Part shown: in pieces, positions 1 through 64,000 of the stretch
How the letters are laid out: every line of letters begins with the position of its first letter
How positions within the stretch are numbered: the first letter of the stretch is position 1
Assembly: GCA_950097015.1 (NCBI GenBank)
Contig: CATNEN010000007.1
Coordinates: 2,108,001-2,172,000 of the forward strand
Direction of reading: 5' to 3'
Length of the DNA stretch: 64,000 nt
Source: Macrostomum hystrix
Lineage: Eukaryota; Animalia; Platyhelminthes
Translations under genes and position numbers: made by a program
The notes under the pieces: generated by a model
Told to the model about the DNA's origin: nothing
What the model saw: only the letters and a program-made list of their open reading frames with translations
Database searches by the model: none

Positions 1-543
1 CAATGCTTCTTGATTGCAGGCGATCTTGATTTTTTCTAAGATTTTTATTACAATCACTTCAAGCCTTCCAGTACTACACTACTATACTCTACTCTACTCT
101 ACTCTACTCAATTCTATTTCAGAAGAATATGTCAACCAGCTCGAGTTATTAAATATTATCGTTGATATTTTCTTACATTCTGCTTACGGTTTTTGAGCAT
201 TAAACAATTACAACACTATTCACTCTACTGAAGCGAGTAGTATTTTAAAGACGAAAGCAACTATCTCAGTTTTGTTAAAAATGATTATTTTGAAAGTTTT
301 GCAATTTTAATTTCTTTATTTACACAAGGAATGCACGATCCTACCTAGAGCAAACATCGCCAGGTGTCGTGTTTGGCAAGGTCCCCGCATCATGCTCCGT
401 GACTATTAAGGCTTCATTGGCAAGCGCATTGGTCAATTAAGAACCACTTCTCACGTCAAATCAAGTAAAGTTGAATAAAAAATGGATGTCCACTGAGACT
501 TCAACTGGAGTAATATTGTTGAGAATTATTCAACGCATCCTTC

Positions 544-2380
544 TCAAAGCAGGCTGCAGGTGCATGAGTTGCTTCTGTAATGCAATTGGGAAGAGAGTTT
601 CAAAATTGTTCCTCCAAACGCTGACAATGAAATTCCAAGGAGCCTTCTCACCTGTTGCTGCCGCTAGGAGCAGCAATGCCCCGCTGGTACTCCTGCTCAG
701 CCAGCCAGAGCGGCTCAAAGTAGTTCCTGCTCGCCCAACCTGGCGTGAACGCCATCACCTCCAGTAACTGCTCCTTGGCCACCTGCCGCTGAAGCGCCGT
801 CAGTGCGGCACCGTTGGTTCGAATCCCAAGCGCCGTGATAGTCTCCTCCACCGAGCTGAACCTCAGGAAGGCGTTGCCCTGCTCACCGTTGGGCAGGGTG
901 CCCACCTCGACGAACCAGGGTCTGAGGCGGTGAGGGCAGCGCGTTCATCAACTCAGAATATTGTGGTCCCCACAGTCTCATCGTCATCACTCAATACTCG
1001 TTTCGCTTCCTCCTTCCTCTCTCCCCACCAACAATGGGGAGTTGTCTGTTGAGGAAAATGGGAGTTTAATGGGGAGCTGTCTCTTGAGGAAAATGGGAGT
1101 TTAATGGGGAGCTGTCTCTTGAGGAAAATGGGAGTTTAATGGGGAGTTGTCTGTTGAGGAAAATGGGAGTTTAATGGGGAGCTGTCTCTTGAGGAAAATG
1201 GGAGTTTAATGGGGAGTTGTCTCTTGAGGAAAATGGGAGTCTAATGAGGAGTTGTCTCTTGAGGAAAATGGGAGTTTAATGGGAAGTTGTCTCTTGAGGA
1301 AAATGGGAGTCTAATGAGGAGTTGTCTCTTGAGGAAAATGGGAGTCTAATGAGGAGTTGTCTCTTGTGGAAAATGGGAGTTTAATGGGGAGTTGTCTCTT
1401 GAGGAAAATGGGAGTTTAATGGGGAGTTGTCTCTTGAGGAAAATGGGAGTTTAATGGGGAGTTGTCTCTTGAGGAAAATGGGAGTCTAATGAGGAGTTGT
1501 CTCTTGAGGAAAATGGGAGTTTAATGGGGAGTTGTCTCTTGAGGAAAATGGGAGTTTAATGGGGAGTTGTCTCTTGAGGAAAATGGGAGTTTAATGGGGA
1601 GTTGTCTCTTGAGGAAAATGGGAGTCTAATGAGGAGTTGTCTCTTGAGGAAAATGGGAGTTTAATGGGGAGTTGTCTCTTGAGGAAAATGGGAGTCTAAT
1701 GAGGAGTTGTCTCTTGAGGAAAATGGGAGTTTAATGGGGAGTTGTCTCTTGAGGAAAATGGGAGTCTAATGAGGAGTTGTCTCTTGAGGAAAATGGGAGT
1801 TTAATGGGGAGTTGTCTCTTGAGGAAAATGGGAGTTTAATGGGGAGTTGTCTCTTGAGGAAAATGGGAGTTTAATGGGGAGTTGTCTCTTGAGGAAAATG
1901 GGAGTTTAATGGGGAGTTGTCTCTTGAGGAAAATGGGAGTCTAATGAGGAGCTGTCTCTTGAGGAAAATGGGAGTCTAATGAGGAGTTGTCTCTTGAGGA
2001 AAATGGGAGTCTAATGGGGAGTTGTCTCTTGAGGAAAATGGGAGTCTAATGAGGAGTTGTCTCTTGAGGAAAATGGGAGTCTAATGAGGAGTTGTCTCTT
2101 GAGGAAAATGGGAGCTTGATGAGGAGTTACTGAGGGCTCACACTGCATCGGGCGGCAGTTTCTTAGCAAACTGAATGACAAACAGCCTTTCACTGTAGGT
2201 CGTGCTGGCATAGTTGGCATAGTCCGTCAGGCTATTTGGTATGCAGTCGTGTACATCGTTGACACACTTCAGGTAGTACATGAGGCGGCCGATACTGCTG
2301 CGGGGAACCTCCGCTGTGCTGCTGGTGTCTTCAACATGCAACTGGCGATTGCGCACCAGAGCGAGAGCTGCACCAGACAT
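544..2380 (-). CDS. Small CaaX-terminated protein family, copy 1 (intact, 179 aa, 3 exons)
   Basis: Exons 2380-2142 (MSGAAL...QLHVE...RLMYYLKC...PPDA), 921-652 (PWFVEV...TITALGIR...EVMAF...RNYFEPL) and 574-544 (RSNSCTCSLL*). All introns are GT-AG and phase 2, the frame is continuous, and the structure matches four paralogs in the window. Confidence 0.82.
1035..2130. repeat. 35-bp minisatellite (GAGGAAAATGGGAGTTTAATGGGGAGTTGTCTCTT) in intron 1 of family copy 1
   Basis: About 30 tandem units with few variants (TTT/TCT, GGG/GAG). Confidence 0.95.
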
Positions 2381-2795
2381 GGCTATTGCCAGTTGTTGCT
2401 GCAAACAATTTGTCTCCTCGTATTTTGCGCAGTTCGCCCAGACAGTTAAAAGGAAAGCTGGCAAGTCCATTATCTAATGAACTCATTCGATATCTCATGA
2501 TTGCTTTAATAGGTAACCTTGGCAACTTGGAGTCTTCTTATCTCCATGTCTGTTGCGCCATTAATTTCGCTAAATAGGTCTCAAAATTTGGCTGAGACGA
2601 CAGTGTCACCTGACTGAAATAATTGGCTAAAAAATTGACTTTCCAAGTACATAAAGAATATTCAGAGGACTGCAAGCACGCTCAGGGTTGGCTTGCCACT
2701 TCTCTTGCACGAAAGCAAAAAATTACTAGATAGCTTGTAGATTTTGAATATTAAAGTTTGAACGAGTATTCACTTGCTACTAATTGGGCCCTGAT

Positions 2796-4010
2796 CTAAC
2801 TAGACCCATCCTAGCTAGACCCATTCTAACTAGACCCATCCTAACTAGACCCATCCTAGCTAGACCCATCCTAGCTAGACCCATCCTAGCTAGACCCATC
2901 CTAACTAGGCCCATCCTAGCTAGACCCATCCTAACTAGGCCCATCCCAGCTAGACCCATCCTAGCTAGACCCATCCTAGCTAGACCCATCCTAGATAGAC
3001 CCATCCTAACTAGACCCATCCTAGCTAGGCCCATCCTAGCTAGACCCATCCTAACTAGGCCCATCCCAGCTAGACCCATCCTAGCTAGACCCATCCTAGC
3101 TAGACCCATCCTAGATAGACCCATCCTAACTAGACCCATCCTAGCTAGACCCATCCTAGCTAGACCCATCCTAGCTAGACCCATCCTAGCTAGACCCATC
3201 CTAGCTAGACCCATCCTAGCTAGACCCATCCTAACTAGACCCATCCTAGCTAGACCCATCCTAACTAGACCCATCCTAACTAGATCCATCCTAACTAGAC
3301 CCATCCCTAACTAGACCCATCTATATTAGACCCATCCTAACTAGACCCATCCAAACTAGACCCATCCTAACTAGACCCATCCTAACTAGATCCATCCTAA
3401 CTAGATCCATCCTAAGTAGACCCATCCCTAACTAGACCCATCTATATTAGACCCATCCTAACTAGACCCATCCAAACTAGACCCATCCTAACTAGACCCA
3501 TCCTAACTAGATCCATCCTAACTAGACCCATCCCTAACTAGACCCATCTATATTAGACCCATCCTAACTAGACCCATCCAAACTAGACCCATCCTAACTA
3601 GACCCATCCTAACTAGACCCATCCTAACTAGACCCATCCTAGCTAGACCCATCCTAGCTAGACCCATCCTAGCTAGACCCATCCTAGCTAGACCCATCCT
3701 AACTAGACCCATCCTAGCTAGACCCATCCTAACTAGGCCCATCCTAGCTAGACCCATCCTAACTAGGCCCATCCTAGCTAGACCCATCCTAGCTAGACCC
3801 ATCCTAACTAGACCCATCCTAACTAGGCCCATCCTAGCTAGACCCATCCTAGCTAGACCCATCCTAGCTAGACCCATCCTAACTAGACCCATCCTAACTA
3901 GATCCATCCTAGCTAGACCCATCCTAGCTAGACCCATCCTAACTAGACCCATCCTAACTAGGCCCATCCTAACTAGACCCATCCTAACTAGACCCATCCT
4001 AGCTAGACCC
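2796..4010. repeat. 15-bp satellite (AGACCCATCCTARCT), left arm
   Basis: Homogeneous tandem array with AACT/AGCT unit variants. Confidence 0.97.
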
Positions 4011-7000
4011 AGCACCACTCGTGGAAAGCTCGGTCACAAATCTCAAAGCCGAGTAAGACCTACATACACTAACCTGACTACCAGCGGCCTCGCCGCATCT
4101 GCCAGCGGCCTCGCAGCTCCTGCCAGCGGCCTCGCCGCACCTACAAGCGACCTCACCGCACCTACCAGCGGCCTCGCCGCACCTACCAGCGGCCTCGCCG
4201 CACCTGCTAGCGGCCTCGCCGCACCTACCAGCGGCCTCGCCGCACCTGCTAGCGGCCTCGCCGCACCTGCCAGCGCCCTCGCCTCACCCACCAGCGGCCT
4301 CGCCGCATCTGCCAGCGGCCTCGCCGCACCTACCAGCGGCCTCGCCGCACCCACCAGCGGCCTCGCCGCAGCCACCAGCGGCCTCGCCGCACCCACCAGC
4401 GGCCTCGCCGCACCTGCCAGCGGCCTCGCCGCACCCACCAGCGGCCTCGCCGCACCTGCCAGTCCAGTCGGCTCTATCGCATTCGGTGTACCTAACCAAC
4501 AGGACGCTGTACAACAACTTATTGGCGCAATGGCTCAGATGATGCAGCAGAACCAGCTGCTCGTACAACAGCTTCACATAAACTAGACCACATCCCAGCC
4601 CGCCCCTCCGACGCCTCGACCGACGTCCCTCTTCGGCGACACCGTCCTCCGCAATGTTCAACTTCAAGGTTTCGACGGTGAAGACCCAGCTAGTTTCCCT
4701 GCATTTTGGAGTTCTTTCACTTACCGCATCGACAGCAGCAACTACACAGACGTCGATAAATTTGAAGCTCTTCGCGGGCTTCTCGCTGGCGCTGCCCTCC
4801 GGAAACTAGGTGGTCTGGACGCCTGTCAACCGGGGGCCTACAACCAAGCCTGCCAAATTCTCCAAGCTAATTATGGCGACCTGTGGGAGCAGAAGAGCAC
4901 CTGCTTCAGGCGACTTCTCGCGATGCCGCAGCTTTGCAACATCGACCACCAGAGCCTGGAGGAATTTTCAGACACACTTCGCCTCACAGTCGGCCAGCTA
5001 ACCCGCCTCGGTGAAACCAGTGCTGCCCTGGATCCCTACGTGCATGCACTGTGGCCAAAGCTCCCACCGGCGCTCCAATCAGATATCCAGGATGTGCGTT
5101 GTAAGGCGTTGCAACCGCTAATTCCAACAATGCAAGAGCTCCAGGGACACCTCGACAACAAGCTTCGTGCCATCCGTGCCTCGCAAACCAACTACGCAAC
5201 AGCTGCTTTCGCCCCCTATGCCGGAGCTAGTCTAATCAACGCTGCCACAAACCGCTCCGTAACTTCATCCACTCCGAGTGCTGGTCACGTGCACACACGT
5301 GCACATGCACCGATCTGCGTCTACTGCGAACGGTCAGGACACTCCAGTCAGACATGCGGCGTAATTTCGAAGCCCGATGATCGGCTCCGCATTATTCGAA
5401 GCAAGGCCCTGTGCCTCAACTGCCTGCGTAGCCATGCCACCTCAAACTGTAGCTCCCGGAACAGATGCCGCGAGTGTCGAGCATTGCACCACACATCACT
5501 TCACGGAGCGCGTTTCAATCCACCACCGCATGTTCTTCACGTCGACTCAACAGCGAAAGCCAACAGCAACCTCGACTCGACGACCGCATTGCCGACGGCA
5601 TTCGCCAACTTAAAAGCCATGAACGATAACACCATCAATACCGTCTCCTGCATCTCCTCCACCTGCGACGAGTTGATAAGACCATCCATCATGGCCACAT
5701 TCTCTGCCACTGCTGTAAACCCGACTAGCGGCGGAACTACGCGAGTGTCGGTCCTCATCGATGGCGGCTGCAGTTTCACGTACATAAAACTCGATGTGGC
5801 TCGAAAACTCGGTCTTCGTTTACATCGCCGAATCTCGCTTGACAGCTCTTCATGTCACACCAACTCTCGACGCCGAGTGACCGCAGACATCGTCGAACTC
5901 GAACTCTCAACACCCGATGGCCGCCGTTTACCACTCCGAGTTCTGGCAACCGAGCACATCGCTCCACCAATCCACATACCAGCTGTCCAGCTACCAAGTG
6001 ATATTCTGGCCACTCTGCAACACTTGCCCCATGGAATAGCCAATCTCCCAACTTCCCAAGACGGGGAACTTGAGTTAGATTTGCTCATCGGTAACGACTA
6101 TGCTCAGCGGTTAATAGGCCCGAGCGTTCCTGCAATCCCACTGCGGCCAAGTCTTACCGCGCACCTCACCCCGTTTGGTGCCGTCCTCACAGGCTGCCTC
6201 GAAAATACCGACGATTGTAAATCCAGTGGGCTTCTCAACTCTAGTCAACTCATCGCCAACTCACTTCTGTCACAATCCCGTCCCGACAACCTTGAATGTC
6301 TGGTCGACCGAATGACCAGCCTCGAGCTGCTCGGCATCGAAAGAGGGGCCGAACAACCCAATCCACGAGGCGACGTTTTGACGAAAGACCTCCTGGACTC
6401 GGCCACACGTGGATCGGACGGTCGTTACTCGGTCGCATTACCCTTCAAGCCTGGAGCGGAGCAACTCCCATCAAACTTCGGACAAGCTTGGGGTCGCGCT
6501 CAGGCTACACACCGTCGTCTTTCACAGGCGGAACGTCAAGAGTACTATGGAGAGTTTGAAAAGCACAAAGCAGAAGGGATCCTGGAAATCGTCGATGACA
6601 CTAGTCCAAAAGGAAAGATCATCCATGTCCTGTCACACTTTCCCGTCATCAAGATGTCTTCAAACACCACAAAAGTACGACCAGTTATAGACGCCTCAGC
6701 GCCAACATCTCTAGGGGGCGTCTCTCTCAACGACCTCATGGAGTCTGGGCCAAACTTGCTCACCAACCTCTTCAAGGTTCAGCTACGTCTCCGAACCTCA
6801 AAGTTTATCTGCCTCAGCGACATCCAGGCCGCCTTTTACCAAGTACTCATGCACGAGTATTGTCGGGACGCCCAACGTGTTATCCTACCCAAAAACATCG
6901 ACCTGCCGCTTACACGTGACAATTTCCAAGTCTGGCGCTTCACCCGTATCGTCATGGGAGCCAGATCATCACCGTGGATCCTTGCCGCCGTCATTCGGAA

Positions 7001-8387
7001 ACTCTGCCTGGATGCCATGGATTCCGGAAAATCAGGTCTTAGCTCTCGACAGCTTGAGCAGCTACCCTACAGCCTCTATGTCGACAACTTGGTCCAGGGC
7101 TATGACGTTCAAGAAGAGGGCCCACGTATCGTTGCCGCAACCCGAGCTCTCTTCCGATCCGCTGGGTTTCACCTCCGCCAGTTTGCCGCCAGTGACCCAG
7201 GAGCGCTCTGCGACGTGCCCTGGGCAGATCAGATCCACGAACCAGTCGTCAAGAGCCTCGGAATCCTCTGGGACACACAGAGTGACCAACTGAGCCTGGC
7301 CAGTCCACAGCTGAAATTGGACCCTAATCTCAACCGGGCCAGTCTTCTTAAGGGAATCTCTACGCCATACGACCCGTGCGGTTACGCAGCGCCCCTGCTT
7401 CTAGCTGGACGTCTTCTATATCACGAAAGCTTCGGTCCTATGGATGCATGGAACAAGCCTGCCTCAACCGATACTGTTGAGAGCTGGCGCAGACTCCTCA
7501 ATGATTTCAACGAGATCTGCCGTATTACCGTTCCTCGTCGCTGCCTCGCAGACCAGGCACTACCCAGTAGGCTCGTGATCTTCAGCGACGCCTCACCTCG
7601 AGCTTACGGGTACACAACTTACCTGCATCAGAATGGGAAGGACCTCACCAACTGCTGCCTCATCAACGCCAAGGCCCGCCTCGCTCCATCTGGCCGCAAG
7701 AATGTACTCATCACGGTTCCTCGCCTTGAGCTCTGGGTCGCATTAATCGCCAACCGAGCCGCGATTTTCCTACGCGACTCCTTTAACCTAGGCAAGAGGC
7801 TCAGTGGCATAACCCACTTCATGGACAGTCAGATAGTCCTACACTGGATCCACAATGGGGCCAAGCTCCGTCCCTATGAGGCCCGCCGCGTTCAGGAGAT
7901 CTTGGAGTCCAACCTGACTGACGACTACCGCTACGTCAACACCGCTGAGAACCCTGCCGATTGTTGCACAAGGCCACTTACACTCAGCCAACTTCTTAAT
8001 TCAAATTTCTTCACCGGACCTCGATTCCTCCGACAGCCACATGGGGAGTGGCCATCTCAGACAACACCCACACCCACGAACTCCACGATTCTCCAAGGCA
8101 TCCCACCAGCCCAGAAAAAGACCAAGAAGACAAGCGCTTTCCTGTCTGCATCGAACAGATGCGCCCCCCTGCAGACATGGATATCAACCGCTTCGGCAAA
8201 CTCAGTGCCCTTCTCGGAACTCTCGCATACGTTATCCGTTTCGTCAAGCGAAGAAACCGAGTCACCGCGCCAGATGCCTCGGAACGCCAGGCTGCTCTTC
8301 ACTTGTGGATCAAATGGGTACAGAGAGAGCGCTACGCTGACGCAATCAATGCCATACAGGAAGGCAGACCCAAAAGCTGCAAGATAG
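4011..8387 (+). pseudogene. BEL/Pao gag-protease-RT-RNase H frame (premature TAG at 4584-4586)
   Basis: Frame open from the satellite junction. Motifs: Gag FDGEDPASFPAFWSSF...DKFEALRGLLAG; knuckles CVYCERSGHSSQTC, CLNCLRSHATSNC, CRECRALHHTSLH; protease VLIDGGCSFTYI; RT RPVIDAS, DIQAAFYQV, YVDNL; RNase H FSDAS, VPRLEL, DSQIVLHWI, NPADCCTR. Confidence 0.9.
4080..4460 (+). repeat. 21-bp coding tandem repeat in Gag (T/A-SGLAAP heptads)
   Basis: CCAGCGGCCTCGCCGCACC(T/C)(A/G) repeated about 18 times, in frame with gag. Confidence 0.9.
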
Positions 8388-9823
8388 TCGCGCAGCTTGA
8401 CCTCTTCTTGGATGACGAAGGTCTGATCCGCCTCAATTCCCGCATGGCAAACGCAACCTTAGACGCAGACGCAATCTACCCAATGCTCCTTCCACCCGAT
8501 CATCATCTCACTCACCTGCTCATACTCTACTTCCACAAACGAGATTGCCACAGCAGCGCCATATCTGTTCTACGGAGCCTTCGCGACCGTTTCTGGATTG
8601 TCCGTGGTCTCTCCACTGTCCGCTCAAGCCTCCGCCAGTGTCTTCCATGCCGATTCACGAAGGGACGCACACTCCCTCCCCCACAGCATGGCCAGCTACC
8701 ACCAGAGCGCCTCAACTCATCAGGCCCTGCGTTCAGCTCTCTGCTCGTCGACCAGCTGGGCCCCGTCTTGACGACCGATACGAAGACCCGCACTATCAAC
8801 AAACGATGGGCAATGCTCCTCTGTTGCGCCTCAAGCCGCGCGGTCCATCTCGAGTACCTCCATGACTATTCTGCGGACTCAGTTCTCCATGCTTTCGAGC
8901 GATTCTGGGCCCGCCGGGGACTCACCGAAGCCAGCATCTTCCTAGACCAGGCAACCGCCTTCCAAGCGGCCGGCAAAATCATCGACTCTCTGCTAACACC
9001 AACGTTCCAGCACAAACTCCTAGCTGACCTCAAACCATTCGCCACTGCTAGACAACTCCACTTCAAATTCGCACCGGCACGCGCTCCGTGGCACCAAGGA
9101 GCCGTCGAGCGACTGGTTGGGATGGTCAAAGCCAGCCTTCGACCCGCACTTTGGCGCCGGCGGATCTCGGACGAAGAGTTCCTCACCCTGCTGACAAAGA
9201 TCGAGGCTGTCTTGAACTCTCGCCCGCTGACATCTTTCTCGAATGACCCTAGCGATACGCGCCCCCTAACGCCAGCCGATCTCATCGCTCCTAGCGCTCG
9301 ACTTGACTTGCCTGCAGCGCCTGAGCACCTTTTTCCATCTGCCGGGACCACGACCAGCAACCAACTACGAGCTCTCTATCGACGCCGCGAGCAAATCATT
9401 GACGCTTTCTGGGCGCGATGGAACCGCGACTACATTCAACAACTCCACTCGATCCACTTACAACACCGTAGACGACACGGCGAGCACTCACACCAGCCCC
9501 TCGTTGGACAGCTCTACCTCCTCGCCGACCAGACTCCGCGGTCAAACTGGAAGACGTGCCGCGTCATCGAAGTCCATCCCGACAGTCATGATATCACCCG
9601 TTATTTCACTGTCCGAACGAGCACCGGTCACGAGTCCCGCCGTGCCATCACGCATCTCGTCCCTCTCGAGGCCGACATTATCGATTTCCAGACCGCGGCC
9701 AACGCCGGCAGGACTCTAGTTCCACCCGGTTCTGGCAGCAAGGACGATCCGGTACAAACCAACCGCGCTCGACGGGCCATGCGACGACAACTTCTACGTG
9801 ACTCTCCTTTTAACATTGCGTAA
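8048..9823 (+). CDS. BEL/Pao integrase portion (frameshifted relative to the upstream pol frame)
   Basis: DINRFGKL..LAYVIRF linker, H-H-C-C zinc motif (FHKRDCH...CLPC), DDE core (VDQLGP, DQATAF, GAVERLVG) and C-terminal FWARWNRDY. Confidence 0.9.
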   Translation: MAISDNTHTHELHDSPRHPTSPEKDQEDKRFPVCIEQMRPPADMDINRFGKLSALLGTLAYVIRFVKRRNRVTAPDASERQAALHLWIKWVQRERYADAINAIQEGRPKSCKIVAQLDLFLDDEGLIRLNSRMANATLDADAIYPMLLPPDHHLTHLLILYFHKRDCHSSAISVLRSLRDRFWIVRGLSTVRSSLRQCLPCRFTKGRTLPPPQHGQLPPERLNSSGPAFSSLLVDQLGPVLTTDTKTRTINKRWAMLLCCASSRAVHLEYLHDYSADSVLHAFERFWARRGLTEASIFLDQATAFQAAGKIIDSLLTPTFQHKLLADLKPFATARQLHFKFAPARAPWHQGAVERLVGMVKASLRPALWRRRISDEEFLTLLTKIEAVLNSRPLTSFSNDPSDTRPLTPADLIAPSARLDLPAAPEHLFPSAGTTTSNQLRALYRRREQIIDAFWARWNRDYIQQLHSIHLQHRRRHGEHSHQPLVGQLYLLADQTPRSNWKTCRVIEVHPDSHDITRYFTVRTSTGHESRRAITHLVPLEADIIDFQTAANAGRTLVPPGSGSKDDPVQTNRARRAMRRQLLRDSPFNIA

Positions 9824-9840
9824 CTTCGCCCCCCCCACCC

Positions 9841-10155
9841 TGTCGGAAATGCTTCCTCCAGAACTCCTTCTCGTCGTTTCCTTCGACTCTCCTCTTTTCT
9901 CTCTTGCTCACCAACTAGTTAATCAGTACGTTTCACTGCACTTTAATTGTTTCGCTTTCTATCGTCCTTTTAGCCCATAGACTACGCATCCTGCCCGCCC
10001 CTTGTTACTCAATCGTTGTCTATGTTTCTAATTCCTTTCTCGGTACAGTTCCCCTTTAGTTGCTTCTAGTGCGCACTAAGCCCACAAGAGCTTCGAACCA
10101 AATACTTTCAATATACAAGTCAAATACAAGCAAAGAAGTTTTGTCCCAAGCGACA
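9841..10155 (+). repeat. 3' LTR of the BEL/Pao element (315 bp)
   Basis: Starts TGTCG just after the integrase stop and ends CGACA, a 5-bp terminal inverted repeat. The satellite resumes immediately afterwards. Confidence 0.8.
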
Positions 10156-11235
10156 AGGCCCATCCTAGCTAGACCCATCCTAGCTAGACCCATCCTAGCT
10201 AGACCCATCCTAACTAGACCCATCCTAACTAGGCCCATCCTAGCTAGACCCATCCTAGCTAGACCCATCCTAGCTAGACCCATCCTAACTAGGCCCATCC
10301 TAACTAGACCCATCCTAACTAGACCCATCCTAGCTAGACCCATCCTAGCTAGACCCATCCTAGCTAGACCCATCCTAGCTAGACCCATCCTAGCTAGACC
10401 CATCCTAACTAGGCCCATCCTAGCTAGACCCATCCTAGCTAGACCCATCCTAGCTAGACCCATCCTAACTAGACCCATCCTAACTAGGCCCATCCTAGCT
10501 AGACCCATCCTAGCTAGACCCATCCTAACTAGACCCATCCTAACTAGGCCCATCCTAACTAGACCCATCCTAACTAGACCCATCCTAACTAGACCCATCC
10601 TAGCTAGACCCATCCTAACTAGACCCATCCTAACTAGGCCCATCCTAGCTAGACCCATCCTAGCTAGACCCATCCTAGCTAGACCCATCCTAGCTAGACC
10701 TATCCTAACTAGACCCATCCTAGCTAGACCCATCCTAACTAGGCCCATCCTAGCTAGACCCATCCTAGCTAGACCCATCCTAACTAGACCCATCCTAACT
10801 AGGCCCATCCTAGCTAGACCCATCCTAGCTAGACCCATCCTAACTAGACCCATCCTAACTAGACCCATCCTAACTAGGCCCATCCTAGCTAGACCCATCC
10901 TAGCTAGACCCATCCTAGCTAGACCCATCCTAGCTAGACCCATCCTAACTAGACCCATCCTAGCTAGACCCATCCTAACTAGACCCATCCTAGCTAGACC
11001 CATCCTAACTAGGCCCATCCTAGCTAGACCCATCCTAGCTAGACCCATCCTAACTAGACCCATCCTAACTAGACCCATCCTAACTAGATCCATCCTAACT
11101 AGACCCATCCCTAACTAGACCCATCTATATTAGACCCATTCTAACTAGACCCATCCATACTCGTAACTAGACCCATCGTAACTAGACCCATCCGTAACTA
11201 GACCCATCCGTAACTAGACCCATCCCTAACTAGAT
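10156..11235. repeat. 15-bp satellite, right arm
   Basis: Same unit as 2796-4010, degenerating at about 11140-11235. Confidence 0.97.
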
Positions 11236-11974
11236 GTCGCTAAATATTCTATCTCCAAATAAACCCTTTCCTAAAGACCAATGCACTAAATGACAGCAGG
11301 AGAAGGTATATACTAGTAGGCATTTACCTTCGTCGGCCATTTCTGCGCATCTTGAAAAATGCGCTAGTATATTTTTCCATCTCTTTCGACTGTAGGTTTC
11401 ACAACGCCCATCAGCACATCCGCATACGTGCTTCTCTTGACCTTCAAAATAAACAGACTGAGTTGCTGCACAAGCAGGTGGCAGATCTTATCTTTTGCAA
11501 CTTGGCGTCACGCCTCTGTCTCTTCGTTTCTACTCGAATACTTTAACAAATAGACTTTTGTTTCAGGGCTGCAAGCCGCGGAAAAGTCCAGAGATTTCAA
11601 TAGAGGGCCACTCTCTATTGATAAGTATGAGATTAACACTATTTGAGTTACTCGTAACAATTGAATAGTTGCATTTTTACGACCTCAGCCTTATAAAACT
11701 GGGATGGAATTCACGCTTCAATGATTTTGTTTTTCCATTTTGCAGCCATGTGTTTTATTACTCGTATATTAGGTTTTTATTTTTTTGGTCTATCCTTAAT
11801 TTTGCTATTTAGATGGTGCAGTGACTTAAAAACATCAGAATTCTATACCTGAGTCTGAGTTGTGAGACACGACTCAAATTGAGAAAATAGGTCATAAACT
11901 CAGTCATTTTATTACCTATTTAAGAGATGATTCTCAAGAGAAAAGCAGCTGACAGCTTATCTCAACTCCAGAAC

Positions 11975-12735
11975 ACTTCTTAACCATGCGTTCTTTTTGC
12001 ATGTGATCTTTGGCTGATGAGTGGCAGAGCGGTTAACACTTCTTAACCATGCGTTCTTTTTGCATGTGATCTTTGGCTGATGAGTGGCAGAGCGGTTAAC
12101 ACTTCTTAACCATGCGTTATTTTTGCATGTGATCTTTGGCTGATGAGTGGCAGAGCGGATAACACTTCTTAACCATGCGTTCTTTTTGCATGTGATCTTT
12201 GGCTGATGAGTGGCAGAGCGGATAACACTTCTTAACCATGCGTTCTTTTTGCATGTGATCTTTGGCTGATGAGTGGCAGAGCGGATAACACTTCTTAACC
12301 ATGCGTTCTTTTTGCATGTGATCTTTGGCTGATGAGTGGCAGAGCGGATAACACTTCTTAACCATGCGTTCTTTTTGCATGTGATCTTTGGCTGATGAGT
12401 GGCAGAGCGGATAACACTTCTTAACCATGCGTTCTTTTTGCATGTGATCTTTGGCTGATGAGTGGCAGAGCGGTTAACACTTCTTAACCATGCGTTCTTT
12501 TTGCATGTGATCTTTGGCTGATGAGTGGCAGAGCGGTTAACACTTCTTAACCATGCGTTCTTTTTGCATGTTATCTTTGGCTGATGAGTGGCAGAGCGGA
12601 TAACACTTCTTAACCATGCGTTCTTTTTGCATGTGATCTTTGGCTGATGAGTGGCAGAGCGGTTAACACTTCTTAACCATGCGTTCTTTTTGCATGTGAT
12701 CTTTGGCTGATGAGTGGCAGAGCGGATAACACTTT
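11975..12735. repeat. 63-bp minisatellite containing a SINE A-box
   Basis: About 12 units of ACACTTCTTAACCATGCGTTCTTTTTGCATGTGATCTTTGGCTGATGAGTGGCAGAGCGG(T/A)TA. Confidence 0.95.
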
Positions 12736-12950
12736 TTTCACGCCCTTGAGGGTCAACCATCAAGGCACACTGCCTGACAATGAGAAAGTCAGAGCATATG
12801 TACACACCTGTGTGAGCGAATGCCTGCGTTTGCATGTGCGCTCAGGAGTCAGCGAAATGGACAGAATTAATTGCCTCCTCGCTGGCTGCGGGTGCCGTGT
12901 CACCAAATGTGTCATTGCCCACAGCCCCTGTATTAATTATAAATTACTTG
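12712..12950 (+). mobile_element. tRNA-derived SINE family A, internally deleted copy
   Basis: GTGGCAGAGCGG head, then CACGCCCTTGAGGG...CTGCCTGACAATGAGAAAGTCAG...GGAGTCAGCGAAATGG...GTCACCAAATG matching the other copies. The B-box region is missing. Confidence 0.8.
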
Positions 12951-13417
12951 TATAAATTCGTATGTAATATTTAAAGCAGGATTTGGTTAGCCTATTAGTT
13001 TTTTAAGTTTAGTTAAGTTTTAAATAAAAAATATTGAGATATTCTACAAAGCTCTCTCACCGATCTAAGCTCTCTGACAGTCTAAAGAGTAACATTAGTG
13101 CCTTTTCAGTGCGACCAGTGGCAGTTGGACTCAGTAATTCACTGAGTGCCTAACTCTCCTGCCTGGCTGATCGATTGATCGAGTCACATTTTGTGGGGGC
13201 TGTATGAACACGAGTACACAAATATGGACTCAGTGGACAGGAGTGACCGGTATAGACAGAAAAATGCTCATGTAACGACGTCCCCCGAGTGATTTAAGTT
13301 ACCGAACTTTTTAGGCCTTTTGAAAATTGAAAACACTGCAGTAATCTACGAGAGTGCACTCGCTCCATTCTACCATTTTCATTTTTATATTTTTTTTAGT
13401 TTCAGTGCAATGTCATA

Positions 13418-13999
13418 ATGCGTCGACGCAGAGCGAGCAGTCTGAAAAAGAGCCGAGACGCCAAGAGTAGGCGCCGGGAGGAAACGGACGCTCGACGAGA
13501 AGCCCGGCTGGAGAGGTGCCGGCAGCGAGCAGCTGAGCTCAGGGCCAATGAGTCGGCAGCTCGACGTGAAGCCCGGCTGGAGAGGTGCCGGCAGCGAACA
13601 GCTGAGCTCAGGGCCAATGAGTCGGCAGCTCGACGAGAAACCCGGCTGGAGAGGTGCCGGCAGCGAGCAGCTGAGCTCAGGGCCAATGAGTCGGCAGCTC
13701 GACGAGAAACCCGGCTGGAGAGGTGCCGGCAGCGAGCAGCTGAGCTCAGGGCCAATGAGTCGGCAGCTCGACGAGAAACCCGGCTGGAGAGGTGCCGGCA
13801 GCGAACAGCTGAGCTCAGGGCCAATGAGTCGGCAGCTCGACGAGAAACCCGGCTGGAGAGGTGCCGGCAGCGAGCAGCTGAGCTCAGGGCCAATGAGTCG
13901 GCAGCTCGACGAGAAACCCGGCTGGAGAGGTGCCGGCAGCGAGCAGCTGAGCTCAGGGCCAATGATTCGGCAGCTCGACGTGAAGCCCGAGACATTTGA
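13418..13999 (+). CDS. STPR-like 23-aa repeat protein (7 full repeats), possibly a Helitron-derived N-terminal fragment
   Basis: Repeat ESAARRETRLERCRQRAAELRAN (69 bp) is in register with the STPR pattern (E1, R9-L10, AA17-18, AN22-23). The ATG follows a polypyrimidine/AG acceptor. Confidence 0.6.
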   Translation: MRRRRASSLKKSRDAKSRRREETDARREARLERCRQRAAELRANESAARREARLERCRQRTAELRANESAARRETRLERCRQRAAELRANESAARRETRLERCRQRAAELRANESAARRETRLERCRQRTAELRANESAARRETRLERCRQRAAELRANESAARRETRLERCRQRAAELRANDSAARREARDI

Positions 14000-14528
14000 G
14001 TCGCCAGCTCAATGAGGCTGTGGTATTTACTTAGCATTTTTAATGCAAATAGCATTGCATATTTTAAGCAATGTTGTGAACTACGGTAATTAAATAAAGC
14101 TAAAATAATTTGAAATCTTAAATCACTTTTATTAAAATTTGATAATAAATATTTATCACCATTCTCTAATTGTTCTGACTGATTAAAAAATTCGAATGTC
14201 AAGTTACAGTAATAATAAACCGAAAAATTGTACGTTACAATTTTGACAACTTCCATAAAATATTCACGAAATACTCATATTTAATGTTTCCATAAAATGT
14301 ATTAATTATCGAAGTCTTAGAGTATATGGTATCGATTTGGAAGAAACCGCAGTCGTATTTTCGTTCTTAAAACTGAATATATACAAAGAAAAGTTAAAAA
14401 ATAATTTTCCCACTGCTAAGTGATATGAAAAATAGTTATTACAATTCGCCCAAATGTTTCGCAGATGAAAGTGCTACCCTTGCTTCACAATGCGCATCGT
14501 TGTGGAGACATTCCCAGCCGCCACGATT

Positions 14529-15887
14529 CTACAGCAGTGTGCAAGTAGTAGAGCTTCTGAAAGTTTAGTTCAATTGTGTTTTAAATTCTTTAAGTTTTAA
14601 TAAATACCTGCAAACAAAGGCAAATAAAATATCTCTATCTGTTTGACTGCATGTATTTCTTATGCATTTCTCGTACAGTACATGAAATCCCAGAGTCGTG
14701 AATAAAGAACAGTAACCTTTGCACGACATCGAAAATGATCGATGCAGCTCACTAGCTTGTATAATAACGAACGTAACAAATGATAACAAATTGAACGTCG
14801 CCAGTAGTGCACAAACGTTTTTTTCGACATTGAATTTGGTGGTCAATACGCAGGGGAAGATAGAGACTCACTTCTTCGGCGAGTATCTGTAGGAAGCCAT
14901 CTGCTGCTGGTAGCGCCTTCGCTCCTCGGCCTCCCGGATCTCCCGCAGCGGTCCGTAATAGTTCGAGCGGGCCCAAGCTTCCTCATACACCATCACCTTC
15001 AACAGCTGCTGCGTCTCCACCTGGCGTCTGAGGGCCATCATAGCGGCGCCGTCGCCCCTGATGCCCAGTGCGGTGATGGTCTCCTCCAGCGAGGTGAAGG
15101 TCAGGAAGTCATTGTTACTGTCTCCAGCATCGTTGACAGGGATGAACAGAGGTCTGGGTAGAATGGGATTCCGAGTTAATTCAGCAGAGATTTCATAGAA
15201 TCGCTACGTTACGGTACGATACAGACACTAGCACATGAGAGGTCAGTGGCAGAGCGGTCTAACGTGTTTACCTCTAGCACCAAGGTCCCTGAGCTCGATT
15301 CCGCGGCGAGGCCACACTCATTTAGGGCGTAGCCGCGGAGAGATTGGGGGCTTGTCGTGAAATCCACGCCCTTGAGGCAGTGTACACTTCACTGTACCTC
15401 AAAGGCACAGTGAAGTGTACACTGCCTCACGATGAGAAAGTCAGGGCAGATGTACATACTTTGCGTGAGCATGTGCCTGGGAACATTATCTGCGTGCATG
15501 TGTGCTCAGCAGTCAGTTAAATGGGCAGAGTTTCCTTCTCGCTGGCTGTGGTTCTAGTGTCACCAAATGATGTTCCATTTCCCGCAGCCCTTCTGCAAAA
15601 AAGACACTAGCACATGCGAATGGAGTCTCAGCCAACCGGCAGTTTGCTCACATTTTGCTGGGCGGATATTCCTTGGCGATCTCAATCACCAGCTGGCGAT
15701 TCTGATTGCTCAGGTTGTAGTAGTTGGAGTAGTTGGTCAGGTGAGCCGGAATGCAGTCGCCCAGTACGTCGGTCATGCATTTCAGGTAGTACATGAGCCT
15801 GGCAACGCTGTCGTTTGGCACGGTGCAGCGTCGTCCAGTTATTTCAACCTGCAACTGACGCTGCTGCATGTGTGCCAGAGCTGCCAT
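14529..15887 (-). CDS. Small CaaX-terminated protein family, copy 2 (intact, 181 aa)
   Basis: Exons 15887-15652, 15153-14872 and 14556-14529, with phase-2 GT-AG introns. Ends YRYSPKKSSTTCTLL*. Confidence 0.85.
15238..15601 (+). mobile_element. SINE family A, full length, in intron 1 of family copy 2
   Basis: A-box GTGGCAGAGCGG, B-box-like GCTCGATTCC, A tail, and 15-bp TSD AGACACTAGCACATG (15223-15237 / 15602-15616). Confidence 0.9.
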
Positions 15888-16316
15888 GCTTGGATTGTGT
15901 GCCGACTTTGCCTTGCTATGGCTTGGATACAACCGGAGTGTATTTGAGCTTAGGTCACTTGACAGACAGAGGAAATTCCAACTGTTATTTATGCTGAAAC
16001 TGACTGCTCATGAGCAATGACTCGAGAATCGCCGCCTGTTGGTTGCATCTCAGTCAAATTTGTTTTAATTGGCTCCTTGCGCTATAGTCATTACCTGTAG
16101 ATTCACGGAGATAGGGTAGAGAAAAATTTAACTTGTGCATTCTCATTGCAATAAACGGAGTGAAGAGCTGTTCGTGCAATCAACAAAAAGCTCCACATTT
16201 CAAGCGAAAAAGCTTGCGCACGAAGCTACGAGTATATATTTTTATGTGAAAGCGAAATTTATATTACATTACTTCGTTAATTTCAGCGCCGACACATCCA
16301 TACCCATTCAACATAT

Positions 16317-18381
16317 CTCCAATTAGACCCATCCCCAATTAGACCCATCCCCAATTAGACCCATCCCCAATTAGACCCATCCCCAATTAGACCCATCCTC
16401 AAATAGACCCATCCCCAATTAGACCCATCCCCAATTAGACCCATCCCCAATTAGACCCATCCCCAATTAGACCCATCCCCAATTAGACCCATCCTCAAAT
16501 AGACCCATCCCCAATTAGACCCATCCCCAATTAGACCCATCCCCAATTAGACCCATCCCCAATTAGACCCATCCCCAATTAGACCCATCCCCAATTAGAC
16601 CCATCCCCAATTAGACCCATCCCCAATTAGACCCATCCTCAATTAGACCCATCACCAATTAGACCCATACCCAATTAGATCCATCCCCGATTAGATCCAT
16701 CACAATTAGACCCATCCCCAATTAGACCCATCAACAAATAGACCCATCCCCGATTAGATCCATCACAATTAGACCCATCCTCAAATAGACCCATCCCCAA
16801 TTAGACCCATCACCAATTAGACCCATACCCAATTAGATCCATCCCCGATTAGATCCATCACAATTAGACCCATCCCCATTTGACCCATCCCCAATTAGAT
16901 CCATCCCAATTAGACCTATCCCAATTAGACCCATCCCAAGTAGACCCATACCCAATTAGACCCAATTCCAATTAGACCCATCCCCATTAGACCCATCCTC
17001 AAATAGACCCATCCTTAATTAGACCCATCCCAAATAGATCCATCCCCAATTAGACCCATCCTCAAATAGACCCATCCCCATTTGACCCATCCCCAATTAG
17101 ATCCATCCCCAATTAGACCCATCCCCAATTAGATCCATCCCCAATTAGATCCATCCCCAATTAGACCCATCCGCAATTAGATCCATCCCAATTAGACCTA
17201 TCCCAATTAGACCCATCCCCAGTTAGACCCATCCCCAATTAGACCCATCCCCAGTTAGACCCATCCTCAAATAGACCCATCCCCAATTAGATCCATCCCC
17301 AATTAGACCCATCCGCAATTAGATCCATCCCAATTAGACCTATCCCAATTAGACCCATCCCCAGTTAGACCCATCCCCAATTAGACCCATCCCCAGTTAG
17401 ACCCATCCTCAAATTGACCCATCCCCAATTAGACCCATCCCCAATTAGACCCATCCCCAGTTAGACCCATCCCCAGTTAGACCCATCCCCAGTTAGACCC
17501 ATCCCCAGTTAGACCCATCCCCAAATAGACCCATCCCAAATAGATCCATCCCCAATTAGACCCATCCTCAAATAGACCCATCCCCAATTAGACTCATCCC
17601 CAATTAGATCCATCCCCAATTAGACCCATCCGCAATTAGATCCATCCCAATTAGACCTATCCCAATTAGACCCATCCCCAGTTAGACCCATCCCCAATTA
17701 GACCCATCCCCAGTTAGACCCATCCTCAAATAGACCCATCCCCAATTAGACCCATCCCCAATTAGACCCATCCCCAGTTAGACCCATCCCCAGTTAGACC
17801 CATCCCCAGTTAGACCCATCCCCAGTTAGACCCATCCCCAAATAGACCCATCCCAAATAGATCCATCCCCAATTAGATCCATCCCAATTAGACCTATCCC
17901 AATTAGACCCATCCCAAGTAGACCCATACCCAATTAGACCCTATTCCAATTAAACCCGTCCCCATTAGACCCATCCTCAAATAGACCCATCCCCAATTAG
18001 ACTCATCCTCAAATAGACCCATCCCCAATTAGACTCATCCTCAAATAGACCCATCCCCAGTTAGACCCATCCTCAAATAGACCCATCCCCAGTTAGACCC
18101 ATCCTCAAATAGACCCATCCCCAGTTAGACCCATCCTCAAATAGACCCATCCCCAGTTAGACCCATCCTCAAATAGACCCATCCCCAATTAGACCCATCC
18201 CCAGTTAGACTCATCCTCAAATAGACCCATCCCCAGTTAGACCCATCCTCAAATAGACCCATCCCCAATTAGACCCATCCCCAGTTAGACCCATCCTCAA
18301 ATAGACCCATCCCCAATTAGACCCATCCCCAGTTAGATTCATCCCCAATTAGACTCATCCCCAATTAGACCCATCCCCATA
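16317..18381. repeat. 16-bp satellite (AGACCCATCCCCAATT)
   Basis: Over 2 kb tandem array with variant units (CCTCAAAT, CCCCAGTT, 15-bp deletion forms). Confidence 0.97.
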
Positions 18382-18970
18382 CTTACTTACTTTGCAGGGG
18401 GGCCTGGGGCACTTGACGCACAAACACAGGAACGGCATGCCCCCAGGCCGGCGAACTAGGCGAGAGCCGCCCATCGCGCCGCCTCCCCTGAGCAGGCACC
18501 TCACACACACAGCAGCAAGCCAAGCGGGGAAGGGGGCGGCAGCCGGAGTGCCTCTCACCCCAGGCCCGCACACGCACAGAGCAGACCAAGCCGGGGCGGA
18601 AGGCTTATAGAAATCAGTCCTCAGGGGGGGCGGGTGACGAGTGTACACTTTATCCAATCGCGCTGACGGAAATCCAGATGAGCGCGCGGCGGTGTACACC
18701 CGCCCCCCAGCCACCCCCGCAAGGTCTAACGCCCCAGCGCCAACGCACATAACTCATACAACGCAGAACAGGCACACAGAAAGGTAGGAGCGAAGCTATT
18801 TTTCAAGCTTTGATTGCACGAAATATGGTGCACCTCCGCCGGTCGCTACTGTCCAAACCCCCCCAGCAAGTACCGAAATTAATCGTGACCTGAAGGGTGA
18901 ATCGAACTAGCGTCCTTTGGAGTGCGAGGCAGCGACGTTAGCCAATAGCCGCTGACCCCCTCGCCCCGAC
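18382..18970 (-). mobile_element. tRNA-derived SINE family B (~590 bp) with (AAGT)n tail
   Basis: Minus-strand head GGGGGTCAGCGGCTATTGGCTAACG...GTTCGATTC, tail AAGTAAGTAAGT, and 12-bp TSD CCCATCCCCATA (18370-18381 / 18971-18982). Confidence 0.75.
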
Positions 18971-19524
18971 CCATCCCCATAATATTTTAATAAACTTTTT
19001 AGTGCACTTTGTGGTTACCGGTTCAATAGGTTTAATAGTAATAGAAGGTTGTTCACACGTCAATTGACAATTTTCTCAGAGCGGCTACTCAGTCCTGAAG
19101 CCAAATGTTTCTATTTTTAGCTCTTGCAGCATAGTTCCATATTCGGCTGCCTACATGGCGTTTTAATCTACAAGAATTCATGAAACTCGAGTCTGTTTAA
19201 AAAACTAACACTTTTTTTTAGATTTGAGTGGCAATTGAAACAACGCCGAACTTATACATGTCAAGCATGTGTATACCATATAATCAATAACGTCATAAAA
19301 TATCATCCAGTGTGGACCAGTAGAAAGCTAGACTAGTAGTATGTAGCGAATGTGGGCTATGGGCTGCTAAAGTGTTCCAAGTGTTCCAGTGGTTCTCCTG
19401 TTGCTGTTTATTGCCGCTGCTTGTCACTAAATTGTTCTTCCTCGATATTTTTAGTGTAAAAAATCATTACTTAATCGTCTGAGGATTACTATACGCTGTA
19501 TAATCTCCCTGAGGTGTATAAGAA

Positions 19525-19608
19525 AATAATAATTGCAGGAGGGCTGCGGCCTATGGCACATCATTCGGTGACACTAGACCCGCAGCCAGCGAGGAGGCAA
19601 TTCTGTGC
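19525..19608 (-). mobile_element. SINE family A 3' fragment
   Basis: Reverse complement of the SINE-A tail (GAATTGCCTCCTCGCTGGCTGCGGGTCTAGTGTCACC...CCTCCTGCAATTATT). Confidence 0.8.
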
Positions 19609-20562
19609 TCTCCCATGCCTCATCTCTCCCGTGTCCAATCTCTCCCGTGTCTCATCTCTCCCGTGTCTCATCTCTCCCGTGTCTCATCTCTCCCGTGTCT
19701 AATCTCTCCCGTGCCTCATCTCTCCCGTGTCCAATCTCTCCCGTGTCTCATCTCTCCCGTGTCTAATCTCTCCCGTGCCTCATCTCTCCCGTGTCCAATC
19801 TCTCCCGTGTCTCATCTCTCCCGTGTCTCATCTCTCCCGTGTCTCATCTCTCCCGTGTCTCATCTCTCCCGTGTCTCATCTCTCCCGTGTCTCATCTTTC
19901 CCGTGTCTAATCTCTCCCGTGCCTCATCTCTCCCGTGTCCAATCTCTCCCGTGTCTCATCTCTCCCGTGTCTCATCTCTCCCGTGTCTCATCTCTCCCGT
20001 GTCCAATCTCTCCCGTGTCTCATCTCTCCCGTGTCTCATCTCTCCCGTGTCTCATCTCTCCCGTGTCTCATCTCTCCCGTGTCTCATCTCTCCCGTGTCT
20101 CATCTTTCCCGTGTCTCATCTCTCCCGTGTCTCATCTCTCCCGTGTCTCATCTCTCCCGTGTCTAATCTCTCCCGTGTCTAATCTCTCCCGTGTCTCATC
20201 TCTCCAGTGTCTCATCTCTCCCGTGTCTCATCTCTCCCGTGTCTAATCTCTCCCGTGTCTCATCTCTCCCGTGTCTCATCTCTCCCGTGTCTCATCTCTC
20301 CCGTGTCTCATCTCTCCCGTGTCTCATCTCTCCCGTGTCTAATCTCTCCCGTGTCTCATCTCTCCCGTGTCTCATCTCTCCCGTGTCTCATCTCTCCCGT
20401 GTCTCATCTTTCCCGTGTCTCATCTCTCCCGTGTCTCATCTCTCCCGTGTCTCATCTCTCCCGTGTCTCATCTCTCCCGTGTCTCATCTCTCCCGTGTCT
20501 CATCTCTCCCGTGTCTCATCTCTCCCGTGTCTCATCTCTCCCGTGTCTCATCTCTCCTCTAT
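19609..20562. repeat. 16-bp satellite (TCTCATCTCTCCCGTG)
   Basis: About 59 tandem units. Confidence 0.97.
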
Positions 20563-21032
20563 CTCATATTTATACAGTCAATGCGGCCCGCTGTCGTCGT
20601 TTAGGTTCTCTCTTTGGCCCGCCAGCAAATAAGTTTGCCTACCCCTGATCTAAGCAAACAGACTTAGACTGAATTTAATGTGCGCATATGCTTCTAGGTT
20701 TTCGTCCCAGCGATCGCTAGGCATACTGAACTAAATTTAGCACGTCCTTCTTGAGGTAAATTAATTTGATAAAAGTAATGTCCGTTTTAAAATTTATATT
20801 TTCATTATGAAATTAGTTAAAACTAAAAGATCAGATTTAGATGACATTAAAGAAACAAAACTTTTAGATTTCTTCTCGAAACAGGAATTTTTAAATAGAT
20901 TTTTAATTATAAAAAATAGTACACTGTGAAACTATGCTATGGTTGGAACGAATAGACAAAATTTATCCTCAGTAAGCAGACGTGTTGACGTGTTGAAGTG
21001 TGTGCCTTTATACGTCGTTGCCATGAAGGCCA

Positions 21033-21890
21033 TCAGAGTACAGCACACCCGGACCTTCTGAAACGCATTTGGAGCTCGTGAATGAGAAAAATTAATATTG
21101 GTTTGAGCACTCAGGGTGTCAGTGTCAGGAATGCAAAGCTAGTTTTTTAACCGAATTTATGTATTGTAAGCCCCGCGTTAGCCTCGTCAAATTTCGCAAT
21201 TGGATGAGCTCTCTTGCACCAGATTCTACAGGCGTAATACGATTTCAGCGTTGAAAATTTGAGCCTACTCACCTCTGGCCCTGCATCTCGGCCCGAATGG
21301 CCATCAGGGGGTTCAGGTAGTTCCTATTCAGCCACTGCTGCGTGTAAGCCATGACCTCAATCAGCTTCTGCTTGTTGCCCACCTGCCGCTGAAGTGCCAT
21401 CATTTCGGCGCCACCAGATCGAATGCCCAGAGCGGTGACAGTCTGCTCCAGCGAGGAGAACTTGAGGAACATGTTCGAATTGCCATCGGGCAGATTGGAC
21501 ACCGGGATAAACAGAGGTCTGTTCATTGATTAGGTAATTTCACTTGAAAAATCAAAAGAATTCAAACGACTGAGGCTCGAAAATCTTATCTTACATAATT
21601 TACAACCTGACAATTAGTCCTTTGGGTACGTTATACGATGCGACTCACACTTTGTCCGGTGTGAGCTCACATGCCAGGCGAATCACCAGCAGCCTTTCGC
21701 TTCTGTCCAGGCTAGAGTACCTGCTGTAGTTCGTTAGCTTCTCCGGAACGCAGTCATCGAGGAGGCAGGAGATGCAGCGCAAATAGTACATCAGGCGAGC
21801 CATGTTGTCGTCTGGAACGGTTGCACTGACAGAGCTGTCTTCAACATGCAGCTGATTGCTTTGGAATCTAGCCAGCGCAGCCTGACTCAT
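21033..21890 (-). CDS. Small CaaX-terminated protein family, copy 3 (intact, 170 aa)
   Basis: Exons 21890-21649, 21518-21273 and 21057-21033, with phase-2 introns. Ends EMQGQRRSGCAVL*. Confidence 0.85.
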
Positions 21891-23248
21891 TGTGGCAGAC
21901 TTTTCAGGTAGACAGAAGAAGGCAGCAGAGCTCCGTCAAGTTGGAGGCTCTCCCCGGTTGGCTGTAGCAATTCATATATAGCCTAGCTGGTTTTTACATC
22001 TTGGATTCTGAAAGTACACAGGCCTACCAGAATCATGCAAAAGGACTCACTCCTACAAGATATAGCTCGTAGGCCTACTATCAGCAGAGTCTCAAGAGTA
22101 AATTTGAATTGTACATTTGCAATAGAACTCTAAAATGTACGTCTATGTGATATTGGGGGGTGCTGGCCTCAAGAATTTTTAAGGTACCATCAAAGAGCCC
22201 TTAGCTTAGAGTGTGTTAGCTTTTGTCTTAGCAAAGCATTGAAATGCTCATATCATATGACACATTGGCCAGCTTCTGCTACGCAACAATGAAACAAAAG
22301 GCAAAGAAAATAAAGCTAAGCTCTGAGCTATATTTATAAAAATATAGATAGGTATTTCTTCCTATGACACTGCCGCACTTGACGCGTTAATTTGACGGCA
22401 GTCCACCCACAGCCAGTTTTTTTACCGCCTTCTGCTGCTAGCCTCAAAAACACAAACGGAAAACACACGTACACCCCCGTACAGACATCGTTGTACACAA
22501 TGGGACTCATACTAAACTCAAATAGACTTATGTTTTTGCTGAAGTTCCGTTTCTCAGACCAAGGTGCGTATACTCACTGCATTGGCTTGGCTGTCTTTTA
22601 GTTGTTTGATTTAAGCTTTAAGCCTTTTTAAACTCAACATGAATTCAGAGGATTCTATGCACCTTCTGAAAGCTCTGAGTCTGTGAATATTTTATACAAG
22701 GATTTACGCAGATAAATCTACCTTAAATCCGAGATTTCGCCAACCATGCCATACGTCTCAATGTATATGGATTTCGTGTTTTTTCATGAAGCATGAAGCA
22801 TGATTTTTTAAGCATGAAGCTGAAAGACAGACGAGCGCATACTCATACAGCGCTCAGAAATGCTTAGAATTCTCTCACACGCAGTTATAAACATCAGGAG
22901 ATAAGTAAACGTGTATGTACTTTTATACAGCTGTTTATTACAAAAAAGTGCAGTAAATTATCAATTAGCCAACCGGACTGGTAGTTGGAAAATTCTTTCT
23001 TGTCGAATAAAAGCGAAAGTTTTAGCAGTTCAAACCAGCTGGATCATACAGCATGTTGAACTAACAGCCCGGATGCTAGCAGAATGAGCCTCACTTGCAA
23101 GTTCGATTGAAAGTTACCAAGACGATAAGGACTTTTACGATTAACAAAACGCTACAGTTCGGTGCTTCGCTTGTCATCGAACAGCCAGTTAAATACATGC
23201 TCCTTGAAATGAATCACAGAAACACAAAGTGTTGTGGCAGGAAGATCG

Positions 23249-24094
23249 ATGGATCAGGCCACACTGGCCAGGTTTCACAATCATCAATTACACGTTGAAG
23301 CATCAGGTACCAGTGCCGCTGTGCCAGATGACAATGTGGCCCGCCTGATGTACTATTTGCACTGCATCTCCTGTTTGCTGGATGGCTGTGTTCCTACAAA
23401 TCTCACAAACTACAGCGGCTGCTTGTGATTCGCCTGGCCTGTGAGCTCCGGCCAGACAAAGTGTGATTCACGTTGAGTACAGACATTGGTCTATCAGAGT
23501 ACAGACATTGGTCTATCAGAGTACAGACATTGGTTTATCAGAGTACAGACATTAGTCTATCAGAGTACAGACATTGGTCTATCAGAGTACAAAAGTTGGC
23601 CTATCAGAGTACAGACATCAGAGTCTATCAGAGTACAAAAGTTGGCCTATCAGAGTACAGACATTGGTCTATCAGAGTCGATACAAAAACAGGCACGTCA
23701 CATTCACAAAAAAGCTGGCCGTTGTTCATCCCAGTGTCCAACCTTCCTGGTGGCAGCTCCACCGAGTTCTTCAAGTTCTCCTCTCTGAAGCAGACTGTGG
23801 GCTTTGGGAATTCGATCTGGTGGCGCCGAAATGATGACACTTCAGCAGCAGGTGGGCAACAAGCAGAAGCTGATTGAGGTCATGGCTTACACGCAGCAGT
23901 ATAGGCTGAATAGGAACTACCTGAACCCCTGATGGCCATTCGGGCCGAGATGCAGTCCCAGCGACGGTGAGTTTCTCTCAAAGCTTCTCTCACTTTAGTC
24001 GTCTATTGTATTTTTTATAATTAGCTCGTATTATTGAATGAATTCATGAGGTTTTCAACGGCCATGTATCCTCAGTTGCTGCACTCTGCTGTAA
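23249..24094 (+). pseudogene. Small CaaX-terminated protein family, copy 4 (inverted duplicate of copy 3, disrupted)
   Basis: 28-nt deletion in exon 1 (~23420), exon-2 acceptor reads CTG instead of CAG, and a 2-nt deletion at ~23800. Terminal exon 24076-24094 still encodes RCCTLL*. Confidence 0.8.
23474..23680. repeat. 22-bp minisatellite (CAGAGTACAGACATTGGTCTAT) in intron 1 of copy 4
   Basis: About 9 imperfect tandem units. Confidence 0.9.
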
Positions 24095-24939
24095 CGCCAG
24101 TCAAGAACGCCGTGCAGTAACAGGCTGCAAAGGATCCCGTAATAGTTAGCCTCTTGGAACAGAACGCTTTGGTCCCGAAACCTAGGCATAGTTGTGTCAA
24201 CTATAAATCAGTAGTTGTTCTCATCAAATTTAGTTCTGTGATAATTTTTAGTAATGCTTTTTACATCGACCCAAGTATCAGATTTGCCACTGCTCAAATA
24301 CGAAAATATACAAAAGTTTGTTAGTACGCTGTAGATGTACTTATATTTACGTAAATAACAACCAGACAATAACCAATGACATATTTTAATGTGATTCCTA
24401 GTTCTGTTGTAATCTAAATTTTAATTGAGTCCACGAATTTGCGAAATTAGCAGCTAAAAATGTGAAAATACAACGTCTACTAAGTTTACTATTTTAACAA
24501 AAATTTTGTTTCTTTAAACTGAACTTGGACTTTTGCGTTATTGTACGTTATAGGTGACCTTCCCTTTCACTATGTTGCTATCAGAAGCTGTTGTCATGAA
24601 GATTTGTAGTCACAAAGTACTGGTCATGTTATCGCTCACTGCACTAATTCAAAAGCTTTGTATTGAAAACATTGCTAAACCTAGCTGCTTAGCCATTTCG
24701 AACGCGTTGCCAAGCTTCTTTAAACAACAAACAACCCACCCCAAAAACTGCTGTTATCTAATCTAAAATAAAGTTTTTGGACCTTCAATTCCCTGTTCTT
24801 ACTTGTGACCCAGCCGCTTATCTGACGATAGGCATGCTAGGTCCCGTGAGAGCGCTGGAGCTTTCTCTTGCTTCGCAGAATACTGGGCTTGTGTGCTCTT
24901 ACCATTAGAAAATACGAGTATGTCTAGGCTCGACATGTT

Positions 24940-25560
24940 ATTTTGCCCGCGTCCCCGCTGCGGGAATCCGCTGGCTATGCAACTTCCTGGCTCATTGCCA
25001 TGCTGGCGTGAGCAGCTCTGCTCCTCGCGTTGTTTATCAACGATCTTCCTGACCAGCTGCTCAACGACTGCACACCGTCGCTTTGCGTGGATGATCTGGT
25101 CATCGTAGTCGAGGGCCTGACCATGGAGGGGGCGGAGACAAAAGCACAACAGGCCATGGACTCAGTATCCGAGTGGTCAGTTGTCAGGATCCATCACCGA
25201 ATTGCTGGCACCGAACAAGTTCGCCGCTTCGTTTTTCACGACCACAGCCCGGGAGGTCAGCCATGAACTTAAGCTCAACATGAACCGTCACCCACACAAG
25301 CGTCATACTAGACCGTCTATCTCCGACCGAGCCCGCGCTCGCTTGCGTCCTGTAAAAGGACGCGGAAAGGATTTTGAATTGGTGCAGTCCAGCAAAAACA
25401 GGGGAGCCAAGCAGAGCAACGTGCGCCAGCTCTACACGGTCTTCGTGCGCCCTGTCCTTGAGTACGCCGCCGGTGCCTGGATGTTAGCAGCATGTAATAC
25501 GGCTATCGACTATCTGGACCAGGCACAGCACTAAGGCGCGCGCAGCAGCGCCGGATGCCC
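24940..25560 (+). mobile_element. Decayed non-LTR (LINE) reverse transcriptase fragment
   Basis: Remnant motifs IRWLCNFL, LFINDLPD...SLCVDDLVI and LYTVFVRPVLEYAAGAW, broken by deletions and frameshifts. Confidence 0.7.
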
Positions 25561-25732
25561 ACGGAGCACGAGCGCGGAAATGCTTGGCCGCGCAGCTGAC
25601 GATGACTCTTTGTCCAGAGACAACCAACTGCGCGACTGTGCTTTTAGCGACGGCCCGCGCCGCCGGCTTGGGCTGACGCGAAAAACCACTAAGGACTAGC
25701 AACGGCCTCCCTTGCGAAAGCATCCGCGCTGT

Positions 25733-27210
25733 TCCGATGTCACCTCACTATTTACCAATGTTCCGCTGAATCTGGCGATCGACATTGCTACCAATTTGGT
25801 CTTCAAAGACAACCCAGCGCCACCAATCCCGGAGAAAGTGTTTAAGAAATTGTTGGTTATTGCCACGTCTGGGATATTCCAATTCTGCGATAAGTACTTC
25901 CAGCAAATTGACGGCTGCGCTATGGGCAGCCCTCTTGCCCCCACTCTTGCTAACGTTTGCATGTCACATTGGGAGAAAACCTGGATGGAAAAAAGCTGTG
26001 TACTACTGTGTGCTCCGAAATTTTACAAACGGTATGTCGATGACACATGCGCTATTTTTGATAACGAGGAAGACTTTCTGCAATTTTTCAACACAATAAA
26101 CGCCACCCATCCTAACATTAAATTCACCGTGGAATATGGCGGATAGAAACTACCGTTCCTTGACATCGCGATCCATCTGAAGGACTGCGCTATTGAGACC
26201 GAAGTGTATCGCAAGCCCACATTCACTAACTTGATGCTTAATTTCCAGGCGATGTGCCGCAGGGAATGGAAGACGGGAGTCATTCGTTGTCTGCTTCATC
26301 GTGCCTATATAGAATGTTGCTCTTGGTCGTTGCTGCACAACAAGTTTACCAACATTATCAATATTCTCACTGCCAATGGATACCCTAGCAACTACATCAT
26401 GAAGGTTATTGGTAATTTCTTAGATGAAAAAATTGAAAAAAAGCTTAAACCTAAGTGGCCAGATAGAGAACCAGGAGAACCAATCTTGACTCTTCCTTTT
26501 TTGGGCAACTCTTCGATTGTGTTTAAGAGGCAAATTCGCAAAACTTGGCAAAAATTCTTTAAGACTAAGATTCATGTTGTGTTCCGTACTCATAAAGTCA
26601 GTCAATTTGTTGGGAGTTTAAAGTCTCGTGTTCCATGTGCTCTCAAGGCAGGTGTCATCTATCGTTTTCATTGCTCTGTTGACCAGAGCATTACCTACAT
26701 TGGTAAAACCAAGCGACACCTACTCACGAGAGCCAAGGAACATAGGCAACGAAACTCTCCGATTCATGAACATTTGCTGCAATGCCATGGTTGTTGTGAT
26801 GAGCCAGACATAACCTCTCATTTCAAGGTCATAGACAACAGCAAAAACGAGCATAAACTTAACATTCTTGAAGCTCTGCACATTAAGTTACACAAACCCA
26901 CTCTCAATGTCCAACTATCTGGAGGAGGTGCGAGTGAACAGCTGTTGGTGTTCTAGGCTAGAGTACATTTGGGGCGCATACGCCTCATTCTCTCTCTCTC
27001 TTTCTCTCTCCCTCTCTCTCTCTCTCTTTCTCTCAGTCCTGTCATTCGACAAAAATATTATGAACATTGCTATACTGTACATTGATCCTTTAGTCCTTTT
27101 ATATCTTTTCAATACCTGACTTTGTCGTCTACACAGTATTTAATAGGTTGAAATAAATTCTGTTCGATAGTGCCTGAAGATGGCTAGTTTTAGCCGAAAC
27201 GCGTCGCAAA
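25733..27210 (+). mobile_element. Penelope-like element (RT + GIY-YIG), 5'-truncated, one in-frame stop
   Basis: DVTSLFTNVP, QQIDGCAMGSPLAPTLAN, RYVDD, HPNIKFTVE, TAG at 26144-26146, LPFLD, VYRKPT; GIY-YIG GVIYRFHC...YIGKTKRHLLTRAKEH...LEALHI; ORF ends at 26956. Confidence 0.9.
27171..27208 (+). ncRNA. Minimal type I hammerhead ribozyme in the Penelope 3' tail
   Basis: TGC-CTGAAGA-T-GGCTA gttt TAGCC-GAAAC-GC-GTC-GCA: complete catalytic core, perfect stem II, palindromic ACGCGT stem III and GUC cleavage triplet. Confidence 0.8.
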
Positions 27211-27627
27211 TAATATTGAGTTTTGTCTTACTGTACCGTTTTAATCGTAAACATGCACGCATATATCTAGTTTCTGTAACTCACGCTAACATCCAAGTTG
27301 GAATGAATTTTCGTTTAAAACAAACTTTAGAACTCAAACTTTCAGACAAGAATAACACGATCCAACCATGGCTATCGAGTGACTGATGTCTACAATTGAA
27401 GTTTTGCTTTAACTTTGGACATTGCGTGCTTTTCATTGGGATTTCCATGGCTTTTTTGTATTTCTAGAGCCTATTCTTTAACAAAAGACCGATCCGTCTA
27501 ACAGTCTTAATTAACTAGTCAACATACTCGTATGCGAATTGCTCTATTACAAATTGTTTAGTGTCTTCATTTAGCTCCGAATTCCACGGCGATTCCGCGG
27601 GGCGTTTTCATGTGAGTCTGCTCACCG

Positions 27628-28883
27628 TCACAGTACAGCACATAAACACGAGCCTCTGAAACCAAACAGTTGATGATGCACAGATTTAATACGTAAGCAG
27701 AGCAAGGAAAGGTGTGACCGCAGCTCTTATGTACAAAAACTAGATCATGACTTGACATAACTAACACAGGCGACCCCTATAAGCCGTGAAGGCCATGATA
27801 CTCGTCAGCCGCTGCTTGTTTCCAGTTTCTCGCCTTATCGCCATGAATTCCTCCGAACCCTGCTTGAGGCCCAGGGCAGTCGTGATCTTGTCGACCGTTG
27901 AAAACTTGATGAACTCGTTGCCGCTGTTGTCAGGGAGGCTGTCAACTTCCACGAAATCACCAGACGCCTTCCTGTAGAACTAAGACCAAAGTGCTGCGGA
28001 AAGTTCACGCGATGTTACATGTTTCTGTGTGGTCTAAAGACTGCAGAATTCCTTAGACCGCTGCAAGAAGCATTTAAAATGCTATCTGAAATATTACAGC
28101 CGAATGTATCAGCGGCATGTATGAATTGGTGCACTGTTTCTGGTACAAAAGTGCATTTTCAGAAGATTCAGTGCAACATGAGGTTCAGATGATAAGGTTA
28201 GAATCAGCTCTCACATGACATGACAAATAGCACCGGATTGCAAAACAGACTCACATAGCATTTATAGAATAGTATCTACCCAACTGCAGGGGGTCGGTGG
28301 CAGAGCGGTTATCGCGTTTGCCTCTCGCACCACGGTCCCTAAGTTCGACTCCACGGCGAGGCCACATTTATTTGGAGCGCAGCCGCGGAGAGAAGGCTTG
28401 GGGGCTTGTGCAATTCGTGCAATTTACGCCCTTGAGGGCCAACCTCCAAGGCACAGTGAAATGTACACTGCCTGACGATGAGAAAGTCAGGGCAGATGTA
28501 CACACCTGTGTGAGCGTATGCCTGCGTACAGTATCTGAGTGCGTGTGCTCAGGAGTCAGCGAAATGGGCAGAATTGCCTCCTCGCTGGCTGCGGGTCTAG
28601 TGTCACTAAATGATGTGCCACTGCCCGCAGCCCTCCTGCAATTATTATTATTATTATTATCTACCCAACTGCAGTAAGTGGTGCTTCTCCTCTAGGCTGA
28701 GCTTGTCATAGTTGTTGTAGTCTGTGTAGACCTCGGGAAGCTGGCCGTCTCGCAGACAGAGCTCACGCAGCCCAGATAGTACATCATCCTGGCCACGCAG
28801 TTTTTCGGCACCGCAGTGTGCACTCCCGTCACTTCAGTGTGCAAATTTCTCGTCAGCTGGCGACCTACAGCAACCTGAGCCAT
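27628..28883 (-). pseudogene. Small CaaX-terminated protein family, copy 5 (disrupted)
   Basis: ATG at 28883; 1-nt frameshift near 28750; SINE inserted in exon 1; exon-1 remainder ends at donor 28255; exon 2 from 27971 lacks its 3' part; terminal exon 27655-27628 encodes GSCLCAVL*. Confidence 0.78.
28290..28657 (+). mobile_element. SINE family A, full length, inserted in coding exon 1 of copy 5
   Basis: A-box, B-box GTTCGACTCC, (ATT)n tail, and 17-bp TSD TATCTACCCAACTGCAG (28273-28289 / 28658-28674). Confidence 0.92.
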
Positions 28884-29623
28884 TCTGATCAACAATTTTC
28901 AAGGCTCAACTGGCGCTTCTGCTTGAATGGCTGACTTGGAATGTTTACTAAACTTGCCTTATGTTTATATATTCAAATATAGCGATGCTCCATGGCAACT
29001 AATAATACCGATATACTCGTACTAATATATCAGGGATTTTCAGAATGTCGCCAGTCACTTGCAGCCTGTTGGTTTCTTATCAAAGCCTTGTAGCCTTATT
29101 AAGGCTGTAGCTCAATTTAATTCATGCCATTCGTTAAAAAGAAAATTTCACATTAAGCTTGTGTGCCCTGGTAACCAAGCAGCTTTATAAGTTAAAAAAC
29201 TTTCTTGGGCGTTTCATGGCTCCAGTTTATTTACTAAGGCTGTCGCAGGCAGATAGCCTTTGCACAGAAATATAACGAACTCAGAGCGAGCAGATCAAAA
29301 AACACATTTAAAATATTAAGCCAATAACAATATCCCTTAAGCAAAACTAGCCATCCACTAGCACTGGTCTACCAATAATCAGAGCAAACAAAAATTTCAA
29401 ATAAAAAGCCGAGATTTATATCTAGATTATGTAAGAAAATTGTAACCAAAATGAAGCAGAGTACGTAAGAAACTCAAATAGAGCTTCTGCAAGTCCAACC
29501 CGAATCTAGAGCTCTTCTAGCCTTATAGGAACTGACTTATTGTCAAATAAGAATACAGCCAGTCAGATAGCAGAGGATTCTCCAGGATTCAGCTCGCCAG
29601 TTTGTCCTCTCTTGGTCACCGTC

Positions 29624-38529
<8,906 letters not shown>

Positions 38530-38993
38530 CACATAAATTACACGCGAGCTGTTGCAGCATGAAATTATCACGCAAATACAAAAATGATGTGATTTCTCTG
38601 AAATCCAGCTAGTGCGAATAAAACTGCTAAGCAACGCGATGTTGATATAAATTACCAAATGGTTGTAAATTATCTATATAGATTAAAAAAAACTGTATTT
38701 AGAGCTGTGTTTTTTTTCGTCAATTTAATAACACGAAAATTTTTGTCTAGCATTTTGTTTTACTTAGTAATGTAGTGATTTAATTTATTGGAACGAATTG
38801 CGTGAATCGACTTTACATGTAACAAATCACCTAATGTTACTGTATTTATTGAAATTTCCGATTATATACATAAGGAAAATAGCCATGGCATAACAATAAC
38901 AATGTCAAAGAAACAAAATTTAACTGTTTCAGAGTTCAGAGTTAGACAGGTCAAGGTCAATTCGTGACTACTTTTCTATTAATTGCTTGCGAG

Positions 38994-40410
38994 TCACCTC
39001 AAGGCCTGGGGATACACCACATTCTTCGTTCTTCCCCTTGGTGCGAAAATGAATAGGCCAGCTGGAGTTCCAACACGGGAGCAGGCGACATAAAGCTGCA
39101 ATGCGAGAAGCAAGGAGTCTCCAGGTTGATGCCAGCCACCTTCAGCGACTGTCCCTGAGCCTTGTTAATAGTCATCGCAAAGCACACTCTCACAGGGAAC
39201 TGCAGTCGCTTGAACTGAAATGGCAGGTCCGTGGGGATAATTGGAATCCGGGGAACGAATACAGACTCTCCTCTGCCAGATCCAGTCATTATCGTGGCCT
39301 CAATCACGTGTGGGAAGAGCCGCCTGACTATCAGTCTGGTGCCGTTACACAGCCTTGGCGCATTCAGGTTGCGGAGGAGCATAATTGGTGCCCCAACTTT
39401 CAGCTGCAAGTTGTGCGATGGAGTTCCAGGAGGATCTAGAGAGTTCAGAAACTCAACAGGATACTCCACAGCGGTGTCATCAGTCAACGTTGTATCAATT
39501 GACTTGTAGGTGAAAACTGCACCTGGCAACTCCTGAAGCAGTTGGTAGTTAATTTCGTTGGCGGCATCATTTCTAGGACACAGAATTGCCCTCTCTGACA
39601 GCCAGTCAACGTCAGCATATCGAACCATCAGGTTCGGGTAAACTTTTGCCTTGAGCTTTTTTGACGATTTTTGAGCAGTTTTTTGCACTTTTGAGCAGGA
39701 AGGAAATGATTTTTCGGGAATTTGAGTAGCCTATTGCACTCAGCGTAGGTGGTTTTAGGTATGTGCAAAGTTTGGTGCGATTTGGTTGAGCGGTTTCGGC
39801 GTCTATAAAGACAAAAGACAGACACTGGGACGCCACCGCACTCACCGCACTCAGTCTCAGTGCTGCTTGGGGGCCAGTAGACAGTCTAGGGGTTTGGGCT
39901 GTGTACATTCACGGCTTGAAATACAATGTACAGTCTGGGGCTTCGGCGCCCGGGGAAGGGAGGGGGGTGGCTGTAATAAAATTTGGCCCGCAGAGTGGCG
40001 GAGGGGAGTTGGGGTGGCTGTCCTCGGAAAACAAAAAGTGACTCACTTTGAGATGATGCAGCTTTGCTCTGGATTGAGTAGAGATGTTCAAAATTGACAG
40101 CATTGTTGGAAAACATGTAAAGTGTAAGTGGATCAAATTTGGAGAAAATCTGACAAAGTGGGGCGACGATATGTCGAATTGAGTGATTTTTTGACGATTT
40201 TTAAGCAGTTTTTTGCACTTTTGAGCAGGAAGGAAATGATTTTTCGGGAATTTGAGTAGCCTATTGCACTCAGCGTAGGTGGTTTTAGGTATGTGCAAAG
40301 TTTGGTGCGATTTGGTTGAGCGGTTTCGGCGTCTATAAAGACAAAAGGTTGCACACAGACAGACAGACAGACAGACAGAGTTTTCACTTTTATATATATA
40401 GATAGATAGA
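38994..40410 (-). mobile_element. Helitron remnant (5' end plus C-terminal PIF1-like helicase fragment)
   Basis: A|TCTATCTATC...(GTCT)n 5' end at 40410. Helicase motifs RAILCPRN, LKVGAPIMLLRNL, LCNGTRL, RLQFPVRVCFAMTINKAQGQSL, then after a 1-nt frameshift QLYVACSRV...TKNVVYPQAL*. The 3' end was not identified. Confidence 0.88.
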
Positions 40411-40457
40411 TACTCCGCATTTAAGAAGGAAGGAAGGAAAGTCATGGGGGTCGCTCT

Positions 40458-43353
40458 CCCATTGGCTGGAGCCACCCCTGCCTTCTGCCCGTGCTTGCGT
40501 CCTATGTAGAAGAATGTTTTCGCCAAAGCTTTTCTGGATTGGATGTTCGAATCGGGTGCAATCGTCCCGAAAAGCCCATTTCCTCGTTGCTAGTGTCCCC
40601 CAGAAAATGGGGGGTATCTAATTTTGACTTACTCGTAAATGACCAAGCTGACTTGGGAGGCTATTCCATAGTTGCTGCCATGGGAAACTCGCCACCGTCA
40701 CCAGTTTTCCAATTCGGCCTATTTGCGTTTGAAAGTTTAGATTGATTCTTGAAGAGCACCGGTTGCATATTCTCAGCTCATCTGGCGCTTCAGAATACTC
40801 AAGGGTAACCAAGTTTTCGCAAATTTCCTTTTCTTTTTCCTCTCCTTCAAAGGGAGTTAAAAAGGTACTGACAGTTCAATCAAAGGTATTTAGTCTTCCT
40901 GAGACTATAGTCTTGCTGCGCTTCAACGTAGGCGCCTGAATCATCGGAATCGTATCCGGAGCCTAGAAGTTTATTCTGAATGACATTCACAATCAAGTTC
41001 CACCGTTCTCTCATAATTTTTAATTGGCACAGTTTCCGCTTTCTGTTTCGATGTTACCGCATTTAAAAGATCGAAGACATTGCTACCACTCCATGTCTTA
41101 CCCTAAAATATTACTTCCCAATAATTATTGAATCGCAGATTTTCGTCAATAGACTCAATACTCTCTGTAGACGATCCGGAAAATGTTGTTCCACACTTGA
41201 AAGACTTTGCTGCTGTTAGCCTTTTTTGAAGTTGAGTAGTTCAACCAATTTTTCATATTCCAACTTTTTAGGCTGCAGAAATATTCTCTGCCTCAGGCGA
41301 TTAAACTCTTCTTCAGGGACCAAAAAGTAGTTTTCCATTATTTGCCAAGTATCCCTCCAACGAGACCTGAGATTAGCGGGGCTGCTACTGACGCAAGGAT
41401 AGGACGAAACCTCCGACTTGTGGACTAATCAGAAGCATTTCTCGCTTCCTTTTTGTAGACAATTTCTGATTAGACATTTCTGATTAGCTCACGCAGTGCC
41501 CTTCGATGGCGTTTCAGCCTACTAAACTGTTTAGATAATAGACCAATTGTTTAGACCAATATTGCCTCTCAGAAAGTTGTGTCGTGACTTACACGCAAAT
41601 TTAAGAGAGGCTTGAACAATGCTTGGTTGTTGGTGCGATGCGATGGAGAGTAGCGAAGTCAAGTGAAGTGTGAGAGGGCGTTGTGCCCTGGACTATATAT
41701 TTAAACATGGTTAAGTCGGACAGACTGGAGGAGGTCGGCGGTACGATAACAAGAGTGCGCGACTGAGGGTAGGAGAGGATGCTAGAATGTGAGCGGCGGA
41801 CCAATCAGAAAGGAGGAAAGAAAGAAAGGATAGAGAATGAGAGATCAGCCGCAGAGATAACGAGAGAGAAAGAACTAGATTGAACTGGACGATGTAAACA
41901 AGAAAAGTGCAGAGAACGAGAGTGAATAGAGGACAGAAGGCAGAGACGAAAGTCGCGACACGTTGTGTGACAGCTCGCACAAACAGGAATAAGCTTATCG
42001 CCGCCCCCTGCGAGTAACGCACGTCTTTGTAGAGGTCTTGCTGTTGCCAGAGCACAAGAACAAAGCCAAGAAATTCTGTCAGACATTAGAATTTTTCTTC
42101 TGCCAATATTAAAATGAGTATTTATTTATTTATAGAGTGAGGTTTACTTAAAAATTCAAAATATCATTCGCGTGATCATGCATTTGACACAATTCGTCAA
42201 ATTTTCGAACACCGAGAAAAACTATCTTGCCATTTTTACCGCACAAGAGACATTTGGCCTGGCGAATAAGGAACTTCATGATAAGCCCTCATAAATTTCA
42301 TAAACTTCATAAATTTCACCCTCCCATTCAATCCAATGCGAGACAATGTGCGAAAAATCAGGTCTGTTTACTTCAGCCCTGTAAGTACTTGTTATGAGTA
42401 CAACACTGGTTGGTACACAAGCTTTAAACAAGCGAAAAACTTCATTCACTGAACGACAACCGAATAAAATAGCCGAAAGTGCACAATAACAATGCTTCGG
42501 AATGAATTTATTTCTCCCTCCTAAAACCATTATTTTATTTCTTTTTAGTTGGGGAATCTGTCCTACACTCGCAGTTGTTTAACCAAATTCTTGGTACCCA
42601 AAGTCTGAGCGTTCCTAATTCGAAAGCTGCCTGCATTACTGGCAAGACCATAACATGCGATTTTTGTGTGTACTTGTCTGACCAATGCTTTCTCCCCCAA
42701 GGTTTCATGAAAGATTGCCTGTTCCGAATCTTGAACTGTTCTAGTTCTAGAGTTCCTTCCAGCTCAATACAATTAACATCGGTGACAAAGTTGATTCGAC
42801 AAAGCAAGCAGAAATCCGTGTGCTCTTCATCACTCATTCTCTGAAAAATGCAATCTTTTTGTCAGGTAAAAAAACGTAGAAAAAATATAGGTTAATTTTT
42901 TCTCGTGAAATGGATCAGATAAAACCGGTAGAACCGTTAATTACGCAATCTCCTTTGTTTGCTATACAGATCAAATATGCCCCTATAAATACCAATGAAA
43001 CTGAGCGTCAGAGCCAGTCAAAAAATGTAACAATGTCAATCTCCTCTGCGAAGAACTATTATATGAGGTTTACAAACCGAATTGTCCCAAGTCTCTCTCT
43101 ATTGATTTATTTCATCAGACATACGCGGTTGGAGAAAGAATCGGTGGCTTTGCAACTGCCTACAATATTATAAGACCCAGTAGTGGGACTCCTGGTGAGA
43201 TATTAAGGAGGGGTGAGACTTAGGGTGAGATTCAGGGTGAGATTCAGAGTGGGTTAAGATTCAGAGTGAGATTCAGCGGGTAGAAGGCTGGGGGAGAAGG
43301 TGGGGTGGGTGGGCAGAAGGCGGGCAGAAGGCAGGGTGGCTCCAGCCAATGGG
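40458..43353. mobile_element. TIR-bounded DNA element with unrecognised coding remnants
   Basis: ~35-bp inverted repeats CCCATTGGCTGGAGCCACC(C)CTGCCTTCTGCCCG at 40458 and ending at 43353; subterminal GTGAGATTCAG repeats at ~43195-43280. No clean TSD. Confidence 0.55.
41580..42085. repeat. Possible solo LTR
   Basis: TGTC...GACA termini, strong purine/pyrimidine strand skew, CCAAT and TATA-like motifs. No matching TSD. Confidence 0.4.
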
Positions 43354-43660
43354 TCGCTGACTGTACGGTAAACAGTTGGAGGCGGGATTCGAATCAAAGG
43401 CCGTGTTAATGGATAAATGACTTCACGTGCAAGGCCATTCCAAATTTATTTATTCTACCTTACTAGCTAGTTTATGGGGATCACAAAGAGAGTTCAACTA
43501 AACTTAGGGTCTTCAATTATTTGATTGACTGTCCAGCTCGTACTAAAGTGTTAAATCTGTGATGTGAATTTGAAGTACTTTAAAATCCATTTTGATAGTT
43601 GGCATTAATGGGTAAAAAAACTCTGTCCTCCAGCTCAGAACATAAATTTGAATCATTGCA

Positions 43661-45328
43661 ATGTCTCGACTGAGTCAAGTGTTTCCAGACGACACGGAGC
43701 CATCTGAGCAGCAGGTCGCTCAAGCGACACTCGGCATCTTCGAGTTTGCGCGGATGCAGGCACCGAGAAGACAGCGATTTCTCTGGCTCACTGTGGCTGC
43801 TCTTGTGAACTTCTGCATGTACCTCAAAGGCCTGGTAACTTTGCCGCTGTTCTTGACATTGCCAGTGAATCTGAATGTGGAGACGACGCTTCTGCTGATC
43901 TCGACGATATTTTACCTGTACTGCGCTTTGTCGATCTTTGTCGATTCTTTCTACCTTGCGATGGGTAGCTTCGGCAAGATCACCAGCTTCCTGCGAGAGG
44001 CCGACACGCTAGTTGCGAGCAGCGCTGAGCGACCAGCTCTCGCGAGAGCACTGAGAGCTCGAATTGATCAGTTCCGACGAACGTTCAGACGCTTGCTTGT
44101 CATCTTCTCGTTTATTGCGACTGGAAACGGAGCGATGTGCGCCGTCCTAGTGCTGAACAATCCGAACGAGCCGACCTACAAGTTCTGCATTCGGATCAGC
44201 ACCTTGGACTCTGATCGCATGGCAAGTGGTGATCGCGATGTTCTGGATGTTTGAAACCTTTCTGTGGATCTTCGGCTTTTTCATATTCTACTCTTTCGGT
44301 CACCTTCTGATCAGCCTGCTGTCAGGATTCTGCTCCGGCTTGAGCAGTCAGCGAGTCTTCAGGTCTGAGCGGAGACTGCGCAGCCACATACCGTCTCTAC
44401 TACCTGAAGATCATCGAGATCGTGAACCGACTGGACTCCATGCTGCGACACTACATTGGAGTGACTTTAGTGTTCAGTATGGCGGCAGTGATGTTCATTT
44501 TGAATGATCTGCTGGACTTTACTTCAATGTCACTGTTGGCTGGTGATGATTGTCTGGTTTGTTTCGGGAATTGGTTTCCTATGTCTTGTTGCGTGCACCT
44601 GCGGACGAGTCTTTAAGCTGCTAAATTTTTCATATACCTCATTCCTATTATTTATTTTATGTTACGTGCTTTTTAGTAAACTGTTTTGTACTTGTGTACC
44701 TGCATATCGCCTTTTTAGGCCAAGAAGCCGCTGGAGGTGTTGCGTATCCAGGAAGTGACATCAAAAAATTTCAACGAGGTAGGAGCTGAATTGTCTTTTG
44801 AACACTAATACGAGTAGAAACTGTACCCATTAGCTTTGCTGTTTGCATCAGCATTACTACTACTATATTAATATTCATAACTAGTATTTAGTATGTGCTG
44901 CCCACATACCTTAATTAGATATTTTTACATAAGTGAGTATTTTTAATTTGGGACGAACGATAATGACTTTTACAAATCGTACACGACAAACTGCTTGAAT
45001 AGAAATGGTTGCGATTGCTTTCAGCTAATGGTTTTTCTTCACACAGTCTCAAACAATGAAAGCGGATTGACTTGCTCGAACTTCTTTGTAATAGACTATT
45101 CCTTGCTAGTTAGTGTGAGTTATCCTTTGTCTGCATTGTAAAAAATACAAATTTTAGTGCGCGAAACGTAACGAAGGCTGGTCACTTATGTTAACACTTG
45201 ATAACACTCACCCGTTTCAGCTTGCAAGTATGTTCATTACTTATTTCATCCAGATTGTCCGAACCCGGCAGTCACCTGCAACGAAGCATGCAACAGAGTT
45301 CTGCAACTGCAGCCGAGCCTTTTCGTGA
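43661..45328 (+). pseudogene. Gustatory receptor-like (7TMIC/GRL) gene A, pseudogene
   Basis: Exon 1 from 43661 has 50-nt and 5-nt deletions and a premature stop. Exons 44719-44778, 45025-45114 and 45221-45328 are intact (GLTCSNFFVIDYSLL; TYFIQIVR). Confidence 0.8.
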
Positions 45329-45527
45329 GTTTCGATGCCCTGCCAGAAAATGCTCGACGCAGGCATCAAAAAAAGTTTTTATTCCGATCTTTTGAACACC
45401 AATATGTGACGTTGTCACTTACTGCAAGAGCCCCTTTGAAGTTTAAATTTATGTGGTACTGAATTGGGCCGTTTAACAAATGTAATTACGCTGTCACCAA
45501 CTTTGCAATTCCGTATATTTCTTAGAT

Positions 45528-45932
45528 TGTTACTGTAAGTAAACGCCAACGCACATCGCGCTATCCCTAAACTTACCTCGCAGTTGCATTAATGTCAATT
45601 CTCTCAGCCAATGAGCGTGCGTGCTCTGGTTCTCTAGATTATCGATCGCCCTGTTTTTACCGCGGGCTAGCTTATTTAACTAGGCCCCCTGGGCCCGCCC
45701 GTGCCGCAACCGGCCCACCCCTTTTGTCACTGCTCTTGTCCCGGCCACTGTTACTTTCACTGCGACCTACTTACCCACTGTTCAGTGTTTCGTTCTGTCA
45801 TTTCCTGTCTACTGTCATCCGCTGTCTTCTCTATTGCATCGTCATTATTGAGCTCCTGCACCTGACTTTAATTATATTGCTTGTCGTGTGTGTCTCAGTG
45901 ATAATAAATAAAGATAAAGTGCTACTACTACA
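45528..45932 (+). repeat. Probable solo LTR (405 bp)
   Basis: TGT...ACA termini, AATAAA near the 3' end, and flanks TTAGAT / CTAGAT (6-bp TSD with one mismatch). Confidence 0.5.
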
Positions 45933-45989
45933 CTAGATTACGCGATCTCTGGACTCTAATTGGAATATTAAACTTCCGCCTGACTCTGT

Positions 45990-46210
45990 CTGGCGTTCAT
46001 TTCGTCACAAATATTTTCTCGCAATCGGTTTTTATGAGGTAAAAGCGTACGACGCTTTGTATCCTCGTATGAATTCATAGAGAAAGTGGCAGGCACTGTT
46101 CGGAATTTCGAAAGCTTAACAACCGAGGACAAGATGCTGTAAATAATGACACAGGAAAGCACGAAAAAATCAGAGACTGGTGGGCTTCATAGAAAAATGC
46201 TGTAAAAGAA
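45990..46210 (+). mobile_element. Possible degenerate LINE 3' end
   Basis: Translates in part as ...FESLTTEDKML*IM..., resembling L2/Crack-type ORF2 C-termini. Heavily decayed. Confidence 0.3.
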
Positions 46211-47369
46211 CTGAGGTTCAGTTTACATCTTGGTTTTAAACTCACCATAAAAAGATTTCGAGTTGTTTTATTTTAAGCTTAGTATTTTGCTAGATTTTTC
46301 GCACTTTTATATGTACGAGCGTAATTCTTTTACTTCTGTCGCCAATTATATGAGATTATCGATTTAACCATTTGCTTGTTTAACGTAAAATAAACGACAC
46401 AATCAGCACCCAAACCTACCTACTGCACATTCTAATGCAAAAATAGTTATTAATGCAAGCGCTGCATGTTCTGAATGTTTGACAGCGCTATAGAAAATCT
46501 GTCTAAGTTCAAAAGCTACAAAACCTTTATCTGATTACTTGATTAGAAGTTTTAGATTTTTCGAAAGTCGACGATCGTGAAGATTTTATGTTTGGTTTAT
46601 CTCTACATAATTTGTCTGTCTAATGATTATTTTTTCAACTGAGGATAGTCGACCTCATGAGCCTCTCAATGCTCTCATCAATTGTGAATTGTGGATGCCC
46701 GAGTTTGCGACACATTTATTGCACTTTTTACCTAATTTTAATCGTCAATGCTAGAAGTTAGGCACTAGGAGCGATTATGAGCGTCAAGCAAAGGTGGTGA
46801 ATTCAGTGTAAATGTGGTCACAAAAATCACCTGCAAACAGAAGTTTGGTGCTATATAAAGTTGCAACTCCAAAAACAAATATGTGCGGATGAGCAGATTG
46901 CTTTCAGAAAAGCAGCCTAGCTAAAAGCTGTGTTGGTAAAACGACAGTTGACAGTCACTGTGGACCAGTCAATTAGGATAATTGCTAAAGCTGCAGAGTT
47001 CTGCCAATTATCTATGCCTTCGCAAACATATGCAAACACATCTCTAGGCTCAGATTAGGATCCGATAAGTCATTCTGCAACCTACTGTATACGATGCCAT
47101 GGAAACGGATGTTGACTAAATGAAGGCCAAAGACTCGAACGAAGGCGATAATGGTGGACTGGGAAGAGTAGCGAAAAACTCAGTGAGCACATATGGAGTG
47201 ACAGAGATCAACTGCAAATCGAGAGACGGTTCTTTGTCTGGCAATAAATTTAAGAGACTAAAAAAGTAGTTAAAATAATAAATAGAAGATGTCTCGACAG
47301 GATGGTGAATTCGAGCCTTTAATTTCCAGTTACTGCCCAAGCTACTTTTAGCATCTTCGAGTTCCTCTG

Positions 47370-48529
47370 CCTGCAGGCACCGAACAAGCAGCGCTTATGG
47401 ATTTCTCTGGCTGCTCTGGTGAACTAGTGGTGGTGCCCTTGTTTCTTAAATTGCCAGTGAATTTAGGCGTGGAAACGACGCCCTTGATTTCTTTATATTA
47501 TTTTCTTTTGGCCTCCTACTTATCAACCTGCTGTCTGGGTTCTGCTCCGGCTTGAGCAGTGAAGTCAGCGAGTCTTCAGGTCTGAGCGGAGACTGCGCAG
47601 CCACATACCGTCTCTACTACCTGAAGATCATCGAGATCGTGAACCGATTGGACTCCATGCCGCGACACTACATTGGAGTGACTTTAGTGTTCATTATGAC
47701 GGCAGTGCAGATGTTCATTTTGAATGCACTGCTGGACTTTGCTTGAATGTCACTGTTGGCTGCGATGGTGATGATCTTCTGGTTTGTGTCGGGCATTGCT
47801 CTCTTGTGCTTCCTAGTATACATCTGCGGCCGCCTCAGCAACCTGGTCTGAATTTTCCTATTTGCATGAAACTTTATCCGAAGCTTAGCTTGAGAAAAGC
47901 TGACATGGGCAATCAGCTTTTTTGACACTTTGCATATCGGAAATACTATTCTGGTAATGTTGCGTTGGTAAAAATCATTTTAGACCAAGAAGCCTCTCGA
48001 AGTACTGCACATTCAGGATGTCAGTTCCAGCAATTTTAAGCAGGTGAGTTGGTGTTAGCTGACCATTTGAGCACGCATTCGAAATCCACCTTAAACTACG
48101 AGCCCTCAAACGATGTCAATGTGATATGATTTTGAGTAGGTTCAACAGCAGGCGTGATCAGTCATTCAAACAAATGCATGTTTTTTCATTTTAGCTGATG
48201 GTATTTCTTCACTCTGTTTCCAACAAACAAAGTGGACTGACCTGCTTCAGCTTGTTTGTTGTTGACTATTCGCTACTTATCAGTGTGAGTCCCTGGACAC
48301 TAATACTGGACACACTACAGGACACTGGACACACTACAGGACACTGGACACAACTGTAACGAGATAACCATTTACTACTCTGGTTTTCACACCACACGCA
48401 CCCGAACTGGATATATTTCAGCTGGCAGGCTCGTTTCTTACCTACTTTATCCTGATCATCCAGACCAGACAGACGACTTTACCAGACAGTATGTCATCTG
48501 CCTACAATTGCAGCCAGGTGCCTCAGTAG
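47370..48529 (+). pseudogene. GRL gene B, pseudogene
   Basis: Exon 1 is reduced to fragments by large deletions. Exons 47984-48043, 48195-48284 and 48422-48529 are intact (TYFILIIQT). Confidence 0.78.
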
Positions 48530-49726
48530 AATTCATGAAGTTCAGCACAATAACTACGTGGCATCCATTTTCAAAACTTTTCGCAGCATCAATGTGTCGC
48601 AAAAAAATAATAAAACACAGACCAGTTTTTTATGAGTGCCTTTCCTAAAATTGCATCCGAAACATTGTCTTTACGTCGTGTCATTGTGAGGCTCCACAGT
48701 TTTATGTAGATTTTTTTATGTCACGCGTATCGTATTAACGCAAATGATAATCTAGATACTTCCGCATAGAAGTACGCCTTTAAAATGTTTCTTATTTGAT
48801 AATAATCATTCTGTTACATGAGAGAGACATAATGGTTGATCCTCAGGCCAACATGGGAATGAAGAATGAAAGAATAAAAACGTGCTCGGTGAAATCTTAG
48901 ATATTCTGATAAATGTGCCTCTTAAAAGTTGAAGCACTATTCTTTGATTCATTGACTGCTAGCTTTTAGAATAGTTTGTTATTGGACGGCACCCGAGACT
49001 TTTGTCGTTTGCTTTGCCTTTAAGGATTTTAGAGCGTTTAATTGTAAGATATTGCTTATACTCGTAGTATAACAAAAGCCACTAAAGAGGAGATAGAACT
49101 GCCCTTTTAAGGCTATTGCTTTCGCAGACGACAAAAAACGAAAAAATTATAACAAAATATTATTAAAAAATAACTGGAGTCCTGTCTTGATGATTGAAAG
49201 CGGAACCTGATTTCTACTCTTAATAGGATGTAGCCATTCTGTGAAATTGGAATTGTCATAACAATGGCAGATAATTTTAGATTTGCACTTCAGTTTGCGG
49301 CACGCAAAAAACTTGTGAAGTGAAGCACGGCAGAACTTCTCACCTGAGTGGCTCTTCATTCATTTCCATAATTTCCATTACTCCGAACAGTCAATCAGGA
49401 CGACTGAGGTAGTATGCTAAATACACAGCAACCGCGATAATGAACTCAACTGTGCTTTGGTCAAAACCATTATTACGAGGTTATGTTTGCACTGAAAGTT
49501 CTATGGATTCAACTGTCACAGACAGTCACCATGGATTCCATACAATCAAGCATTAAATTCTGGAAGCTCTCTGAAGTAAAACTGCGAATAAAAGGGGATT
49601 GCACTTGACATCTCTCACACATAGTGAATTCTAACTGAGCTCAGTGACAACCTAACATTACAGAACCACAGAATACATCGGGTGCAGCCTCCACTTCAGT
49701 TCCGCTGCCAGTTTGAGTTTGTCAGC

Positions 49727-52154
49727 ATGTCGCAACTGAATCAGGTCTCTCCAGGAGACACGGAGCCATCTGAGCTGCAGGTCGGTTCTGCTCAAGCGAC
49801 CCTAAGCATCTTCGAGTTCGTGTGGCTGCAGGTACCCAGCAAGCAGCGATTCCTTTGGCTCGCTGTGGCAGCTCTTGTGAATTTTTGCATCTACCTGGAG
49901 GGTCTGGTAATCTTGCCGCTGTTCCTGACAATACCCATTAATTTGAATGCCGATTCGACTCTTATGATCTTGTCATCGCTGTTTTATCTCTACTGCGGCT
50001 TCATTTATTCGGTCTACCTGTTGCTGGGTAGCTCCGGCAAGATCACCAGCTTCCTGCGAGAGGTCGACACGCTTGTTGCGAGCAGCGCTGAGCGACCAGC
50101 TCTCGCGAGAGCACTGAGAGCTCGACTTGATCAGTTCCGACGAACGTTCAGACGCTTGCTTGTCATCGTCTCGTTGATTGCGACTGGAAACGGAGCGATG
50201 TGCGCCATTTTAGTGATTACCAATCCAGATGATCCACCCTATAAGTTCAGTGTCCGAATCGCCACCATGGGAACCTGGAGTCGTACTGAGCCTCTGCCAT
50301 CGCTTACATCGGCACCTTGGACTCTGATCGCCTGGCAGGTGTTTATTGCTGTCTCTTGGGCGTTCGAAACATTCCTGTGGGCTTTCGGCTTCTTTATATT
50401 CTTTGCTTTCGTTCTTCTAATGACTTATGTGCTGTCAGGATTCTGCTCCGGCTTGAGCAGTGAAGTCAGCGAGTCTTCAGGTCTGAGTGGAGACAGTGCA
50501 GCCGCATACCGTCTCTACTACCTGAAGATCATCGAGATCGTGAACCGACTGGACTCCATGCTGCGACACTACGTGGGAGTTACTTTGATGTTCATTTTGG
50601 CAGCTGTCATGTTCATTTTGAATGCGCTGCTCGACTTCAAATCGATGTCATTGCTGTCAGCTCTTGTGCAAGTTTTCTTGTTTGTGTCCGGCATCGTTCT
50701 TCTGTGTTTACTTGTATATATTTCAGGACGCATCTACAACCAGGTTTGCAGACCGGACAATTGTATTAAGCAAATTTCCTTTGATTATATTTTGCTCCAG
50801 TTATTTCACTGCGTATTTTTCAGGCAAAGGAGCCACTTGAGATCCTCCATAGGCAGGAAATTACACATAAAAATTTCAACGAGGTATGACATATCGAGAT
50901 AAAAGCGCGCTTGCTTGACTGATGCATATTTGCAGCAAAGCTACTTTAGTAGAAGGGGTGGGTTTCAATTATTCTTTAGAAAGCTCAAGATATTTATTTA
51001 TTACTACGCGTTGTTTTCAGTAATATAATCATCGTATTACTGCAGTAGCATGTATAATATTATTTTTAACCACTGTCTTAATCTCATCAATGGGGTACAG
51101 TTTTTACGCGGGCGGTTGACCTCAAGCAGTCAATCCACCAGTAGTCTTAGGGGTCGGTGACAGTGGTTATCACGTTTGTCTCTCGCACCACGGTCCCTAA
51201 GTTCGATTCCACGGCGAGGCCACATTTATTTGAGGCGCAGCCGCGGTGAGAAGGCTCGAGGGCTTGTCATGCAATTCGCGTCCTTGAGGGTCAATATCCA
51301 AGGCACAGTGAAGTGTACACTGCGTGACGATGAAAAAGGGCAGATGTACACACCTGTGTGAGCGTGTGCCTGCGTATATTATCTGTGTGCGTGTGTGCTC
51401 AGGAGTCAGCGAAATGGGCGAAATACCCTCCTCGCTGGCATCGGGTCTTGTGTCACCAAATGATGTGCCATTGGACGCAGCCCTCCTGCAAATTTTATTA
51501 TTATTATTTTTACTATTAACCAGTAGTCGTTGATCTTTTCTAGAATAGATCAATGCATGCATTTTAAGTCTTACTGGCTGGCCATTGGCTGTTATTGATC
51601 AAATTAAATTCCAGAATACGCTTATAAAGAGTATAGTAAAGTTAAACTTTAAGTGTTAGAGCTTTTAGGTTTGGGTAGCGCGTTCAAAGGCTTTAAACTT
51701 TTTACAAAGTAGTATAAAGTGAATTTACTGCTTTCTGAACTACAGTCGGGTGCTTCTCAAGTGTAGCAGCCTAAAGCGCCATTCTTATGCGACGCAAGTC
51801 GATGTCTAGTGAATGGAAGTAGCGCATTGTATTCTATGTCGGAAAGTAAAATATTACGTTTTAATTCTTCAGCCCAATGTCTTTCAGATGGTGATATTCC
51901 TTCACGCCGTTGCTAACAATGAGAGTGGCATTACCTGTGCGAATTTCTTTACCATAGACTATTCTCTGCTCGTCAGCGTAAGTGTTCTCATCTTGCTGAT
52001 CCAAGTAAGGGTGAACAACTTAAAACAGCACTTTTCCAATGCTAACTTTCAGCTGGCCAGCCTATTCATGACCTACTTCATCCTGATTGTCCAGACCAGG
52101 CAGACTGCATCAGCAGAGGGCACGCCTGCTGCGTGCAATTGCAGCAGGACGTGA
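49727..52154 (+). CDS. GRL gene C (intact, 422 aa)
   Basis: Exons 49727-50743, 50824-50883, 51888-51977 and 52053-52154, with three phase-0 introns. Multiple hydrophobic segments; GITCANFFTIDYSLL followed by TYFILIVQ, the GR-superfamily TM7 signature. Confidence 0.85.
51147..51518 (+). mobile_element. SINE family A, full length, in GRL-C intron 2
   Basis: B-box GTTCGATTCC, AT-rich tail, and 10-bp TSD ACCAGTAGTC (51137-51146 / 51519-51528). Confidence 0.88.
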
Positions 52155-52985
52155 TCGACCGCATCGCGAGTTAAGTCGACACAACCGGGACTTAAATAGC
52201 AACTAAACGCTGTGTACTCTTTTCTAATCTTCTTTTCTAATCTTTGCGGGCCCTATTCTTGTTTTTCGTGAATTCATTAGTTTTTTACAGAAGGATAGTT
52301 GGAATTCATAATAATTGGAAACTCATGATCTGTTGGAAGCTGCCAGTCTCAGGCTAATTTTAGTAAACCTGAAGTGTGACCGATCAGATCACAGAAGTTT
52401 AAGTCTTTGTCCCAATTGCGATAAAATGGATAAGAAATTGAATTATTTTTGCCAACAAACAGTGGGTTTCCTATCCGTTTGTTACGTTTCCTTTTACTGT
52501 TGATTCGCAGTTGATTTGTTCGCACTGTTTTTGTAGAAGCTTTTAATGAACAATATCTCGTCTACCTGTCGTATTTTCTGTATTGCATTATTATCATGGC
52601 ACCAGCAGCCCAAATTCGATTCCAATTAGCATCCCAATTCAATTTAGTCAGTCTGGCCGGTGATGAGTTCTCATCGAAACCATCTCGATAAAACGTGAAT
52701 GCAACGCTTAACATACACATCCAGCAGCAGTCATGGCAGCGAATAGATGGTAGCAGGAACTCCAATGTGGCGTGAGCTGTTTGCTTAGCAAATTACTGCT
52801 CACATATTGGTTGGGACGGCAAATTGCCAGAGATGGAAGCTGTTTACAGACTGAGTGAAGGGTTGAGCTACTGCGATAAAAAACGGGAGTATTGTTGAAA
52901 TAAAAGCTACACGAGCAGCGGCTGATCAAACTGCGCACTGAAACACTGTCGAGAAAGAGCGTGCGAACAGCGTTTGCTGGTTAAC

Positions 52986-54526
52986 ATGGCGCGAACTCGA
53001 ATTGAAGCCAGTTCGCAACGCCAGGGTGACGAAGCTCCAACTGCACCTGGCGTATCGTTGGAGAAAATTCTGGGCACCTTCTTCAGGCAGGCCAGCAACT
53101 TTGGCGTGCTGCCTGGCATGCAAAAACCTGGCATGAGGCGTGTCATTATGTTAGCTCTCACAGTGATAGTTAATCTTCTCATCTACGCAGAGGCAATATG
53201 CACCGCAGTAATGTTTCTGCGTCTGCCAATCAAATTGAATGCCGACACTACTTCGCTAATCGTATCAATCTTTTTTCATTTCTACTGCGCGTCTATCTAC
53301 TCTAATTTTATATGGCTCAGCTGCTCTGGCAAGCTCACGAGTTTCGTGCGCGATGTGGACACAATCTGGACCGCCTCCAGAGCTTGGCCGCCGCTCGAGG
53401 CTGCCCTGCTGAAATACTTTACACAGTACAAGCAGCTCCTTCGCAAACTTTGTGTCGTATTTTTGATCTGCTCAACGCTAAATTCTAGTTTGAGTGTAGC
53501 GCTGATCTTGATGGCGCAGAACCAAGCACCGTTCAAGTTTAACGTCCGCTTGGTCATGCTGGGAGCGTCTGGAACGGACCCACTTCCGCCCATCAGCCGG
53601 GCTCCGTGGAGTCAGGTCGTTGGTCAGGTCGTTGCTGCTGCTTGGTGGATCTTCAAATCGCTCACCTGGAACTTCGGGTTTCTATTGTTCTTTTCTCTTA
53701 CATTTATCATATTCTATCTACAAAAAAGTTTTAACTCTGGCCTGGCCGGGCAGATACGAGAGTCGGATGGACTCCACGCCAGCACAGCTGCAGCCTTCCG
53801 TTTGTTCTATTTAAAAACTGCGGCTGCTGTTGAAAATGTGGATTGCATTGTACGATTGTACGTAGGCGCCACATTTTTGTTTAGTTTGGTGGCCATTATG
53901 TTTAACATCAACGCGCTGCTGGACATGACCAGTTTGGACTGGCTGGTCATCTTCATCCTGCTTCTATGGATATCTTCTAGCTTCGTGCTTCTTGGCCTGC
54001 CGGTGGTCATTTCCGGGCGTGTTCTTAGTCAGGTAAGACTATTTAAAGACTTTTCCTGCGCAATGTCTAATCCTTTCCAGAAAAGGGTATTTGACATGCA
54101 TTTCTCTGTAGGCCAAGAAGCCCTTGGAGGTACTACAGAGTCAGGAGGTCACGCAGAAGAACTTTAACGAAGTAAGAGCTGGCTGATGCGTTCTCAATTG
54201 CGCCATTCAAACAATAGATTTTTTCGTTAATAACGATCCTATCCGTGCGATTTCAGCTAGTTGTATTTCTACAGACGGTAGACAGTAACAGTAGCGGGAT
54301 TACCTGTGCGGGCTTGTTCGTCATGGACTACTCACTTATTCCAAGTGTATGTCACTCTGAAATAATCGGCGCTCATATTTCCATTGTCTTAAAATAATCC
54401 AGATTCACAATTTTCTTTCAGCTGGCCGGGTTGCTGTTGTCCTACTTTATTCTCATTGTGCAGACGCGATCAAGTACTGATACTGGGTGCGCCGTCGACA
54501 GCGGGAGAAACAGCACTCAAACTTGA
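52986..54526 (+). CDS. GRL gene D (intact, 433 aa)
   Basis: Exons 52986-54032, 54112-54171, 54257-54346 and 54422-54526, all phase 0. GITCAGLFVMDYSLI; SYFILIVQ. Confidence 0.85.
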
Positions 54527-55257
54527 CCTGTACGAGCGATTACATTAAACTTTGTGTCAAAAAAAATAATAAATAAAACTCGAAGAAACGTATTTCTTAT
54601 TATTGATCATGTATAACTCCAGCAGTTATAGTTATCTGTGATCACAAAAATTATCTGAGTATATCTGGTTCTACTCCATTTTGCATACTTTGAAAATAAA
54701 TTAAGCAATTTAAGGCCACAAAACAACTACGGCGTTTATTAAGATGTACAATTTTTCTAATGGTTAAACAGTCATGCTTTAAAAGAAATGCGACGCTATT
54801 GAGCAGGTCAAAATATTGAAAATGGCTTTTTCAGTCGATTCAAACCTTCAACCCGTAGCGTTGCCACGAAATCGCACCCGTTCAGACGGGGCGCAATGCT
54901 TACTCACCTTGACTCGCTAATGGTGACATTCCACTCCACGTAGCGGAATGATCCCTGAACCCCGAGCATTAATGGTTGTCAGAATGTGATCCTGGACCGC
55001 ATCCTGGTTGTGTAGTGCGAGTACGTGTAGGATTACGTTTGCTTTATTTTTTATTCTGATATTCAAGATGTCAATTAGCAAACTGCTAGTCCATTATCCG
55101 GACCACTTGTGCGACGGCTTCCGTATCTTAAAATCCCACAATTAAGCCAGCATTTCATGATCACGGCTGTCACGTGTGAGCCTCGCATCTACCAGTATTA
55201 AAGCAGGCAGGCCCAAAAGCGAGAGGATCTTATCGAATTCCAGCAGCCTCCTAAGCC

Positions 55258-56671
55258 ATGGATGGGCCATGCACAGTGCAGGAAACGTTTTCTATCGCCA
55301 TTAAGCTGCTCAGCTACACTGGGTTGCTGCCTGGTCTGCAGCGTCCGGGACCGAGGCGCGCCTTGTGCTTCATAGCTGCCATCGCCTTCAATCTGTGCCT
55401 CTACCTGGAGGGGTTTGCCCTGATTCCGTTGTTCTTGAAGTTCCCAGCCAGCCTCAGCACGGACACTGTCCTGCTGGTGACGACTGCAGTTTTACATCTC
55501 TACTGCGCTTTCGTAAACTCTTTGTTCATTCAAATAAGCTACTCGAACGAGCTCTGCACTTTCCTGCACGCTGCGGACTCAGTGGTGGCGGCCGCAGATG
55601 CGCTGAATCCGTTAGCCGATGCCATGGTGACTCGCCTGGCCCGATTCCGGTGCCAGTTCTGGTTGCTCTTTGCCGCGTTCTCGTTCGGCACAGTCGGAAA
55701 CGGCTGCATGTGTGCCGCGCTGCACCTTGTGGCGCAGAATCAGCCGCCGTTCTCCTACGGAGTTCGGGTACGGCAGTTCGAATCAGTGCGACGAGCTGAG
55801 CCCCTGCCAACAATTAGCGAAGCGCCATGGTTGCAGGTGTTCTGCCTGGTAGCGGCAAGTATCGAATGGATTTATGAATCCTTCATCTGGTATCCGGCCT
55901 GTTTATTGTTCTTCTCCTCGCTGCTAATACTCATTCACCTACTGTCAGCTTTCAACTCTGGCCTGGCTACACAGATATGCCCTGATCCTAACGTGTCAGT
56001 TGAGATGGTGGCCGCCTACCGACTGTTCTACTTGAAGCTCATCGAGCTACTGAAGACCGCAGATGCTTCGCCTCTACGTTGGCGCAACGTTTCTGTTCTG
56101 CCTACTGGCAATCATGCTCATAACTAACGCTCTGCTGGATGTTGAAAAGCTGTCCACCCTGATCACAGTGATCTTGCTGTTCTGGGTCTTCGCAAGTTCT
56201 ATGCTGCTCTGCATGCCTGTTTTGGGCACTGGCACTATTCTAAATCTGGTGAGTTCATGTGGCCGTTAAATGTCTCTTGTTTATTTCCACATAATCTAAA
56301 GGCGCGTGAGAACACTGCTAGGGCAACCCGACTTCTGTCTTGGGTCCTTTTGTCCTAAAAGTCGCCATGACTGAATCAAGAAAACATAATAAAGTACGAG
56401 TATATATATTACGATTGCTTGTGCGAGGGTGTATTTAGTTGCATTATGTCCCATTGCATTACAGACAAAGAAGCCTCTAGACATTCTGCACAAGCAGCAA
56501 GTTAACGATAAGAACTTCGCCGAGGTAATTTTGTTTTGGGCAGCCCGCGCAAGGCGAGCTCAATATTTTGACCTACGATAAGTGACCTACTTTGTGCTGC
56601 TGGTGCAAACTCAGCAGGGCCCATCGCTGTCGTGCCAGTGCGACAGAAACTGCAGCTGGCGGTCTGCCTGA
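55258..56671 (+). pseudogene. GRL gene E, probable pseudogene
   Basis: Frameshift at ~56062 in exon 1 (donor at 56248); exon 2 at 56465-56524; exon 3 absent; exon-4 remnant TYFVLLVQT...RNCSWRSA*. Confidence 0.78.
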
Positions 56672-57102
56672 CTTAATTTGTCCGGAGACTAACGACACAT
56701 TGGCACACTCTGGTACATTTTAGAAACCTGTGACCAAGGTTAAAAGAAACTCCTGACGACATACTGACAGATCTAAGCACACGCAAAGCCATCGGTTTCC
56801 TGTCTGTATATCATATGTAATTAATGATTGTTAATCACCATGTTGACACTGATAATAAATTGCTAGACTGAATAGCAGTTGTGTGCTTCTACGCCGTACA
56901 AGCACCCCTCGGCTTACATGATGGACGCCTGTTCATGCGCTGCGACATAGAGAATATATATTTTAAAAAGGCGAGCTTGACAAAGAGAAAAATACAGAGA
57001 AACAGATCCGCGTTAGAAATAGACGCGCTTTTTAGATAAGAAAAAAAGTCTTGTCTCCGTAACGAAATTCCGACCTGGTCTGGTCCATGCATCAAAGCCG
57101 CT

Positions 57103-60048
57103 TCATGGCTTCCATGTGATGACCCTGATAGCAATGGCGGCGTGTTTGCGCACGTTGGTGATGATGTCAGACTCGAGTTTTCGAATCTTGTCGACGTGCC
57201 CGGTGAGTATTTTGCGACCCTCGGGCGCCTCAGCCAGACAGGTGAAAACTTTGAGGGCGTTGACGCGGACTTCGCTGTTGGGATCGTCCACCAGCGGCAG
57301 CAGCGGGTTGATGCACTCGGCGTTCAGAGCGGTGTACTTGCCCTGTGTTGTCACTGTGATGCTGGATGAGTAGAGAGGAATGAAATCGCTAGTCGGGTAC
57401 ATAGGCTATTAATTGAAACTATAATTCCCTTTTGAATAGCTTTGAAAGCAACAAACAATGAGCAGTACTCACAAAGACAGCGCGCCGGCAGCGTTGGACC
57501 TCACCTCGCTGGCATTGTCACCCAGCAGGCTGATCAGAGCTGGCACGGTGCCCACTTCCACAGCCTTGTCTTTTCCGTCAAGTGGCACGCTGTGTTCAAA
57601 TGTTAGTTTATTGTCTGATGTTCGGTGACAGGCAAACAGAATTAGGAATAATTAAAACAAGATATCAGGATCTCTGCCTCCTCATTCGTGATAATGGGCT
57701 TTGTAACTTCAGCAAAAACTATTTTAAAAGTTACAACATGCAAGTGTATGTAACAAGAGACAGCACGTTAAGCCTGATGTGTTGTATCGTATTTCACTTT
57801 GATGTCTCACTAAGTGGACTCGTTCCAAAAATTTATGAGTCTGTTCAGGTAAATTAGCATAGGAATTACGCACCTGAGATCCATAATATCCCTGGCGGCC
57901 TTCGCCCGGATTGTGGGCAAGTTACTGGCCAGTAGCGAGGTGAAGACTTCCATTCCATGAGCTTTCAGAGCGTCCTGCGTGTTCACAACCAGACAGAAGT
58001 GCAGCGTATCCAGAATGCACTCTTTGATTTCATCGTGCTCCGATTTGACCTTCTCGATGAGCTTGGGCACCAAGGCAGCCTGAACGATGCCATCGGCGCC
58101 GAATGGCACCTCAGAGAGCATCTCGATGGCCATGTGGGCGTTGCGCCGGCAGATGTCTTCGGCGTCATCGAACAGAGCCGACAGAGGGGCGATGCTGCCG
58201 GTGTCCAGAATGGCCTCGCGTCCCACTGAGTGCTCTAGGAGGTTGGTAAGGAAGCAATGTTATTAAAGCTATATGAAGTGATTACTCCCGAAACTTTTTT
58301 TGTAAAACTCGTAAGCCTAAAAACTAAAAATGACCTCATCAAATCAGGCATTTACATCCATCATTGAAATCAGTTAAGCTTAACTCTTCAGATAAGCTCC
58401 CAAACCATATTGTACTTTTTGACCATGATTAAACACTGAGGCCTGGACCCAGTGCTAAAAATGTTATTTGACTGTGTGGTTTCATTTCAATGTGATGTTT
58501 GGACTCGCTCACGAGAAATCACGTAGATGCACATGGTAGAAAGCTGGCGGCAAGTGACATCGGAATCCCTCAGCAGAGACTTCAGAGATACGACAATTCC
58601 TGCAAGGCAACGAGCCGAATAATTAATCTGCAACTATTGCTGCTTGCGAGCATAAATGAACGAGAAAAACAGTAGATGAGGCCAGCAGACTGACCTTCGT
58701 GAATAGCTGCGGCAACGTGCTCATGATCGTGCAGGTAGTCGCACAGAGCCTTCACGGCCTTCTGACGCGTCAGTGTGTTGTCAGTGTCCTGCAGCTCTCG
58801 GTTCTGATGTAAAAAAGTCAATCGATTTTCCTCCATTATGAATCTCAACAGTTTTCTTAGGGAACTAAAATATCAAGTGACGCTTTGCTCAATCGTATTT
58901 GAACATTAGACCGGCTTAACATTTTACCCCCAATAAAATGATCACAAAAGCAGTGAATATATGCTAGCGCTTGAGGTGGAAAGCAGCTGGTCCCGCTAAA
59001 AAATAGGGATGTTTCTTTGGGTGATTCCAGTTGGAATCTGCGGTGTTTCCAGAAAAAGAAACAGCCGAACGCTGCAAACATACCAATCGGATGATTCCAT
59101 GCTTAGAATCTACCCAACTGGGCGTTTTCTCGGTGCTTCTTGGTGGCGAAATGGAATCACCCAAATAATCCTCCAGTTCGGAAGATTCCATGCTCAGAAA
59201 CCGCCGAGGAATCGCCCGTAAATAATTATCTGGTTGTCCCATGGGCCACTGGTTCGGGTGATTCTTCGGCGGTTTCCGCACAATTTACGGTTACATCGGC
59301 TGCTTCCTGGGTGGTTTCTTTAACTCTTGCGAGATAGGGGGGATTTTGGTAGATTCCACTCCTATTTTGCACAAAAAAACCCGCCGAAGAAGCAGCCGAA
59401 TTTTTTACAGGGGTAGCTTTTTGTTGCTCGCGACAGCGGACAACAAAAAATGAATTGCTTAAATAGCACGTATTCGCACATTAAAATTCATTAATTTTCT
59501 GTTTTACTAAAACTAGAATAATGCGAGACTGATTTCGAGACGTTTATCGCTATATAAATCGCTTTTCAAATATATTATACCACAACTGTTTTACTGCGAA
59601 AACATTTAATTATTACTAATACTTATACTAAGGCATGACTAATACTAGTGGTTAGAGCGTCGGACACACGACTTAAAGGTCGGTGGTTCGATTCGCGACT
59701 TCACTTAGCCAGACACTTAAATCAGTATTGCTTCAGTTCACCCAGCTGTTAAATGGGTACCAGCATAAGCTGGGGTAATTGAAGGTGGGTGTGGCGTCCC
59801 GCCAGTTTATGGACAGAACAGCTGTACCCAGCCTAAAGATGCGCCTCGCGATTGCTGCGGCTGTGCTGTTGGTTGCACATCTGACCCAATAGGGGCAGGT
59901 ATTTAAATATTAAATAATACTAAAACAATATACATGAATAAATAGAAAGTCTTACCAATCGTCTCAAAGCCCCATTGCCATAGGCCATTGTGGCCTTGGT
60001 CGGATCGATATTCGGTGGTAAATTGGATGAGATCACAGACGTGGCCAT
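57103..60048 (-). CDS. RSPH14: Radial spoke head protein 14 (RTDR1), armadillo-repeat protein
   Basis: Exons 60048-59956 (MATSVISSNLPPNIDPTKATMAYG), 58803-58695, 58599-58513, 58234-57874, 57589-57473 and 57361-57103, all phase-consistent. Motifs TRQKA, HSVGR, RAKAARD, SNAAGAL, TTQGKY, LAEAPEGRK, and C-terminal WKP*. Confidence 0.92.
58992..59412. mobile_element. MITE with CCC..TAAAAAA termini (CACTA/EnSpm-like) in RSPH14 intron 1
   Basis: Left end CCCGCTAAAAAA, right end TTTTTTTACAGGG, 2-bp TSD GT, and internal GGAATC/GATTCC repeats in both orientations. Confidence 0.6.
59633..59905 (+). mobile_element. tRNA-derived SINE family C
   Basis: A-box TAGTGGTTAGAGCG, B-box GGTTCGATTCG, and central CACCCAGCTGTTAAATGGGTACC resembling conserved domains of widespread invertebrate SINEs. 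Confidence 0.65.
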
Positions 60049-63008
60049 TTTACTGGAAGTGTTGGGTAAGAAAAACATGTAAGAACTTAACAAAGTTGTT
60101 TAAAATTAAATACCCATTTTTATCACGTATTTGTGACATGCTTCAGTGCAAAGTATGGCTTGCAATTGCATTTTTATTTTTAACTATATATATTTTACTA
60201 GCCATAGCATTAGCCATTCGTTGCATTTTTATAGCAGTACAAGTATGAAGTATATAATGTAAGCCAATATTGAACACATATAATCAAAGCCCAAACTATT
60301 TTTCAGCTAGCAAGCAAGTATATGCACGTTTAGAGATGCTCAACATGAACTTTATAGAAAATTTCTGTATGATAAATGTTTTCGATTTTCTTACTTACTT
60401 TCAAGATTTACTTATATAAGTATAAAAGCATGATATGCAATATTGCTACCTCTTAATACTTAATTTGTTACATAAATTTTGAATTCTTGAAAGAATTTTT
60501 AAATAGCGATGAAGAATTGCGAAAAAATAGTGAATTGGTGTATCAATTATAAATTTTAATATTAAAAAATATATTTTAAAATATTAATTTTTCATTTTTA
60601 AAGGAGACATACAGCTTTTATACAAAAACATTGATGCTTATAGCTTTACAATACAATGTTGTCGGTAGAATAATATATACAAAGTAAATTTTATGCGACA
60701 CAGTTGGCTGCACAAAAGCTATGGTATCATTGGTACCTTACGCTCGTATCATATATATTTGCTTTTTAGGGCCTCGTTGGAGACAATTCGCTTTTTATTA
60801 CGTTTTAATTGACATGGCTGTTTTTAATCCGAATGACATTAAAAATATTTTTTATATGTGTTTCAAAAACTATGTTACATATATCGCTAAGAAACAGTTA
60901 GGTATAACAAAGTAGCAAAGTTGTCTTAAGTAATTTTTCAACATTTATTTGGTAAATTATCATCTTAAAGTAATTTATGCAATTTATTTCTGTGCCCATA
61001 AAATTATACATCTTTGTCTATTATACGTCGTATGCCTTCAGAAATGTATACTTCCTAAGAGAATACAGAACTTTTAAAATTTATACTCGTATACATATTT
61101 ACAGTATATATGTTACTCGAGTAGTCCTGGATATTTATATGTCGCTAAACTCTATCCTCTTGAATTAGAATCGAGAGATTAATGACATCAGTATACATGT
61201 GCAAACGTTCACTTTCATTTTGGCGTTTTGCTAATTCGGCGATTTTTAGTATTATCACACGAGTCCGAAGCATTTTATAAAAAGCATAGCAAATTCATCT
61301 AAATTTCTTGAGAATTTTTATTCTTACTATTGATTTTGAACAAACATGGTTGTAATAAAAGTCCAAAATATTCCACGAAATCTTAATGTGTGATTGCCAC
61401 GCATCAACAATACATTTTGAAATTTATACCTACACGTGCGCACCTGTTTTTTTAATGCATGTTCCTTGCTTTCTTAAATCTCTGCATCTAACTTCTCGAT
61501 TTGAAGTTCCGAAAAAACCACATCCGACCATAATCGTGACCAAACTGATTCCTACCACCAGTGTATGCAGCTAACTACTTGTCCTTGCTGTACGTTAAGG
61601 TTGCATCTCTTGCTTGAGTCTGGTAGAAGTTCTAGTAGCTAGAAGTAAATGACTGGCAAGAGTTATTGATTATTTTAATGGCTAAAGCTGGCTAAGAACT
61701 TCGCTCTCATTGTTTTACATGTGCAATTAAAACAATTTAGGTGCAGCAGAGCAGTCCTGTTAAAACGAAAAGCAGTCTTGGATGTTGATGCTGAATTGCA
61801 GATGAACCCGTTCCATTTGTCACAGTGAATTTTCTATCCTGGTCTGTCGAATCTAGAAAAGTGTGCCCTATTTCCTGAATTTACTAGTTTAGCAAGTTTA
61901 CTCATGCAATTTACCCTACTAAGGCAAATAAAATTTGAGGCAGTTGGTACAGGTACAGCTTTTGTTGAGAGCTAAAATTAGATCGCATTATATAGGCAGG
62001 ACCAATGGCTAGCTACTTTTTTCCGAGAAGACTAGAACAATCAGCCTGCGCACTACGAAAATGAATTCTAGGCCCAGAACAGAAAATGTTCTACACACAG
62101 CGCATTTGGCATGCGACTCATCAAGCAGAACTAGCTCAATGCGGTAGTTCCTCGGGGGAAGTACTCGTAACTGCTCGAGGATAGATTTTTATCGAGCAAT
62201 CGATGCTCCGTCGGTCATTGCGAAACACATGGTTAAGCAACACGCTTGGCCCTAGATTTCCGCATCAGAAGTCAATGCTATTATAAACTAAGAACTGCAT
62301 TTTGTGCGCCTGTTTGGCTCGACGCAGTGCAATTTAGATAATTATGGGATTCCAACAATGTGGGCAAATATCAGCACGGGGAGTAATTTTTCTCTCCAAA
62401 ATACGGACTGGAAAAAAGTATTTTTTGTTAAGGTAGACAATGCAGTTGCTAAGGGAGGGTCCGGGTTGAGGAGGGTCAGAATTCTATTGAGATTGTTTCT
62501 CAGCATCGCCATGGATACCGGTTGAGCAGGAGGCCCAGTCTCCCTTCTGTTTTCTAGTCTAGAGCACGGGCCTTTCCATCCTGCCCTACCCCGGACAGAA
62601 AGGGAATTGCAATTGGGGCAGAGAGCCAGGGGCCAGAACATTTTTTAAACTAGAAAATCGATGCCACCAACCCAACCCTGAAGACGAGATCTTCTCTTCA
62701 GCTGGCTGATCGGCCAATCCAGAGCCCGGGCAGTCAGGCGGCTGGCTTGCAGCAGCTTCCAGAGCAGGAGCAGTCAGGCGGCTGGCTTGCAGCAGCTTCC
62801 AGAGCAGGAGCAGCAGCTATTGAAAAGGCAACAAATTAGCTACCGGTTGCTAACCGGAGAGAAGAGCCGCGCCACATCTCACCCTACTGGCTTGTGTCTG
62901 GCGTAAAACTAAGGCTTTTATTCTATTCTGCAGCAACTTTTTCTAAAATTTTCTTTCTAGGAAGACGGGAACTTTCTGGAACAGAAGCGACAATCGGACT
63001 TTAGAACA

Positions 63009-63386
63009 ATGCACTTTGGTGAGGCAATCTTGAAAGATCATGGCGATTTTTTAATATACATTTTCAGATAACGATGAAGTTTTAAGGATTAAATTAAAAC
63101 TTTTGATTCTCCGAATTTTGAAAGAAAACTAGTCGCGACTCGTGACTAGTGTACAAATGAACTGCAACTGCTATTTATAATTCTATTGGAAAACATTTTG
63201 AAAGTTTGTAATTTTTGCGACCGCTGTACATGCTTTCACTATGCTGACTAAAATATTTAAATTGCTCACATGTAACAATGAATTGCAGCATCCCAGCTGG
63301 TAACAGCTGCGCTGGGACTTTGGCTAGCTGTGCAGCTGCTCAACGGGCCCCTGGTGGCGTTCGCTGCCGGCAGCTGTCCTGATGCT
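63009..63386 (+). CDS. Probable 5' exons of a secreted or membrane protein gene continuing beyond the window
   Basis: ATGCACTTTG|gtgagg (63009-63018) spliced to 63289-63386|gtaagt gives MHFASQLVTAALGLWLAVQLLNGPLVAFAAGSCPDA, which looks like a signal peptide. The phases match. Confidence 0.5.
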
Positions 63387-63854
63387 GTAAGTTTCGAACT
63401 ATTAAGCCTGGCACTCTTGTGTATGACTTACGCAAATCTCGTAGATTTCGCTAGTGCTTGGTAAAATGAATAGAGAAAACATAACAGGTGATTCAGTCAA
63501 GGAGTGTTCGGCTAGTGGAGTTGGTTTAGTGTGGGTTTAGCTGGTGTTTCAGATAGAGTGCTGGTTCAGTGTGGGTTCTAGTGTTGTAAGGCTCAGTGGG
63601 TCATGTAGAGACAAGGGGATAGGAAGAAAGCTAAAAGGAATTTCAGGGAAGTTCAAAGGTTGGCTGGAGCAATCGGTGTGAAATCGGTTTTAATACGGGG
63701 GCTGGGCTGGGCTATTGGAAATGTTAGTCAATTATCATGATACGGAATACTTAATTACGGCGTGCAGTGTTTATAAATAGGGTAAGCCTTGAATATACAC
63801 CCTCGTAGAAAGTGCTCTGAAATAAAGTAAACCTGAATGAAGGAAAGGCTTGGG

Positions 63855-64000
63855 CTAGGTAGCAGAGCAGTCTATAACGCTTTTGCCTCTTACAACAAGG
63901 TTCCCAAGGTCGATTCCGCGGTGAGGCCACATTCATTTGAGGCACAGCCGCAAAGAGTCAGGAAATTTACACCCTTGTGTCCTTTAAGTGGAAGGCTTAC
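63855..64000 (+). mobile_element. SINE family A, diverged 5' part
   Basis: GGTAGCAGAGCAG...GGTCGATTCCGCGGTGAGGCCACATTCATTTG matches the SINE-A head. Confidence 0.7.

What the first reader, a model, noticed from the sequence alone, without database searches (positions are those of the whole stretch)
544..28883. Five-copy family of uncharacterised ~175-aa proteins, all ending in a CaaL prenylation motif on its own micro-exon
Seen: ORF fragments that the six-frame track lists separately splice into one conserved 3-exon gene with phase-2 introns, in five copies (544-2380, 14529-15887, 21033-21890, 23249-24094, 27628-28883). Shared motifs: QL(H/Q)VE, VP...R(L/M)MYYL.C, LT(N/D)Y..Y, P(L/W)F(I/V).V, F.S.E.T.TALG.R, ALQRQV, EVMA(F/Y), W..NY..PL. 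Every copy ends in a 19-31 nt exon giving CSLL, CTLL, CAVL, CTLL and CAVL. Established: CaaX with X=L is the geranylgeranyltransferase-I signal, and an upstream Cys (CTCSLL, CCTLL, CLCAVL) or basic patch (PKK) is the usual second membrane signal. Inference: an expanded, fast-diverging family of membrane-anchored small proteins with no domain I recognise and no GTPase motifs, i.e. a candidate undescribed signalling or defence module.
Basis: partly seen in the sequence, partly recalled or inferred. Interest (0 to 1): 0.88.

Follow-up and report, generated by a model that had tools for sequence, protein, structure and literature searches.

The report
Lipid-anchored flatworm proteins, undescribed domain
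This flatworm has three working and two broken copies of a small gene whose protein carries a conserved but undescribed domain and ends in a lipid-anchor signal; relatives in rotifers and uncultured microbes carry other membrane anchors or extra domains instead, so it is probably an unstudied membrane-surface protein.

Summary
The five copies are real and sit at the stated coordinates. Copies 1-3 splice with GT-AG, phase-2 introns into ORFs of 179, 181 and 170 aa ending CSLL, CTLL and CAVL. Copies 4 and 5 are pseudogenes. The "micro-exon" is only the short coding start (22-28 nt) of a terminal exon that probably runs on into the 3' UTR.

Public Macrostomum lignano annotation already holds the same three-exon models as "hypothetical protein" (ending CTLL and CSLL). 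An intron-free, transcript-like contig encodes a 77%-identical protein ending CVLL. dN/dS is 0.14-0.48, so the family is constrained rather than fast-evolving.

The ~150-aa domain matches no Pfam family, no PDB sequence and no solved fold, although two AlphaFold models are confident (pLDDT 84 and 87). It is not flatworm-specific. 56 relatives from rotifers and uncultured eukaryotes share VPxxDVARLMYYLxC...NxF...M...W...Y..P. Their C-termini swap between CaaX boxes (25), tail-anchor helices (14), a LITAF domain, and ZZ/SAP fusions.

Best reading: a non-enzymatic domain held on the cytosolic face of a membrane by geranylgeranylation. Its biological role is unknown. A defence or signalling role is untested. 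I found no paper describing the family, and this scan had not noted it before.

The parts
2142..2380 (-). copy 1, exon 1 (ATG at 2380; donor GT|GTGAGC, phase 2)
652..921 (-). copy 1, exon 2 (acceptor ...cctcag; donor AG|GTGAGA, phase 2). Intron 1 (922-2141) holds a 35-bp minisatellite.
544..574 (-). copy 1, coding start of the terminal exon: (R)SNSCTCSLL plus stop. CaaL box with a second Cys two residues upstream.
15652..15887 (-). copy 2, exon 1
14872..15153 (-). copy 2, exon 2
14529..14556 (-). copy 2, coding start of the terminal exon: (K)SSTTCTLL plus stop, preceded by PKK
21649..21890 (-). copy 3, exon 1
21273..21518 (-). copy 3, exon 2
21033..21057 (-). copy 3, coding start of the terminal exon: (R)RSGCAVL plus stop
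23249..24094 (+). copy 4, a pseudogene lying head-to-head with copy 3. Exon remnants are 23249-23462, 23715-23966 and 24076-24094 (CCTLL). It has a ~28-nt out-of-frame deletion in exon 1 and two frameshifts in exon 2. Exon 2 is 88% identical in DNA to copy 3.
27628..28883 (-). copy 5, a pseudogene. Exon remnants are 28660-28883 (1-nt frameshift near 28746-28749; 3' end replaced by (AAT)n and a SINE-like repeat), about 27785-27971 (truncated, no donor) and 27628-27655 (GSCLCAVL plus stop).

Best explanation
This is a small tandem gene family with three functional genes and two decayed copies. Each gene encodes a cytosolic protein of 170-181 aa built from two parts.

The first part is a conserved alpha/beta domain of about 150 aa, of unknown type. 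It runs: N-terminal strand, helical layer, long beta-hairpin, long C-terminal helix. Its signature is VPxxDVARLMYYLxC ... NxF ... M ... W ... Y..P.

The second part is a flexible, Ser-rich, slightly basic linker ending in a CaaL box. That tail is encoded by the first 22-28 nt of the last exon.

Inferred mechanism: geranylgeranyltransferase-I lipidates the Cys, the -aaL is trimmed and the Cys is methylated. The domain is then held on the cytosolic face of a membrane. Copy 1 may add a palmitoyl group on its second Cys. The basic-Ser stretch next to the Cys could act as a phospho-switch, as in RhoA and Rap1b (recalled from memory).

The strictly conserved residues are aromatic or aliphatic, plus one Asn and one Arg, so the domain most likely binds a partner or oligomerises rather than catalyses a reaction.

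Shown here: the gene models, homology, purifying selection, absence of known domains, and anchor swapping among relatives. Inferred: lipidation, membrane location and a binding role.
For: Gene models:
- Canonical GT-AG, phase-2 introns give open frames of 179, 181 and 170 aa.
- M. lignano genes P0011 and P0012 are publicly annotated with the same three exons, the same phases and 28- and 22-nt terminal coding pieces, ending CTLL and CSLL.
- Contig L001 carries the whole ORF without introns. It has an in-frame upstream stop and a 3' UTR of at least 440 nt. It encodes P0001, which is 77% identical to copy 3 and ends CVLL.

Selection: dN/dS is 0.14-0.19 for copy 3 against orthologues, 0.26 between the two M. 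lignano paralogues, and 0.31-0.48 among older paralogues.

Anchor:
- The Cys at -4 and the terminal Leu are kept in all six intact Macrostomum-clade proteins, and even in both pseudogenes.
- Of 56 family members, 25 end in a CaaX-type box, spread over at least five clades. 14 have a C-terminal hydrophobic tail anchor, and one has a LITAF domain (E 4.6e-8).
- Within the rotifer-like clade, a CaaX subclade (CTIS, CVIS) is nested among tail-anchored members.
- There is no signal peptide or transmembrane segment (maximum 19-aa hydropathy 1.27).
- The last 10-20 residues have low pLDDT, consistent with a flexible linker.

Domain:
- Two AlphaFold models built from an 18-sequence alignment give pLDDT 83.8 and 86.9, pTM 0.74 and 0.77, with the same element order.
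- Conserved positions were taken from the 56-sequence alignment.
- CaaX tags were among those tested for membrane targeting in M. lignano embryos (PMC12633465). I did not read the per-tag result.
Against: - There is no direct evidence of lipidation, of membrane location, or of transcription in this species.
- I cannot confirm that L001 comes from RNA.
- One M. lignano paralogue (P0003) is annotated with a non-CaaX end. Two UniProt models (P0002, P0009) read through the last donor. The tail may therefore not be universal or constitutive.
- Several relatives have no membrane anchor at all. These are the ZZ/SAP fusions and the borderline-PBZ protein P0017. The domain itself therefore does not need a membrane.
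- The structure models rest on a shallow alignment.
- 'Non-enzymatic' is argued only from the lack of conserved catalytic-type residues. A Cys in the signature is 91% conserved.
Confidence: 0.68

Rival explanations
1. The same real gene family, but mainly soluble. The CaaL tail is optional, or used in only one isoform, and the main product lacks a lipid anchor.
For: Every phase-2 GTGAG donor of the family puts an in-frame TGA at the first intron codon, so retaining the last intron removes only the 7-10 tail residues. M. lignano P0003 is annotated without CaaX. P0002 and P0009 are modelled as read-through. Fungal-like relatives are soluble multidomain proteins.
Against: The in-frame TGA follows automatically from a GTGAG donor in phase 2. 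The CaaL box is conserved across species and paralogues under purifying selection. Most relatives carry some membrane anchor: 40 of 56.
Confidence: 0.15
2. The domain is a diverged COMM-like oligomerisation module (three long strands plus a helix, next to a helical domain). It would assemble into dimers or rings on endomembranes, as COMMD proteins do.
Confidence: 0.07
3. It is a Ras-association (RA, ubiquitin-like) domain protein, that is, a Ras or Rap effector, as the UniProt automatic name of two M. lignano entries says.
For: UniRef names A0A1I8J2K3 and A0A1I8HEV3 'Ras-associating domain-containing protein'.
Against: No Pfam RA hit at E up to 1-10 for these or any other member. No RA protein appears among PDB sequence hits at E up to 10. 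The models are not beta-grasp folds, and no RA or ubiquitin-like chain appears in the fold searches.
Confidence: 0.03
4. It is a membrane-attacking or immune effector family (pore-former-like long hairpins) evolving by birth and death, as the first reader's 'defence module' suggests.
For: The family is a tandem cluster with pseudogenes in a repeat-rich region. Very weak Foldseek rows point to pore formers: PlyB, gasdermin, Cyt1A and volvatoxin, at E 0.1-0.7. A TIR-domain gene lies two genes from relative P0019.
Against: TM-scores are below 0.2 and probabilities below 0.1. Selection is purifying, not diversifying. There is no secretion signal and no PADLOC match. The TIR neighbour is a single case.
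Confidence: 0.05
5. It is an artefact: chance ORFs or a transposon-derived repeat rather than host genes.
For: The region is dense in satellites and retroelements.
Against: Orthologues exist in M. lignano with conserved intron positions, and the annotated models have the same structure. dN/dS is well below 1. Relatives occur in other phyla. There is no transposon domain.
Confidence: 0.01

Closest known systems
C-terminal hypervariable region plus CaaL box of Rho/Rap small GTPases (RhoA ...KKSGCLVL, Rap1b ...KKSSCQLL; sequences recalled from memory)
   Same: Both have a CaaL ending with an aliphatic a2. Both are preceded by a few basic residues and Ser next to the Cys (copy 3 QRRSGCAVL, copy 2 PKKSSTTCTLL). 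Both sit on a flexible tail after a globular domain of about 150-170 aa. The expected enzyme is GGTase-I.
   Different: There is no G domain: no P-loop and no NKxD motif. The globular part is unrelated in sequence and in predicted fold.
Tail-anchored and LITAF-domain membrane proteins
   Same: Rotifer-type relatives of the same domain end in a single C-terminal hydrophobic helix, and one relative ends in a LITAF zinc ribbon. The topology is the same: the domain faces the cytosol and the anchor is at the extreme C-terminus.
   Different: The flatworm genes use a lipid anchor instead of a peptide one. The N-terminal domain is not found in known tail-anchored or LITAF families.
COMMD proteins (helical N-domain plus COMM domain)
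   Different: The scores are below noise, the strand order differs, there is no Pfam COMM hit, and COMMD proteins carry no lipid or transmembrane anchor.
Ras-association (RA) domain proteins (the automatic UniProt name of two M. lignano members)
   Same: Only the database label.
   Different: No RA profile hit and no beta-grasp fold.

Membership tests
CaaX substrates of geranylgeranyltransferase-I | Cys exactly four residues from the C-terminus, with Leu (or Phe) as the last residue | tested here: met
   CSLL, CTLL and CAVL in copies 1-3. CVLL, CTLL and CSLL in P0001, P0011 and P0012.
CaaX substrates of geranylgeranyltransferase-I | Aliphatic residue at a2 | tested here: met
   a2 is L, L and V in the window, and L in the three orthologues.
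CaaX substrates of geranylgeranyltransferase-I | C-terminus exposed to the cytosol on a flexible stretch, with no signal peptide or transmembrane segment | tested here: met
   Maximum 19-aa hydropathy is 0.83-1.27 and the N-termini are hydrophilic. pLDDT is about 48-56 over the last 10-20 residues.
CaaX substrates of geranylgeranyltransferase-I | A geranylgeranyl group actually attached, with Cys-dependent membrane association | not testable with these tools
   This needs metabolic or in vitro labelling and localisation of Cys-to-Ser mutants.
Ras-association (RA) domain | Match to the RA sequence profile | tested here: not met
   No PF00788 hit at E up to 1 for P0002, or at E up to 10 for 18 members.
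Ras-association (RA) domain | Ubiquitin-like beta-grasp fold | tested here: not met
   The models run strand, helical layer, long hairpin, long helix. No RA or ubiquitin-like chain appears in four fold searches.
Ras-superfamily small GTPases | P-loop GxxxxGK[ST] and NKxD motifs | tested here: not met
   Regex search on copies 1-3 was negative. No Pfam Ras hit.
COMM domain proteins | Match to the COMM_domain profile, or a significant structural match covering three strands plus the helix | tested here: inconclusive
Any curated Pfam family | Score above the gathering threshold over the conserved 150-aa region | tested here: not met
   There were no such hits on the conserved region in exon translations, full-length homologues or the 18-member alignment. 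The only hits lie in C-terminal extensions: LITAF and ZZ pass threshold, PBZ and SAP fall below it.

The most novel reading that the evidence does not exclude
The ~150-aa N-terminal region is a previously undescribed eukaryotic domain with a fold not represented in the PDB. It is patchily kept in flatworms, bdelloid rotifers and several uncultured microbial eukaryote lineages. Evolution has repeatedly re-tethered it to the cytosolic face of membranes by interchangeable anchors: geranylgeranyl or farnesyl CaaX, Cys-cluster tails, tail-anchor helices and LITAF. In a fungal-like lineage it is instead fused to ZZ and SAP-like modules. The near-invariant helix ARLMYYLxC would then be a binding surface for a still unknown, widely conserved partner.
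Probability: 0.45. Interest if true: 0.6.

Novelty: new variant of a known kind. Interest (0 to 1): 0.5.

Why it matters
CaaX-anchored proteins outside the Ras superfamily are few, and each has revealed distinct membrane biology.

Here a confidently modelled domain has no Pfam family and no solved structural relative, yet it is kept under purifying selection in several eukaryotic lineages. It shows clear anchor swapping between CaaX, tail-anchor and LITAF endings, and that swapping is itself evidence for where the domain works.

This gives a defined, cheap target:
- a new domain family to curate;
- a structure to solve;
- a natural test case for how lipid and peptide anchors substitute for each other.

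Macrostomum lignano is transgenic-tractable, so the anchor can be tested directly there.

The finding also corrects public annotation. Two UniProt models miss the terminal coding piece and carry an unsupported 'Ras-associating' name.

Tried and rejected
- Pfam on exon translations, full-length homologues and the 18-member alignment gave nothing on the domain.
- PADLOC gave nothing.
- PDB sequence searches with 18- and 41-sequence profiles and with P0002 gave nothing below E 0.05.
- Foldseek against the PDB with two models gave a best E of about 0.1 and TM below 0.2.
- BFVD viral structures gave nothing at E 0.001 or below.
- A first word-index protein search with an extended exon-1 ORF found nothing. 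Exon-sized queries fall outside the tool's length window.
- Viral contigs and bacterial/archaeal genomes hold no relative carrying the [ND]DVARLMY-type motif.
It worked with a 6-sequence subset.
- Literature searches for the M. lignano locus tags, for Macrostomum plus prenylation, and for anchor-swap terms found no description of the family.
- Earlier scan notes contain nothing on it, by words or by sequence.
- The RA-domain label and the GTPase idea were rejected, as set out under the membership tests.
- The spliced window proteins could not be handed to the remote tools as references. Public orthologues P0001 (77% identical to copy 3) and P0019 were modelled instead.
Full report
**What is in the window**

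The window is eukaryotic and repeat-rich. Earlier notes on this genome call it a flatworm. The closest public proteins to the family studied here are from Macrostomum lignano, at 70-77% identity. It is therefore most likely a congener rather than M. lignano itself.

Six-frame translation and tblastn show five related loci and no sixth in the 64 kb.

**Gene models**

For copies 1-3, all on the minus strand, I located every junction.

| Copy | Exon 1 | Exon 2 | Terminal coding piece | Product |
|---|---|---|---|---|
| 1 | 2142-2380 | 652-921 | 547-574 | 179 aa, ...SNRSNSCTCSLL |
| 2 | 15652-15887 | 14872-15153 | 14532-14556 | 181 aa, ...SPKKSSTTCTLL |
| 3 | 21649-21890 | 21273-21518 | 21036-21057 | 170 aa, ...GQRRSGCAVL |

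- All four-plus-two introns are GT-AG and phase 2. Donors are GTGAG and acceptors are (Y)nCAG.
- The coding part of the last exon is 22-28 nt.
- AATAAA or ATTAAA signals lie 126-396 nt further on, so the exon itself is probably a normal terminal exon with a 3' UTR, not a micro-exon.

**Two copies are pseudogenes**

Copy 4 (plus strand, 23249-24094) lies head-to-head with copy 3. Its exon 2 is 88% identical in DNA to copy 3's.
- It lacks about 28 nt of exon 1, out of frame.
- It has two more frameshifts in exon 2, which give in-frame stops.

Copy 5 (minus strand, 27628-28883) is more decayed.
- It has a 1-nt frameshift near 28746-28749.
- The 3' end and donor of exon 1 are replaced by (AAT)n and a SINE-like repeat.
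- Exon 2 ends early without a donor.

Both pseudogenes retain a recognisable tail (CCTLL and CLCAVL).

**Independent support for the models**

An exhaustive HMM search with the exon-2 profile returned full-length relatives.
- M. lignano P0011 and P0012 are NCBI 'hypothetical proteins', tandem on NIVC01001794.1. They are annotated with the same three exons, the same phase-2 junctions, and 28- and 22-nt terminal coding pieces. They end SSSGCTLL and SSGCSLL.
- Contig L001, from a public read-set assembly, carries the whole ORF uninterrupted. It has an in-frame upstream stop and at least 440 nt of 3' UTR. It encodes P0001, which ends GCVLL and is 77% identical to copy 3. This is what a spliced mRNA would look like. 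I cannot verify the library type.
- Two UniProt models (P0002 and P0009, orthologues of copy 2) read through the last donor and so miss the tail. They carry the automatic name 'Ras-associating domain-containing protein'.
- A fourth M. lignano paralogue, P0003, is annotated with a non-CaaX end.

**Selection**

Nei-Gojobori estimates on codon alignments:

| Comparison | dN/dS |
|---|---|
| Copy 3 against P0001, P0011, P0012 | 0.14-0.19 |
| P0011 against P0012 | 0.26 |
| Among the old paralogues (dS near saturation) | 0.31-0.48 |

In the tree, copy 2 pairs with P0002 and copy 3 with P0011/P0012. These paralogue lineages therefore predate the species split. The family is constrained and old within Macrostomum. 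It is not fast-diverging.

**The domain**

No Pfam family matches the conserved region in any member. Profiles of 18 and 41 sequences find nothing in PDB sequences.

AlphaFold2 was run on an 18-sequence alignment, for two different members.

| Protein modelled | pLDDT | pTM |
|---|---|---|
| P0001 (flatworm) | 83.8 | 0.74 |
| P0019 (rotifer-type) | 86.9 | 0.77 |

Both models have the same order of elements: a long N-terminal strand, four to five helices, a long beta-hairpin and a long C-terminal helix, followed by a low-confidence tail.

Fold searches found no relative.
- Foldseek against the PDB: best E about 0.1, TM below 0.2.
- BFVD viral structures: nothing.

The RA label is contradicted. 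There is no RA profile hit and no beta-grasp fold. There are no GTPase motifs.

**Distribution and architecture**

A profile search and a metagenome scan brought the family to 56 distinct sequences. No relative was found in viral contigs or in bacterial and archaeal genomes.

Conserved positions in the 56-sequence alignment:
- Invariant: Y35, Y36, N96, M137 and P151.
- At 90% or more: P26, A31, R32, L33, M34, L37, C39, L61, P78, F98, W143 and Y148.

The signature is therefore VPxxDVARLMYYLxC ... NxF ... M ... W ... Y..P. No His/Asp/Ser-type catalytic set is conserved.

The C-termini differ by clade.

| Clade | C-terminus |
|---|---|
| Macrostomum | CaaL |
| GC-rich transcript-like clade | CLLA, CLIA, CLIM |
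| Very AT-rich clade (13 members) | Pro-rich linker plus Cys-cluster CaaX: CILF, CLIY, CSIF, CIII |
| Sister of the AT-rich clade (one sequence) | LITAF domain, E 4.6e-8 |
| Rotifer-type clade, including Rotaria sp. | 14 tail-anchor helices, with a nested CaaX subclade (CTIS, CVIS) |
| Fungal-like clade, about 47% GC | ZZ finger (E 2.6e-10) plus two SAP-like motifs; one member ends CVIA |

One further protein has borderline PBZ fingers.

In total, 40 of 56 members carry a C-terminal membrane anchor of some kind, and the kind changes within clades. That is the strongest evidence available here that the flatworm CaaL box is a working membrane anchor.

**Mechanism proposed**

Shown: a cytosolic protein with no signal peptide or transmembrane segment, a structured domain, a flexible tail, and a conserved CaaL.

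Inferred from established CaaX biochemistry: geranylgeranylation by GGTase-I (X = Leu), then -aaL proteolysis and carboxymethylation, then attachment to the cytosolic leaflet.

Copy 1 has a second Cys two residues upstream, a candidate palmitoylation site. Copies 2 and 3 and the orthologues have (K/R)(K/R)-x-S-S/G next to the Cys. From memory, this resembles the RhoA and Rap1b tails, where phosphorylation of that Ser weakens membrane binding. That is a testable idea, not a result.

The helix ARLMYYLxC is conserved on all faces, and the other invariant residues are aromatic. I therefore favour a binding or oligomerising role over catalysis.

Every phase-2 GTGAG donor creates an in-frame TGA, so retention of the last intron would yield a tail-less soluble form. 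This may be incidental.

**Verdict**

- The membrane-anchor inference is strengthened.
- 'Fast-diverging' and 'defence module' are not supported.
- The gene models already exist in public M. lignano annotation as hypothetical proteins.
- The domain, its wide distribution, its lack of a known fold and its anchor swapping appear undescribed.

Interest is moderate.

Noticed in passing
window 4923-9823 (+): Apparently intact BEL/Pao LTR retrotransposon coding region. It has a 1154-aa ORF (Pao peptidase A17, RT) and an overlapping 591-aa ORF (integrase zinc-binding domain, DUF5641), lying between copies 1 and 2.
   Followed up: partly
window 25712-26956 (+): Penelope-like retroelement remnant, with an RT fragment followed by a borderline GIY-YIG endonuclease ORF, between copies 4 and 5.
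   Followed up: partly
window 28290-28660, 15241-15598, 51150-51508, 31105-31427, 36422-36751, 12737-12940 and others: SINE-like repeat of about 370 bp, at 77-92% identity, in at least 8 places. One copy sits in intron 1 of copy 2 and another replaces the 3' end of exon 1 in pseudogene copy 5.
   Followed up: partly
window 1033-2128, 2796-4011, 10159-11234, 11972-12734, 13490-13989, 16315-18379, 19608-20557, 23475-23678: Eight large mini- and microsatellite arrays with units of 15-69 bp and up to 130 copies. The 35-bp array fills intron 1 of copy 1 and the 22-bp array sits in intron 1 of copy 4. The 15-bp arrays at 2796-4011 and 10159-11234 are the same unit flanking the BEL/Pao element.
   Followed up: no
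L036:764-2167, L038:522-1913, L039:1593-3065, L044:704-1909: Fungal-like relatives (about 47% GC) fuse the same N-terminal domain to a Cys-rich stretch, a ZZ zinc finger, two SAP/HeH-like motifs and a conserved C-terminal beta-rich piece. They have no membrane anchor.
   Followed up: partly
L004:6001-9024: In the 183-kb contig carrying relative P0019 (CTIS end), the next two genes downstream are an unknown 422-aa protein and a TIR_2-domain protein that overlap by a few bases. This is a single case, so it may be coincidence.
   Followed up: no
P0002 / P0009 (UniProt A0A1I8J2K3, A0A1I8HEV3): These public M. lignano models of the copy-2 orthologue read through the last donor into the intron and miss the CaaL tail. 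Their 'Ras-associating domain' name has no support from Pfam, PDB sequence search or the predicted fold of relatives.
   Followed up: yes

What the first reader, a model, noticed from the sequence alone, without database searches (positions are those of the whole stretch)
43661..56671. Tandem cluster of five gustatory-receptor-like (7TMIC) genes in an apparently non-arthropod genome
Seen: five same-strand paralogs, each with a long first exon followed by 60-nt, 90-nt and terminal exons separated by phase-0 introns (GRL-E has lost the 90-nt exon), with GITC..(F/L)F.(I/M)DYSL and (T/S)YF(I/V)L(I/L)VQ motifs; two intact and three disrupted. Established: the insect GR/OR superfamily is defined by the TM7 TY.....Q(F) motif and ancestral C-terminal phase-0 introns, and forms ligand-gated ion channels; non-arthropod GRLs are usually few and poorly studied. 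Inference: a lineage-specific chemoreceptor expansion undergoing birth-and-death.
Basis: partly seen in the sequence, partly recalled or inferred. Interest (0 to 1): 0.78.

Follow-up and report, generated by a model that had tools for sequence, protein, structure and literature searches.

The report
Flatworm gustatory-receptor-like gene cluster
This stretch of a Macrostomum flatworm genome holds five side-by-side copies (two intact, three broken) of a gene related to insect taste-receptor ion channels; it is a real but ordinary small member set of a family already known to occur widely in animals.

Summary
Window 43661-56671 (+) carries five collinear paralogs, A to E. Each has a long first exon, then 60-nt, 90-nt and terminal exons joined by phase-0 GT..AG introns. 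C (422 aa) and D (433 aa) are intact. A, B and E are pseudogenes, broken by multi-base deletions, an in-frame stop, a lost donor site and a lost 90-nt exon.

The GR-like (7TMIC) reading is supported by independent tests:
- Language-model neighbours of exon 1 of C and of D are 7tm_7, Trehalose_recp, DUF3537 and DUF267 clusters.
- For an AlphaFold model of exon 1, the eight best of 48,161 PDB chains are all insect GRs or ORs (Z 14.9-11.7, 212-265 residues aligned).
- The only close relatives among 1.84 billion proteins are Macrostomum lignano proteins. Their spliced 180-aa form shows the same exon junctions and passes Pfam 7tm_7 (46.8 bits, cut-off 26.6).

Charge bias and a conserved C-terminal N-glycosylation site fit an N-in/C-out topology. 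The TM7 motif reads TYhhhhhQT: three of four positions are kept, and the outer-gate Phe is Thr.

"Expansion undergoing birth-and-death" is only partly right. The copies are old (dS 0.7 to saturated), constrained (dN/dS about 0.2) and locally homogenised. The subfamily has six loci genome-wide. A chemosensory role is inferred, not shown.

This is a new member of a known kind. The scan's notes hold no earlier GRL finding in this genome.

The parts
43661..45328 (+). GRL-A, pseudogene. Exon 1 is 43661-44614, readable only in four frame pieces; exon 2 is 44719-44778; exon 3 is 45025-45114; exon 4 is 45221-45328.
   Evidence: It has 50-nt, 5-nt and 5-nt deletions relative to C. The exon-1 donor GT is lost. 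The TM7 motif is degraded to TYFIQIVR.
47332..48529 (+). GRL-B, pseudogene. Exon-1 remnants are 47332-47424 and 47480-47845; exon 2 is 47984-48043; exon 3 is 48195-48284; exon 4 is 48422-48529.
   Evidence: Residues about 100-218 of exon 1 are missing or scrambled. There is an in-frame TGA near 47741-47746. The 3' exons and their splice sites are still recognisable.
49727..52154 (+). GRL-C, intact, 422 aa. Exon 1 is 49727-50743 (339 aa, TM1-TM6); exon 2 is 50824-50883; exon 3 is 51888-51977; exon 4 is 52053-52154 (TM7 motif TYFILIVQT, then an NCS sequon).
   Evidence: The frame is open in all four exons. All introns are phase 0 with GT..AG.
51150..51520 (.). SINE-like repeat of about 370 bp inserted in intron 2 of GRL-C. 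It makes that intron 1004 nt, against 85-246 nt in the other copies.
   Evidence: About 88% identical copies lie on many contigs; 3742 first-look candidates genome-wide.
52986..54526 (+). GRL-D, intact, 433 aa. Exon 1 is 52986-54032 (349 aa); exon 2 is 54112-54171; exon 3 is 54257-54346; exon 4 is 54422-54526 (SYFILIVQT, then an NST sequon).
   Evidence: Exon 1 is 39% identical to that of C. All splice sites are canonical.
55258..56671 (+). GRL-E, pseudogene. Exon 1 is 55258-56058 plus 56063-56248 after a frameshift; exon 2 is 56465-56524; the 90-nt exon is absent; the terminal-exon remnant is 56582-56671.
   Evidence: A deletion removes exon 3 and the first codons of exon 4. No usable acceptor is left: a stop lies directly upstream of VTYFVLLVQT.

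Best explanation
The region is a tandem array of five gustatory-receptor-like (GRL; 7TMIC superfamily, Pfam 7tm_7) genes in a Macrostomum flatworm. Other agents' notes say M. hystrix. I showed only that M. lignano proteins are the closest relatives.

C and D are intact and most likely encode subunits of tetrameric, ligand-gated cation channels of the insect GR/OR type. In this reading:
- exon 1 encodes helices S0-S6, which form the per-subunit ligand pocket and the cytoplasmic anchor helices;
- the 60-nt and 90-nt exons encode the S6-S7 loop, S7a and the first half of S7b;
- the last exon encodes the pore-lining end of S7b and a short, glycosylated, Cys-containing extracellular tail.

The pore motif is TYhhhhhQT. 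It keeps the Thr/Ser hydroxyl ring, the lipid-contacting Tyr, the inner hydrophobic gate (Leu at the BmGr9 I440 position) and the gating Gln. The outer hydrophobic plug (Phe/Leu/Met) is replaced by Thr, in every copy and in the M. lignano ortholog.

A, B and E are dead copies. The array is old, evolved under purifying selection, and shows exon tracts of near-identity among A, B and C that look like gene conversion.

What is shown: gene structures, paralogy, lesions, fold, family membership via the ortholog, and constraint.
What is inferred: channel function, tetramer formation, a sensory (chemosensory) role, and gene conversion.
For: Paralogy and gene structure.

Fold:
- The AF2 model of C exon 1 has pLDDT 69.2 and pTM 0.61.
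- Foldseek's top PDB hits are AgamOR28, ApOR5-Orco, MhOR5, Gr64a, Orco and BmGr9, with TM about 0.45-0.56. Unrelated hits have TM below 0.25.
- In an all-against-48,161-chain VIA-align search, ranks 1-8 are all insect GRs or ORs (Gr64a Z 14.9, 262 residues aligned, rmsd 3.9). The list then drops to partial helical bundles of 81-142 aligned residues.

Sequence:
- ESM Atlas neighbours of exon 1 of C and of D score 0.94 to 7tm_7 clusters, and also hit Trehalose_recp, DUF3537 and DUF267.
- An exon-1 profile searched against 1.84e9 proteins finds only M. lignano A0A1I8J111 (7e-30) and one distant Logan protein.
- Its cluster mate A0A1I8J294, which UniRef names 'Gustatory receptor', is a spliced 180-aa fragment about 70% identical to C with identical exon junctions.
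- That fragment scores 46.8 bits on 7tm_7 (cut-off 26.6), covering model positions 218-369 of 370, and 35.1 bits on Trehalose_recp (cut-off 21).
- Its best PDB sequence hit is a gustatory receptor, with TYFVLIIQT aligned to TYLVILIQF.
- It maps back only to this cluster in the genome.

Topology:
- There are six hydrophobic spans in exon 1 and one across the exon 3/4 junction.
- K+R is about 18 in the predicted inside loops against about 6 outside.
- An N-x-S/T sequon lies at the C-terminal tail of all five copies and of the M. lignano ortholog.

Constraint: dN/dS is 0.19-0.23 for five of the six pairs; it could not be computed for C-D, where synonymous sites are saturated.

Family criteria and gate roles come from PMC7746228, PMC5203786, PMC9998090 and PMC11100771.
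Against: - No exon of the window on its own hits Pfam 7tm_7 at E<=1.
- The genome-wide 7tm_7 scan did not flag this cluster.
- The exon-1 profile finds no PDB sequence and no arthropod GR. Sequence-level membership therefore rests on the spliced M. lignano ortholog rather than on the window's own joined model, which I did not search.
- The AF2 model is of moderate confidence, was built from nine related rows, and lacks TM7.
- The last motif position is Thr, outside the (F/L/M) consensus.
- There is no expression, localisation, ligand or current data.
- Non-arthropod GRLs with known roles include non-chemosensory ones.
Confidence: 0.85

Rival explanations
1. These are genuine GRL channels, but not external chemoreceptors. 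C and D would serve another role, as some non-arthropod GRLs do: developmental patterning (Nematostella Grl1), light or peroxide sensing (C. elegans LITE-1 and GUR-3), or internal metabolite sensing.
For: - The subfamily is tiny: two intact genes here plus one fragment on another contig.
- It is old and under steady purifying selection, with dN/dS about 0.2. It does not show the fast, large expansions typical of environmental chemoreceptor repertoires.
- The intracellular loops are the most conserved parts.
- Known non-chemosensory GRL roles are cited in PMC7746228 and PMC5533540.
Against: - Tandem duplication with repeated pseudogenisation is the usual pattern for chemoreceptor loci.
- Most characterised family members are chemoreceptors.
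- Nothing here points to a specific alternative role.
Confidence: 0.35
2. The whole array is decaying. C and D are intact only by chance or are no longer expressed, so the locus has no present function.
For: - Three of the five copies are dead.
- A SINE sits in intron 2 of C.
- No window exon reaches Pfam significance by itself.
- No expression data were available.
Against: - C and D keep open frames of 422 and 433 codons across four exons, with all six splice-site pairs canonical.
- dN/dS is about 0.2.
- Motif residues that are degraded in pseudogene A are kept in C and D.
- The C-type ortholog is retained in M. lignano at about 70% identity.
Confidence: 0.08
3. The family is not 7TMIC at all. 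It would be a GPCR-like or unrelated lineage-specific multi-pass membrane family whose C-terminal motif resembles GRs by chance.
For: - There are no direct Pfam hits on the window's exons.
- The exon-1 profile does not reach arthropod GRs.
- VIA-align notes that helical models can reach Z about 13-14 by chance arrangement.
Against: - The eight best structural matches of 48,161 are all GRs or ORs, covering 212-265 residues. No other hit covers more than 142, and GPCR entries align only 102-116 residues.
- Foldseek agrees.
- Exon 1, which lacks the motif, gives 7tm_7 neighbours on its own for two paralogs that are 39% identical.
- The spliced ortholog passes two curated Pfam cut-offs.
- Intron phases and positions, charge bias and the C-terminal glycosylation site all fit GRs.
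Confidence: 0.02

Closest known systems
Insect gustatory receptors (Pfam 7tm_7 / Trehalose_recp; e.g. BmGr9, DmGr43a, DmGr64a)
   Same: - Protomer fold over S0-S6 (Z 11.7-14.9).
- Length of 422-433 aa.
- Indicators of N-in/C-out topology.
- Three phase-0 introns at the 3' end, the last within TM7.
- T/S, Y, inner hydrophobic gate residue and Q of the S7b motif.
- The spliced ortholog passes both Pfam models.
   Different: - The last motif residue is Thr instead of Phe. That residue is the outer hydrophobic plug, F444 in BmGr9 (PMC11100771).
- Sequence identity is about 8-13% in the structural alignments.
- Single exons are not recognised by the Pfam model.
- The host is a flatworm, and the family has only a few genes.
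Non-arthropod GR-like (GRL) genes (Trichoplax, Nematostella, Capitella, Lottia, sea urchin, C. elegans gur/lite/egl-47)
   Same: - Small, divergent families outside arthropods.
- A recognisable TM7 motif and conserved phase-0 3' introns.
- Function mostly unknown (PMC7746228, PMC5850775, PMC5203786).
   Different: - I found no paper describing flatworm GRLs.
- One planarian study reported no LITE-1 or Gr28b homolog in Schmidtea (PMC5533540).
- The only prior trace is the automatic UniRef name 'Gustatory receptor' on an M. lignano fragment.
Macrostomum lignano A0A1I8J294 / A0A1I8J111 (UniRef fragments)
   Same: - Ortholog of the A/B/C lineage, about 70% identical to C over 171 aligned residues.
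- Identical exon junctions, a TYFVLIIQT motif and an NCS tail.
   Different: - Only 132-aa and 180-aa fragments are on record, and one is misnamed 'PRA1 family protein'.
- No M. lignano counterparts of D or E were found in the representative library.

Membership tests
GR/GRL (7TMIC superfamily, Pfam 7tm_7 PF08395) | Score above the curated 7tm_7 cut-off | tested here: met
   Met by proxy. The spliced M. lignano ortholog P0003 is about 70% identical to C and has the same junctions. It scores 46.8 bits (cut-off 26.6) over model positions 218-369 of 370, and 35.1 bits on Trehalose_recp (cut-off 21). The window's exons searched one by one give no hit.
GR/GRL (7TMIC superfamily, Pfam 7tm_7 PF08395) | TM7 motif (T/S)Yhhhhh(Q/K/E)(F/L/M): first three conserved positions | tested here: met
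   C has TYFILIVQ, D SYFILIVQ, B TYFILIIQ and E TYFVLLVQ. M. lignano has TYFVLIIQ. Only pseudogene A deviates, with TYFIQIVR. The motif definition is from PMC7746228.
GR/GRL (7TMIC superfamily, Pfam 7tm_7 PF08395) | TM7 motif: last position F/L/M (outer gate) | tested here: not met
   It is Thr in all five copies and in the M. lignano ortholog. The literature calls the motif 'diagnostic, but not definitive' and notes that many members diverge (PMC7746228).
GR/GRL (7TMIC superfamily, Pfam 7tm_7 PF08395) | [quoted passage not shown] | tested here: met
   All three introns are phase 0. Two lie in the TM6-TM7 loop region and the last lies six codons before TY, inside the hydrophobic TM7 span. The criterion is from PMC5203786 and PMC9998090. 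Exact column-by-column homology to arthropod intron positions was not aligned, because no reference gene structures were at hand.
GR/GRL (7TMIC superfamily, Pfam 7tm_7 PF08395) | Seven TM helices with an intracellular N-terminus and extracellular C-terminus | tested here: met
   - Kyte-Doolittle analysis finds six spans in exon 1 plus one across exons 3 and 4.
- K+R is about 18 inside against about 6 outside.
- An N-x-S/T sequon is conserved in the C-terminal tail of all copies.
- The structural superposition on GR/OR protomers agrees.
DeepTMHMM was not available.
GR/GRL (7TMIC superfamily, Pfam 7tm_7 PF08395) | GR/OR protomer fold | tested here: met
   The exon-1 model (S0-S6) has GRs or ORs as all of VIA-align ranks 1-8 of 48,161 chains, with Z 14.9-11.7. 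Foldseek's top hits are ORs and GRs with TM about 0.5. TM7 is not in the model.
GR/GRL (7TMIC superfamily, Pfam 7tm_7 PF08395) | Length of about 350-500 aa | tested here: met
   C is 422 aa and D is 433 aa, from summed exon lengths.
GR/GRL (7TMIC superfamily, Pfam 7tm_7 PF08395) | Forms a tetrameric ligand-gated cation channel | not testable with these tools
   This needs expression and electrophysiology or cryo-EM. A multimer prediction of the full-length spliced protein was not possible by reference.
Chemoreceptor (functional class) | Expression in sensory neurons and a response to external chemicals | not testable with these tools
Class-A GPCR | GPCR fold with N-out/C-in topology | tested here: not met
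   GPCR entries align only 102-116 residues at Z 7.5-9.3, far below the GR/OR matches. Charge bias and the C-terminal glycosylation site point to N-in/C-out.

The most novel reading that the evidence does not exclude
This would be the first documented GRL/7TMIC locus in Platyhelminthes. The family would be retained in the early-branching Macrostomorpha while planarians and parasitic flatworms lack it. It would also be a conserved pore variant (TYhhhhhQT) in which the outer hydrophobic plug of insect GRs is replaced by a hydroxyl residue, implying a channel gated only by the inner Leu ring and the Gln swing. That could mean higher basal conductance or different ion selectivity.
Probability: 0.3. 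Interest if true: 0.5.

Novelty: new member of a known kind. Interest (0 to 1): 0.33.

Why it matters
GR-like channels are known across animals, but almost nothing is known about them outside arthropods and nematodes. I found no paper that treats them in flatworms.

Two intact genes in a small, tractable locus offer a clean entry point. Macrostomum is a genus with transgenesis and RNAi, so one can ask what a spiralian GRL does and where it is expressed.

The conserved Phe-to-Thr change at the outer gate is a natural experiment on the gating model drawn from the BmGr9 and Gr43a structures.

For the scan itself, the result is mainly a confirmation.

Tried and rejected
Searches that came back empty or uninformative:
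- Pfam on single exons and on read-through ORFs of the window gave no 7tm_7 hit.
- The word-indexed protein search with C exon 1 gave nothing and was saturated at 8000 candidates, so it is uninformative.
- My first coordinates were off by one base and were corrected.
- The exon-1 profile against PDB sequences gave nothing.
- ARAGORN and the repeat finder found nothing in the cluster or in C intron 2. Rfam (gathering thresholds) matched nothing anywhere in the window.

The genome-wide 7tm_7 scan:
- It missed this cluster.
- Two of its four hits (C38 and C39) turned out to be class-A GPCRs.
- The C11 hit is a real, separate GRL.

Other leads:
- P0002 (Logan, 322 aa) is only a distant relative, 22% identical to D. 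It has no Pfam hit and no counterpart in this genome.
- The C37 paralog shows only the middle part of the protein in the fetched 3.6 kb. No TM7 exon was found there, and I did not pursue it.

Literature:
- Robertson 2015 and Saina et al. 2015 are not held.
- Searches for flatworm GRLs found nothing relevant.

Readings rejected:
- GPCR topology or an unrelated fold.
- Assembly-error frameshifts: the lesions are 5-50 nt deletions and missing exons.
- A recent burst of duplication: dS is 0.7 or more and the introns cannot be aligned.

Left out on instruction: the joined (spliced) protein models of C and D were not searched, folded or typed anywhere. All searches were made exon by exon by reference, with the database protein P0003 serving as the spliced proxy.
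Full report
**What is there**

ORF listing and direct reading of the window show five collinear, same-strand copies of one gene between 43661 and 56671. I took the four exons of the best copy (C) as queries against the window in six frames. This located every exon of every copy in the same order (my first exon-3 and exon-4 coordinates were off by two and by one base and were corrected).

Gene C is intact:
- exon 1, 49727-50743 (339 codons)
- exon 2, 50824-50883 (60 nt)
- exon 3, 51888-51977 (90 nt)
- exon 4, 52053-52154 (33 codons plus stop)

Gene D is intact:
- exon 1, 52986-54032
- exon 2, 54112-54171
- exon 3, 54257-54346
- exon 4, 54422-54526

All introns are phase 0 with GT..AG.

The other three copies are broken:
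- Copy A has 50-nt, 5-nt and 5-nt deletions in exon 1, has lost the exon-1 donor, and has two substitutions in the TM7 motif.
- Copy B lacks or has scrambled about 450 nt of exon 1 and carries an in-frame TGA.
- Copy E has a frameshift near 56059-56062 and a deletion that removed the 90-nt exon and the head of the last exon. A stop now lies directly before the motif.

These lesions are too large to be sequencing miscalls.

**Whose genome**

- The assembly has 220 Mb in 42 contigs, and the window is C7:2108001-2172000.
- The window also holds BEL/Pao, Penelope-type GIY-YIG and Helitron-type Pif1 fragments, so it is animal DNA.
- An exhaustive HMMER search of 1.84 billion representative proteins with an exon-1 profile found only two proteins.
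- The strong one (7e-30) and its cluster mate are Macrostomum lignano UniRef entries.
- The 180-aa mate is about 70% identical to C, 68% to A, 64% to B, and 44-49% to D and E. It maps back only to this cluster.
- Earlier notes of this scan name the species as M. hystrix. I did not test the species, only the genus-level affinity.

'Non-arthropod' is thus right.

**Is it a GR-like 7TMIC?**

Direct Pfam scans of the window's exons are blank, and a genome-wide 7tm_7 scan does not flag the locus. Four other lines of evidence agree with the GR-like reading.

1. Even so, its nearest language-model neighbours are 7tm_7 clusters at 0.94, followed by Trehalose_recp, plant DUF3537 and nematode DUF267 clusters, all branches of the same superfamily. 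This holds for C and for D, which are 39% identical.
2. An AlphaFold model of C exon 1 has pLDDT 69.2 and pTM 0.61.
 - Foldseek's best PDB matches are AgamOR28, ApOR5-Orco, MhOR5, Gr64a, Orco and BmGr9, with TM about 0.45-0.56. Unrelated rows have TM below 0.25.
 - In a Foldseek-independent comparison with 48,161 chains, ranks 1-8 are all insect GRs or ORs. Z runs from 14.9 to 11.7, with 212-265 residues aligned and rmsd 3.8-4.7.
 - The list then falls to partial helical bundles of 81-142 residues. GPCR entries align only 102-116 residues.
3. The spliced M. lignano ortholog shows exactly the predicted junctions between exons 1 and 2, 2 and 3, and 3 and 4.
 - It passes both curated Pfam models: 7tm_7 at 46.8 bits (cut-off 26.6), ending at model position 369 of 370, and Trehalose_recp at 35.1 bits (cut-off 21).
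 - Its best PDB sequence hit is a gustatory receptor, with the two TM7 motifs aligned.
4. The published criteria for GR/GRL membership are topology, three phase-0 3' introns with the last in TM7, the 7tm_7 signature and the TM7 motif (PMC5203786, PMC7746228, PMC9998090). They are met except for one motif position.
 - Hydropathy gives six spans in exon 1 and a seventh across the exon 3/4 junction.
 - K+R is about 18 in the predicted cytoplasmic segments against about 6 outside.
 - Every copy and the M. lignano protein keep an N-x-S/T sequon in the C-terminal tail, which fits a luminal or extracellular C-terminus.

**The pore motif**

The consensus is (T/S)Yhhhhh(Q/K/E)(F/L/M) (PMC7746228). The copies read as follows:

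| Copy | Motif |
|---|---|
| C | TYFILIVQT |
| D | SYFILIVQT |
| B | TYFILIIQT |
| E | TYFVLLVQT |
| M. lignano ortholog | TYFVLIIQT |

In BmGr9 the residues have these roles (PMC11100771):
- T forms a hydroxyl ring.
- Y contacts pore lipids.
- The middle hydrophobic residue (I440) is an inner gate.
- Q swings into the open pore.
- The final F is the outer hydrophobic plug.

In the flatworm copies everything is kept (Leu at the inner gate) except the plug, which is Thr throughout. This is the one defining feature that was tested and not met. The literature treats the motif as diagnostic but not definitive, so the Thr does not remove the genes from the family. It does suggest altered gating.

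**Evolutionary reading**

Nei-Gojobori estimates:

| Pair | dS | dN/dS |
|---|---|---|
| C-A | 0.70 | 0.23 |
| C-B | 0.95 | 0.19 |
| A-B | 0.79 | 0.20 |
| C-D | saturated (not computable) | not computable |
| C-E | 2.8 | 0.20 |
| D-E | 2.5 | 0.22 |

- Introns do not align between copies.
- The split between the A/B/C lineage and D and E predates the divergence from M. lignano.
- Within exon 1, identity is mosaic. C and A are 97-98% identical over about 150 nt in the first intracellular loop. A, B and C are 93-100% identical over about 140 nt in the second intracellular loop. Elsewhere identity is 60-80%.
- Because synonymous sites are also identical in these tracts, local gene conversion is the likeliest cause. 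That is an inference.
- Profile and protein searches of the whole genome find only these five copies plus a 25%-identical fragment on C37.
- A separate GRL lineage sits on C11, where a 165-aa ORF scores 27.4 bits on 7tm_7.

The picture is a small, old, constrained array that is losing members, not a current expansion.

**Mechanism proposed**

C and D encode subunits of a tetrameric ligand-gated cation channel of the GR type.
- The ligand pocket lies in the outer half of the S1-S6 bundle.
- The long S4-S6 helices and S7a form the cytoplasmic anchor.
- S7b lines the pore.

I put family membership at about 0.93, a channel function at about 0.75, and an external chemosensory role at about 0.5. The main rival is a non-chemosensory GRL role.

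**Limits**

- On instruction, I did not search, fold or type the joined spliced models of C and D. Searches were made exon by exon by reference, and the database protein P0003 served as the spliced proxy. As a result TM7 is missing from the structural model.
- Robertson 2015 and Saina et al. 2015 were not readable. Whether they list flatworms among the lineages surveyed is from memory uncertain.
- My searches of the held literature found no description of flatworm GRLs. One planarian paper reports no LITE-1 or Gr28b homolog in Schmidtea (PMC5533540).

**Verdict**

The family assignment is supported, and the 'expansion' reading is corrected. The genes are a new member set of a known kind, already auto-named 'Gustatory receptor' for an M. 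lignano fragment. Interest is modest. It rests mainly on the phylum, the conserved Thr at the outer gate, and the experimental tractability of Macrostomum.

Noticed in passing
window 51150-51520 (intron 2 of GRL-C): A SINE-like repeat of about 370 bp with a tRNA-like head. Copies about 88% identical lie on many contigs, and the first look found 3742 candidates genome-wide. It inflates this intron to 1004 nt, against 85-246 nt in the paralogs. Related copies are visible near window 28257-28457 and in locus L011.
   Followed up: partly
window 50030-50180 and 50430-50570 (C), with the matching parts of A (about 43970-44120 and 44290-44430) and B (about 47530-47670): Tracts of 93-100% nucleotide identity among A, B and C inside exon 1, against 60-80% elsewhere. 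Synonymous sites are identical too. This looks like gene conversion between an intact gene and its pseudogene neighbours.
   Followed up: partly
G000:C11:6215517-6215816 (-), locus L011 1501-1995 and 2340-3194: A separate, more divergent GRL gene. Its 165-aa ORF passes Pfam 7tm_7 (27.4 bits, cut-off 26.6). An upstream 285-aa ORF looks like the N-terminal half. A SINE is nearby. No TM7 exon was found in the fetched stretch.
   Followed up: partly
G000:C37:2961208-2961798 (-), loci L008 and L019: The only other member of this subfamily in the genome, about 25% identical over residues 75-270 of C. It either has a different exon structure or is a fragment. No TM7 exon was found within 1.5 kb downstream.
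   Followed up: partly
window 51978-52052: Intron 3 of GRL-C is 75 nt, in frame and free of stops, so ORF 51813-52154 reads through it. If retained, it would insert 25 residues into TM7.
   Followed up: no
window 4923-9823 (+): Two long overlapping ORFs of a BEL/Pao-type LTR retrotransposon, carrying Peptidase_A17, RVT_1, Integrase_H2C2 and DUF5641. Observed only.
   Followed up: no
window 10056-11118 (both strands) and 16001-18000: A low-complexity repeat that translates as GLTT-type repeats (Pfam GLTT, 224 bits). Strand composition is very strongly skewed nearby, with GC skew down to -0.59.
   Followed up: no
window 26204-26956 (+) and 38999-39688 (-): Fragments of a GIY-YIG (Penelope-like) element and of a Pif1-type (Helitron-like) helicase upstream of the cluster.
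   Followed up: no
window 57103-57402 (-): An exon of an armadillo/HEAT-repeat gene (weak Pfam HEAT and Arm_2 hits, below the curated cut-offs) lies immediately downstream of GRL-E on the opposite strand. A radial-spoke RSPH14 identity is my guess and was not tested. It marks the 3' boundary of the array.
   Followed up: no
P0001 (UniRef A0A1I8J111, M. lignano): This 132-aa fragment of the GRL ortholog is named 'PRA1 family protein' in UniRef. The name appears to be a mis-annotation: the protein scores 23.9 bits on 7tm_7, and its cluster mate is named 'Gustatory receptor'.
   Followed up: partly
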